This document shows, one piece after another, positions 1 to 64,000 of a stretch of 64,000 nucleotides of DNA (positions are counted from its first letter, which is position 1; the number at the start of each line of letters is the position of its first letter). Below the pieces are notes generated by a model that worked only from the letters and a program-made list of their open reading frames with translations, was not told the origin of the DNA and did no database searches. The position numbers and the translations under genes were made by a program. Origin of the DNA: Isurus oxyrinchus (Eukaryota); assembly GCA_026770705.1 (NCBI GenBank), contig JANJGN010000020.1:9300001-9364000 (forward strand). Direction: 5' to 3'.

Positions 1-752
1 AGTTCAGCATCGAATTAGCTTCTCGTAATCGAGAAAATAATCCTTGCAGGTGCTGTAAATGCTCCTCCCATGTAAGACTGAAAACTATTAGATCATCAAT
101 GTAAACGACACAATTGCTTAGATCTGCAATTACTTTGTTTGTCAGTCTTTGAAATGTCGCAGGTGCATTCTTCATACCAAATGGCATGGCTTTAAACTGA
201 TATAGTCCACTTGGCGTTACAAAAGCCGATAGCTCCTTTGCTCTCTCTGACAATAGTATCTGCCAATATCCTTTTAGCAAGTCAATCTTTGTGATAAATT
301 TCAATTGTCCCACTTTCTCAATGCAATCTTCCAACCATGGTATAGGATATGAATCCGCTTTTATCACCACATTCACCTTTTGATCGTCCACACACAGTCT
401 TTGTCCGGTTTTGGTACTATCACAATAGATGAACATCATTTACTGCAACCAGACTCAATGATATCATTTGCAAGCATGAAATCAATTTCATGTATTACTA
501 GTGATAACTTGGCCAGATTTATTCTATAAGGATGCTCGCTTACTGAAGATGAAACCTGTACAGATACATCATGTACAGCTAAACGTGTCTTCCCCAATTT
601 ATTCCCACAAATAGGTTTGTGCGACTGCAATAGCTTTTCCGAATCATTTTGACACTTGTTTGGAAGGTAATTCAATATTTCATTTAAATTTTCAAGCACC
701 GCCTCATCACTCAAGTTGATTAGAGGAAAATCAATTTCAGAGTCCTGTATTT
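1..752 (-). mobile_element. Gypsy (Gmr1-like) LTR retrotransposon, degenerate reverse transcriptase fragment
   Basis: Minus-strand translation gives HPYRIN, DSYPIPWLEDCIEKVG, KIDLLKGYWQI, SAFVTPSGLYQFKAMPFGMKNAPATFQRL and the YIDD catalytic motif, with stops and frameshifts. Confidence 0.9.
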
Positions 753-2520
753 CACAGAATCTTAATGGCAAAGGGGGCCATTCAGTCCATCTTGTCTGCA
801 TTGGCTCTCCAAATGAGCATTATGACCTAGTGCCATTGCCCTGCCTTTTCCCCATATCCCTGCACCTTGTTTTTATTCAAATAATCATCTAATTCCCTCT
901 TGAATGCCTTGATTAAACCTGCCTCCACTACACTTCCAGGCAGTGCATTCCAGACCAGAACTACTCGTTGTGTGAAAAAACTTTTTCTCATGTCACAATT
1001 GCTTCTTTTGCAAATCACTTTAAATCTGTGCCCTCTCATTTTTGATCATTTTGTGAGTGGGAACAGCTCTTCCCTATCTACTCTGTCCAGCTACCACATG
1101 ATTTTGAAACCCTTTTATCAAGTCTCCTCTCAACCTTCTCCTCTCCAAGAAAAACAGTCCAAACTTCTCCAATCTATCCTCACAGCTGAAGTTTCTCATC
1201 CCTGGGACCATTCTTGTAAACCTCTTCTGCACTCTCTCCAAGGTATTCGCATCCTTCCCATAATATGGTGTCCAGAACTGTACACAATATTCCAGCTGAG
1301 GTCTAATGAGGGTCTTAAATAAATTCAGCATATCCTCCGTGCTCTTGTGCTCTATGCCCCTATTAATAAAGCCCAGGATATGATATGCTATATTAACTGC
1401 TCTCTCCACCTGTCCTGCCACCTTCAATGGTCTATGCACATATACACCCAAGTCTTTCTGCTCCTGCACCCCCTTCAAAATTCCACCCCTTATTTTATAT
1501 TGTCTATGTTCTTCCAAGCAAAATGCACCACATCACACTTCTCCACGTTGAACTTCATCTGCCACCTATTTGCCCACTCCACCAACTTGTCTGTCTTCTT
1601 GAAGTTCCACACTGTCCTCCTTGCAGTTCACAACACTCACAAGCTTTATATCATCCACAAACTTTGAAATTATCCCCTGCACATCAAGATCTAGGTCATT
1701 AATAAATATTAGGAAAAGCAAGGGTCCCAATATCGACCCCTGGGAAACTCTACAACCTTCCTCTAGCCTGACAAACATCCGTTGACCATTGCTCTCTGCT
1801 TCCTATTTTTCAGCCAATTTTGTATCCGTGTTGCTACTGTCCCTTTTATTCCATGAGGAATAACTTTTCTCACAAGTCGGTTGTGTGGCACAGTGTCAAA
1901 TACCTTTTCAAGGTCCATGTACACCATAGCAACAGCATTACCTTCACTGACCTTTTCTGTCACCTCTTCAAAAAACTACAGCAAGTCAGTTAAACATGAT
2001 TTCCCCTTTAGAAATCCATGCTGGCTGTTTCTTATCAACCCATGTATTTCCATGTTCTATCCCGAATAATTGTTTCTAGAATCTTGTCCACCACTGAAGT
2101 TAAACTAACTGGTCTGTAATTGCTGGGCTTATCCTTTTTTGAACAAGGGCATAATGTTTGCAATTCTCCAGTCCTCTGGCACCAGCCCTGGATCTAGGGA
2201 AGACTGAAAGATTATGGCCTATGCCCCTGCAATTTCTACTCTCACTTCCTTCAATATCCTTGGATGCATCTCATCCAGTCCCAGTGCCTCGTCAACTTTA
2301 AATGCCGACAGTCTACTCAATGCTTCCTTCTTATCAATTTTGACCCCTCTAGTGACAGAGTTTCCTCGTCTGTCACCATGGACTGGGTAGCATCTACCTC
2401 CTTGATAAAGACGGATGCAAAGTATTGATTTAATACCTCAGCCATGCTCCTTTTTCCGTGTGTAAATTCCTTTTTAGGCCCCTAATCGGCTCTACTCCTC
2501 CTTTTACCACCACTATTTAT
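753..2520 (-). mobile_element. CR1-clade LINE, 5'-truncated, inserted in the gypsy pol
   Basis: ORFs 1763-1963, 1566-1778, 1074-1517 and 827-1039 carry CR1 RT motifs (VYMDLEKVFDTVPH, QGSILGPLLFLIFINDL, LIRPQLEYCVQFW, TRGHRFK-type tail, WNALP). Confidence 0.92.
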
Positions 2521-4430
2521 TCTACCTGTTTCTTATCTTCCACCATCACCAATACCTCTTTTTGGTCCTCTTCCCTGTCAAAGTATTTTTTAAGCATAGT
2601 TACATGACACACCCTCTGCTTCTTTCTTCTAACTGGAGTATTTATTAATAATTTACTTCAATCAATTTCTTTTCAATCCTGTAAGGTCCGCTAAATCTTG
2701 CATTTAATGAATCACCTAATGCTGATAACAAAGCTAATACTTTCTCTGCAGAAACAAAGCTTTTAGCTTTATCTGCCTTCACTTTCATCGCTTGCTATGA
2801 TATCTTTAAATGTTCCCTAGTCAACTGACATGCTTTGTTCAATCCTTCCCCGAAATTTGATATGTAATCCAAAGAATAGTTTCTAAATTTTGACCCACCA
2901 ATTTCTCATGAATTAATTTCAGTGGTCCCCTTACCTCATGACCATAAACTAGTTCAAAAGGGATAAAACTAGTCAATGCATTAGGACTGTCTCTTATAGC
3001 AACTAACAAGAATGGAATTCCTCTTATCTCAATCCTGTGGATAATCCTGACAGTACACTCTCATCATAGCTTTTAAAGTTGGCTACCAGCTTTCCAAAGC
3101 TCCTTGTGACTCCGGATGATAAGCCGTTGACTTAAAATGTTTTATCCCCAAACTGTTCACTACTTCCTTGAACAGCTGTGACATGGGACAGAATTTTCCC
3201 GTCGGCGATTTGGGGGCAGGGCCCGCTCGCCAATGGGAAAATGATGCGGGATGATGTCGGGAGGAACCCCCGACATCATCCTGGTCCATTTAAATGTTGA
3301 GGAAGGCGGGCGGACAGCGAAATCAGCTGTCCACCCGCCGACCCGTCAATGGCCAATTCAGGCCATTGACAGGATAGTTACGCTTGATAAATGCCCTGCC
3401 CGTCCAACCTTAAGGCTGGCGGGCAGGCCAGGAGCCCCAGCGGGCTTCTGATAATACATGAAACTTCATCCACTGGCGGGATGAGGCTTCATGTCCGTTT
3501 TTAAAACCTTCAACAACGTTTATGTGCTTCTTATTAACATGTCCCATCTTGTGTGACACTGTCACATGAGGGGGACATGTTAATAATTTTAATATTTTTC
3601 TATTTTTAAAGATTTTTATACTGTCAGTAATCTCGCTGAGACAGCACTTAGTCTCAGGGAAATGTGCGCATTTTGAAGCATAGCGCTTCCTGTCGGACAG
3701 GCCGCTGGACGTGCCTTAATTGGCCCGCCCACTCAAAATGGCAGCAGGCCCCATTTCGGCACCGGAGTTTGGCTGCCCGCCCGCCCATTAAGGTAAAAAT
3801 TCTGGCCATGAAATTTGACCTCTGATCTGATTGTATTTCCTTAAGTAATCCATATCTTGTAAAAAAAAAATAAACTCCTCCACAATCTTCTTAGTTGTAA
3901 TATTTCTTAAAGGTATTGCTTCAGGAAACCTGATAGACACATCCATTATTGTCAGTAAGTACTGAATTCCACTTTTAGTTTTAGGGAGGGGTCCTACACA
4001 AATCAATCATGACTTCAAATGCTGGTATTGGGATTAAGGGCGCCGGCTTAATCACTGCTTGTGTTTTTCCTGTTACTTGACATATATGACAGGTTCTACA
4101 GAATTTGACTACATCCCTATGCAATCCTGGCCACAAAAAAACTTCTGTTTCTTTTCCTGTGTTTTCCTAATTCCTAAATGTCCCCCCATTGGAATTTCGT
4201 GAGCAAGCCTCAGAATCCCATTTCTATACTCTAATGGTTTAACAATCTGATGCACCTCACTTCAGCTTTCCTTTGCTGAGACATGATCCAAGCTCCATGT
4301 TCTCATTAAAAAATCTCCCTTAAGGTAATAACATACTGCAATACATTTTGCTTCTGCAATACATTTTGCTTCTGTTTCTGAATAAGCTTTCTGATATAAA
4401 TTTAAAATAATTTCCAATAACATTATATAC
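2521..4430 (-). mobile_element. Gypsy (Gmr1-like) integrase region, degenerate, interrupted by a MITE
   Basis: HHCC zinc finger (LAHEIPMGGHLG...FCRTCHICQ), CVGPLPKTKSGIQYLLTIMD, RFPEAIPL, SDQRSNFMS, STAYHPESQGALE, FELVYGHEVRGPL and a GPY-type C-terminus. Confidence 0.9.
3186..3807. mobile_element. Non-autonomous DNA transposon (MITE), probably PIF/Harbinger
   Basis: TIRs GGACAGAATTTT / AAAATTCTGGCC (1 mismatch in 12). 3-bp TSD ATG at 3183-3185 and 3808-3810. Removing it restores the integrase reading IQSDQRSNFMSQLFKEV. Confidence 0.8.
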
Positions 4431-4444
4431 ACTAACATATTCAT

Positions 4445-4978
4445 AACATCATGGATGATCTGAACGGGGTCTCAGCTCCACTTTCCTGTCTGCACCCCAT
4501 AACCCTCGACTCTCTTGCCTGTCAAAACTCTATCTACCTCAGCCTTGAATAAATTCAATGATCCAGTCTCCACTGCTTTCTGGGGAAGAGAACATATTAA
4601 CAACTCTGAGAAAAGAAAATTCTCATCTCCACCTTAAAAGGGAGATGCTTATTCTTAAACCATGTCTCCTAGTTCTAGTCTCCCCCATGAGGAAACATTC
4701 TACTGGTATCCACCCTATCAAGTCATCTCAGATTTTATATATTTCAGTAAGATCAGCTCTCATTATTCTAAATTTCAACGGGTATAGGCCTAACCTGTTC
4801 AACTTTTCTTCATAAGACAAGCCCTTCATCCCAGTAATGAGTCAAGTGAACCACCTCTGAACTGTTTCTAATGCACGTATATCCTTTTTCAAACAAGGAG
4901 ACCAAAACTTTACACAAAACCCCAGATGTGGTCTCACCAAGGCCAAGTACAGCTGCAGTAAAACTTCCCTACTTTTAT
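4445..4978 (-). mobile_element. CR1/L2 LINE 3' fragment
   Basis: Antisense similarity to the CR1-type RT C-terminus and tail at 9400-9970. Confidence 0.75.
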
Positions 4979-4979
4979 T

Positions 4980-5140
4980 AAAAACAAAATACTGCAGACT
5001 CTGGAAATCTGAAATAAAAGCACCAGATGCTGGGAAAAATCAGGTCTGGCAGCACCTGTGTGGAGAGCTCTGTTCACTCTGTTTATCTTTCCACAGATGC
5101 TGCCAGACCTGCTGATTTTTTCCAGTATTTTCTGTTTCCC
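4980..5140. repeat. Short inverted-repeat element (Penelope terminus-derived)
   Basis: GCTGGGAAAAATCAGGTCTGGCAGCACCTGTG is mirrored by CACAGATGCTGCCAGACCTGCTGATTTTTTCCAG; same family as the end of the Penelope element at 28161. Confidence 0.7.
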
Positions 5141-7344
5141 TACATTTATATTCCATTCTCCCTGCAATAAATGCCAATTTTTGTCAATCACCATAAGCGC
5201 AAGCCTTGTTTCTTTTGAAAAAGTATTATATTTGCATAAACTTTATGACTACAAATCTTACTCCTTGGTGTCCTATGTCAACTTTCCATTATAATTTATA
5301 ACGACAAGAACCCATGTAAATTGTAATTGCATTATGTTGCCATTCAGCAGTGCTTTCTGAAAACTTTTAACTACCAATATTTTTTCTCAGTGAATAAAAT
5401 TTCTAATGTTCAAAACAAGGGTTTAAACTAAACAGAAAACTTGAGTATTTATAGCTTTCACAAAAACGTGATTCAATTCATCAACTGATTTATTTTTGTG
5501 TCTTTTAACGTCAACTCTAATTTTCAGCTGAGAGCCCCAACCTTTCTCAAAAGCCTTGGCTGCGACTTCATGCCTTTGCTCAGAGCTGAGATGCAATGCA
5601 ACCAATTTGGATCATCAGTCTGAACTGGTGCACTGTCCACAATTTCATAGTATGCATCTGTTCTATTTAGTGAGCTGCGTTGATGGAATATTCTCGATTA
5701 GTGTCTCTGTTTTCTGCCAGTGGTTTTTCACAATAATCTGAAGAGAATACAGAGGATTAATTTTAGAAGCTTTATTCGAGTAAAGTTCAGGGAGTTTTTT
5801 TTTAAACTGTGTGTGTTTGCATACACACTTGTACATATGAGTATACAGAAAAAATCCTGTACTCATTACACACCTGTTGTAGTTCTTTAAATTCACAAAA
5901 TATGAGGCCAAAGAGAAAGGCACAGGAAGAAAAACCAAGAAAGTCTTGCCTTTCTATATGCTAATATTAGTTCAATTTTCAACAGAGTTTTGAAGCTACC
6001 CAATTAGCTCACCTATGATTTTTTCACATTTAGAAAAATTAAATGCTAATAGTTTCTATCTCTTAAAACACATCTGTCCCAGATTATTGTTTCTAAAAGC
6101 TATCCCAACACCAAAATCAAACTGACTGGCCTGTAGTTGCTGGGTTTACCCTTTATTGAAGAAGATGATGTTGAAAGATGGGAAATAACCTCTATCCGAC
6201 CCCCTTGACATTTATCATGTGCCTCTTTTTTTGATACTCGTAAATAATATAGATGCTGAGCATGAGGAGGGAGGTAAAGAGAGACTATGAAAGAAGATCA
6301 GCGCCAAAAATATTGAAAAAAACTTTTAAGAAGCACATTAAAAAGCCAAAGAATTGTTAACTTAGATGTGGGGTCACTTTGGGATGAAAAGTGCCAGCCT
6401 GTATTTGAGATTGAGAGATTGGTGAAGATTTTTAAAAAAATAAGTATTAAGTCGTCAATGGGATTGTAGGAACCAGTTAAATAGGCACTACTGGAAATAA
6501 GGTTTTACAGAAAACTATACCAAAACATTAATGAATTTAAAAGTAGATGATCAGCATCCAAGAATACTGAGGGAGATCGAGGTGGATTAAATGGAGATAC
6601 TAGAGTGATTTTGATTTAATCTTATTGTCCAATCTCTCGTACTGTCCTAGTTTCTTTACACTGGAGCAGAGATGGCTAAGGTGAGTTTAATAGAAGCTTT
6701 TACAACGACGAAGGGTTTTAATGGGATGAATAGGGAAAGGTGATTCCTCTTGGCAGTGGAGTACAAAGAGTCATCAATATAGAAGTGAAGAAGGGGTGAG
6801 GAAAAGTCATTACACAGTGTTGTTGGACTGTGGAATGTTTTGACACAGAGGGCAAGTGAGTTGGGGCTGGTAGGGTCAGAAACTGGGGTTGGGGTGGGAA
6901 CATGAGGCCGGGGGGGGGGGGGGGGGAGGGGGGTGCACAGGTGAGGCACAGGGCAGGTGAAGCCAGGGTGTGAGCAGGTGAGGCAGAAGCTCTTGCAATT
7001 TTTTTTTTGAAGGAAATTTGCATAAATATAAAGCATATGACACCAAGATATGAGGATAGAATAGGTCAGCAGGATTCATTTAAAATTACACTAGTACCTC
7101 GGTTAAGTTGAACCCAATCTCCCTAACTATTCTTTGATGCCTACCAGCCAAGCCTGATGTTTCTACTTCTAGTTGCATTGTTTCGTAATGATAGCAACAA
7201 ATATGAATTTATGCTTAACAAATTTATGAATATGGTGTGGTTACTGGTGAGCACATCAAGAGATTTAACCAGGATTCCCTATTACTTTGATTCAAGGGTT
7301 AAAGGTTGAATTTTTTTTTCCCATGGGACCATGAAACAGATGAG

Positions 7345-7830
7345 GCGGTCACTCGAGCTGCAACCGAGCTCTGAGTGTCAGCAAGTTGTGGGGTTCAAGT
7401 CTCACTCCAGAGTCTTGAGCACAAAATTCAAGGCTGATATTCTCGTGCAGTGCTGAGGGGGTGCTACAATGTCAGGGGGGCAGAAGTGAGAGTATGCTGC
7501 ACTGTTAAGAGTTTCTGCCTTTTGGATGAGACACTAAACAGAGGCCCTATTAGCCATCTCAGGTTGATGAAAAAAAAACCCATGGCACCATTTCGAGGAA
7601 GAGCTGGGAAATTATCCCAGTATCCCAACTAATATTTATCCTTCAAACAACATCAATAAGACAGATTATCTGGTGGCTATCACATTGCGGTTTGTGCCAG
7701 CTTGCTTTGCACAAATTGGCTGCACATTCCTCACATTGTAACAGTCACTACACTTCAAAAGTACTTCATTGTCTGTAAAGTGCTTTGAGACGTCCTGAGG
7801 TTATGAAAGATGATATATAAATACAAGCTT
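7345..7830 (+). mobile_element. Deu-domain SINE (SacSINE1/AmnSINE-like)
   Basis: tRNA-like head (GGGTTCAAGTC), central CACATTGC..TTTGTG..AGCTTGCT.TGCACAAATTGGCTG, and tail CACTTCAAAAGTACTTCATTG...GACGTCCTGAGG; several copies in the window. Confidence 0.75.
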
Positions 7831-8398
7831 TTTTTTTTCTTTCCTGGTCCATCAAGATCCTGGTCCATTGTGAGGGGTTGGGTCATCGTTAACAGATGCA
7901 AGTGTCCCAATGCAGCTCGCCAACTTTGGAATAGCAGGGATCCCAGAAGATGAGCTAGTCAGAAAAGAGGTAGGTCCAGGGTGGGGAATGATCTCACAGG
8001 GAGGGGGAACGCAGCAATACCACCGCTCTTGGTCCTGCAAAGGGCCTTTTCTCATATTCCTTCAAGCTTTACAAAGCAAGGTAGAAGGACAACGTCAGAT
8101 AATCTGCTCAACTGGCTTTCGCAATGTCATCAGGGTCCCATATATGTGGTAGGGTGTGGATTTACTCAGATACTTACGGCAGTTATGACCTTGACCATAG
8201 AGCAGATAGTGCATGCATTCAGTCCAACACCTCTGCAATCACTCACTGCCACCAACTCTCTGAAAGGCTGGGATGTCGACATCAGCCTTGACAATTCAAG
8301 AAAAGGTTATATCTATAACATCATTTCATTGAAGTATCTAATTAGTTTTTTTTATTTGTCTTTCCTGCTTCTTTAAGCAGTAATTTTGTAATTTGAAA

Positions 8399-8724
8399 TT
8401 AAGTGAATTCAATTAGGTATTCTGGATAAATATGGTTCGAATCAAATATTACAAAAATCTTTGGATTCCATTTGTTGTCGACACAGCTGTCATACAGGTT
8501 CACCAGACTCCCATCTTTTGAAGGAGGCCGAATATATTTGGGGTCTCCAGTAGTATAGTCGCCCACAAGAACTCGAGCAAGGAACATAGTCTTAAATTGC
8601 GACCTCCACCGATGTGGTGCAGATGGGGACAGCGCTGTGCCCAGTGATTGCAAGGACGATTCATTTGTTTCATTGGTGCGGCAGTAGCGGCTGGAGTACA
8701 AAGAGTCACGTGCAAAATAGGTCC
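8399..8724 (-). CDS. PARP11: PARP11 last coding exon (catalytic C-terminus)
   Basis: Acceptor TCACAG|GG ACC TAT; reads GTYFARD...YPEYLIEFT*. Confidence 0.95.
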
Positions 8725-11700
8725 CTGTGAAAAGATTCAAGATGTACTTCAGTACGCTCCTAACATAAAATTCCGTAGATTATACAACTTTACTTGATAA
8801 AATGTAAATCCTTGTGAAATTGCCCTGATATAATTGCTACTTGCCTTTTCCATATACTGTAGCATGTAATCCATTTATTCTCCAGTCAAAGTTCTGTGAA
8901 CATATTGCTTCGACAAATTCATTGCCTGTGCCATGAAACAGCATTCTCTCATTCAGTTCTATCCCATTTCTCATCTTCTTCAAGTGAACTTTTTTTCTGG
9001 AATAGGAAAAGTAAAAGTCAAAACAATTTTGCAAAGACCAAGACCCAAGACATGGTTGTCTGCATTTACACTATTTTACTCCACACACACACACGAGCAT
9101 GGATGTTGGGCTCCGTATTGAACTGCTCTAAACCACGGATATATCAGACGACAGAATATAATTCATGCAGTAAAACAGGTTAACAAATTGCGGCACAAGA
9201 AAGTTAATTACAATTTCGCAAAAATCCATAAAGCGAGCTCAGTTAGTAGGCATTCAGAAATGCATGAGTTAGTCACAGGCAGTCAGCACAGATTTATCAA
9301 AGGCAAGTTGCATATGCCAAATTTAATGGGATATTTTGAAGTGACCAATTGTAGAAAAGGATTACAGTGGACCTGGTGCATATGGATTTTCAGATGTTCA
9401 ACAAAGTGTCTCACGCCTGGAGTAGTCCGTACATTTTTGGTCTCCTTATTTAAGGAGGGACATACTTGCATGGGAGGCAGTCCGGGGAAGGTTCACTAGG
9501 CTGATTCCTGGGGTGAAGGGGTTGTCTTATGAGGAAAGGGTGAGCAGGTTGGGCCTATACTCACTGGAGTTTAGAAGAAGCAGAGGTTATCTTATTGAAA
9601 CATACAAGATTCTGAGGGGGCTTGAAGGGGTAGATGCCAAGAGAATCTTTCCCCTCTTGGAGGAATCCAGAACTGGGGGACACAGTTTCAAAATAAGGGG
9701 TCTGCCGATTAAGGCAGTGACGAGGAGGATTTTTTTCTCTCCGAGATGCCATTGGTGTTCTCTTCCCCAGGGAGCAGTGGAGGCTGGGTCATTGAATATA
9801 TTCAAGGCTGAGTTTGACAGATTTTTGAATGACAAGGAGTCAAGGGTTGTGTGGGCAGACAGGAAAGTGGAGTTAAAGCCACAATCAGATTAGCCTTGAT
9901 CTTACTGAATGGCAGAGGAGGTTCAAGGGGGCCAAATGACCTATTCCTGCTCCTATTTCTTATGTTCTTAGGCCCAGGGCTCCAAATACACGCAGATTAT
10001 ACAACTGCTTTAGGTACAGCAAGATCCAAATTCACGATTTTTGGCATTTTTTTATTTTTCCTTATTGACATCGCACTATATTTTCTACATCCAAATACTT
10101 ATATGCAAAATTAAAAAGGGGAAAGCTTCTACAATTCAATTTTCTTAAATATGCTCTGCTTAACATACATAAATGATGGCTCAAAAATTAATTTCCATAT
10201 CAATCAGATATAGGATTAATGACAGATGGAAAATGCCCTCAGGCCTGCATGTTTATGTTGATTTACCCTCATTTTACACTGACTCTGACTTTCAGGCTGA
10301 TGAGATTCTCAGGAAATTTTGGTGTAAGCTGCCATCGGCAAGATCAGCATTGAAAGTGGCATAAATGTTGGTGTAAGACAAATCGAAGAAACTCTAGGCC
10401 AAGCTAGGAGAAGCGTTATTTTTACTTTTATGCACATTCTTATATTAAAAAAATACTTCAACCTATTCTGATGAAGCCGAGGCAGGTAGATTTCTCTCAT
10501 GGAGAAATGTTATAACAAAGCAAACAAGCTGATAAGCTAGTTCCTGTGTATTACCTGCAATAGAACTCCCACAAGTCTAAATTCTGAATTCTTTGAATTT
10601 TCTTGATTCGATTCTGATCCATCGTTTGTCCAAAGAGTTTTGCAACTTCCAGATATTCATTTGAAGCTTTGTGCAATGGACTGAGCTAAAACATAGTTGA
10701 TAATTTAATGATAGATTATGATGCATACATGTCTTCTGAAATAAGCTGCCTGACCTGACTTACCTGATAAGGTTTGTCTCGGTCTATATTGTCCCAATGT
10801 AAAGGGATGGGGATTTCTTCATTTCCGCATATAAAACTTTGAAAAGATGTCATAACAAACAGACATTAAAAGGTTACCACTCAACAGTATAAATTAATAA
10901 ATATAAAGTACACATATTAAACACACAAACATCTCACTCCACAAGCAGAATTTACTGTCCTCCCCATGAGGTGAGTGGGGGGGTGGGCATTTAATCAAGC
11001 AGGCAGATGCCAAGTGGAGGCCCAGCCACCTTCCTTCCTCTGCCACAATTAAGTCTGGGGTGGGAACACTCATGGCCAGTCTTCCTGTCCACCGCCAAGT
11101 GAGGTCCTTTAAGGGCCTCATCCCACCATCGCTGGTATTGACCCAGCAGTAGGTGGCGTGTCACCATACGGGACTTGAAAAGCAAACCCTGTTGAGGTTG
11201 CTGGTGGGCTCCCGGTGGGGGCGGGTTCCAACGTTATCAGGCACTCAGTGCCTGATCAAGGGACCTGGCATCAGAAAGGGGAAAGCGCGCTGAGAGCCTC
11301 CTATCTGCCCTTGCTGCCTACCCCCCTTCTCCCCTGAAACCCCCACGCAACGACACCCATTCCGCCCTCAGTCACCCATAGCCTGAGACCCTCTGCGATC
11401 CTAGGACTCCCCCTGGGTAAACTGCTGGCAGCTGCCACTGGTCCCTTGGGTCGGCTGTCTGCCTCTGATTGGCCAGCAGTTCTTAGGGGATGGGATTCCC
11501 ACCACTGGGGTCATTGATCCCCGAGGGAGAACCACTGCTGGCCACAAAAGATTCAGAGAAACACCGAGCAGTTACAGCACTAAAAAAGGTCATTTGGCCC
11601 ATTGTGTCTGTGCTGGCTTCCCAAAGGAGCAATTTACCTATTGCCATTCCCCTACCTTCTCCCTGTAACTGCACTTTCTTCCTTTTCAGATAATAATCCA

Positions 11701-14700
11701 ATTCTGTCTTGAATACATTGATTGAACCTGCTTCCACCACATTCTCAGGCAGTGCATTCCAGATCCTAACCACTTGCTGCTGTAAAAAGATTTCCCTCAT
11801 GTCATCATTGCTTATTTTGACAATTACCTTAAATCCGTGGCCTCTTGTCCTCAATCCTTCCACCAATGGGAACAGTTTTTACCTATCTACTGTGTCCAGG
11901 CCCCTCATGATTTTGAACACCTCTATCAAATCTCCCCACAACCTTCTCTTTCCCAAGAACAGTCCTAACATCTCCAAACTACATTATACAGTTGAGCCTT
12001 CCCAAAAGGAGGTGATGCGGAGTTCTCACCAACGCTCCAGCCAGTTGGCTATGGTCCCCCAGTCAGCTGCACTAAATACTGTCCTATATCTTACTTACTT
12101 AGATGGTATTTTTGAAAAGAACACTCTGCATTTGTATATAAATTAATGCTGCTAGAGATTAAAGCTGTTTGTTGCTTAAAAAGCAAGTATATTTCAATGT
12201 GAGCTTGGCTTGGTCGGTAGCACTGTCACCTCAGTGGCAAGGGCCCCACTCCAAACACACAATTTGGGTCAGTGTTTCACAAACTGGAGACCGGAGACGC
12301 TTTCCAGGAGGTCTGTAAAATAGTTAAGCAGAATGTAAGTGAGTGTCAGCTGGGAGTGGAGTGCAGCTGAGATATGCAGAGTGGGCTGGCTGTCTCACCT
12401 TGGAGGGGAGCATATGCATGGAGCAGCATGGAAGATCTCTAGGTAGCCCTGTAGTTACCAAGGCTTGGGCGGGGGGGGGGGGGGGGTGGTGGTGGTGGTG
12501 GTGGTGGTGGTGGTGGTGGTGGTGGTGGTGTCATCAGGTCCAAGAGAGGGGCATTCTTTCTTAAACTCAAAGAAAGGGTGGCCAAAATACAAACTTGCCC
12601 AGGTAATATAATTTAGATGGGTGGTGGTCGGGGGGGGGTCTGCAATTACCAATCCAGTTGAGAAGGGGTCGTTCAACCAAAAAGGTTTGAGAACTACTGA
12701 TTTCAGCTAACCCTCCAGTGTAATGACAAAAGAGCTATCCTGCAGATGTTATACTGTGGCCCAGTTTACATGTGCTGATGGATATTAAAGATCAGAAAAT
12801 TAACTGATCAGTCAACCATTGCTGTTTGAGAAATATATGCAAAATGATTGCCAACTTTATCTACAAAGTAATAGACTCTAATCTTTAAACATACAGCATA
12901 GATACAGACCATTCAATCAATTCTACACCTGATTTTCTGCAACTGCTACCTGGTCTAATCCTACATATCTCTATCACCTTTAATATTCCACTTTTTCCAA
13001 ATGGTACATTAATTCCCTTTTAAAAGAAAATAAGGACTCTGCTTCACAATGGTTTGTGGGGGAGATTTTGCATTCCAACCACTCTCAATGCAAAGACATT
13101 GTTTCTAACCTTTGTGTTATATAAAAATCCTGACAGTAGGGTATGTTAAGTCCCAGATGTATTGCCCTCTCGTGTAGAATAAGGAATGAAGGAACCCCCT
13201 GATTTTAACACAGCAAGCTGGGGTTCAGAAACGGATAAGGATGTGTGTGTGTGTGTATTCTTAATTGTTCAAAAGTAACAAACATTTCACTTATATTTGT
13301 GCCCTCTGAACACCATTTTACAACATGCAGGCATACTTTAACAGAGCCTCTCATAATCCTGGAAACGCCTCGTGTCACTCCACAATCTTCTCAACTCTAC
13401 TGGAAAACCCCAAACTTCTCATATATCTCAAGATTATGGGGAGACAGAGTGGGGTGGTGGAATTAATTTAGGATTGGTACAGAGCTATGGGGAAAGCACG
13501 GGACAATGGGGTTAGTACTGAATTGCTCAAGCAAAAGGCCACAGACATGATGCCTTACAAACTTCTATGGTTTTACTACTTGATTTTGAATAAGAACCTT
13601 TAACTGTTCCACACGTACAGAATCATATAACACAGAAAGAGGCCATTCAGCCTATCACATCCGTGCCATCTCTTTGGAAAAGATTTCCAAATCACCCCAA
13701 TCTCATCTTTCCCTATCAGCCCATAAATTTTTCCCTGCAACTATTTATCCAATTTCCCTTTGAAAGTTACTATCGAACCTGCTTCCACCACCTTTTCAGA
13801 TCATGAATTCTAAATCCTAGTTGAGTATTTTATTTCCTCATTTACCCTCTGCATATTTTTTCCAATTATCAGAAAGGTGTGCCCCCCTAGTTAAAGATCC
13901 TCCTGCCAGTGGAAATAGTTTCTCCTTATTTACTTTGTTAAGATCTCTCAAGTTTTGAACAACTCTGTTAAATGCCCCCCTTAACCTTCCCTGCTATAAG
14001 GAGAACAACTCCTGCATCTACAGTTTTTCCATGTAATGGGGAAGTCCTTCGTTCCCAGAACCATTCTCATTATTCTTTTCTGCTCCCTCTCTAAAGCCTT
14101 CGTAACCTTCCTAAAGTGTGGGGCCCAGAATTGAACACAACGTTCCAGTTGAGGTCTAACCAATGTTTTATAAATGTTTAGCATAACCTCCAAGGGGCCT
14201 TTGTACACTAATTTATAAAGCCAAGGGTCTTGTATGCTTTTTTTTAAAAACAGCCTTCTCAACTTGTCCCGCCATCTTCAAAGATTCCTGTGCATAAACC
14301 TCCTGGTGTCTCTGTTCTTGGGCCCTTTAGAAACTGTGCCATTGCTTCATACCTCTCTGAAATTGTTGGGTCGGGATAATAGGAAAACCCCCAGCCTTTT
14401 TTGTTTTAGTCATGCCACAGCATGTTTCTCATCCCCTGAACAGGCAAATGGAATACTGGTTTAACAGTGCGAACAAATGATGGCACCTCTGACAATGCAG
14501 CATTCCATCACTACAGGTTTCAGCCTAGAATATGTGCTCAGGCCCAGGAATAGGGCTTGAACTCTGAACCTTCCAATTCAAGGACTAGAGTGCTGCCAAA
14601 TAAGCTGAAAATACACTCACCTCTAGTTCTAACCCCAATACTTTGCTTCACTTTGAAAGCTGTGTTCTTAGTTTCTATGCTCTTCCTTCATTTTCTACAA

Positions 14701-17700
14701 GCTTGTCCTATCATCCCTTGGTAGCCCTAACCTTATCTTGATTATCTTTTTAATACTAATGTGCCAACAGAAAACCTTTTTATTGCTCTTTACGTATTAT
14801 GTGAATTTTTCTCATATTCCCTCTGTCTTTTGAGTTTCCTTTTCTGTTTTCCCTACTTTGTAACGATTTGCCTGATGTTCATTTTTAATGTTGGTCTTTT
14901 GTGACTTCATTAAATATGTTAGTTTGTACTACTCTCATCTCCTGCTGATCTATGGTTCCCTTCTATTTAACCCATTGCCTCCTTTGTTACTTATGCATGA
15001 CAATATTCACTTAAGGAGTCTGAAAGACTGAGAGGCAATCACTGTAGATTTATCAGTAAGTCAGTAATTTGCAGCCGATCACTAGGAAATGTTTCTTCTT
15101 GCCGTCAGATAACACCAACCTGAAAGCAGTGACAGAGAAGGCTGCACGTTTCACTGGCCGCTGCTTCCCTGTTGCTGTATTGGTTTGTTTCATTGCTGTA
15201 ACAGAAACACATTCCTATCACTGACACTTGTAATTTGCCAGCCCAAACACGACAATCAATGCAACATGAATATAACAGGTCTACAGCCAAAATCACAGGC
15301 TGTCTAAGAAACAAAATGAAGGAAAGCTACTTAAGACTAGGCAATCATGTAACTTGTAGATTGGGTTAATCAGGATAAAAAAAACCAGGGATAAATGATC
15401 ATGTCCTTCAATTCTTTCGCTATTTCAATTACCTCTTACATTTCCAGTCAGAATTTGGAACATCAACTGCAAATGCATTAGTCACTACTTTGCTTTCCCT
15501 AGTATGAAGCAACTTTGAAAAATTCTAGAATAAAAATAGAAAATGCTGAAAAAAACTCAGCAGTTCTGGCAGCATCCATGGAGAGAGGCACAGAGTTGAC
15601 ATTTCAAGTCCGTATGACTCCTCTTCAGAACCTGCTGAGTTTTTCTAGCATTTTCTGTTTTTATTTCAGATTTCCAGCATCTGCAGTATTTTGCTTTTAT
15701 TTGAAAAACTCTAACCGCAGAGATAAAAATGAGCAGCTGGCCAAATGATCTGTAAAAACATTACATAAAAGTATGAAAATCATTGAATGAAAGCAGAAAA
15801 TAGTCAGGGCAGGCAGCATCCGTGGAGAGAGGAACAGAGATAATATTTCAGCTCAACAGCCTTTCATGGAAATGGAAAAAGTGAAGAGATATAACAGGTT
15901 TTGGGAGAACAAAAGGGAAGGATAGAAGGTGGGAGAGATGAAATGAGAAAAACTCATCAGCAGCACTGAGAAACATATTAATACAAATAAATGCGAGACA
16001 CTGCAGATGCTGGAAATCCAAACTAAAAACAGGTCAAAGACCCTTCGTCAGAACTGGATCTAAAGTAGCGAAACTTCAACTGTTCCCCTCTCCGTGATGC
16101 TGCCTGACCTGGAGTACTTCCAGCATTTCCTGTTTTTATTTCAAATTTCCGGCATCTGCAGGATTTGGCTTCTATAAAATCATGGGATGTGTCTGAGAAA
16201 AAGAGAGATAAAATGTAGGGCACATCAGGAGAGAAGCAAGATAGGAGGGGATCTAACGTGAAGAATTCGAATTGGAGTTCAAGTATGCTGCAAGTGATGT
16301 GGTGGAATATGGTGTGCACAGTTATATTTTTTGAAGAATTTGCCTTGTGGAAACTAGTTTCTATCTTGCAGAAGGAAAACTGGCAGAAGCAGGAAAAACC
16401 AAACAACCTACCCATCTATCAGGAAAACAAGGATTTAATTCTACTTCTGGAATCTCACTTAAATTTATAAATCATTTTAGCTGTGTTTTGACAACAGCTT
16501 GTCAGCATCAGAATTCACTTTTTGGCCCTTCCATGGCATCATGAAGTTTATGCATAAACTATGCGCATTTCACATTCAGTTACTTAGGTGCTCACTCAGA
16601 ACCATAGAAAAGTTACAGTGCAGAAAGTGGCCATTCAGCCCATCATGTCTGGGCCAGACAAAGAGAAGAAAAATAAAGTAGCTGCTCATTTTAATCCCAC
16701 TTTCCAGCACCTGGTCTGTCGCCTTGCAGGTTACAGCACTTCAGATGCAGATCCAGGTACCTTTTAAATGAGTTGAGCAATTCAGCCTCAACCACCGATT
16801 CAGGCAGTGAATTCCAGCTGCCCACCACCCTCTGGGTGAAAATGTTTTTCCTCGTGTCCCCTCTAATCCTTCTACCAATCACCTTAAATCTATGCCCCCT
16901 TTTAATTGACCCCTCAACTAGGGGAAACAAGTCTTTCCTGTCTACCCTATCTAGGCCCCTCATAATTCCATATACCTCAAATGGGTCACCCCTTAGCTTC
17001 CCCTGTTCTAAAGAAAACAACATTAGCCTATCCAATCTCTCCTCATAGCTGTAATTTTCAAATCCTGGGCAACATTCTTGTAAATCTCCTCTGCAATCTC
17101 TCCACAGCAATTATGTCCTTCCTGTAATGTGGTGACCAGAACTGTACCCAAAATTCCAGCTGTGGCCTAACCAGCGTTTTATACAGTTCCATCATTACAT
17201 CCCTGCTTTTGTATTCTATATCTCGCTCAACAAAGGAAAGCATTCCATGTTTTCTTGACCACCTTGTCCACCTGCCCCTGCCATCTTCAAGGACCTGTGG
17301 ACATGCACTCGCAAGGTTTCTCATTTCTTCAACCCCTCTCAATAACTTCCTTTTTATTGAGTATTCCCTTGCTTCATTTGCCCTCCCCAAATGCATTACC
17401 TCACACTTTTCCTTGTAGTGAAGTAGCAAGCCATCTGATACTTTGTTCATTTGGGCTCCATCCCTCTCACCGGTTAATGGGACTGAACCAGACTGTTTGC
17501 AACTGACCTCATCCTATTTTTCCTTGAGCTGCCCGCCAACCCCATATCCACCACCTACATCCTCCAAAATGACCTGTCTCCACCCCACCTCAGCTCAGCT
17601 GCTGTGAAATCTAGTGCCTTTGTTACCTCTAAACTTGACTGTTCCAACGCACTCCTGACTGACCGCCCCCATTCTACCCTCTGTAAACTGTGAACTAATT

Positions 17701-20700
17701 CAAATTTTGGCTGCCTGCATCAAGTCCTGTTCACCCATCACTCCTATGCTCCCCCTGACCTACACCGTCACTTGGTCCAGTAATACTCACCTCAAACTTA
17801 AAATTGTGTTCAAGTCCCTCCATAGCATCATCCCTCTTTGACCTTCTTCAGCCTTACAATCCGCCCCAAGACCTCTACATTCACCCAATTCTGGCCTCTT
17901 GTACACCCTGGATTTTAATCACTTCATCATTGGCGGAAAGTGCCTACAGCTGTGCAGGCCCCAAGCTCTGGAATTCCCTCCCAACACCTCTCACTTCTCC
18001 TTTAAATGCTCCTTATAACATCCATCTTCCACCAATCTTTTGGTTATGTGCCCTAATAGCCCCTTACATAGCCCAGTGTCAAATTTTGTTTGGTAACACT
18101 GCTATGAAGAGCCTTGGGATGTTTTACTATGTTAAAGGCACTATATAAATGGAAGTTATTCTTGGCTTATGTGGGAAACTGGACTGTGAATACTGACACT
18201 CTGTATGGCTGTACAAGGTGTCACAGCAAGCTAAGTTCTGTCCATACTCGACGTTCACACACAAGCATTTCCCAGCAGAGTGACTTGAGAACAATCAGCA
18301 GCGGGAACCTGAACTGTTTTCCTATCCTCAGCCCGACCATTGTTCTTCCAGAAAATGCTGCAAACACGCAGCAGGACTGGCAGCATCAGTGGAGGGAGAA
18401 ATGAGAGTTAACATTTCAAGTCAATGATCTTTCATCAGAACAACCGACCTGAAACACTAACTCTCATTTCTCCCTTCACAGATGCTGCCATATCTGTGTG
18501 CTTCCAGCATTTTTTGTTTTTATTTCAGATTTCTAGCATCCACAGTAGTTTGTTCTTCTCCTGTCAGCCTGCATTCGTGCAGAATAGAGATTAACCTGGG
18601 ACCTTGTCAGGCAATTCTTTCCTTCAGTTTGATTTTGTAGCATGTTCCATTTCAATCACCTTTAATTGGCATTGAATCAATTTTTATTTGCACCAGCCAT
18701 TAGTGCACTTCACAATGAAGCAAATCCATTAGACAAGGAATGTTACCTTGGAAGTCTAACATGTAGTTGTATTTTGCAGTGGAAAATGAGAGACCACCTT
18801 GTGGATTCATCCTGTAAATCATTTCAATATCTTCGCTGCTCACAGAACATGAAATATTGGGGTCCCTCTGAAATAAACATAGAAATGCCTAAGAAAACAT
18901 AATGGATATTAAGGCCTCACTTCAGTCAGCACCATCTGAGTTAGCTTTGGGAAAGCAGATAAGTGTATCAAGAATAATTCTTTCTGCAGTGACATCATTT
19001 TTCAAATCTGTGCCAAGTGATTAGCAGAATTGAACTTGAGCTAAAGCTCCCACTGTTAACATGTATATCAAAAGAAAAGTAAGCACATTTTAATTTATTT
19101 GTAGTAAGGATTTAGGATAGTTAAAAAAAAGTTGAAATGAAAATAGATTCATAAGTGGAACACAGAAAATGACAGAAGAGGCAATTCCCTCTCCTGAATG
19201 TACTGGCTATCACTAGGGTACAGTCCCACAGGTCCAAGCATACTGGCCCTTGCTGGGGTACAGTCCCACAGGTCCAAGCATACTGGTCCTTGCTGGGCTA
19301 CAGTCCCACAGGCTCAGGCATACTGGCCCTTGCTGGGGTACAGTCATACATGTTAATTGTATCAACTGACATTAAGTACGTAGAGGTGGAGGGCGTTGAT
19401 TGGATGGTTGCTTGCGCACACATAAAGAGATACTGACACAGGAGTGAAGTAGAGTCAAGAGCTATGTATATATGATGTTTCACTGAACAAATCTATTCCA
19501 AGTAAAGACTGTATCTGATTTCCTCCTTCATCAGCTGCCTTTCACACGGGCTCCTGTGATACTGGCCCTTGCTGTGGTACCCCAGCAGCTGCCAGCTGTA
19601 CCTCAATATGTGCCATTCTTTATGTAACTCTTTCGAGTACAAACCCGTTTCCATCTGTTTCAGATGAAGTTACATTGTTTCATAGTTTTGCCATTGTGAG
19701 ATTTGAAACCATTCTTTATGTACCTAAACAGTAAGTGTTGGCAAGCTGATTGATTGTCTGGTACATCACTACCGTGATGGACCAAAAGAACCTCCATCTA
19801 TGCTGTTTGATTCTATATAGTGCATCATAGACATACCCAGTTCTGTTCTCTCAAAGCATTAGTAATTCAGCTAACTCACCATAGGCCAAGTATTGAATCA
19901 GACATTTTTAAAAGCTGTTTGTAGTGTCTACATTAATTTATAAGGTCCATAATATCAGAAATGAAGCTTCTCACAATGAATATTTCACTAAGTTTAATAT
20001 TGTTTCAGCATAATGATGTGTGAACTGAAAAACAATAATCAGCCCAAGGAGATTTTTATGTCCCTGATCTAATGGCATCTCAAAGATTAGGCAGAAACAT
20101 TACAGATGTTTTTGGAACTTTTTTTTGATTATATATTATTACCAAGCTTTGCAACTCAGAACCATAACACTTCACGAAATGAAATTTCCCTTTGATGACA
20201 TGAAATCTGGTGTTGCTGGATACTAAATGAAATAATCCTCCAATCATTTGGACAACTCATTTACAGTGAAATTCCATGTGTATAGTTTGACCTACACAAA
20301 GCACAATGAGATGTGATTCACAAATCAACAATTTTGCGACACCAGTAACTCAATCTCCCATTGTCCCAATTTATTCAATAACCTGGTCAGTAAAACTCAG
20401 TCTGCAACTGCAATTATCTTGAAGTTATGTGAAAAAATTTTTTTGCCCCCCCCCACAAGGAGTTTCACTAATAGGAACAGTGAGCACATCTAACATTGAA
20501 AATACGAACAGAGAGGTTAACAATTGAGCAATATATACATCCAAAAGCCTTAAAAATTACATAAATACATCATGAAGTGGAACATAATGTAAGTTACACA
20601 AAATTTGCATGGAAATTATAAAATTGAAACAGGCCTCTCTGGCCATCAAGTCTATATTGGTGTTTATCCTCTGTAAGGGCAGTATCCTCATTCCAGGTAC

Positions 20701-22947
20701 ACACCCTTTTCCCATATTCCTTTATCCTGTTTCCTTCAGCACCCTCTTTACCTATTCTTCAATGTGACATGGTATTTACTTCAATTACCAAATCTGGGAG
20801 TGAATTCCACAGCCTCACAACCAGCTGCATACAAGATTTCTCCTGCCCTGTCCTAAATTGCTAATAACGGCGGCCCCACATTCAAAGGTCCTTTGAACAT
20901 GGAAACAATCTGTTTCTATTTTCGCTGCCCCATCTCTTACTAATTTTAAACACCTCTATCCAACTATCCCTCAATGATAACAGTACCATAGCATGATATT
21001 GATTGATTTTGTGGGGGAAACAAGACTAAATCGGCAACTACGTTTCTAATCCTAACCCAATCATAAAGGTTACAAGAAAGCCAGCTGTGGGAAATGGGAC
21101 AATTTCAAGTTTTTGGCGTTGGATAGGTGCTAGGAGGTTTTGTTAGTTTGTACCATTGGGGCAGGACACAATAATTCACTTAACATTGAACCTTGAATTC
21201 CTCGATGTTCTCATGTGCAAGAACCAATGTCCCCACATTTTGATAGGGATGAAAAACATTAAATTTTCAAAATATGTAAATTTATATTTTACAAATTTTT
21301 GGTATGTATTAGCAAAATCGATATATATGAAATTTAACTAGAAGCAATATGAAAGATGACATCTATTTAATTGGATTTGCCCACGACCATTAGTGCATTC
21401 CATAGTGCCTAAATTTTTAATTTGACATAAGACGATAGTTTTAAAAGAGTCTCCAACCTTGAAAACAGACCAAGCTTACCCACTGAAAAGGCAAGGTTAA
21501 AGTACTAAACATGAAGTTATCACAAGATTAGTCTGCCCTAACATTAGGCAAAATGCTCTTTAATTTCCTTAATCAACCTAAAGCACCATACTTTAGGAAG
21601 GATGCAGAAAGAATGGTACCAGGGATGAGAGACTTCAGTTTCAAGGATAGATTGGCGAAGTTGGGGCTGTTCTCCTTGGAGAAGGCTCCGAGGAGATTTG
21701 ATAGGAGGTGCTCAAGATCATGAGGGATCTGGGCAGTCTAGATAGGGAGAAATTGTTCCCGTTGACAGAAGGATTCAGAACCAGAGTACACCAATTTAAA
21801 ATGGATGGCAAAAGAACCAAAAGCAATATGAGGGAAAACCTTTTGTTTACATGGTCAGGATCTGGAAAGCACCACTGGAGAGTGTGGAGGAGGCAGGTTC
21901 AATCATGGCTTTCAAAAGGGTACTGGATAATTATCTGAAGAAATAACAACTTGCAAAGTTACGAGGAAAAGGCAGGGAGTGGAACTAGCTGAATTGTTCT
22001 TTCAGACAGCCAGCATGCACACGATGGGCCAAATAGCCTCCTTCTGTGCTGTAATCACTCTACAATTCTTCCTGCCTATAAATGCAGGTAAACTGCATGA
22101 CATGTTAAATGTGTAAGAATTGAACAATTTTGGAAAAATTGGTTTTTCATTAGCTTTACAGGAACAGAAATCAGAATTTCTCAGCTAAGGGACAACTTAT
22201 ATTTGTATAGTGCCTTCAGCATAAAAAAAATGTTCCAAAGCACTTCACAGGAACATTCTAAAACAAAGACAGACACTGAGCCACATGAAGAGATATTAGG
22301 TCAGATGACCAAAAGCTTGGTTAAAGAGGTAAGTTTTAAGCAGTGTCTTAAAGGAGGAAAGTGAGGTAGAGAGGCAGAGATTAAGGGAGGGGATTCCAGA
22401 GTTTAGGGGCCCTGGCAGCTGAAGGCACAGCCAATAGTAGAGTGTTTAAAATCAGAATGCTGAAGAGGCCAGAATTAGATGACCATGGATATCTCAGAGT
22501 TGTGAAGCTGGAGGAGATTAGAGAGAGGGGGAGTGGTGAGGCCCTGGAGGCATTTGGAAACAGGATGAGAATTTTAAAATCAAGATGTATTGACCTAAAG
22601 TGAGCAAGTAGGTCCGCGAGCGCAGGGGTGATGGGGCAAATGGGACTTGATGCAACTTGAGACACAGGTAAAGTTCTGGATGAGCTCAAGCTCATTTATG
22701 GCAAAATGTGACAAACCAGTCCAGAGGCTGGAATTTGTTTTATGATTTTCAATCTCGCAAACTGGCCCACATATCACTTTAAAATCATTACACGGTAAGT
22801 AAGGAAAGCAATAAAATAATAGCACACCTCAAAAATGTGCCATTTTCCACATTCACCCAAATAGTACCAGTTCCACTGTGTATCAGATGTATCCATTTCC
22901 TCCACACTGCCTTCCTCCATCATTGAAGCATATTCCTCTCCAGCCAT
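8399..22947 (-). CDS. PARP11: Protein mono-ADP-ribosyltransferase PARP11 (WWE + PARP catalytic domain), 7 coding exons, 332 aa
   Basis: Exons 22947-22828, 18867-18747, 15195-15120, 10836-10764, 10685-10555, 8996-8845 and 8724-8399 splice in frame (999 nt). Peptides MDTSDTQWNWYYLGECGKWHIFE, CSVSSEDIE, KQRPVKRAAFS, IPLHWDN, IQRIQNLDLWEFYCRKK, MLFHGT, NFDWRING, YGKGTYFARD, MFLARVLVGDY, RPPSKDGSLVNLYDSCVD and PKIFVIFDSNHIYPEYLIEF closely match vertebrate PARP11 as I recall it. Confidence 0.95.
8845..8996 (-). CDS. PARP11: PARP11 coding exon 6
   Basis: Acceptor TTCCAG; reads RKKVHLKKMRNGIELNERMLFHGT...YGK; donor AG|GCAAGT (GC-AG intron). Confidence 0.93.
9200..9970 (+). mobile_element. CR1/L2 LINE 3' part
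   Basis: ORF 9513-9893 reads LSYEERVSRLGLYSLEFRR...TGGHSFK...AVEAGSLNIFK. Confidence 0.85.
10555..10685 (-). CDS. PARP11: PARP11 coding exon 5
   Basis: Acceptor TTTAG|; reads LSPLHKASNEYLEVAKLFGQTMDQNRIKKIQRIQNLDLWEFYC; donor AG|GTAAT. Confidence 0.95.
10764..10836 (-). CDS. PARP11: PARP11 coding exon 4
   Basis: Reads (S)FICGNEEIPIPLHWDNIDRDKPYQ; donor CAG|GTAAGT. Confidence 0.93.
10945..11540. mobile_element. GC-rich non-autonomous DNA transposon remnant
   Basis: Starts with CAGAATTT like the 3186 MITE; shares CTCTGATTGGC.AGCAG and TTTAAG motifs with 53070-53600. Confidence 0.5.
11555..11985 (-). mobile_element. CR1 LINE 3' end
   Basis: ORF 11483-11866 reads RTRGHGFKV...IWNALPENVVEAGSINVFK. 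Confidence 0.85.
12270..12699. mobile_element. hAT-Charlie-like non-autonomous element nested in a SINE, containing poly-G/(GGT)n at 12471-12530
   Basis: TIRs CAGTGTTTCACAAAC / GTTTGAGAACTACTG. SINE sequence is present before (12205-12269) and resumes after 12700. Confidence 0.6.
13615..14340 (-). mobile_element. CR1 LINE 3' fragment
   Basis: ORF 13981-14262 contains YKTLVRPQLERCVQFWAPHFRK. Confidence 0.85.
15120..15195 (-). CDS. PARP11: PARP11 coding exon 3 (WWE C-terminal part)
   Basis: Acceptor TTACAG|; reads (A)MKQTNTATGKQRPVKRAAFSVTAF; donor AG|GTTGGT. Confidence 0.93.
15594..15632 (-). ncRNA. Minimal type I hammerhead-ribozyme-like motif in a Penelope-derived hairpin repeat
   Basis: Minus strand reads GGTT CTGAAGA G GAGTC-ATACG-GACTT GAAA T GTC AACT: CUGANGA and GAAA cores, stem II, GUC triplet, and stem I GUU/AAC. 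Confidence 0.55.
16600..17420 (-). mobile_element. CR1 LINE 3' part
   Basis: ORFs 17058-17450 and 16691-17110 (KCEVMHLG, LYKTLVRPQLEF, RGHRFKV, WNSLPESVVEA). Confidence 0.9.
17500..18150 (+). mobile_element. L2-type LINE 3' fragment
   Basis: Reads AFVTSKLDCSNALL, SPITPML, AYSCAGPKLWNSLP, followed by a tail similar to that of the Deu SINEs. Confidence 0.75.
18406..18441 (-). ncRNA. Minimal hammerhead-ribozyme-like motif in inverted-repeat element 18345-18560
   Basis: Minus strand reads GTT CTGATGA AAGATC-ATT-GACTT GAAA T GTT AAC; the CUGAUGA and GAAA cores are intact. Confidence 0.5.
18747..18867 (-). CDS. PARP11: PARP11 coding exon 2 (WWE)
   Basis: Acceptor TTTCAG|; reads RDPNISCSVSSEDIEMIYRMNPQGGLSFSTAKYNYMLDFQ; donor G|GTAAC. 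Confidence 0.94.
19201..19345. repeat. 40-bp minisatellite, about 3.6 copies
   Basis: Unit TACTGGCCCTTGCTGGGGTACAGTCCCACAGGTCCAAGCA; a partial copy recurs at about 19560. Confidence 0.9.
21575..22070 (+). mobile_element. CR1 LINE 3' end
   Basis: Reads DREKLFPL.EG.RTRVHQFK, followed by the CR1 tail GATGGGCCAAATAGCCTCCTTCTGTGCTGTAA. Confidence 0.85.
22195..22730 (-). mobile_element. L2-type LINE 3' fragment
   Basis: ORF 22381-22695 contains PITPALADL, DFKILIL and APKLWNPLP. Confidence 0.8.
22828..22947 (-). CDS. PARP11: PARP11 first coding exon
   Basis: Start context ACAATGG; reads MAGEEYASMMEEGSVEEMDTSDTQWNWYYLGECGKWHIFE; donor GAG|GTGTGC. Confidence 0.92.
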
Positions 22948-23194
22948 TGTTTAAATTAAGGTATAGCTGTTAGCTGCAATTCAAATAATGAAAACATTAC
23001 TGAGCTATTTAAAGAAGTCCTAACGTCACAGCTTGGTTCAGTTGAATTTGGTGGAGGAGGGGGTGGGAGGTGTGGGGGTGTTATTTCATAACCATCTATT
23101 TAGGGCTCTAAGATGGGGGCCAGGCTTCTGCATTTTCCCTGAGTATCTATTACAGTCCAGGTCTGTTGAAAGTGCAACCAATGCAGTTTTGAGT

Positions 23195-23442
23195 TGAAAG
23201 CAAAATACCGCGGATGCTGGAAATCTGAAACAAAAACAGAAAATGCTGGAAAAACTCTGCAGATCCTGCAGCATTGTGGATTGAGAAACAGAGTTAACAT
23301 TTTGAGTCTGTCTGACTCTCCTTCAGAGCTCAGAAGAGCCATATGGACTCCAATCATTAACTCTGTTTCTCTCTCCATAGGTGCTGTCAGATCTGCAGTT
23401 TTTTTCTGTTTTTATTTCAGATTTCCAGCATCCGCAGTATTT
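23195..23442. repeat. Inverted-repeat element (Penelope terminus-derived)
   Basis: AAAATACCGCGGATGCTGGAAATCTGAAACAAAAACAGAAAA is mirrored by TTTTCTGTTTTTATTTCAGATTTCCAGCATCCGCAGTATTTT. Confidence 0.8.
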
Positions 23443-23689
23443 TAGGCATGTACCTGGTTAATTGTAATAGATTGCTTTTGGGCTGTTCTTATCTGTTTCT
23501 GGTTGAGGCAGCTGCAAAAAGTGTAGGGATTTCTTGGGACCCTGAGGGTCACAGAGGGTCCTGCACAAACCCTGCAGCGAGACGTGCTGCTGAGTCTGAA
23601 GGATCAAGAGGAGGAAGAACATCGAGTGGAAAGACCTGCAGCGGCAGTAGGGTCAGGCTGAAGAAGAGAGCAGGAACTCTTACCCCACA

Positions 23690-24032
23690 TGGATTTACAG
23701 GACTTCCTGTTAAGTTGAAGAGCAGGCAGTCTGGCTGCTCTGCTTCACCAGGAAGGCTGTCACACCAGGTGTTTTAACACCGACAAAGCTGTATCAAAGA
23801 CTGTGGCCCTCAATTTCTATACCTTCAGGCCACTCGAGCATTGCAACATTGATAACGTTTAATCAACTTGTGGTGGACACAAGCTAACAAGTTCATGAAG
23901 GGACTCTTTGCCAAAGCAAGTAGCTTCATCTCCTCTATGGAGCCAAAGTAGGAAGACAGGCTCTGCCTTTGGTCAGGATTGTCCGTTTTCCCCAGGTGCA
24001 CAGTATCACTGACTGCACCCACACGGCCTTGT
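23690..24032 (+). mobile_element. Degenerate PIF/Harbinger transposase fragment
   Basis: Frameshifted peptides CFTRKAVT, KTVALNFY, GLFAKASSFIS and RIVRFPQVHSITDCTHTA (compare the Harbinger/HARBI1 motif GFPxVxGxIDCTHV). Confidence 0.7.
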
Positions 24033-24599
24033 TCTATATAAAGCTCCCAGAATTTTCATAACCAGGAAGAGCCTCAACACACTGAACTTTAGCCCATCGT
24101 GGAAGTCTGTTTCAGAAGCTCAGGAGATTGGTATTGCAGGCAAGTTCCAGGCTGTAGTTAATCCTGACCCAGTAAATGGGTATGCTTCCAGTTTCTAATC
24201 AATTCATCAATGTGTTTTCTCTAAAACACTAATTTTAATTTGACCTGTTCAATTCTTTACTCATTCATTTGTTCCAATAACATGTCACAGATTACCATCC
24301 TGCTAGGTTCCTACCAGCTTTATCAATGCAACAAACCAAAATAATTTTTTTTCCCGTCAGAGTTTTTCATGAACAATAAGTTAACAGCAGCACAGTGTAG
24401 CAGGAGCACATACAATGAGATACAGTACTAGGATGTATCCAGGTCAAACAAGCAAACATTTAATCTTCAAATCCAGCCTGGATTGGGCTGCGTCACAACT
24501 CCAAATCCCTTATCTAAAAGTATCTCCACAGCAGTGTGCGCAGTTATTCAAGATGTTATTTTTCCACAATAATGTCAATTTAAATATCAAGATTTCTGA

Positions 24600-25060
24600 A
24601 GAACTGTGTATAGTTCTGGGCACCGCAACTTAGAAAGGATACACAGGTGTTGAAAGGAGATTCAATTCAGCTTCACTCGAATGCGACCAGGACTTCCAAG
24701 TGTTTGGTTATGAGGAGGGCTTACATAGGCTTGTGATCACTGGAATATTAAATGCGTAAGGTGATTTAATTGGGGTTTTTAGGAGTTTGAAAAGTATGGG
24801 TACAGTTGAAAGAGGGATTCTTTTTCTGCTGGTGGGGAAGTCTAGGACATTGGGGACATAACCTCAGAATCAGAGCCAGGCCATTCAGGAAAGAAATTAG
24901 GAAACACTTCTTCACACAAATGGTGCTGGAAGTGTGGAACTCTCTCCTATAAAAAGCATAAGATGCTAACTCTATTGCTAATATGAAATCTGAGATTGAT
25001 AAGATTTCTTGATAGCCAAGAGTAATAAAGAACATGGGGCCAAGGTGGATGAATGAAGTT
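24600..25060 (+). mobile_element. Old CR1 3' fragment
   Basis: GGACATAACCTCAGAATCAGAGCCAGGCCATTCAGG...CACTTCTTCACACAAA is CR1 tail-coding sequence. Confidence 0.7.
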
Positions 25061-25069
25061 ATGATAAAG

Positions 25070-26660
25070 ACTTCAGGAATTGTCCTGGGACACTAAGCGC
25101 AAACAATTGTTTCAGGAGAATGAAGGAAACATCTGCCATCTTCTCAAACAGAAACAGCTTGCACATGCAGCCCCGCAGTCAACAATCAAGCATCAAGCCT
25201 ATAAAAATGCTATAGCTCCAATGTACATTAAAGGGAGACGCTGAATGACTGGTGGAACGCAAAACCTGATGAGCTGCAAGATCCAGCTGACAGGCCCGAT
25301 CTGTGCTTTTACACTGTGAAGACTGCATATGGCCCACTCAACGTAACGTTCACTCTTATCCTATCAGGAGATAGAAATGAGCTATCATGGAAAGGTGGCA
25401 TGAGCAGTTTGTGAACTCAACAGGGACTCCACCTCACCACCTTGCCTGCAGCAAATTGAGCAGTTGTCTGGGTAAGAAAACCTGTCTTTTCCTCCTTCCA
25501 CTGAAGAGGTGATAAAGGCAATTAAATCAACCAAAAACAACAAAACCCCTGACCCAGACAGCATTCCAGCAGATTTGGAAGTGTCCTAGTACAGAGTTTG
25601 ATAACAAACTTATAACCATCTTCAAGAGTACCTGGGATCAGGAAAAGGTTCCACAGGACCTCAAGGTTGTCAACATAGTTAACATCTGGAAACAGGAAGG
25701 ATCCAAAAACATATGCAGCAACTACTGAGGAATAAGTCTTCTCTCAGTAGCAGGTAAAATCCTTGCAAGGATCCTGTTAAACTATCCACAAGTCACCTTC
25801 GTAGATGATCCCCCCCTGGAATCGCAGTGTGGTTTTAGGGCTAATCATGGGACAGCTGATATGGTGTCTGTAGCAAGACAGCTACAAGAAAAGTGCAGAA
25901 AGCAACATCAGGATCTATCTATGCTATTCAAAGACCTGACCGAAGCTTTTGACAGTGAGAATCAACCTGGTCTACAGGACTTGCTCTCAAAGCTAGGATG
26001 TCCTAACAAGTTTGTCAAAGCCCTACATTTACTGAATGATGGTATGGTTAGATGTGCTTGTGCCTGCAGCAAGATGTCCAGTACCTTTGCAGTAACCGGC
26101 AGGGTAAAATGAGGATGCATCGTGGCTCCCCAACTCTTCGATAACTTATTTGTTATACTGTTTTAAGGAACAGCATTTTGTTTGATTCAAGAGAGCTCTT
26201 CAATCTCTCCAGACTGCATGCCTCCACCAAAGTCACTGAGGGAGCAATCAGGGAGCTTCTGTAAGTAGATGATTGTGTACCAGCTGTCCACAACAAAGAA
26301 AACTTCTAGGCTACAACAAACAAATTCTCAAGTCCTGCCAAAAACCCTGGTCTCCAAATCAGTGTCTCCAAGATCGACCAGCCAGTACCAGGCACACGCT
26401 AGAAGCACCAGACATAACTGTTAAAGGCACAGGTTGTAGAAGAATTCCCATACCCTTCCCAGTGTGATGGCTGGGGATACTGCTACCGATGAAGGCATCA
26501 GTGCACACATCCAGAAAACGAGTTCGCCCTGCAGCCGACTCTGTGGTCGTGTGCGGAAGCAGCACAGCATTAAGCTGAGCACCAAAATCAGACTCTACCA
26601 AGGTACTGTCTTTTCTGCACTGCTCAATAGCGCAGACGGCTGGGTCTGCTACAGACATCA
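25070..26660 (+). mobile_element. RTE-clade LINE, degenerate RT
   Basis: Reads GISLLSVAGKILARILL, ESQCGFR, DMVSVARQLQEKCRKQHQDL..LFKDLTEAFDS, LSKLGCPNKFV and LSTKIRLYQ. Confidence 0.85.
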
Positions 26661-26779
26661 CGTCAGTCAGTGGCGATCCCCTATCCGACTCTTCAGTCAT
26701 GGCAGGAGCCAGAGGAGGCGGTGAAATCATCTACAGCTTGGACAGACTGAAATATCCAGGAATCCCGTTGAGGCTGAGC

Positions 26780-27560
26780 AGACTCCACAGCCTCTCCCGG
26801 CGTTGGGAGAGGGCTCCGGGCTGGAGAATTTCTGCCGTCCACGGAGAGGGAAGGGGGATTTCCCCCCCTCCCCTCCCCTCCCAATCTCTGCGAAGGTGGC
26901 TGAGGGGCCTCCACCTCTTCCTCTTTCACTCACCCTGAGCTCGGCCTCTCCCGGCCCGCCGGGCCCGGGCTGGAGGGGACAAACCTTGAAGACTGAACCC
27001 GGGCCCGAGGCCCAGCTCGGCTCCCCGCACGGTGCCCATGGGGCGGGCACATTCCGGCGGTTACACTCCGTGCATCAGCTGCCCGGCTCTGCTCCTCGCT
27101 CGGCCCCAGTAACTAACCCGCGGGCGGGCGGGACGGGGGTGGGGGAGGGGGCGGCCAGAGGCCACAGCCAGGGCCTGAGGATGGGGCCAAACACAGACGC
27201 CGCCAACACACTTCCGGTCCGGTTGCCCGGGTGACCCTCCACAGTTTCCTAAATGTACCGGGAGGGGACTGTCACTCACCGTTACGTCACCATCACAATG
27301 GGGCGGAAACCTGCCCCGTAACCCCGCCCCCTCCACTGGTCCACGTCCTTCCATGAGCCCCGTCCCTAACCCCCATGGTCCCGCCCAACGACCGGCCCCG
27401 CCCCGCGCTGGCCTCGCCCCTCCCCTGGATACGCGCGTTCATTGGCCCCGCCCTTAATTAGCCCCGCCCTCTAGTGACCCCACCGCATCACCGCCCCTCC
27501 ACAAACAACCGCCCCCCCCCCGGGATGACATTTTTTCCCGCCTGTTAATCGGCGACCCTT
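26780..27560 (-). promoter_or_regulatory. PARP11: CpG island / PARP11 promoter and non-coding first exon
   Basis: Sharp GC/CpG enrichment. ETS motif CACTTCCGGT at 27209-27218, CRE-like TTACGTCA at 27282-27289, several CCCCGCCC GC boxes at 27322-27470, and ATTGG (CCAAT on minus) at 27441. Minus-strand donor G|GTGAGT after 26934. Confidence 0.8.
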
Positions 27561-27727
27561 TGCCTCAGACGATATTCCGGCAGGTGGCTCAGCTTCAGCT
27601 CCTCAGGATTCAGGTTAAGGTCTTCACTTGGGGTCAGTCACAGGTCACTTCAGTGTTTGGCTTCAGCTCCAACTCCCCATGCCCCAGTCTAGGGTTCATT
27701 CCTCATCCCTCATTTACCACCGCTTTA

Positions 27728-28160
27728 ATCATAGAATTGTACAGCCCAGAAACAGGCCCTTCGGCCCATCATGTCCGTGCCGGCCATCAAGCGCCTATCT
27801 ATTCCAATCCCATTTTCCAGCACGTGGCCCGTGGCCCTGTTTGCTCTGGCGTTTCAAGTGCTCCTCTAAGTACATCTTAATTGTTGTGAGGGTTGCTGCC
27901 TCTCCCACCCCCTCAGGCAGAATGTTCCAGAGTCCAGCAGAGTCCAACCACTCTGGTGTGAATATTTGTTTTTCCCCGAAATCCCCACTAAACCGCCTGC
28001 CCCTTACCCTAAATCTGTACCCCCTGGTTTTTGACCCCCTCCACTAAGGGGAAAAGTTTCTTCCTATCTACCCTGTCTCTACCCCTCATAATTTTGTACA
28101 CCTCAATCAGGTCCTCCCTCAGCCTTCACTTGCTCTAAGGAAAACAACCCCACCCTATCC
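27728..28160 (-). mobile_element. CR1 LINE 3' end
   Basis: CR1 tail ATCATAGAATTGTACAGCCCAGAAACAGGCCCTTCGGCCC plus antisense RT C-terminus. Confidence 0.85.
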
Positions 28161-29645
28161 AAAACAGAAATACCTGGAAAAACTCAGCAGGTCTGGCAGC
28201 ATCGACGGAGGAGAGCACAGTTGATGTTTCGAGTCCTCATGACCCTTCAACAGAACTAAGTAAAAATAGGAAAGGGGTGAAATATAAGCTGGTTTAGTGG
28301 GGGGGGGGAACGGGACAAGAAGAGCTAGGTAAAGGGCCAGTGATAGGTGGAGATAACCAAAAGATGTCACAGACAAAAGGACAAAGAGGTGTTGAAGGTG
28401 GTGATATTATCTAAAGGAATGTGCTAATTAAGGGTAGAAAGCAGGACGAGCAAGGTACAGATAGCCCTAGTGGGGATGGGGTGGGGTGAAGGAATCTAAA
28501 AAGGCTAAAAGGTAGAGATAAAACAATGGATGGAAATACATTTAAAAATAATGGAAATAGGTGAGAAAAGAAAAATCTATATAAATTACTGGAAAAAACA
28601 AAAAGGAGGGGGAAAAAATGGAAAGGGGGTTGGGATGGAGGAGAGAGTTCATAATCTAAAATTATTGAACTCAATATTCAGTCCGGAAGGCTGTAAAGTG
28701 CCTAATCGGAAGATGAGGTGCTGTTCTTCCAGTTTGCGTTTAGCTTCACTGGAACAATGCAGCAAGCCAAGGACGGACATGTGGGCATGGTGGAGTGTTG
28801 AAATGGCAAGCGACAGGAAGGTCTGGGTAATGCTTGCAGACAGACTGAAGGTGTTCTGCAAAGCGGTCACCCAGTCTGCGTTTGGTCTCTCCAATGTAGA
28901 GGAAACCGCATTGGGAGCAACGAATGCATTAGATTAAGTTAAGGGAAGTTCAAGTGAAATGCTGCTTCACTTGAAAAGAGTGTTTGGGGCCTTGGACGGT
29001 GAGGAGAGGGGAAGTGAAGGGGCAGGTGTTGCATCTTCTGCGGTTGCATGGGAAGGTGCCCTGGGAGGGGGTTGAGGAGTAGGGGTGATGGAGAAGGGTG
29101 TCACGGAGGGAACAATCCCTACGGAATGCTGCAGGGGGGGTGAAGGGAAGATGTGTTCGGTGGTGGCATCATGCTGGAGTTGGTGGAAATGGCGGAGGAT
29201 GATCCTTTGAATGCGGAGGTTGGTGAGGTGATAAATGAGGACAAGGGAGACCCTATCATGTTTCTGGGAGGGAGGAGAAGATGTGAGGACGGATGCGCGG
29301 GAGATGGGTCAGACACGGTTGAGGGCCCTGTCAACCACCGTGGGTGGAAAACCTCGGTTAAGGAAGAAGGAGGACATGTCAGAGGAACTCTTTTTGAAAG
29401 TGGCATCATCAGAACAGATGCGACGGAGGCGAAGGAACTGAGAGAATGGGATGGAGTCCTTTCAGGAAGTGGGGTGTGAGGAGCTGTGGGAGTCGGTAGG
29501 CTTGTAATGGATATTGGTGGACAGTCTATCACCAGAAATTGAGACAGAGAGGTCAAGGAAGGGAAGAGAAGTGTCAAAGATGGACCATGTGAAAATGATG
29601 GAGGGGTGGAAATCGGAAGCAAAATTAATAAATTTTTCTAGGTCT
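28161..29645 (-). mobile_element. Penelope-like retroelement 3' part (RT thumb + GIY-YIG endonuclease + terminus)
   Basis: Minus-strand peptides IHYKPTDSH, PFSQFLRLRRICSDDATF and SVLGLLHCSSEAKRKLEEQHLIFRLGTLQPSGLNIEFNNF (PLE GIY-YIG C-terminus); the terminus matches the dispersed hairpin repeats. Confidence 0.88.
28219..28257 (-). ncRNA. Hammerhead-like motif at the Penelope 3' terminus (variant core CUGUUGA)
   Basis: Reads AGTT CTGTTGA A GGGTC-ATGAG-GACTC GAAAC ATC AACT, in sense to the PLE ORF. Confidence 0.45.
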
Positions 29646-31284
29646 CGTCCTTCCCCTTATTCAGGAGCTTTATTTCTGGTCCATCTTTGCCCTTTTCCAT
29701 AACTACCTTAAACTTAGAGTTATGGTCACTTTCCTTGAAATGCTCCCCACTGACACTTCTACCACTTGCCTGGCTTCATTCCCTAAGATTAGGTCCAGTA
29801 CCGCCCCTTTTCTTGTAGGACTTTCTTACATGAAGGCTCAAAAAGCTTTCCTGGAATGCACTTTAAGAATTTCGCCCCCTCTAAGCCTTTCACACTAAGA
29901 TTATCCCAGTCTTACTACTATTATTATCCTATTATTTTTACACTTCTCTGAGATTTGCGTACACATCTACTCCTTTATCTCCCGCAGACTGTTTGGAAGC
30001 CTATAGTACACCTAAGACCTAGCTATTCCTCCTGTGCTTTCATTTCTTGACATTATTCCTCCTGTGACAGTTAGAAGTATGTCTCTCTCAAAGATTAGAA
30101 TTGGAATGTGCAAGCCATGGGTGATCATCCCCTCTTGCTTTTACTGACTCATTTCTTCCTTCCTTTTGTTTCACTAATAGTTACTATTTTTGTTTGGCTC
30201 ATACTTTCCGTTTGCCCAATTTCATTTTCCATTATCCATCGCCATCTGGGGTTTTGGTTCAAGGAATTTGTTCATAAGAGGGCTTTCAAAAGGAAATTGG
30301 ATAAGCTCCTGAAAAGAAAACATTTTCAGGGCTACAGCAAAAGGGCATGGGAGTAGGACTACCTGAGCCACTCTTGCAGGGAACTGGCATGGACGCTACA
30401 GGCTGAATGGCCTAAGCAGTAATCATTCTATAACCTTCTTCCTCCTTCAGGCACCATGCTCTGAGAGAATGTTGGCGACCATCGACTTAAATTGGATTGG
30501 AGCATGATTATGCTTGGCAAAGTACTATAGTAGTTGCTGTTGCCTTGTACTGTATGGCTCACCAGGAAACTCTCCCACTCTTAGCGTCTGCCACCAGGCA
30601 TATTGGACAGATTTACAGGCTGATAATCAACCTGTTTGGCCACATTTTGAACCCACCTTCCATGGCCATCAAGTTCTGAAGTGGGACTTGAACCCGGAGT
30701 TCTGACCCAGAGGTAGATATGCAACCACTGCATCATAAGACCTCTCTAACCATAGCTAATTTATTTTCATTTTACTCCTCTTGCCCTCTCTCCTCTGAAT
30801 TCACATCAACTCTCTCTCCTCCATTGGGACTCTTTTTAACATCCATCTAATTTGACTGAACTTTCAGTCACCCTCTGAATACCTTCTGACTGATGATGTG
30901 AGCTGCTGAAAAAAAGAGACATGCTCTCGAAGCGTTAAAGCTTAGACAGCATCTCTTTTGTCAGCTATACTCAAGTGTTGTACCACCATCAACTATTTTT
31001 GGATAAGGGTTTTAGACTCGGATTCGGGTTCTTAAGATTGGGGTCATTAGGGGTTGGTTTGTTCGGAAGTGTTGTTATCTAATTTGGTGCAGATAATAAA
31101 AGATTTTTTTTTCAATGGTGAGAGGCAAGGAAATATTTACATTCAGAGACATAGGATTTAGGAGCAGGGGTAGGCAATTCAGCCCTTTGCACCATCTCCA
31201 CCATTCAATAAGATCATAGCTGATCTGGTTGTTGTCTCAACTCCACTTTCTTGTCTGCCCACCATAACCCTCAATCAAAAATCT

Positions 31285-34200
31285 GGGTGTTGTTGTAAAT
31301 GAAGCACAAAAAGTTTACATACAGGTTCAGCAAGCAATTAGGAAATCAAATGGTATGTTAGCTTTTGTTACAAAGGGATTGGCACGTAAGAATTAAGAAA
31401 TCTTACTACAATTAGTAGTGTGTGAGGCCACACCTGGAGTATAGTGTGCAAATTTGGTCTTCTTACCTAAGGAAGGATAAACTTGCTCTAGTTGGAGTGC
31501 AATGAAGGTTCACTCAACTGATTCCTGGAGTGAAGGAATTGTTCTATTAGGGAAAATATAGTAGACTAAGCCTAAATTTCCTGGAGTTAGAAAAATGAGT
31601 GATGGTCTAACTGAAAGATGTAAAATTCCTAAGAGTCTTTATTAAATGCTGAGAAAATATTTCCCCTGGCTGTGGACAATTGGCTGATTAGGGAGCAAAA
31701 AGGGGATTTACACATGGAGGCAGGGAGCATGGCTGAGGTGTTAAATGACTGCATCTGTCTTTACCAAGGAAACAGATGCTATCCAGGCCATGGTGACATA
31801 GGAGGAAACTCTGTCACTACAAGTGTTCAAAACTGATAAGGAGGAGGTATTGCAGAAGCTGTTGGTACTTAAAGTTGACAAGGCATTGGGACCGGATGAG
31901 ATGCATCCAAGTGTCACGAAACTATCATATTTTTCATAATAGTATTGTGGGATATTGTAAGGTAGGCTTATGTATGTGTGTGTGGTTCTATGGGTGGCTG
32001 ATTTAATTGAATTAGAGTTGGATAGACTGCAAGGTTGAAATTATCAAAAGAGTTAGGTGTAAAAAGAAATGCTGATGAGTGAGCTAGGGTAAAAGTCTCA
32101 GCAGATAGGGTGTGAATGAAATTTGCATTTTAAGATATGTGGAGAGATGTTTGGGTTTCAAAGGAACATGATAAAGTTTTATAACTGACAGGATAAATAG
32201 GACAAGCTTATTACATTGACAACATGAAAGATTTTTATATTATGGGAAAAGTAAGTTACAAGGACATATGGGAACGATGGGATTTAGAGATTAAAGCGAA
32301 AGAGATATATGTGAAGAAAGATGGAAGGTTGTGTAAGATCGAAAAGATACATCATGTGAAACAGACTTGGGTGAACAGCTTCTAGCTACTTTGCAGAAGT
32401 CTGCTGTTCCAGTAACCAAAGTTATTTTAAAAGCCTTTGGAATTCCACTGTCGAATGGGTGCTAGATTACATATCTAAATCTAAAATCTGTTTTGGACTG
32501 TTGCCTTAAAGGGGGCGTAGTTGGGAGTCAGGGTAATTAGGAATGTTGGGGTTTGTTATAATATTAAGTAACGGCGTAACTGTAATCTTGTGTATATGTT
32601 TTATTCCCTTCTTTTGTTAATAAATGTTTTAATTTAGTTTTTAAAATCTCTAAAGGTGTTAGTGGACTCATTACTCCTGAATTCAATGCACAAACTTTCT
32701 CATAATAAACAGAAAATTGCAAAACTATTGTGATAGCCTGACCAAGTTTCCCTTGTGGATTTGGACAGCCTGGCAAATACCACCTGCTGTATCATAACAC
32801 ATGGGTATTGAAGAAGTGAGAGTGGAAATTGCGGAGGAACTAGCCATAATCTTTCAGTCCTCCCTAGACTCAGAAGAAGTGCCAGAGGACTGGAGAATTA
32901 TAAACATTACCTCCTTTTTAAAAAAGGGTTGTAAGGATAAGCCCAACAATCAACTTTGGTGTTGGGCAAGCTTCTAGAAATAATTTTTCAGCATAAAATT
33001 GATAGTCACATGGAAAAATGTGTGTTAACTAGGAAGAGCCAGCATGGATTCCTTAAAAGAAATTGTGTTTAACGAACTTGCTGGAGTTTTTTGAAGAGAT
33101 AACAGAGAGGGTTGATGAGGGTAATGCTGTTGATGTGGTATACATGGACTTTCAAAAAGCATTCAATACAATGCCACACAACAGACTTGTGAGGAAAGCT
33201 TTAGCTCATGGAATAAAAGGGACAGTATCAACGTGGATATAAAATTGGCTGAGTAATAGGAAACAGCGAGTAATGGTTAATCAATACTTTTCAGGCTGGA
33301 GGAGTATTTGTAGTGGAGTTCCCCAGGGGTCAGTATTGGGACCCATACTTTTCCTGATATCTGTTAATGATCTAGATCTTGATGTGCAGGGGACAATTTC
33401 AAAGTCTGCAGATGATAAAAAACTTGGAAGCATTGTAAACTGCTAGGAGGACAGTGTAGAACTTCAAAAGGACATATACAAGTTGGTGGAGTGGGCAGAT
33501 AGATGGCAGATGAAGTTCAATGTGGAGAAGTGTGAGGTGATTCATTTTGGTAGGAAGAACACAGAGACAATATAAAATAAGGGGTACAACTAAAGCATGT
33601 GCAGGACCAGAGGGACCTGGGTGTACATGTGCATAAGTCATTAAAGATGGCAGGACAAGTGGAGAGAGCAGTTAATAAAGCATATAGTATCCTAGGCTTT
33701 ATTAATAATGACACAGAGTACAAGACCAAGGAGGTTATACTGAACTTGTATAAGACACTAGTTAGACCTCAGCTGGAGTATTGTGTACAGTTCTAGGTGC
33801 CACACTTTAGGAAGGATGTGAAAGCATTAGAGAGAGTGCAGAAGAGCTCCCATGAACCAAGAATGGTTCAAGAGATGAGAAACATCAGTTATGAAGATAG
33901 ATTGAAAAAGTTGTAACTGTTCTCCTTGGAGTGGAGAAGTCTAAGAAGAGATTTGATAGAGGTGTTCAAAAACATGAGGAGGCTGGACAGAGTAGCTAGG
34001 GAGAAACTGTTCCCACTCATAAAAAGATCAAGAACAAAAGAGCACAGATTTAAAGTTATTTGCAAAAGAAGCAAATGTGATGTGAGAAAAAATGTTTTCA
34101 TACGCAGTGGTTTGAGTCTGGAATACACTGCCCGGAAGTGTGGTGGAGGCAGGTTCAATCAAGGCATTCAAGAGGGCATTTGATGATTATTTGAAAAGAA

Positions 34201-34630
34201 ACAATATGCAGGGATACAGGGAAAAGGCAGGAGAATGGCACTAGGTCATAATGCTGATTCGGAGGGCAAGTGCAGACATGATGGGCCAAATGGCCTCCTT
34301 CTGCACCGTAATAATTCTGTGATAGTGTGATTCTGGAATCTAGAATATGGGGTCATAGTCTCAGAATAAGGGTTCAGCCATTTAGGACTGAAATGAGGAG
34401 AGATTACTTCACTCAGAGGGATGTGAATCTTTGGAATCCTATACTCTAGTGGGCTGTGTACATTCAGCCATTGCGTATACCCAAGAAAGAGATTGATCTA
34501 TTTTTGGGTACTAAGGGAATTGAGAGATATGAGGATAGTGCAAGAAGATGGAGTTGAGATAGAAGATTGGCCATGATTGTATTAAATGGCAGAGCAGACT
34601 TGGAGGGCCAACTCCTATTTCTTATGTTCC
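31285..34630 (+). mobile_element. Nested CR1 cluster: older CR1/L2 (31285-31676 and 34335-34630) containing a longer CR1 (31680-34330)
   Basis: The outer element breaks at TTTCCCCTGGCTGTGGA and resumes at GGAATCTAGAATATGGGGTCATAGTCTC. The inner element has PEDWRI, SQHGF, VVYMDFQKAF, QGSVLGP and LYKTLVRPQLEYCVQF. Confidence 0.85.
31912..32799 (+). mobile_element. Solo LTR inserted in the inner CR1
   Basis: Termini TGTCACGA...TCATAACA, imperfect 4-bp TSD CAAG/CATG, and AATAAA signals. CR1 sequence GATGCATCCAAG resumes as GGTATTGAAGAAGTGAGAG. Confidence 0.75.
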
Positions 34631-35019
34631 TAGTACTTGGGGTACTTTGGATTTGTGAGTTAGGTTTTGGGGTTAGACTTAATGTTTGGGATTTGCATTT
34701 GGATTCAAGTTAGGGTTGCAATTGGTGAGAGAGGCGTAGGGCTAGTTAGGTTTTAGGGTTAGTATTAGTGTTCAGGGTTGGGGTTATCACAACTCCTACT
34801 CTCGCAGTTTATTACAGCTCCCACTCTATTAATTGTATTTAATTGCATGCAGGTGATGGAAATTAACTGAACATTCACTCGATCCCCTTCGGATGTAACA
34901 GGAAGTCTGTGTAACACATCTTTCAAATTAAGTGGTTGCAGCTCCTCTTTGACAATCTGAAGAGAGATACTCCTCAATTTCTGGCTGAACTTCAATCTCA
35001 CACTCCTTACCCAATGCGG

Positions 35020-35250
35020 AGGGGAGCAGACAGATTGGAGGACTTCCTCATGGAACTGCTCCTGGGCCTAGCCAAGGTGGCTTTAATTAGTCCATGCAGT
35101 GAGAGTTGAAAAGGTCATTCAACCCTACTTCCTGACTCGTCTGTCCACACCCATGTGCCCCTGGTTAGGGTGCAAGCGGTGTCTGCCAGTACTATTGACC
35201 ATAGTGGCACCCCAGAAATCTCACCTTAATTTGATTGGCTAAGTCTCCTT
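35020..35250 (+). mobile_element. Old Tx1/L1-clade 3' fragment
   Basis: CTGCTCCTGGGCCTAGCCAAGGTGGC is similar to 41210-41240. Confidence 0.6.
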
Positions 35251-35389
35251 TAAAGTTTCTGGCTTTTTTGTAACAGTATATTAGTGGTGGCCCTTTCAAA
35301 GGGCACTTAGTCCTCTTTATGGCAACCCTCTGGTTGGATCAAAAGAGGTATAAATAGGCACAGACTAAAACTGTAGTTGTTGGGTTCAG

Positions 35390-35935
35390 AGATGCGTGCT
35401 TGTAATGCATTCCTCCTGGAACAAATGGGGCATTTCATGGTGACACAAATTTATGGAGGACTCAATGATTGTCAGATTTCAAAATGGTCCAGTTACTGGA
35501 TGCATGCATCGGTACATTGGAAATGTTAAAGACAAGCAAAATGAGGATGAAAGCACCTCTAGCAGATCTGGCTATTACAGCAGAAGGCAGAATTGGGGCT
35601 GCAAAAATAGGGAAATGAATCCCAGGAATATCCAAGGAGCAGTTAAAAGGTGCCTCAGATGTAATTCAAAGTATAATTGTGTAATGAACTGCCCAAAGCG
35701 GAGAGACAGGGTCTTCAAAATGATACATGACACAGAGAATTCTGAGGAATAAGATGAAGATAGTGATGAATCCAAACAGGTTATACTGGTCACAAAGAGT
35801 TTTAGTCCTGTGATGAATGTGTTAGTCATAGACTTGTTTAGCTGTGCAGTTCTAGATAGTACTTGCACTTCAGTAGTATGCGGAACAGATTGGTTAAAAT
35901 TTTACATTGATTTGCTAAATAGTGAGGACAGACAC
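35390..35935 (+). mobile_element. LTR retrotransposon gag/protease remnant
   Basis: Zinc-knuckle-like RCLRCNSKYNCVMNCP and aspartic-protease-like AVLDSTCTSVVCGTDWLKFY. Confidence 0.65.
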
Positions 35936-37129
35936 ATACACCTGAGTTTCCTATAAATAGACATGGAGTAACACTGTGGCATTTGGGATTAATAAATGTG
36001 TGCTTTTAATGTGTAAATGTATAAATAAACATAAAGTGTGTAAAGATTGGCTCCAGTTCTATCCTTCACCGACTGGCTTATTGGAATTCAAAGAGCCCCT
36101 GTTGCTTCATCCCATCCCGATCTTGTTACTTCAGCATCCAAAGTGCCCAATGTGTTTTAGTGATGTCAACTGAGGGTTTAATATTGGCCAGAAGACTGCA
36201 GCCTCAGTTTTTCCTGTACATTTACCAAAGACTTAGCTGAATGAATAGCGAATCGTATATCACGGTTTTCTGGTAACACTATTAGGTGCCACCATCAGTA
36301 GTGGATGTGGGAATAAAAATTTGCAATGGCACATTGATATTTTAAGTGAATGCGGAAACTGGGGTAATTGAGGTTTAATGTGGGGAAATGTGAGTAATAA
36401 CCGGGGGATAAAGCAAAAAAAAATTAAACGCTACTGGAGTGTTCATCTTCATTTCAAGGGGACTAGAATATAAACAGGTGGAAGTTATGCTAAAATGGTC
36501 TAAAGTTCTGGGTACTAAACCTCAAGAAGGAGATATTGATCATCCAGAGTGAGGATCACAGATTAATAAAGGACTCAGTTTAATTAATACAGACGAGTAC
36601 AGATTGCATTGACGAGGCTTGTATTGGCTTGAACATAGAAGATTAAGTAGTGTTGTAATTGAAGTGTTAAAGATGATTAAAGAAGTTAATAGGGCAGATG
36701 GTAGGGGTGGTGGTTGCAGTGGAGTTTGGAACAAGGGGGCACAACCTTAAAATTAGAGTTAGATTGTTCAAGGGTGATGTGAAGCACTTCTTCACACAAA
36801 GGCTAGAGGAAATCTGGAACTTTTTTCCTTTGTATGTTCAATAGGTCTCACAAAGAGGTCCTGAGTCTTGTATGGTTGAACATAAAGTATTTTTTGATAA
36901 TACATAACCATGTGCATGTATACAATGTATAGCCCAAGTTATGAGCTAACTCCATGCTTGCTTGTATACAGGTCTCTGTCCAGTCCACACTTCTCTCACT
37001 CATCTCAGGTCATGTGGCTCATTACCTCATACTGTGGGCAATACCATTTCTCAGTCCCACATGCTATGCCAGATACCCTTATATTACATAAAGCTGTTCA
37101 GGCTGGGGGTTGTCAATAGAAAAATTCAG

Positions 37130-37500
37130 AAATGATCAAAGGTAGGGAGGGTTGAGGCCATGGATAGATTTGAAATCAAGGATGAGAGTTTTAAAAATCG
37201 AGGCATTGCTTAAACAAAGCAGGGTAGTAAGGTCAGGGTGATGGTGATGGGAACTTGGTGTGAATAAGGACACAAGCAGCAGAGCTTTGGATGTGCTTGA
37301 GTTTAAGGCAGGTAGATCATGGGAGGCCAGCCAGGAGTGTATGCAATAGTCATCTGGAGGTAACTAAAGTATGGATGAGGGTTTCAATTGCAGATGAGGT
37401 GTTAGGTGACACTATGGCAACGGAATGAGATGGTTTTAGTAATGACACAAATACGTGGTTGAAAACTCATCTGGTAGGAAATATAACACCAAAGTTGTGA
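37130..37500 (-). mobile_element. L2-type LINE fragment
   Basis: Similar to 22540-22730 (GATGAGAGTTTTAAAA..., AATAGTCATCTGGAGGTAAC). Confidence 0.7.
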
Positions 37501-37929
37501 ACACAGATTACCTTTCCAGTGAAGGTAATAACCCTTTAAATATTACAATACTACAGATCTGAGCCATAACCGAGTTTTCATTCATTCTATTTGTAGGATT
37601 ATTAGTGATTAATGGGAGACAGCCCTCAGCTGGACTGGATGTGATCTGCCCATTTTTCATTCAATCAGAAGCTTTGTCAATTAAGAGGAACTAAGTTCCC
37701 CTTTTGAAAAGGGCGTTACAGACTGAAGAGAATTTAGCTCTCAAATTAAAATGACATTCTTGGAGGGAAGCTTGATGATGCGCTTCCCTGTGGTGTCTAC
37801 ATTGCTGCTCATTTACAGCCTGCCTCCCAATTGCCTCGCAAGGTGTCAATCGAGCTGCTAAAGTGAAATGATGGTTAATGACTTCTACTTATTGCTCGAG
37901 GCCCGGTGTGGAAATAGTAGCTGAGCAGA

Positions 37930-38005
37930 ATGCTGTGCACCAGTGGTGTGACCCTGGCGCTGTTTTTCTCTGCAGTCGCGTTAAAAGGAGTCCAGGAACC
38001 TAGAG
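37930..38005 (+). CDS. ZP gene exon 1 (signal peptide)
   Basis: Reads MLCTSGVTLALFFSAVALKGVQEPR; donor G|GTAAAT; local CpG enrichment at about 37.9-38.5 kb. Confidence 0.65.
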
Positions 38006-41000
38006 GTAAATAGTTACCGTCTGGATACCGCCAACGACTCCGGTCAAACTCATTGATTCAACGGCTACTTTCTCCGAACTGTGGATTGGTTTCTTGTGCA
38101 ACGTTAGAATTCCTGTAAAAGCAGAGATTTTAGTGTGAAATGGCCCTGAGAGATCCTACCTGTTTTTTTTTTCTCCTATTCTGGATAAATTGCCAGTAAA
38201 ATCGCACGATGTGTATGGCAGACACTGTGTTAGCCCCCCAAGCAGTGCCTCTTGAACGGTCACGCAGTTCAGTGTGCGTCTGCAACCCCAATTAAATTAA
38301 CTGCTTTCGGTTTCGGGTCTTAACCTTCTGGATTTTGCGGTTATGCTTAAACGCGACTGAGGGCAGCAATTTCCCAAGAATGATGCTGAGATTTCAGATC
38401 AGCAAACTGATCGGTTTAAACACGAGAATTTGCATTTGCATCGTCCGAGGGCCGAACTTGTGACTTCCCCCCCCCCCCCCGCCTTTCGTTGCCTCTGAAA
38501 TATTTTTAAATCCCAAATCTTCTATTGGTTACACAACCAAGTAATACCAACAAGTTATCTCATACCTTTTGTATGGCTGACTCAACAAGAAATGATCACC
38601 TATCAGAATCCAATGAATGAGTCAAAACAATACCCATGTATTGAATGAATGTTCACATCTTTGCAAGTATATTCTTGTCTGACGGAGTATTGTGAAACTG
38701 CTGAACTTTATGTTGGAAGCTCTTCAAATGAATTAAGTTTATTTAAAAATGACTCTTTCCCAGTTTTCACTGCTGTCCCGCCACCACCATTTCGGACCAG
38801 TATCTTTATTTCCCAGTTTTTCCCCCTCCTCACTTTCTCGCCCCCTCTCCGCCCACCATGGGAACACACTGCGATTCAACAACCCTCTGTGTAAAGAAAG
38901 AAATTTTCCTAATATATCCTTGCTCCTATTACTGATGATTTGAAATTGATAACTCTGTTGCTGAGCCCAGAATAAAACACTGGGGGGAAACTATGAAAAT
39001 CTTTCATGGTTTAAAATAATCTATTAAATCTCATCGTAGAAAATTATAGCCGTTCAGCCCATCAAGCCTGCACCTACTTTTTAAAGTGCAACCCAGTTAG
39101 TCTCGCTCCTTTTTTTTGCATAACACTGCAATTTTTTCTGAAGTATTTATCTGATTCCTTTTTGAAAGCTACTATTGAATCTGTATCCTTCACCCTGCCG
39201 GGCAGTGTAGTTAAAATCCTAACCATGCCTTAATTATAAAAAAAAATGTTGTTACTGGTAGAATAGTCCTTGTGCCTTAATGGTCTCCTCACACCCTGTT
39301 TTATCATCTCATAGTCACTGGATTTATGCTACATATTCTGGGTGGCCTCTGCACTCTTGGGATGCCTTACTCTGGACATAGGTTCTCTCTAGTTATGGCA
39401 AAACTATCACCTTGTATGAGTTTATCATAATTTTATGCTCCTGTTTATAGAACCCCAGAATACTATAGGCTGTATATATACCTAAACAAAATCAGAATTA
39501 CCTGGAAAAACTCAGCAGGTCCGGCAGCATCAGCGGAGAAGAAAAGAGTTGACGTTTCGAGTTCTCATGACCCTTCGAAGTTCTGTTGAAGGGTCATGAG
39601 GACTCGAAACATCAACTCTTTTCTTCTCCGCTGATGCTGCCGGACCTGCTGAGTTTTTCCAGGTAATTCTGATTTTGGTTTGGATTTCCAGCATCTGCAG
39701 TTTTTTTGTTTTTATCTCTGTATATATACCTACACATATGCACTTCCAAGTAAATATGCTGGCACCCTGGGATTCTCTGTCCTCCACACTACTTGCTATC
39801 TTTCCATTAAGTTTATACTCCCAAATCCTTGCTTTCTGCCCAACATATATTTCCTTTCTCTTCCCCCCCCCCCCCCCACCTCCCCCCCCCAATGCTTGTT
39901 AAATTTTAAAAGTGCAATTTAATATTATTGAGGTGTGGACATCATTGGCAACCGGGGTTGAGTTCTGGTCATAAACCAGCTGATCGCCGCCATGTTGTGG
40001 TATTGACTGGTCACTTTGACCCCTCCCCCGGACTTTGTCACAAGAATCCAGAAATTGTTAGTCGACTTCTTCTGGGACAAAAGATTGCACTGGGTCACAG
40101 CTGAGGTTCTGAGTCTCCCGCTTAGGGAGGGTGGTCAGGCGCTAGTGTGCATACGCACACAGGTGGTGACTTTCCGCCTTCAGACCCTGCAGCGATACCT
40201 TTACGTCGAGCCTCCTCCTAGATGGTGTGCCCTGACGACGTATTTCTTCCGTCAGGTGCACGGCCTGAATTATGACGTGCAGCTCCTGTTTATAGAACAG
40301 AGGGGCCTCGATGGCTCCTTGCAGGCGTTGCCCGTCTTTTACCAGGACCTGATCAAAGTCTGGAAAATGGTCGCCTCGCGACGCAGCTCTCCCCCGTCAG
40401 GAGTAGCGGCTATTGTCAGAGAGCCGCTGCTCAGGAATCCGCCTCTCCGTCCTTTTCAGTGGTTGGCGGAGAGGAGGGCTGTGGCCACAGGGGTGACCAG
40501 GATCGGGTACGTGCTAGGTGGCGGAGGACTGGGCTGGATGCTCCCGCAGGAGTTGGCGCGTCGCGCGTCTGTGAGTGTCCAGGTCGCAGCCGATGCCATC
40601 CAAGACCTGAGAACGGTCGTGCTCGGACCCAATGTTATTTTGGGTCTTGAGGTGGCCCAGGTGCGCGGTGGTCTTCCATCTGAACGTTCCCCTGTTCGGA
40701 CAGAATTCCACATTGGCCCCAAGCCCCGAACCCTCCCTCGGGTGCTGGTGCCCCACAATATGAGCCGCCTCAGGGACATGCCCTCTGTGCCTTTTGGCAC
40801 AACAAAGAGGAGCTTTTTGTATGGACTGCTGCTGCACACCTTCCATTTTCTCACCCTTGTCCGCCGCCCGGACACGCCCTGGCATGCCTTGTTGCCGTCT
40901 GGCGGCGGAGGCCCTCTACGGAGGTATCCTCCCCCTTTCTATCGGGGACCTGGGTTGGAGGGTGTTGCATGCAGCAGTCCCTTATAACAGGAGAATGCAT

Positions 41001-44000
41001 AGGTTCACAGACTCCCAGGACACATGCCCTTTTTGCGGTCTTGTGGAGTCCGTGGACCATGCATATATAGGGTGTGGTAGGCTGCACTCCCTTTTTAGTT
41101 ATTTGAAAAACCTTTTATTGATGTTTTGTTAGCACTTCAGCCCCACGCTCCTGATCTATGGGCACCCGGTGCGGAAGGGAGTCGGGAAGGAGGAGGACCT
41201 CCTCGCGAACCTGCTCCTGGGCCTGGCCAAGTTGGCCATTAACAGGTCCAGGCAGCGGGCGATCGACGGGGGAGTCCCGCCCGATTGTTTTTCCCTCTTC
41301 CGCGGCTACGTTCGTGGCCGGATGTCCCTGGAAAGGGAGCACGTGGTGTCTGCTAGCACTCTCGATGCCTTCCGTGCCAGGTGGGCACCGCGGGGACTGG
41401 GGTGTTTTATTGACCCCTTTAATCACATTTTGGTTTGAAGTTGTAAGTTTCCTTTAAATTTTGTCTTTAGTTTTACAGCTGACCTGAATTAGGGGCTGTG
41501 CTTGATTTGTCCTCATTTTGTTGATTTGGTTTAATTGGTTTAACCTGAAAGATTATTGGCAAGGCTAGCATTTGTTGCCTGTCCTTAATTACCCTTGAAC
41601 TGAGTAGCTTGTTCAGCCATTCCAGAGGGTAGTTAAGAATCAACTACATTGCTGTGTCTGGAGTCACATGTAGGCAGATTTCCTTCCCTAATTATTAATG
41701 AACTAGATAGGTTTGTAACACCAATTGATGATAGTTGTCATGGTTACTATAACTAGCTTTCAATTCCAGATTTTATTAATTGAATTTACATTCCACTTGC
41801 TGCCATTGGTGGGATTTGAACCCATGTCCCCAGGGCAATTGTACTGGGCGTCTAGATTATTAGTCCAGTGATATTACCACTACACCATCTTCCCCTCTGC
41901 CACCTGTTTGCCCATTCCACCAACTCATCTCTTTCTGAAGTATTTTACAGCCCTCCCTCTGTTTGCCAAACCTCCTACTTTTATGGCTACTTTTTTTGGT
42001 ATTGCGTTCTCCTTACTCAACTTCAAATGTTGTATCTGTGTACAGAACAAATAGATCCAGCAGTGACTCCTGGAGTGTACCACTTCCAATCCTCCTGCAA
42101 TTTGTGTGCCACCTATTTCCCCTAACCCTTTGGGATGCAGTGTTCAGCTTGAGTGTGGGTGTAAATTGGGTAGTAGTGGATCTGTTACATGTCCTGTGAT
42201 TTTTTTTTGTTGCTGACATGGGTTGAGAGTGTATGCCAGATGCCTGTCACACTCTCCCCTGTTTTGTATCTCCCTGAAATTGAAAGCTCTAGTATTTGTT
42301 TCGTATCCAATCTGTTACATTTCCTCTTGGACCATGTGCCTGCCTTGCATTCATGTAGGTCCCTTTTATCAAGAAGAAATCTGGCGGAGCTTCACAGATA
42401 AGAAAATAAGCCTCCTTTCAGGCACCTTATCAAATGTCTTGCTTCTAGAGCTGAGAATGGTAACTGTTGTAATGATGATGGTTACAGAACATGTCTGTTA
42501 AGGAAGTCTTCATAATCTTCTATATGTTAACAGCAAGTCTTTATTACTTGTACTACTTGCAACTATGTACACATACACAGTAAAGGGTACAGGTAAGGGT
42601 ACAGGTAAGGAGCTATCTCCATGTCTCAGCCTTAACATGTCTCTGCTCAACACAACACTGACCCTAGGTCTGGGTCATGTGCTGCCTTATATTGATGTGT
42701 GGGCAGTACTGTACTCAGTCCCACATTAACCCTGTGTATACCAGACCCGATACTACAGTAATTGTTACTGTAGTAACTTTTTGTAGTAGCTATCTTTTCA
42801 CACACACAAACTGAGAAAACCTCTCTTCAATGTTTTATTTGTTGGATGCTGCAAAATAAATGCCCTTTATAAAAGTACTCTTTTTGTCTTTTTTAAAGGG
42901 ACAGAATCAGAAACTTGTGGTGTTATCTCACTTTGCTGGGAAATTACATCAAGTGTAACGTCTGAGAGGTAAATATATTACAGGATGATCTACATCAGTA
43001 GATTGAAACAGATGGAGACCTCCAGGAATCAAGCTGTCCATGAAACTGCATTGCAGCAACAATTAGGTTATCAAGTCATCAGATGATTCAGAAGACGTAA
43101 TGTGCCAAATTATTCTAAAGATCTTTACTAAAAGAATGATAGTAATGTGTATTAGATCTAATTTAATTACCATGCGATCTCTGGCTAGCCCAGTGAGATT
43201 CAAACTTTATTCCTATTTCTGACTTGGTACTTTTTCACCATTTATCACTGTTTCTCCACTGTCGTGGGTCAAAATCCTGGAACTCCCCTCATAACAACAC
43301 TGTGGGAGCAACTTCAGGGGATGTCAGTGGTTCATGGAGGGTCACCACCACCTTCCCAGGGGTTGGGGGGGGGGGGGGGTGCAAGTAGGGATGGGTAATA
43401 AATGCTGGCCTTGCTGATATCCCAACTTTTCCCCAGAAATTCAGTAATTGTTTTGACCAACTGGTGTTGCTCTTGTTGTTTGGTAAAAATGTTTCTTTGC
43501 TTTGTGGTTCCAGTAGAAAGCTTTATTTAAACAGCAACAACATTCTTGAGGCTGAAAGAGTAAGAAAATCTGGCTCTTGGTTTCTGGAACCGAGGACACA
43601 GCACACCCTCCAGTATTCACAAGGGAACAAGTCATCTACTTGGAGGATCTACACCATGTGTATGTGAATATTAATAATGCTGCTTTCTTCAAAGTTTTCC
43701 CTGCTCTGAACAGCCTGTGCTTTGCTAATGAATAATGGCTTGCTTTGTCTGTGCCTTGGGGTCACCAGCGTATGGGTGCATGGAGGAAGATCATGCAAAG
43801 AGTATTGCGGACCAATAACCGTGCCTGTTGAATCTTCCATCTATTTACAATGAATGGATGGGACATTGGATAGCTGCCATCACTGGGCTACAATCCTCCC
43901 TGCCCAGTTTTCTTCCAGATGGTCAACCCAAGACCATAAACAGGAAATTTTCCCCCATGATTTTGATTGACAACAACTTGCATTTGTATAGCACTGTACT

Positions 44001-47000
44001 GTAGTAGCACATCCCAAGGTACTTCACAGGAGTGTTATCCTGAGTTATTGGGATGGGTGATCAAAATGTTGGAGAAAGAGATAGGTTTAAAGAAGCACCT
44101 TAAAGGAAGAGACAGAGGGAGGAGAGAGAGAGAGAGAGAGACGAAGTTTACGGTGAGAGTTCCAAGCTTGCATGGGGCCTAGATAACTGGAGGCACGGCT
44201 GCCAATGATAATCTTTTAAATGAAAACCAAATCAACAAAATCGGGATAAATCAGGCACAGCCCCTAATTCAGGTCAGCTGTAAAACGGCTGCCAATGATG
44301 GGGTAATGATGCACAGGAGGCCAGAATTAAAGGAGTGCAGAGATTTCTTAAGTGTTTTAGGACTGGGGGAAATTAGAGGTGAAAGCGAGAGATTGTGGGA
44401 GGGATTTGAAAGCCAAGGTGAGAAGTTTAAGTGGAGCATTTCTGGACCTGGAAGCAATGTAGGTCAGCAGATGCATGGATGATAGGTGATTGGGACTTGG
44501 TGTGAGCTAGGTGTTGGACAGCAGCATTTTTTGAGCCCAGGTTTACACCAGCCAATTGCATGTACAGTGCCACCTTTCTATCATTGAGATTTGTACAGTC
44601 CTGAGGTCCTTCATCTGATTTGCTGTTCTGTGGAACTTTTCTTTCTGGGCATTGGCTGCTGTGTTTGACAATGTTGGTTAAGTCCCACCACTGACAAGCT
44701 GTGGATATCACAGGAAATTGCCTACATTGGACAAATTGAGCTAACCATTTACCACAGGAGTCACTTTTTAGCAAAGCATCGCTTCTAAATAGTTGGTGCA
44801 TTGACTGTTTCAAGCAGTTCACTAAGTATTTCGCCCATAATTTTTCAAATTTTCTACTGATTTCGAGCAAAGATCAGACCTTTGAGCAGTTTCAACCAGC
44901 TCATTAAAGTGCAATTAACTCAGTGACGAGATTCTGGGTGTCACTGTCAACAATTAGGCAGTTGCTAAGTGGAGCTTTCCTGTTTTTTTTTTTATTAAAG
45001 ATGTCGGCTATTTTGCTCTTTTGGGTTTACCACCCACAGCAGTATCATGGGGAAATTGTGTTAACCCCATCATGCCTGCTATAAATGGTTGGGGTATACT
45101 TGAAAACTGGCTGTGAATCCTTCTGGGACATCCTGAAGTTGGGATGAGGCAATCTCTAAATGATTAGAAGGCACTTTCTTGAGCCTTAATCCATTTCCTG
45201 GCTTGAACTGAAGGAAAATAATTCTGTTCTTTCCTGAAACATGGTGGATAATTTTAAGGAAAGGGATTGTATAGAATCTACAGCACAGAAATGGGTCATT
45301 CACCCCAACTGCTCTATGCTGGTCTTTATGATCCACACAAGCCTTCCTTGTATCATGCTCTCACTTTTTCAGAGCCACTTCATCCAATTCAGGGTTACAG
45401 GGAATGGGAGCCTAGCCCAACAGGCAATGGGTGCTAGGCAGGGTGCACCCAGGATAGGACCCCAATCGATCACAGGGTGCACACAGAGGGACAATTTACT
45501 GTCGCTAATCCACCTAACATGTACATCTTTGAATGGTGGGAGGAAACCGAAGCACCTGGTGGAAACTCTCACAGACGCTGGGAGGACATGCAAACTCCAC
45601 ACAGACAGACCACCAGAGGTCAGGATTGAACCTGGGTCCCTGGAGCTGTGAGGCAGCAGCGCTAACCACTGCGCCATTGTGCTGCTGCCTTGTCTTACTC
45701 TATCAACATAATCTAAGTGCAAAAATGATTAGACATAGCCATGTCAAAGCTGCAGTTTCTTTTAATGTTAAAAATTTTGCAAATAAATGTTTTTTTTTCC
45801 CTTTTTATAATGACATTGAGGTCCTCCACACCTACAAGTGGCGTCCTTAAATGGAAGTGGTGCAGAAATGGCCCTCATGCATTCAGCTAACTTGGTAAGT
45901 GGTAAGCTTTTGAATGTATTGGGAGTTGGATCGTATGAGATGGGTTTCCCACTTTAATCCAGGCTTTAATGACTTGTGATCAATGCTGCCTTTCTTTTCT
46001 TTTTAGAAAATGGAAGACTCTGAACTAAGTTTCCAGTTCCAAAGGAACGTTAGACTGGGCTGTCAGGGAGAACTGCTTTACTTCTCCGAGGCAGATGGTG
46101 TAGCTCTGGCATTAGGTGTGATATATACTTTCCTTAAAATCTTTAAAAGCTGAAAAGAGAGACATGTTGTCAAAGTTTTTCATCTTGCACTCATCAGGAC
46201 AAATGCAAGAATGCCAAATTTCAAAAGATCACAACAACTTATACTACAGGCGAAGAGGCTGCTGATTGGTTGGCAATTTGACTCTGATTGGCAAGGTGTT
46301 ACCATAGAGAAAGTGACAGGGGCTCTATAGGCTCCCCAAGCTCCCAGTTCAAAAAAGGTGCAGGGCTTGAACATTTTCCTCCTGTTTGCAGAGAAGGAAT
46401 CCCTGGGTATGGATGTATGTCGCTTCTAGCAAGCCTAATTGAGCCACATTACGAGCTTGACTGATCGTTTGAAACTTGGCATTCTTGCATTTGTCCAGAT
46501 GAGTGCACAAGATGAAAAGCTTCAGCAAGATTCACATTCTGTACTACCCAAGTGACTCTTTTTAAAAGAAAAACATTGTGGATGCTGGAAATGTAAAATA
46601 AGTACAGAAAATACTTGAAAGCCTTCAGGTCAGCAGCATGTGTGGAGAGAGAAACAGTTAATGTTTTAGCTTGATGAACTTTTTATCAAAACCTTTTTGA
46701 AATATATAAATATGTTTGCGATTTAACTATGGCGTTCCAGCATCTGTCAAATTGTTTATGGCTTTTTCAAGGAGAAAATGTCCAATAGTTTGTTTTTTCG
46801 CTGACCATTAAAACTAACCATTAAAATTGATTCAATCTTAACAGTTCTTGCCAATCAATTCCCCTTGAAGATCAGTACAGTTAACACGTCTCTGAGTCTC
46901 TCCTGGGATTTCAGAGACTGTTTCCTTAAGGATTCTCTCTGCACCCTTCTATTGTCTGATGAGGATGGCAACAACTTACCTCAAGTGATTGTTCAAGACC

Positions 47001-50000
47001 AGAACCATGAAACCACGGGCCTAATGCCATGTAAACGCTACATGGCATGTTTGAATATTGCAGGACAACATGATATCTGTGCTGCGACCAAAACAGGTAG
47101 TGTACTCATTCTTGATGAGCTTCCCAGTTATCTACATGTTTAAAAAATCTTGCACTTCTTGTCCACAAACCTGCTGTGTCACTACGCTTGCCATTTTAAA
47201 GTTAGGTCAACAATTTTACCATGTCAACTGTCACACTTTATTTCAGGCTCTAGCCACTGGGTGGTGCTGTGGAGTAACGTTTCTGAAACTTCCCTCCCAA
47301 CTTTGCCACCATCTATAAACATGTATTCAGACAAACCATGGGCAACATCATGCACAATTTTAAAGTTTAGTCTAATAACTTGGCAAACAAAGTTTACTTA
47401 ATTGCATGAGTGATGTTTGTACCAAACTGGATAGAATAGAATTGGCCTGAGTGGTTAAACCTTCAGAATATAATATTTCGGACAGATTGATAGATGGTAA
47501 TATTTGTCATACTTTATTAGGATTTATTCAGAATAAGGGTGTGAAGTGATTAAGTTCTCTAGCGATTTTATCAGAAATGAGAATCTCCAGAGACCTGTGT
47601 ATCCGTGAACCCTAGATGTCCACCCTTGTTTTGAGAGACCCAGTTTCCCTCTGCGTAGCCCACATGGCTTGTAGAATTCCAAAATCCACTGCCTTGTTTT
47701 GTCTGCAGCTCCCAAATTGGCCAGTTACTCATGGTAGACTATGCTAACCCTGAACTCAGGAATTCCATGTTGTTTGATCACTGTATTAGCATCACAGCTG
47801 GGACAGATGTCTTCTCTCACCTAGACAGAAACATCCCTCCATTTGATTGTTCTGCACAGACAAAGATTTTTAATCCTTTCCTAGTATATGGTACCTACAT
47901 TCTAAGTATCTGTGAAGCAATCCTTCAGTACTGATTATCTTCCAGAGTTTCTCCTTTTCAGTGAAATTGAATAATATTCCAATCAAATCAGTAACTTTTT
48001 AAGCAGGCTCATTAATGTATTTTCTAATATTGATTTCAACTGAAAATAAGTAGATGACTAGCTGCAACACTGGTGGTGAACAAAAGGTCATCACTCCACC
48101 AGACACATTTCTGAAAAATTATCTCTACAAATTGATAGATTCTCAAGAAGCAAAGTATCTATTTTGTGGTCTTTCCCAACAATGTACCATCCAGAGCCAC
48201 GGGGGAAGAGAATGGGATTAGTGTCTGCTCTAGAAAAGGGTTGACAGACTGTAATTGTGGTGTTCAATTGCTTTGTTTAGTTATGAGAGTCTGTTTATTA
48301 TTAATGCTCACTGCGCTTGAATGGTTAAGCATGGGTGTGGACCCAGAGAAAAGTAAACGAAGCATGGAGCAGACATTTTAAAAGCACTGTGAACAAAACC
48401 TATTGCACACTTGAAACTGTGCAACGATGACACTAGTTTCTGAGAGATAAAATATACAATAGCAATGGGCTGAATGGCCTATTTTGTGCCATGAACATCC
48501 ATGGTTTGACTCACATCAAAGCTCAGAATCTTCCACTGTACTAGTATAATTTTTTTTATATCTCACCAATGACCTGAGCACATTTTTTTCACCTCTGGCC
48601 AATTTGCAGCTACTTCCATGCCATGATGATATGATAACCAGGCATTGAATTTCAACTGGTTACATGCTACTTACAAAGGAGTTGCAGCTGATTCAGAGAA
48701 GATGTGATCCTAATATGCCAATCAGAACCCAAATTTCAGAGGCATTAAAAATTTAATTATAGAAAATGTTAATCTTCAAGGACTAAGAACATTCTGGAAG
48801 AGTTTGTTTTTAACGCTCTGTTCCTTAAAGGGTTAATGCAAGAACTCTATCTTCCAAGAAATGCATCCATTTACAAGAAAAGGTAATTAAGCAGTTTTAA
48901 AGAAGCTGGGAACCTCTTGACCCTGGTGGACTGTGTACAAAAGGGGTCACGTGGTAGCTTATGGCTCTGAATGCCTGGAACTATTTCAAAAGTGGGTTTT
49001 TGTTGCTCTTTGAGAAGGAGGACAAACTGCTTGAGAAGGAAGATGGCAGCCTGTTTGCAGTCCAGAGTCGGTCCACAGCCAGAAGTGAATATAAGCTTCT
49101 TCTAAGTTGCTCCATGTGCTGGAATTGAGTACCTGCAGGTGATCCTTGAGTCTGCCTGAAAAGCAATGTAGCAGTCATTGATTGTTTTGCAGATCAGCAC
49201 TGGGAGACCAACCACGTAACCCAGATGTTATTTCAAGGAACGCACGCCTGATCAAAGCAAAGAATTGACCCAGATTCGCCAGAAATGTTTTGGCAAAATG
49301 TTGTTGCATTTTTTGAATTCGGCATGCAAGGTTTCCAGTCTAATAAAAGTCCCTCTTATCTTCCTTGTTTTGTTGGAGTTTGCTTTCCATTGGAGTGTAA
49401 TTGTTGCCTGAAGAGTTGAATGAAACAAGATTTAAATGCTGACCATATAACCACATTAACTCCTTCAGCAGCAGCAGTGTGTGTACCATCTACAAGATGC
49501 ACTGCAGAAATACACACAGTAGCAGCAGTGTGCACCATCTACAAATGCACTGCAGAAATACACACAGTAGCAGCAGTGTGTGCACCATCTACAAGATGCA
49601 CTGCAGAAATACACACAGTGGCTGCAGTGTGTGCACCATCTACAAGATGCACTGCAGAAATACACACAGTAGCAGCAGTGTGTGCACCATCTACAAGATG
49701 CACTGCAGAAATACACACAGTAGCAGCAGTGTGTCCACACCATCTACAAGATGCACTGCAGAAATTCACCAAGGCTCCTTCGACAGCACCTTCCAAACCC
49801 ACTACCACCTAGAAGGACAAGAGCAGCAGATAGATGGAACACCAGCACCTGCAAGTTCCCCCTCCACGTCATTCACCATTCTGACTTGGAAATAAATCGC
49901 CGTTTCTTCACTGTCGCTGGGTCAAAATCCTGGAACTCCCTCCCTAACAGCACTGTGGGTGTACCTACACCACATGGACTGCAGCGGTTCAAGAAGGCAG

Positions 50001-53000
50001 CTAGGGATGGACAATAAATGCTGGCCCAGCCAGTGAAGCCCACATCCCGTGAATGAATTTAAAAAAAAAAAAATTTCTGATCTAAACCTAATGCAACTCC
50101 AAATGCAATATTTAATGCCCCAAATCGATGCTTTGCATTAATGTTTTAATGAAATTTCTTTCTCATGTAGATCCCATGCCACCTAGCAACCTGACCATAA
50201 TAACTTGGAGTGCTAATAGTGTTACCATTTACTGGGACAAGCCAGCTTTGGGAAGCTTTGACTGGTTCCAACTAGATGTCCATTTGCTTGGGCAGAAGGG
50301 AGAAGTCATCAATCCAATACTTCAGTCTTACAGTTTGATACAAAGTAGGACGTCATTTCTTATTGATGGGTTGCCATCTTGCCAGAAGGTGAATATTTCT
50401 CTCGTGACTGTGTGTGAAGCAGCTGAGGTGAAGAAAAGTGCGGAGATCTTTGTGGTGGCCAATACAGGTATGCTGATCAGTGGCGTTCCTTGAAAATGTG
50501 AGTCGAGTCAAAAGCTATAGGTCTCGACCTCTGTCTCTCCTCTTTTGCCTCATTTTAGCCTGAGTATGTCCACCTGTACCAACACAACTAACAACCACAC
50601 ATTTGCAACATTTGACTAATGGGAAGAGTGTTCCTGGTTCCACCACAACAAATGGAACCAATCAGCGTTGCACCCTAGGCATGCCTTCTAACTGCTAACT
50701 GTGACTTGTAACTTTTTGACGGAAGGTCCTGGAACACCTGATGCTCTGACCACCTTCCCCTTCTTGTCCATAACTTAAGTTTACATCACACAATTCGGCA
50801 TTTAAGAGATGTCAACTTAAGAACATTTCCCAAAATTCATGAATCATCCCAATAATACATTCAAATTACGACTGTTCATCTACAGTACAATTTGATAATT
50901 CAAGCCTTACTGATTACACAAATGTTGCCAACAAGATGAACTGTAACAAAGTTAATGGGTAAAGATTAAATGTAACATGCTTGCGACTTCATTTGAACAA
51001 ATAACTTTGGGGATTATTTTTTATATAATGTGGGCCACTATATATAATTTGCCTAATTCCTGTCATTTTATTCAGAACTCCTCTCAATAATTCTCATTAA
51101 TTCAGCTGTTTTTTTTATATAATGCAAATTATTGAGGGGCGTTCTGAATAAAATGACAGGAATTAGGCAAATTATATATAGTGGCCAACATAATAATTGT
51201 CATTAATTCAGCTGTTTTTTTTTATATAATGTTGGCCACTATATATAATTTGCCTAATTCCTGTCATTTTATTCAGAACTCCTCTCAATAATTCTCATTA
51301 ATTCAGCTGTTTTGATTTTATGTCCATTATGTGTAAATGAGATTGAACTAACCAACACTGAGGTGCGATTCAAAACAAACAATGGGATGTTTCACTTGTC
51401 TCACTTGGAATAATTTCCTCGTAGAATAAACAGCTTCCTGGTGCATTAAATACTGATCGTGGAGCATTCACAGGATAATCGCACCAATTCCTCTTTAGGC
51501 AAGGCAAAGAGATGAATTGAGGAAAAGCATTTATAATTTTAAAAAAGCATATAGATTGGCTTTGAAGCAGGACATGGATAGACTGAACAATCTTTATTAT
51601 ATTTTTGTGCTCTAGAAACCTGTAGCTCAGTGGGTATCACTTGCAAAATTCTGAGTTCAAACCCCACTCGGAGATTTGAGCACAAAAATCTTGGTCGACA
51701 CACCTGCAGCATTGAGGGAGTGCTGCACTGTTGAAGATGCTGATTTTTGGATGAGGCATTTACCCAAGGCCCCATTTGGCCTTTCAGGTGACTATAAAAG
51801 ATTCCACAAAACTATTTGCGGATGAGGAGGGCCGTTCAGCCTTGGGTCCTGACTAATATTTATTCCTCAACCAACAGCAGTTAAAGGGATTATCTATTAT
51901 CACATTGCTCATCATTGGATCTTGCTGTGCACAATTTCCCTGCACTGTTTCCCTATGTTACAGTAAGGACTACACTTTGAAGATGCTTCATTGACTATAA
52001 ATCACTTTTGGGGAAAAGGGGAGATTGTGAAAGGCATTGCATAATTACAAGTTTTGTTCTCCTTTTCAACACAAGTGCTTGGTGCTGAGTTTTAATCCCA
52101 CACAACTCCTGCATCAATACTTTTTTTTTTTCTTTTAATAATTCCATCATTCACCGCATGCAGCTCCAGTGAAGTTTGTCAAAGTTACTCAGACGGCTGG
52201 TTCCACTGATGGCTACACTGTGTCCTGGGCAGTGACGGGCGATCCAGCAAAAATCCTCTTCTACATCTACAAAAATGGAACCCTGCATCGTACCCAGAAA
52301 CAGACAGAGTACGTTTCAACTGGCCTCAAACCTTGTACCCTGGAGACATTAACACTGAAGGCGGTTTGTGGGACTGGTGCAGTGGCTGACATGAGAACAA
52401 TCACCGTGGCAACAGGTGGGTGCTTTGTTTTTTATATTTGTTCAAGAACACACCAGTTCATCACTTTCGTGTTTTTTTATGTTGAGACTCTTGTCATTAG
52501 CACTACAGTAAAGTAAACGTGCATTGCCATCGTGCCTTTTATGACCTCAGGATGTCCTACAGTCAGTGAAGTACCTTTTTCAAAGTGTGGAACTCTCAAA
52601 AGTGTGCACGAAAACTTGGGGTGCAGCCCAGGCTAATCTCATCCTTTGCTGCACTCTGACAGAAATGGTCTTGGTGGTGGCAGTTGTCAGCCCTACATTT
52701 ATGCACAACTTACTGAGGGCAGCAGTTTGTTTTGGGTTGATATGTGACTGGCTAGAATACGCAGCCATACTGAGTGCAGTGGAACTGAACATTGGAAACA
52801 GTGCGCAACAGGCCGGCAATCTAATGACATCTTATTTACACAACACCGCCTGAGATGATTTCTCTGTGAACCTGCAGCATAGACGAGTCCAGGACTCGTG
52901 CTTGTTTTCTTGGCCACAGAGACCATAGGATGGATTTTGTGGGGGAACAGATTATCTAACTTCACAACAACTCCCCCCCCCCTCCCCCACCCCAATACCG

Positions 53001-56000
53001 GCCAAAAGATAAGTCCATTGGCACTGCGCCATCTAGAAACCCAGCTGTCCTGCAGCGATGATATGCTAAGAGCAGCCTTAATTATTTGAGTGAATTGTTT
53101 CCGCTCTCATCTGGGAGGAAGTCTGACTCTAGAAAGCTGCCGGTCAATCTGATTGGCTGACAGCTCTGTCGTCCCAGCAACGCCAGATGTCCACGGTTGG
53201 GCCTCCAGCCAGACCCCGAGGAAATGTCATGGATCTTGAACTTCAGGTAAGTCTGGGGATTTTGGATGAGCCTGCCTGGCACACCCCAGTGAGGGTAGTG
53301 GGGCGGGAGGGGGGGGGGGGCGTGTTTTAGTTGCCGAGGGGATGGTTAAAGGTGGGGTATGATCTTGTTGAGATTGGGGTGTGCCTCTGGACACAGAGGA
53401 CCCCAAAATGAGGTATACTCCCTTCCTGCCCAACAGCAGCCCTTGCAATGGAAGCTTCCGGACTGCCCATCCTACCTCCGCCTTTTCCCCACTTTGGATA
53501 GAATAGGGCAGAGGCAGAATGAGTCCCTTTAAGTAGCAGTTAATTGGCCATCTGAGGGCCCCAATAGGCCCAAGGGTATGTGAGGGTGGATTCCTGGTCA
53601 CTGGGGAATTGCGTTGGACACTGCATCCAATGAGTGAGTTGGGTTCAACCTAGATAATGCTGGTTGTATGTTCAGCTAGATACATTTGGAATTAGAATTG
53701 CACGAGCAATTATTAAACATGGATCCTTTATTCACTCTCTTCCTAACTGACTCCCTCTGCTGGTAAATGTGTGTATGGTAGTCTCAAGTGGACAAAAATG
53801 CACAATGCAATTTTCAATACACTATATAGTAGAGGAATACTGTTACTTCTGTCAAGTAGAGAGAATTAATTCAGGCTAAATGGGGTATTGGTCTTCTAGA
53901 ACTTGACTATATTATGGGACTTTGATTGATTAATTGTTTCTCCCTTGCCAGCGCCAGAGGTACTCACTAACCTGTCCTACCAGCACACTGTTGACGGAGG
54001 CTTTTTCTCCTGGAATTCCCCACCAGTATTTCATGGGATTCATATCCGTATTGACAACAGAGTAATGGCTTTCACCAGGAAGAATTATTACCGAGCGTTG
54101 GGTTTGAACACCTGCACTCAGTATCAATATGTGTTTGAAGCAGCCTGTGGACGCTGGAGGAGTAAAGCTGTCACCAGGGCTGAGTTCACAGGTATTCTAA
54201 CACCATTGCAAAACTTCAAATCCATGGTGTGGAAATCACTTTTTAACTGGTATCGGGAAGGAAAAAATGCACTCCTAGAATTATGGAATCAAAGAATAGT
54301 GCAGCACTGAATGAGGCCATTCAGCCTATCCATTCTGTACCAGCTCTCTCAAGGACAATCCAGTTAGTCCCCCTCCTCTCCTTATCCCTGAAATGTTCTT
54401 TCCAAGTATTTTATCCAATTTCCTTCAGGGAGGACTATTTAATCTGCTTCCACCATCCTCTTGAGCAGAGTATTCCAAAACATAACCACTTGTTGCATAA
54501 ATACATTTCTCCACATTGTCCTCTACCATTCACCACCTTTAAATCTCCATCTTCTGGTGATCGATCCTTCAGCCAATGAAAACGAGCTTCTCTTTATTTA
54601 CCCTGTCTAATCCCTTCATTATTTTAAATGCCTCCATCAAAACTCCTCCTCTGGCCTTCTCCTCCTCTTGAGAACAACCCCAACTTCTCCAGTCTATCCA
54701 AGTAACTGCAAATCCCTCACCCCTGGAACCAATAATATTACAGTCTTCATGACCTCAGGACATCCCAAGGTGCTTTACAGCCAATGAACTATTTTTTTTG
54801 AAGTGCGATCCCTGTTGTAAAGTAAGAAAAAGCAGCCAATCTGTACACAGCAAGATCCCACAGATGGCTCTTTCCCACCCACCTAACCCCAAAATCAGAC
54901 TTCTTGACATGTATAGCCTTGCCGCAAGAGGATGCCACAAGGACAGCACTAGTTTGGTCTGTGATGGTTCCTATAATTCAATAGCCTACTAATATATTGG
55001 GGGAGGCGATGGCACAGTGGTATTGTCGCTGGACTAGACCCAGGGTAATCCTCTGGGGAAGCTGAATTCGAATCCCACCACATCAGATAGTGGAATTTGA
55101 ATTCAATAAAAATTTGGAATTAAAAGTCTAATGATCATGAAACCATTGCTGTGAAAACCCATCTGGATCACTAATGTCCTTTAGGGAAGGGAATCTGCTA
55201 TCCTTACCTAGTCAGGCCTAAATGTGACTGACTCTTAAATGCCCTCTGAACTATGGGGCAACTAGGGATGGCCAGCAAATCCCACATCCCATGAACAAAT
55301 TAAAGAAAAATTGAAAGAAAACAGCTTTTTTTCTGTGCAAGTATTTCTCAGACTAAGAGACACAGATTTAAAGTTTTGGGCAAGAGATACAAAGGGTGAG
55401 GAGGTAATGATCGGGAGTTCGCTGCCCATGAGGGGTGTGGAAGTAGACACTATGAATGATTTCAAGAGGAAACTGGATGGACACTTGAAAGAAATATACT
55501 TGCATGGCTACAGGGATAGAGCAGGGCGAATGGGACTGACTGGATTGCTCTACAGAGAGCCGGCATGGACTTAATTGGGCTTATTGACCTCTTTCTGTGC
55601 TATAATGATTCTGTTATCACCTGAGATAGGGTCAGGAGATGGAAAGAAACTAAAATTCTTGAGCAAACTAGCACAAATGTGCTGGGTTGGAGTGTCTGCA
55701 TTTTAACAAATCAGTAAGTTTTGGCTCCTTTTTGAATTCTTTAGGCTGTCCTATAGAACGTCCACCCCATGATCATAAGCGCGTTATAGTGCTGCCAGAA
55801 AAATTACACGTACCCATTTACCTTCCATGGAAGTTTTCCGATTATATGAGTGATCCAACTTCAAGAGCGTATGTAAAACTGGCATCCATTGCCAAATCCA
55901 AGGTAAGATTTAAATGAGCACTAAACATGGCGAGACCTTGGAGAGGGAGCAACATAGATTTACTAGGATGAGTGAGGGGGCTTCAGTTATGTGGTGAGAT

Positions 56001-59000
56001 GAGATTGAAGAAATTGGGTATGGGGTCCCCTTGGAGCAGAGAAGGGAGGATTCAATAGACCCTCAAAATTATATGAAGGGTTTTGATAGTCAATATGGAG
56101 AATCTGCACCCAGTGGCAGAAAGGTCAGAGGGCACAGATTTAAGGTGATTGACAAAAGAACCAGAAGGGTGGAGATGAAGGAAAAGCTTTTTTTTCCTTC
56201 TTAGTGAGTTGAAAGGGTGGTGGAAGCAGATTCAATAGTAACTTTCAAAAGGGAATTTAATAAATAATTGAAAAATTAAAAACTTGCTGGGAGAGGAAGA
56301 GTGGGGTGATGAGGGGAATGGGTCCATAATTTGAATAGTTCTTTTAAAGAGCTGGCACAGTTACAATGGATTGTATGGCTTCCCTTTTTTATTGTGTCGT
56401 TCTATAACCAGTCTTTTGTATCTGGAGAATGAATTAGAACTTGACCATTCCCTTCAATGTTTCAAGGAACTTGGATAAATTTGGGGTGAGGGTGTAGAAT
56501 GTGAATGAAGACATTGAAAGGTACGGGTTGCTGCTTTAAGTGTGAGGTATGCATGAAGTACTCTGACCCATCCATCTCCTCCCGTTGAAGGGTTCTCAAA
56601 ATTCCCACATTTTTCATTTCATCAACAAGGATATGACTTTTGGACTTTTAAACTGCTGAGTTAAGTGTAAAACTCTGCAGACAGGTGGCTGGGCCCATGA
56701 AGGCCTGGAACTGGACATGCCCGGGCTTGTTGAGTGCTGTGTGGGTTTTTTTTTTGCCTGAAACCAGACGACGAGAGGAGACAATACACATTCTTCACTT
56801 TTAAGACAATCAACACGAAACTAAAGCCCATCAAAATCTTGCATAAATAATCGCTACTAACTTCTAAGGCAGGAAGGCACAATCAATGCAATTATGCGAA
56901 CCCATGAATACTCCACACATACAATGGCTTTCAGTTCAAACCTAGTTAGGGGGGCAGGAAGACAATGATAAACATCATGCGAGCCCATTAAAAACAACGA
57001 GACAACAATCACCGGGGGAAGCCCACCAAAATCAAACAAAGAACTAACCTTGATTTGGATTCCAATAAGAAATTCGAAAGACAGTATAACTGGCCAGTCA
57101 GTTACGAAGGAGGGAGAGCGAAACCAGCTAGCTGGAGGGTGGCCAGTTTTGAAATGGTTGAAACAGAGATTAAGCAAGGAGATCTGGAGGGTTCGCAGGC
57201 ACGCAAGCAACATCACGGCGAGGGGCACAGGGTGGCAGGCTCAACTGAAGACAACAAGGCCACAGCAGCCCCCCATGAAGATCGACCACCCACAACCGTG
57301 TCCTCCACTCAACTGAAGAACCTTCGCAGATTCCACAGACCAGGACCACGTGGAGACGGCTGGCCCCAGAGGGCATAAAGAGCGTACCCCAAAGCTGCAA
57401 CCGGCTTACTTGGCTGGATTTTGAACTGTCAAGGAACCCTGAGTTGGTGAGCATGATCCCTGACCTCTCCTAGTTCAATTTAGTTAGGTTTTGGGGGTGG
57501 GACAAAGGTAAGGGGATTAGTAGTGTGATTTTCCCTCGTTATGCCATGTGATCCCCATTATTAACTAAGTGTACTTTGTAAGTCTGTATAATCTCAGTGT
57601 AATCCTAATGTTATAAGTTCATTTGTGACTTCAATAAACTCAGTTTTTTTTCTTGCAACAAAACCAATTGTCTGCTGCACTTTGTCACAACCCCCAAATA
57701 AGTCCAAGGTCTAGAACCCAGGGAGTGGGAGCGATTCGAACAGCTCAGGCATCAGAGGTGAAACTGACATACACCACTGCCCCCTACACCATGTACAATT
57801 TGAATTTGTAATGCACGCGTTTGTGTGTTAACCTTGCAGATTCTACAGTTCCTGCATTCTGGACAATTCTCTGGTGCGGAAGTAGAGATGTTGTATCTGA
57901 TGAAAAGCAACAACATGGTTGAGATGAATGTAGCAGTAGCTGCCCAACTCAGTAATAAAACTTTCTCAAGTCTCATACGCCTTCAGACTGACTTGAATGA
58001 TTCTAACGTGTCGACCATGGGCAGTGCACTCTTCTGGAACGGTGAGGAGACAATTCCTTCTCTCTCATTTTTAAAATCCTCTAACTCTTTAACCAAGCTT
58101 TTAATCAGCCGTCCAAATAACAGTATCTCCTCCTTTTGGCTTGGTGTCTGATTTTACATTTTAGAATATTTTCCTACGTTAAAGATGTCAATTCAAATTT
58201 ATCGTAAACACATTTGGCTGCATTCTTGATCTGTGATGGATTGTCCCACCCGTTTGGATTCCTTTGTCACATTCACATTATATTCACTAACTGGATCTTA
58301 ACTTTTAAAACCACAGTATCTATGTGTTGCAGATGAGGATGAATGTGCAAATGCTACTATTAATGACTGCCCAGTGGAATCAGACTGCATCAATACTTTT
58401 GATTCATTCACGTGCATCTGTCACCAAGGATACTTTGAAACCACTGATCCAGGGAGAGCTTGTAGAGGTATGGTTCCCTTATTTTGTCGATGTGAAATTG
58501 AAACCCTAAAGTAGATGACTTACCATTTTAGTTTGAATGCTATCGAATTCGCTAAAATCTCAAATCATAAGTTATATTCGTGCCGGGCAATGACTATCTC
58601 CAACAAGAGAGAATCTAACCTTTGATGTTCAATAGCATTACCATCACTGAATCCCCCCAGTACCAACATCCTGGGGGTTACCATTGACCAGAAACTGAAC
58701 TAGCCATATAAATACTGTGGCTGCAAGAACAGGTCAGAGGCTAGGAAACCTGTGGCAAATAACTCACTCCCTGACTCCCCAAAGTCTGTCCACCATCCAC
58801 AAGGCACAAGTCAGGAGTGTATTGGAAGACTCTCCACTTGCCTGGATGAGTGCAGCTCCAACAACACTCAAAGCTTGACACCATCAGGACAAAGCAGTCC
58901 ATTTGGCATCCCATCCACCACCTTCAACATTCACTCTCTCCACCACCAACACACAGTGGCAGTGTGTACCATCTGCATTGCAGCAACTCACCAAGGCTCA

Positions 59001-62000
59001 TTAGACAGCACCTTCTAAACCCATGACCACAACCACCTAGAAGGACAAGGGCAGCAGATAGATGGGAACATCACCACCTGGAAGTTCCCCTCCAAGTCAC
59101 TCACCATCCTGACTTGGAAATATATCACCGTTCCTTCACTGTCACTGGGTCAAAATCCTGGAACTCCCTCCCTAACAGCACTGTGGGTGCACCTACACCA
59201 CATGGACTGCAGCGGTTCAAAAAGGCGGCTCATCACCACCTACTTGAGGGCAATTAGGGATGGGCAATAAATGCTGGCCTAACCAATGACGCCCACATCC
59301 CATGAATGACTAAAAATAATAGAAAGTCATGTACAGCTTTGAACAACCTGCCATTAATAATTGATGCATTAGAGAAGAGATGGTGATTTTATTTTGCTCT
59401 TTGGGAGTGGGGTGGTGGAGGGGCCTGGTGGTTAAGTTAAGATATTGTCAACTTTTTACCCCCATCTTGTTTTCTTCAAGATGTCAACTTGTTCTGGTGT
59501 ATAATTTTGTGTGGAAAGTCTCTGGATATCTTACCCGAATGGTCACTCCTCATATGCAAAACCAGAGAATGAGATAAAAACAGAAAATGCTGGAAATATT
59601 CAGCAGGTCAGGCAATGTCAGGTCTGACCTTCCATCAAATCGGAGGAAAGTTAGAAATGCAAGTGGGAGGGGGAGGAAGAACAGAAAGGTGGAGGGCAGA
59701 GAGACTAAATGGTGCAAAGGCCAAAGGGAGTGCTAATGGGACATGATGTGTCTAGAGGACTTGTGAATGGCAGGATAATGACCACCTCAAAGTAAAGGAA
59801 TAAAGAAAGAAACCAGAAAAAACCCACAAAATACCACAAAACAAAATTGGGTATGGACCAGATGGGCTGAATGGCCACCTTTGCTGTTGATTCAGTAAAA
59901 CGTAACCAGTGGAGTAACCAATACTACTGGACATTCTCAATGGTGCTGCAGCTGGATATAAAAATTGTAGGAAGGACAGTTTTCTTAGTCCATATGTGCA
60001 GTTTTGTAATAGGTGATGAGGGTGTGGCTGTGCATGCTTTCTGTTCCAGGGATTGGAATGTATTTTTTTTTTTTTGCCTCTGTAGATCACGGAGTGTTTG
60101 CCAGTTGTGAAACAGATTTAATGAAAATTATCGTGTCAAAAGAATTTCTGGCACATCAGGTGAAGTCACGACTGAATCTTGTCTTGAACGATGGCAGCTG
60201 TGCAGTCAGAGAAGGGCCAAAATACTACATGTTCACAATCACTGAACGGCAGGCTTACTGTGGAGGGCAGCTCCTGGTAAGAAAGAAAGATCTTTACACC
60301 CTGTTCAAAAACTTCCAAGGACATTTCGAGAGATACGTGATATGATTATCAAGACTGATTTGATCAAGGCTAATTGAATTTTGTAATAGCTTGAGCTGGA
60401 TATGGTTTTTATTTGTTTATGGGATTTATTGCCCATCCTTAATTGCCCTTGTTCAGAGGGTATTTAAGAATGCTGGTGGGGGACATGTAGACAGATTCCC
60501 TTCCCTTAGGGGCATTAGTTTTTGTGACAATCAACAATGGTTTTGTGGGCATCGTCAGACTTTTAATGAATTTAAATTTCACCATGTGCTGTGGTGGGAT
60601 TCGAACCCTGGTACCCAGAGCAATACCCAGGTCTCTGGAACACCAGTCCAGTGACAATACCACTCTGCCACTGCCTGCCCCTGTGCAAAAAAAACCCAAT
60701 TTTTTTTTTTTACTTCAATAAAAACTCTAGTAGAATTAAACTGGTAAAGTTTGGGTAAATATAAGTAAAATTAAAACTGGTAACAGTGAAGTCTCAACTT
60801 TATTTAAAACACCAACAGATTAAAATACTATTTTGTCACTTTCTCTAGATAAATGAGACACACAAAATATTTAAGCACGTCATCACTAATGAGTTCCGTT
60901 CTGATTCTTCCATAATCAGAGAAGAGCCACTAATATTTGAAGTGAACTGTGCCTATTTACGTAGCTCCTTAGTGAAAATGTCCCTGGAAGTGCCCCCACT
61001 CATCAGGTAAATGTAATCTTTACTCTTTAAACTTGTAAGTCTGGTAAATGTAATGATAATCACCTATTGGTCGCCAAGAGTGCAGAGAGAAGAGAGAATG
61101 ATGAGGTGAATGAAAACTATAAAGATAATTTTGTTTCTGTATTGTTTTATGTGGAGCAGACCACTCAACGTGGTCTGGCAATCGATAAGCTTTTTTACCA
61201 AGGGAAGAGACTATGGGAACTTTTATAACATGTATGTTTTAGCGATCATACAGAATGTAAAGTTAGTTTTAAATAGATTGGGGTTGCATTGCCTGCATGA
61301 GTTAGCTCTTCAGCTACTTTTGTCTGGACTGATTTGGAGAACAGGAAGTCCAAATTCGAATCATAGAATGATATAACACAGAAGAGGCCATTTGGCCCAT
61401 TGTGCCAGTGCTGGCTGTTTCAGTGTTGGCCATAGATCAGTTGGTAGCACTCTCACCTGCTGAGTCAGAAGGTTGGGGGTTCAAGGCCCACTCCACTCCA
61501 GAGACTTGAGTGCCAAAAATCAAGGCTGAAAACCCAGTGCCAATAGAGGTCCTGAACTGTCGGAGGGGTCATCTTTCAGATGAGAGGTTAAAATAATGTT
61601 TAATCTCCGGTGGCTGTAAAAGGTTCCACGTTGACTATTTTGAAGAAGAGTAGGGGGGGGTTCTCCCCAGTGTCCTGGCCTATATTTTTCCCACAATTAA
61701 CATCACTAAAAACAGATTATTTGGCTATCACGCTGTGGTTTGTGAGAGCCTGGTGTGTGCAAATTGCCAGCTGCATTTCTTACATTACAACAGTAAGTGT
61801 ACTTCATTGGCAATGAGACATCCTTAAGTCATGAAAAGTGCCTTTTATAGGTGCAAGCCCCTGATTTTCTTTCCACATGAGCTGCCACCCACCCTACTTC
61901 AGCTAGCTCTCAACACGTTCCTTTCTCCCTTGTTTATCCAGCTTCCCCTTAAATACATCTATACTATTCACCCCAACTGCTCCCTATGGACAGTGAGTTC

Positions 62001-62409
62001 CATATGTTAAACATTTTCTCTTGAATTCCCGATTGGATTTATTAGCGGCTGCCAAATATTTATGGCCCACAAGTTATTATTTGTGGTCTGTCTTAGAGAG
62101 AAATTACAAATCCATAACCCTTCACTACTGATGTTTTATTCTTCTTCTTTTCTGAAGGATGTTTAAGCCCGTAGTGCAGTACAATAAGGAGAACCTCCAT
62201 CTCACTATGTCTCTCTACAAGAATGGTACTTTCACACCCGAGGCAGCTTATGGAGCAAGTCCAGCTATGTGGCTTAATGATGACCTCTATTTGGAAGTCA
62301 AAGCGCCCGGGAGCTTTGAGGCTGCGTTTGTTCTGCAAGTAACTTCCTGCTGGGCTACAACAACCCCTGATCCTCAAGGAAAGCAAAAGTTCCACTTCCT
62401 TCAAGATGG
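37930..62409 (+). CDS. Uromodulin/UMODL1-like ZP-domain glycoprotein (SP - FN3 repeats - SEA - cbEGF - ZP), 3'-incomplete in this window
   Basis: 15 exons with compatible phases: 37930-38005, 42899-42968, 43514-43659, 45821-45894, 46007-46115, 46845-47096, 50171-50467, 52164-52415, 53952-54191, 55745-55902, 57840-58041, 58333-58467, 60086-60276, 60849-61006, 62158-62409. Total 2612 nt with no stops. The first five exons are less certain. Confidence 0.85.
39484..39712. repeat. Near-perfect inverted repeat with ~95-bp arms (Penelope terminus-derived), carrying a hammerhead-like motif at 39579-39617 (+)
   Basis: AAAATCAGAATTACCTGGAAAAACTCAGCAGGTCCGGCAGCATCAGCGGAGAAGAAAAGAGTTGACGTTTCGAG is mirrored almost exactly downstream. 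Confidence 0.9.
39952..41551 (+). mobile_element. Tx1/L1-clade LINE, 5'-truncated, relatively young
   Basis: ORFs 40016-40987 (DFFWDKRLHWV, LPLREGGQAL), 40794-41132 (DLGWRVLH, CPFCGLVESVDHAYIGC zinc knuckle) and 41169-41438; CpG-rich; TSD ATCATTGGCAA / ATTATTGGCAA. Confidence 0.9.
41552..41895 (-). mobile_element. tRNA-derived SINE (host of the Tx1 insertion)
   Basis: Antisense tRNA-like head (GGTGGGATTTGAACCC...TAGTCCAGTGATATTACCACTA); same family as 55000-55300 and 60410-60670. Confidence 0.75.
42899..42968 (+). CDS. ZP gene exon 2
   Basis: Polypyrimidine tract and TTTAAAG| acceptor; reads GTESETCGVISLCWEITSSVTSE; donor AG|GTAAAT; phase 1 to 2. Confidence 0.6.
43514..43659 (+). CDS. ZP gene exon 3 (divergent FN3-like)
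   Basis: Acceptor TTCCAG|; reads SRKLYLNSNNILE...FLEPRTQHTLQYSQGNKSSTWRIYTM; donor T|GTATGT; phase 2 to 1. Confidence 0.6.
45368..45680 (-). mobile_element. V-domain SINE (HE1-like)
   Basis: Minus strand reads GGCGCAGTGGTTAGCGCTGCTGCCTCACAGC...GGTTCAATCC...TGTGTGGAGTTTGCATGTCCTCCC...GGTTTCCTCCCAC. Confidence 0.8.
45821..45894 (+). CDS. ZP gene exon 4
   Basis: Reads CPPHLQVASLNGSGAEMALMHSANL; donor |GTAAGT; phase 1 to 0; the acceptor is a rarer GAG. Confidence 0.55.
46007..46115 (+). CDS. ZP gene exon 5
   Basis: Strong acceptor TTTCTTTTCTTTTTAG; only phase 0 is open, reading KMEDSELSFQFQRNVRLGCQGELLYFSEADGVALAL; donor G|GTGTG. Confidence 0.65.
46148..46530. mobile_element. Inverted-repeat element of a second Penelope-type family, with a hammerhead-like motif in each arm
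   Basis: CATCTTGCACTCATCAGGACAAATGCAAGAATGCCAAATTTCAAA is mirrored by TTTGAAACTTGGCATTCTTGCATTTGTCCAGATGAGTGCACAAGATG. Confidence 0.7.
46167..46202 (-). ncRNA. Minimal type I hammerhead-ribozyme-like motif
   Basis: Minus strand reads TTGTC CTGATGA GT-GCAAG-AT GAAA AACT TT GACAA, with a 5-bp stem I. The mirror copy at 46491-46528 (+) retains the palindromic AAGCTT stem III and UUC triplet. Confidence 0.55.
46845..47096 (+). CDS. ZP gene exon 6 (FN3)
   Basis: Acceptor TTAACAG|; reads VLANQFPLKISTVNTSLSLSWDF...TTGLMPCKRYMACLNIAGQHDICAATKT; donor G|GTAGTG; phase 1-1. Confidence 0.85.
49465..49765. repeat. ~51-bp tandem repeat (about 6 copies) at the 5' end of a LINE fragment
   Basis: Unit CACAGTAGCAGCAGTGTGTGCACCATCTACAAGATGCACTGCAGAAATACA. 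Confidence 0.9.
49465..50070 (+). mobile_element. Non-LTR retrotransposon 3' end with A-rich tail
   Basis: Reads FTVAGSKSWNSLPNSTVG...LQRFKKAA; same family as 58580-59310 and 43240-43430. Confidence 0.8.
50171..50467 (+). CDS. ZP gene exon 7 (FN3)
   Basis: Reads DPMPPSNLTIITWSANSVTIYWDKP...SFLIDGLPSCQKVNISLVTVC...ANT; donor G|GTATGC. Confidence 0.93.
51020..51312. repeat. Inverted triplication (direct-inverted-direct) of a ~65-bp unique segment
   Basis: Core at 51028-51092 (+), 51127-51191 (inverted) and 51229-51293 (+), nearly identical. Confidence 0.9.
51620..52055 (+). mobile_element. Deu-domain SINE
   Basis: Same family as 7345-7830. Confidence 0.75.
52164..52415 (+). CDS. ZP gene exon 8 (FN3)
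   Basis: Reads APVKFVKVTQ...YTVSWAV...YVSTGLKPCTLETLTLKAVC...VAT; donor G|GTGGGT. Confidence 0.92.
53070..53610. mobile_element. GC-rich non-autonomous DNA transposon remnant
   Basis: Shares motifs with 10945-11540 and 3186-3807 (TCTGATTGGCTGACAG, TTAATTGGCC). Confidence 0.45.
53952..54191 (+). CDS. ZP gene exon 9 (FN3)
   Basis: Reads APEVLTNLSYQHTVDGGFFSWNSP...YRALGLNTCTQYQYVFEAAC...EFT; donor G|GTATTC. Confidence 0.92.
55000..55300 (+). mobile_element. tRNA-derived SINE
   Basis: Head GGCACAGTGGTATTGTCGCTGGACTAG...TTCGAATCCCACCAC; tail CCCACATCCCATGAA is shared with the 58580-59310 LINE. Confidence 0.75.
55745..55902 (+). CDS. ZP gene exon 10 (SEA domain N-half)
   Basis: Reads GCPIERPP...WKFSDYMSDPTSRAYVKLASIAKSK; donor |GTAAGA; matches the SEA-type F..xL.DP.S..Y..L pattern. 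Confidence 0.88.
56657..57747 (+). mobile_element. Probable solo LTR
   Basis: About 1.1 kb CpG-richer insert with TGAG...CTCA ends and AATAAA at about 57633; no clear TSD. Confidence 0.45.
57840..58041 (+). CDS. ZP gene exon 11 (SEA domain C-half)
   Basis: Acceptor TTGCAG|; reads ILQFLHSGQFSGAEVEMLYLMKSNNMVEMNVAV...SALFWN; donor G|GTGAGG. Confidence 0.85.
58333..58467 (+). CDS. ZP gene exon 12 (calcium-binding EGF)
   Basis: Reads DEDECANATINDCPVESDCINTFDSFTCICHQGYFETTDPGRACR: 6 Cys and the D-x-D-E-C / C-x-N-x4-F-x-C cbEGF signature. Confidence 0.95.
58580..59312 (+). mobile_element. Non-LTR retrotransposon 3' part
   Basis: Reads NILGVTIDQKLN and SKSWNSLPNSTVG; tail GGGCAATAAATGCTGGCC...CCCACATCCCATGAATGA. 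Confidence 0.85.
60086..60276 (+). CDS. ZP gene exon 13 (ZP-N start)
   Basis: Reads DHGVFASCETDLMKIIVSKEFL...LNDGSC...YCGGQLL; donor |GTAAGA; contains ZP-N Cys1-3. Confidence 0.93.
60410..60670 (-). mobile_element. tRNA-derived SINE
   Basis: Antisense head GGTGGGATTCGAACCC...AGTCCAGTGACAATACCACT. Confidence 0.75.
60849..61006 (+). CDS. ZP gene exon 14 (ZP-N end)
   Basis: Reads INETHKIFKHVITNE...IIREEPLIFEVNCAYLRSSLV...; donor AG|GTAAAT; contains ZP-N Cys4 (CxY). Confidence 0.93.
61425..61860 (+). mobile_element. Deu-domain SINE
   Basis: Same family as 7345-7830. Confidence 0.75.
62158..62409 (+). CDS. ZP gene exon 15 (ZP-C start)
   Basis: Reads LHLTMSLYKNGTF (internal hydrophobic patch-like)...LYLEV...FVLQVTSCWATTTPDP...FHFLQDG; donor |GTGAGG. 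Confidence 0.94.
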
Positions 62410-63314
62410 GTGAGGAAAATGTTCTCCGACTTTACTTGAAATTTAAAAAGGTCGGAGTTAAAACTGCTAGCCCCCAGATATTTTAAAGGTGTCCGATTTG
62501 CTCCCAGTTCCTTCGAAATTGTGAAAGGTTTTGACAGAGTAAAGGAGGAGGAGCTGCTTCCACTGGTGGGAAGGTTAGATCCCAAAGAATACAGATTTTA
62601 GATAATTGACAAAATAACCAGAGGTGAGATAAGTAGATTCATTCCTAATGCAGCAAATTGCAATGATCTAGACTACATGCCTGTGGAAGCAGATTCAATA
62701 GATTCAGTAGTGATTTTAAAAGGGATTTGGGTAAATACTGGAAGGAGAGAGAATTGAGGGGGGGGTGGCGGGGGGGAGTGGATAATTGGATAGCCCTTTT
62801 CAAGGAGCTGGCACAGGGCATGATGGGCTCAATATCCTCCTTCATTCTTGCAGGAGATATTTTATTGGAACATGTTGTAGGGGTGTCCAATTCTGTACAG
62901 TCGCAGTTCTCCAAAATGTACCGGTTTAATTAGAACAGAAGGAACATTTTTACCTCTATATTCTGTTTCTTGATTGGATCCTCCCCGGGTCAAAGGTCAC
63001 GAGAAACCAATTGGTGTGACAACCATTGCAATGACGCAGTGACCAGGCCGCCATGTTTTTCTTCATGGCCATAATGTGAAGGCACATCTGGTCACATCAC
63101 AACCTCTGTTTTCAGGGAACTTTTTTTGAATCTGATTTTTGGTAATTCATTCTGATCTCCATATTGCAAGGACAATATTGGAGCACTGGAGAAGGCCCCA
63201 AAAAAAACAGTTTGTACAAGGATGATATCAGAACTGAAGTCGTAGCTGTCAGGACTGAACAGGCTGGCACTCCTTCTCTTTTCTAGAGAAAAAAAAAAGG
63301 CACAACCTAATTGT

Positions 63315-63700
63315 GGTGTCAGCTGTGACTCGGATGGTAACACACTCTCTCCTCTAGGTCAGAAATGTTGTGGGCTCCAGTCCCGCTCCAGAAACCAGAG
63401 TATAAAATCTAGGCTGAAACTCCGCTGCACTGAGGGAGTGCTTCAGTGTCGGAGCTGTTGTCTTTTGGATAGGATAGATTCCATGGCACGATTTCAAGAG
63501 GAGCGGGGGAGTTCTCCCCAGTATCCTGAGTGATATTTTTCCCTCAAAGTACATCGTTAAAACACGTGATCTGGTCATTGTCAAATTTGTTTGTGGGATC
63601 TTGCTTTGCACAAATTTCTGTTGTGTTCCCTATATTACAACAGTGACTACACTTCAAAAGTATTTCACTGACTGTGAAGTGCTTTGGAATGTCTTTGATA
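63315..63700 (+). mobile_element. Deu-domain SINE
   Basis: TTTGTGGGATCTTGCTTTGCACAAATT...ACAACAGTGACTACACTTCAAAAGTA. Confidence 0.75.
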
Positions 63701-64000
63701 CAGGCTTTCAAAGGTTTGCTAGGATAAAGGTAATGTGAGGGGGGTGAGGCGAGTCCAAAACAAAGGGCCATCTATTTAAGATAGTGTAGTAATCTGAAAT
63801 GTAATATAACTTTAAGACAAGCATTGTAATGTGAGGTCACATGACTTTAATATCCAATTGCCAAGTAGCACAGGCTATCTCTATGGGAGAGTCTAGATTT
63901 ATTCACTGAAGAGGGAAGACAGAGTTCTCTGTTGTGAGCACACAAGTGTAGTTGTTGAGTTTAGTTTGTAAATAAACAGCATGTGTTTGTTCTAACAACG

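What the first reader, a model, noticed from the sequence alone, without database searches (positions are those of the whole stretch)
37930..62409. ZP-domain gene with a tandem FN3 array, SEA and cbEGF but no EMI/WAP, head to head with PARP11
Seen: 15 phase-compatible, stop-free exons encoding a signal peptide, two divergent N-terminal modules, four clear phase-1/1 FN3 exons, one SEA, one cbEGF, a 4-Cys ZP-N and the start of ZP-C, with many N-glycosylation sequons. Known: UMOD/GP2 have EGF-D8C-ZP, and UMODL1 has EMI-WAP-EGF-FN3-SEA...-ZP; neither matches this order. As I recall, the human interval upstream of PARP11 (towards CCND2) has no such gene. Inference: this is a distinct ZP-family paralogue, possibly a filament-forming epithelial or mucus protein kept in cartilaginous fish and lost in mammals.
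Basis: partly seen in the sequence, partly recalled or inferred. Interest (0 to 1): 0.75.

Follow-up and report, generated by a model that had tools for sequence, protein, structure and literature searches.

The report
Overlooked fish uromodulin-like filament gene family
This shark gene is real and spliced, and belongs to an unnamed family found from lamprey to sharks, bony fish and salamanders (no frog, bird or mammal copy turned up); it likely makes a membrane protein that is cut loose and polymerises into sugar-coated filaments on a wet epithelial surface, as human uromodulin does in urine.

Summary
The 15-exon, 870-aa model is real: all introns GT-AG, no stops, 95% identical to a basking-shark protein and 79% to a 1023-aa catshark protein. 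RNA-type contigs follow the exon edges. The neighbour is PARP11, about 10 kb away on the other strand. No EMI/WAP exon was found. The gene is already in NCBI: as 'uncharacterized' in most species, and as 'zona pellucida glycoprotein d' in two sharks. That name looks wrong. Its ZP module groups with full-length relatives in rays, chimaera, bichir, sturgeon, gar, teleosts, salamanders and lamprey (SH-aLRT 97-98), apart from true ZPD and UMODL1; placing the cartilaginous-fish copies with either was rejected. Relatives keep the uromodulin polymerisation residues, a basic cleavage site, the EHP and a transmembrane anchor, so a shed ZP filament with FN3 arms is likely. A new paralogue of a known kind, moderate interest.

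The parts
37930..38005 (+). Exon 1, start codon and predicted signal peptide (aa 1-26)
   Evidence: most hydrophobic 19-mer of the model is at aa 1; matches Cetorhinus P0213. Outside the stretch laid with RNA.
42899..42968 (+). Exon 2, first half of module N1 (degenerate FN3-like)
   Evidence: family N1 profile E 1e-5
43514..43659 (+). Exon 3, second half of N1; tandem acceptor 43514/43517
   Evidence: (E 6.5e-21); N1 vs unrelated FN3 score 17.6, best shuffle 14.2 of 30
45821..45894 (+). Exon 4, first part of module N2 (no known family)
   Evidence: contig length arithmetic E4+E5 = 181 nt; weak profile hit alone (E 0.34)
46007..46115 (+). Exon 5, second part of N2 with an invariant Cys
   Evidence: (E 3.7e-11)
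46845..47096 (+). Exon 6, FN3 repeat 1 (phase 1/1)
   Evidence: RNA-type contig pieces 46843-47093 in X1 and X2
48610..49409 (+). Alternative terminal exon after exon 6: stop after 5 codons, predicted 247-aa secreted form without ZP; AATAAA at 49342
   Evidence: X2 record 10 runs 46843-47093 then 48607-48899; X3 record 19 starts at 48607; contigs end at 49349-49409; translation
50171..50467 (+). Exon 7, FN3 repeat 2 (phase 1/1)
   Evidence: Pfam fn3 E 2.5e-4
52164..52415 (+). Exon 8, FN3 repeat 3 (phase 1/1)
   Evidence: Pfam fn3 E 0.012; contig pieces from 52161 in X1, X2, X3
53952..54191 (+). Exon 9, FN3 repeat 4 (cartilaginous-fish/salamander class)
   Evidence: X4 record 29 starts at 53949
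55745..55902 (+). Exon 10, first half of SEA-like domain
57840..58041 (+). Exon 11, second half of SEA-like domain; lacks the G-S-V-V self-cleavage loop
   Evidence: X3 record 23 piece 57838-58040
58333..58467 (+). Exon 12, calcium-binding EGF domain
   Evidence: Pfam EGF_CA E 2.5e-8, above cut-off
60086..60276 (+). Exon 13, first half of ZP-N (Cys 678, 709, 729); skipped in NCBI's 350-aa white-shark model
   Evidence: Pfam ZP-N E 0.0013; present in X1, X2, X3 contigs; skip shown
60849..61006 (+). Exon 14, second half of ZP-N (N736 sequon, fg-loop Arg758, Cys768) and interdomain linker
62158..62409 (+). Exon 15, IHP and first half of ZP-C; the gene continues beyond the window
   Evidence: Pfam ZP-C E 3.7e-12; 100% to P0001; contig pieces 62156-62409 in X1, X2
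8402..27300 (-). Neighbouring PARP11 gene (WWE then PARP catalytic exons; 5' end inferred at the CpG island)
   Evidence: PARP E 3e-13; exons near 22900, 18800, 15170, 10810, 10650, 8890, 8700; 2DK6 match; 5' end inferred from CpG o/e 0.67 and a donor-like site at 27274

Best explanation
The gene encodes a ZP-module glycoprotein of an unnamed vertebrate family (signal peptide, two N-terminal modules, four FN3, SEA-like, calcium-binding EGF, ZP) that is likely anchored in an epithelial membrane, likely cut at a basic site just after ZP-C, and predicted to polymerise into uromodulin-type filaments with the FN3 arm projecting as a glycosylated side branch. Shown: exon structure, splicing of most junctions, domain order, family membership, conservation of the polymerisation residues; the cleavage site, EHP and transmembrane helix lie beyond the window and are shown in database proteins of the same gene and its relatives. 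Inferred from uromodulin and ZPD: cleavage releases the EHP, the interdomain linker swaps into the neighbouring ZP-C, and a head-to-tail filament grows at the cell surface. Inferred only from anatomy and distribution: a barrier or gel on water-facing epithelia.
For: Best solved matches are the two known homopolymers, chicken ZPD (28YJ, 152 bits) and uromodulin (151 bits). In alignment A2 (32 rows) the Arg equal to UMOD R415 is kept in 28 of 28 rows with a residue, the first Phe of the FXF motif in 27 of 27, the D532 and T534 equivalents in 28 of 29 and 28 of 28 (T or S), the N396 sequon Asn in 28 of 29, and all ten ZP cysteines in at least 27 of 28 (mapping). R415A and an FXF deletion abolish UMOD polymerisation (PMC7737619, passages). 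A dibasic or R-x-x-R site between the last ZP-C Cys and the EHP-like strand is present in 26 of 28 rows. A 19-residue hydrophobic helix ends the white-shark and catshark proteins (mean hydropathy 2.3 and 2.6). One RNA-type contig spans SEA-EGF-ZP-N (X3 record 23).
Against: No tissue data and no experiment on any member was found. The second Phe of FXF is kept in only 13 of 27 rows. Both salamander proteins lack a basic site, and the white-shark database protein has only a dibasic pair, no R-x-x-R. The exon 9-10 junction (FN3 to SEA) was not bridged by 31 or more letters in any contig shown. A short ZP-less isoform exists, so part of the output cannot polymerise. Conserved ZP residues do not prove polymerisation.
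Confidence: 0.62

Rival explanations
1. It is an egg-coat protein, the long-armed counterpart of ZPD, as NCBI's name in two sharks implies.
For: NCBI name 'zona pellucida glycoprotein d' in Carcharodon and Heptranchias. Family ZP modules score higher on a ZPD profile than on a UMODL1 profile (e.g. 146 vs 102 bits). Whole family as sister of ZPD is not rejected (p-AU 0.55).
Against: Cartilaginous copies as orthologues of ZPD rejected (p-AU 2e-15). Teleosts hold both a short zpd (P0070, 400 aa) and this family. The white-shark name sits on a 350-aa model that skips exon 13 and starts out of frame.
Confidence: 0.13
2. It builds a sensory-organ gel (lateral-line cupula, olfactory or ampullary mucus), working like UMODL1/olfactorin or tectorins; its loss would track the loss of aquatic sense organs.
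For: Same FN3-SEA-EGF-ZP-TM tail as UMODL1, which is expressed in olfactory epithelium (PMC8874799, passages). All named members are from primarily aquatic vertebrates. Whole family as sister of UMODL1 not rejected (p-AU 0.45).
Against: No frog member was found although tadpoles have a lateral line (own knowledge); no expression data; distribution fits gills or skin as well. This differs from the best reading in site, not in polymer mechanism.
Confidence: 0.15
3. It stays in the membrane as a non-polymerising adhesion molecule or growth-factor co-receptor (betaglycan-like use of a ZP module), with the FN3 arm binding ligands and the short isoform acting as a decoy.
For: Transmembrane helix; salamander members without a basic site; secreted short isoform; tandem FN3 resembles receptor phosphatase and fibronectin arrays.
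Against: Betaglycan ZP-C scores only about 30 bits against 151-152 for UMOD and ZPD; fg-loop Arg and cleavage site are conserved across most of the family; cytoplasmic tail is short.
Confidence: 0.08
4. It is the shark UMODL1 orthologue with EMI/WAP exons missed or lost.
For: Shared tail order; the sturgeon member is named 'uromodulin-like 1' by its depositors.
Against: No EMI/WAP signal in the window or in 12 of 12 aligned members; p-AU 1.5e-4; separate Atlas clusters; zebrafish has its own umodl1 (PMC8874799).
Confidence: 0.02

Closest known systems
UMODL1 / olfactorin
   Same: Type I membrane ZP protein ending FN3-SEA-cbEGF-ZP-TM.
   Different: No EMI or WAP, one SEA-EGF unit instead of two, own N1/N2 modules, SEA lacks the G-S-V-V loop that UMODL1-clade SEA keeps; separate ZP group.
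ZPD (chicken, frog, teleost egg-coat protein; PDB 28YJ)
   Same: EGF directly before a six-Cys ZP-C module; best solved match; NCBI gives this name to the shark gene.
   Different: ZPD is about 400 aa with no FN3 or SEA; separate ZP group with its own teleost, lungfish and bird members.
Uromodulin (UMOD) and GP2
   Same: EGF-ZP core, N396-type sequon, fg-loop Arg, FXF, IHP/EHP, basic cleavage site.
   Different: No D8C domain (0 of 12); branch is FN3/SEA; anchor predicted transmembrane rather than GPI.
Tunicate SEA-EGF-ZP protein (Styela clava XP_039251318)
   Same: SEA-cbEGF-ZP cassette, suggesting the cassette is older than vertebrates.
   Different: No FN3; does not group with this family.

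Membership tests
Polymerising ZP-module proteins (UMOD/ZPD type) | ZP-N with four cysteines | tested here: met
   Window Cys 678, 709, 729, 768; 29-30 of 29-30 rows with a residue
Polymerising ZP-module proteins (UMOD/ZPD type) | Six-cysteine (type II) ZP-C | tested here: met
   First Cys in the window (851); all six in relatives, at least 27 of 28 per column; rest lies beyond the window
Polymerising ZP-module proteins (UMOD/ZPD type) | fg-loop Arg and FXF motif needed for polymerisation | tested here: met
   Arg 28 of 28; first Phe 27 of 27; second Phe only 13 of 27, otherwise I/M/V/L
Polymerising ZP-module proteins (UMOD/ZPD type) | Basic cleavage site, EHP and membrane anchor after ZP-C | tested here: met
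   Basic site 26 of 28, EHP-like strand in the same rows; hydrophobic helix in P0001 and P0010; all outside the window
Polymerising ZP-module proteins (UMOD/ZPD type) | Forms filaments | not testable with these tools
UMODL1 | N-terminal EMI and WAP domains | tested here: not met
   Best E 0.71 in six frames of the window, 22 control hits; no WAP or EMI in 12 of 12 members
UMODL1 | FN3-SEA-EGF-ZP-TM tail | tested here: met
   SEA assignment is below Pfam's cut-off
UMODL1 | ZP module falls in the UMODL1 group | tested here: not met
   p-AU 1.5e-4; sister relation of the whole family unresolved (p 0.45)
ZPD | Short EGF-ZP protein of about 400 aa | tested here: not met
   Family is about 1000 aa with FN3 and SEA
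ZPD | ZP module falls in the ZPD group | tested here: not met
   p-AU 2e-15; sister relation unresolved (p 0.55)
ZPD | Egg-coat component, ovary expression | not testable with these tools
   RNA runs carry no tissue record
ZPD | Conserved ZPD synteny | not tested
   No vertebrate genomes available; the synteny figures of PMC6262864 and PMC12155184 could not be seen
UMOD/GP2 | D8C domain | tested here: not met
   No D8C in 12 of 12 members at E up to 1, found in control proteins such as P0055
Self-cleaving SEA proteins (MUC1 type) | G-S-V-V cleavage loop (motif recalled) | tested here: not met
   Absent at the aligned position in 9 of 9 members printed; alignment to UMODL1-clade SEA

The most novel reading that the evidence does not exclude
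A third ancient branch of vertebrate ZP filament proteins, beside UMODL1 and ZPD, older than the lamprey-shark split, whose five-class FN3 arm was pruned differently in each lineage and which builds a so far unnamed water-facing gel or barrier (gill, skin, lateral line); it was lost with life on land, and egg-coat ZPD may be its armless sister.
Probability: 0.25. Interest if true: 0.62.

Novelty: new member of a known kind. Interest (0 to 1): 0.38.

Why it matters
Counts of vertebrate ZP genes centre on mammalian and egg-coat members. A conserved subfamily present in lamprey, cartilaginous and ray-finned fish and salamanders, with no paper found on it and with misleading database names (ZPD, UMODL1, GP2-like, uromodulin-like), gives a new candidate for fish surface or sensory matrices, a correction for ZPD orthology in sharks, and a marker for what was lost at the move to land. 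It is testable in a teleost model. It does not introduce a new mechanism.

Tried and rejected
No whole genome is held for this window, so synteny beyond PARP11 and the exons after 62409 could not be read; the tail was taken from database proteins. The bootstrapped tree did not finish; supports are SH-aLRT only. The RNA lay was swamped by repeats: the splice joints themselves were not among the 15 of 743 joints shown, so junctions are inferred from piece edges, lengths and matching depths; no listed holder is on record as RNA and tissue is not given. N2 matched nothing: Pfam's L-lectin hit (E 0.24) was rejected as chance; N2 vs FN3 or SEA under 1%. A missed fifth FN3 exon of the ray-finned class was sought in the window and not found (best E 0.69). 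Frog multi-ZP proteins that scored high (P0032, P0038) were rejected as members: they group with UMOD/GP2. The open frame at 47659-47931 was rejected as an exon: no family module matches it. The Atlas search of the PARP exon gave only generic PARP clusters. Ten literature searches, including six gene LOC ids and 'parp11'+'zpd', showed no paper describing the family in their listings; supplements of PMC6262864 (trees of the top 500 ZPD hits) could not be read and may contain members. Three look-ups of earlier scan notes returned nothing.
Full report
1. Observation. The product is 95.3% identical over 559 aa to a basking-shark protein, 78.9% to a 1023-aa catshark protein along its whole length, 53.8% to skate, 56.3% to chimaera and 28.9% to bichir. 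Exon 15 is 100% identical to NCBI's Carcharodon carcharias 'zona pellucida glycoprotein d', so the window is white shark or very close. Domain calls: cbEGF and ZP-C pass Pfam's cut-offs, ZP-N and two of four FN3 exons hit below cut-off; all four repeats match an unrelated FN3 set at 75-98%. The SEA call is weak (below cut-off in 5 of 6 shark relatives; HHalign 19.6 vs best shuffle 15.8 of 30). N1 is probably a degenerate FN3 (17.6 vs 14.2); N2 matches nothing. Sequons are 13 against 6.7 expected. The minus-strand neighbour is PARP11, with a likely start at the CpG island about 10 kb from this gene's ATG.

2. Transcription. I laid 4 of 15 listed runs (all 'RNA?' by guess, at most 3 samples, 2 studies) on 42700-62600. 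Repeats crowded out the joint table, but contig pieces stop at exon edges and lengths add up: X1 record 5 is exons 4+5 (181 nt), 6 and 238 nt more; X3 record 23 has 173 nt before exon 11 (exon 10 plus 17) and ends 87 nt into exon 13, exactly where its variant row says; X1 record 8 holds exons 13 and 15. So SEA, EGF and ZP-N share a contig and the FN3 exons are chained to each other; the exon 9-10 junction is not bridged in what was shown, and rests on single-frame models in the relatives. Depths are low (4-13) and intronic contigs of similar depth occur. X2 and X3 also show exon 6 joined to 48610, giving a predicted 247-aa secreted form without ZP.

3. What it is. A search of 1.84 billion representatives with the catshark protein gave 1112 hits, of which the best 150 were listed. 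By ZP profile 22 of 150 belong to this family, and one more has only the N-terminal arm. Named members: sharks, rays and chimaera, bichir, gar, mormyrid, shad, halibut, mudskipper, axolotl, sturgeon, newt and sea lamprey. The unnamed ones fall among gar and teleosts or look teleost-like (two fragments). No frog, reptile, bird, mammal, lungfish or coelacanth member was recognised; this is absence from a ranked list, not from genomes. The ESM Atlas has a 74-member cluster with only an automatic name, separate from two UMODL1 clusters and two ZPD clusters. In trees of 68 selected ZP modules (253 columns) the 17 family rows, lamprey included, are one side of a branch at SH-aLRT 98 (LG+G4) and 97 (mixture model); ZPD (bird, lungfish, teleost zpd) and UMODL1 (snake named; the rest by WAP/SEA content) form their own groups. 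Holding the cartilaginous copies with ZPD or with UMODL1 is rejected (p-AU 2e-15 and 1.5e-4), while the whole family as sister of either is not (0.55, 0.45). Caveats: groups were named after a first tree (160 modules, after dropping 7 isoform rows and three multi-ZP proteins), the tests used the simpler model, there is no bootstrap, and the lamprey row is long and compositionally odd, though it also matches chimaera from the SEA onward (E 5e-51). I did not show that sharks hold separate ZPD and UMODL1 genes. NCBI's white-shark 'ZPD' model equals exons 11-12-14-15 with exon 13 skipped and a start in another frame (195 of 196 residues); exon 13 is in the contigs, so that model is likely wrong or a minor form.

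4. The arm. FN3 repeats fall into five classes. Cartilaginous fish have 1, 2, 3, 4a; ray-finned fish 1, 2, 3, 4b; the salamander models carry 4a and 4b (newt repeats score 67 on the shark 4a profile and 53 on the ray-finned 4b profile, both built without them); lamprey repeats score best, weakly, on 3, 4a and 4b (only 81 columns, so the tree is coarse). The simplest reading is a five-repeat ancestor pruned by loss of phase-1/1 exons (inference). No EMI/WAP exon and no 4b exon was found in the window. UMODL1 does end in the same order: snake UMODL1 has FN3-SEA-EGF-ZP and an unnamed UMODL1-clade protein has five FN3 before SEA-EGF-ZP. A tunicate protein has SEA-EGF-ZP, so the cassette is old.

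5. How it likely works. In uromodulin, cleavage at a site after ZP-C releases the EHP strand, the interdomain linker replaces it in a neighbouring subunit, and the FXF motif pairs with the ZP-N fg loop; R415A or an FXF deletion abolishes filaments (PMC7737619, passages). Chicken ZPD forms the same kind of homopolymer (PMC13124595, passages). This family keeps the Arg (28 of 28), the first Phe (27 of 27), the pocket Asp and Thr/Ser, the N396 sequon and ten cysteines, a basic site before an EHP-like strand (26 of 28) and a transmembrane helix. Its best solved matches are ZPD and uromodulin. I therefore infer a membrane precursor shed by a furin- or hepsin-type protease into filaments carrying a roughly 630-residue N1-N2-FN3x4-SEA arm, with no SEA self-cleavage. 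Against: second Phe in 13 of 27, no basic site in both salamanders, only a dibasic pair in the white-shark protein, and no tissue or functional data. Site of action is a guess from the aquatic distribution. Rivals: sensory gel (0.15), egg coat (0.13), non-polymerising receptor (0.08), UMODL1 orthologue (0.02).

6. Literature. Seen as passages: PMC6262864 (ZPD groups with 'uromodulin-like' genes of reptiles, teleosts and chondrichthyans; supplement unreadable), PMC13124595, PMC7737619, PMC8874799, PMC12155184 (ZPD single copy in teleosts), PMC4475693, PMC13361971, PMC11788884, PMC5608299 (parp11 and ccnd2 blocks in alligator and human, no ZP gene named in the text; figure unseen), PMC4072675. 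All others as search listings only. That the human PARP11-CCND2 interval has no such coding gene is recalled, not tested. Ten searches showed no description of the family; the library lacks most subscription journals.

7. Verdict. A real gene, already predicted in databases but unnamed or misnamed, defining a distinct ancient ZP subfamily. It works, most likely, like uromodulin and ZPD; it is not a member of the UMODL1, ZPD or UMOD/GP2 orthologue groups by the tests run. New member of a known kind; interest 0.38.

Noticed in passing
window 48610-49409 (+): Alternative terminal exon seen in two RNA-type runs: predicted 247-aa secreted isoform with N1, N2 and one FN3 only, AATAAA at 49342.
   Followed up: partly
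window 55903-55917 (+): Reading through the exon 10 donor gives the same C-terminus as the 561-aa basking-shark model P0213, a second possible ZP-less form.
   Followed up: partly
P0001 vs window 57840-62409: NCBI's white-shark 'ZPD' protein skips exon 13 and begins in another frame; likely annotation error behind the name.
   Followed up: yes
P0032, P0038, P0054, P0041 (frog-named or unnamed): Proteins made of two to four tandem complete ZP modules with short linkers, grouping with UMOD/GP2; named from Mixophyes and Spea as uncharacterized. How such proteins would polymerise is an open question.
   Followed up: no
P0037, P0049, P0096 (unnamed): Large proteins with up to nine or ten tandem ZP modules; left out of the trees.
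   Followed up: no
P0025, P0033 (salamanders): EGF replaced by Thr/Ser-rich repeats and no basic cleavage site; gar and lamprey members have mucin-like inserts before the SEA.
   Followed up: partly
P0089 (unnamed, 1681 aa): UMODL1-clade protein with an extra ZP-C-like piece at the N-terminus, WAP and six FN3; may be a fused gene model.
   Followed up: no
window 40007-41454 (+): 326-codon open frame in intron 1, GC- and CpG-rich, that looks like the 3' part of a Tx1/L1-type retrotransposon (recalled); no Pfam hit.
   Followed up: partly
window 2-439 (-) and 25729-26109 (+): Reverse-transcriptase fragments (Pfam RVT_1 E 6e-25 and 2e-6), ordinary mobile elements.
   Followed up: partly
window 49466-49769: Six copies of a 51-bp unit inside a very abundant repeat also present near 58640-59300.
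   Followed up: no
window 51030-51320: Local duplicated and inverted segment of about 100-150 bp in intron 7, seen by eye.
   Followed up: no
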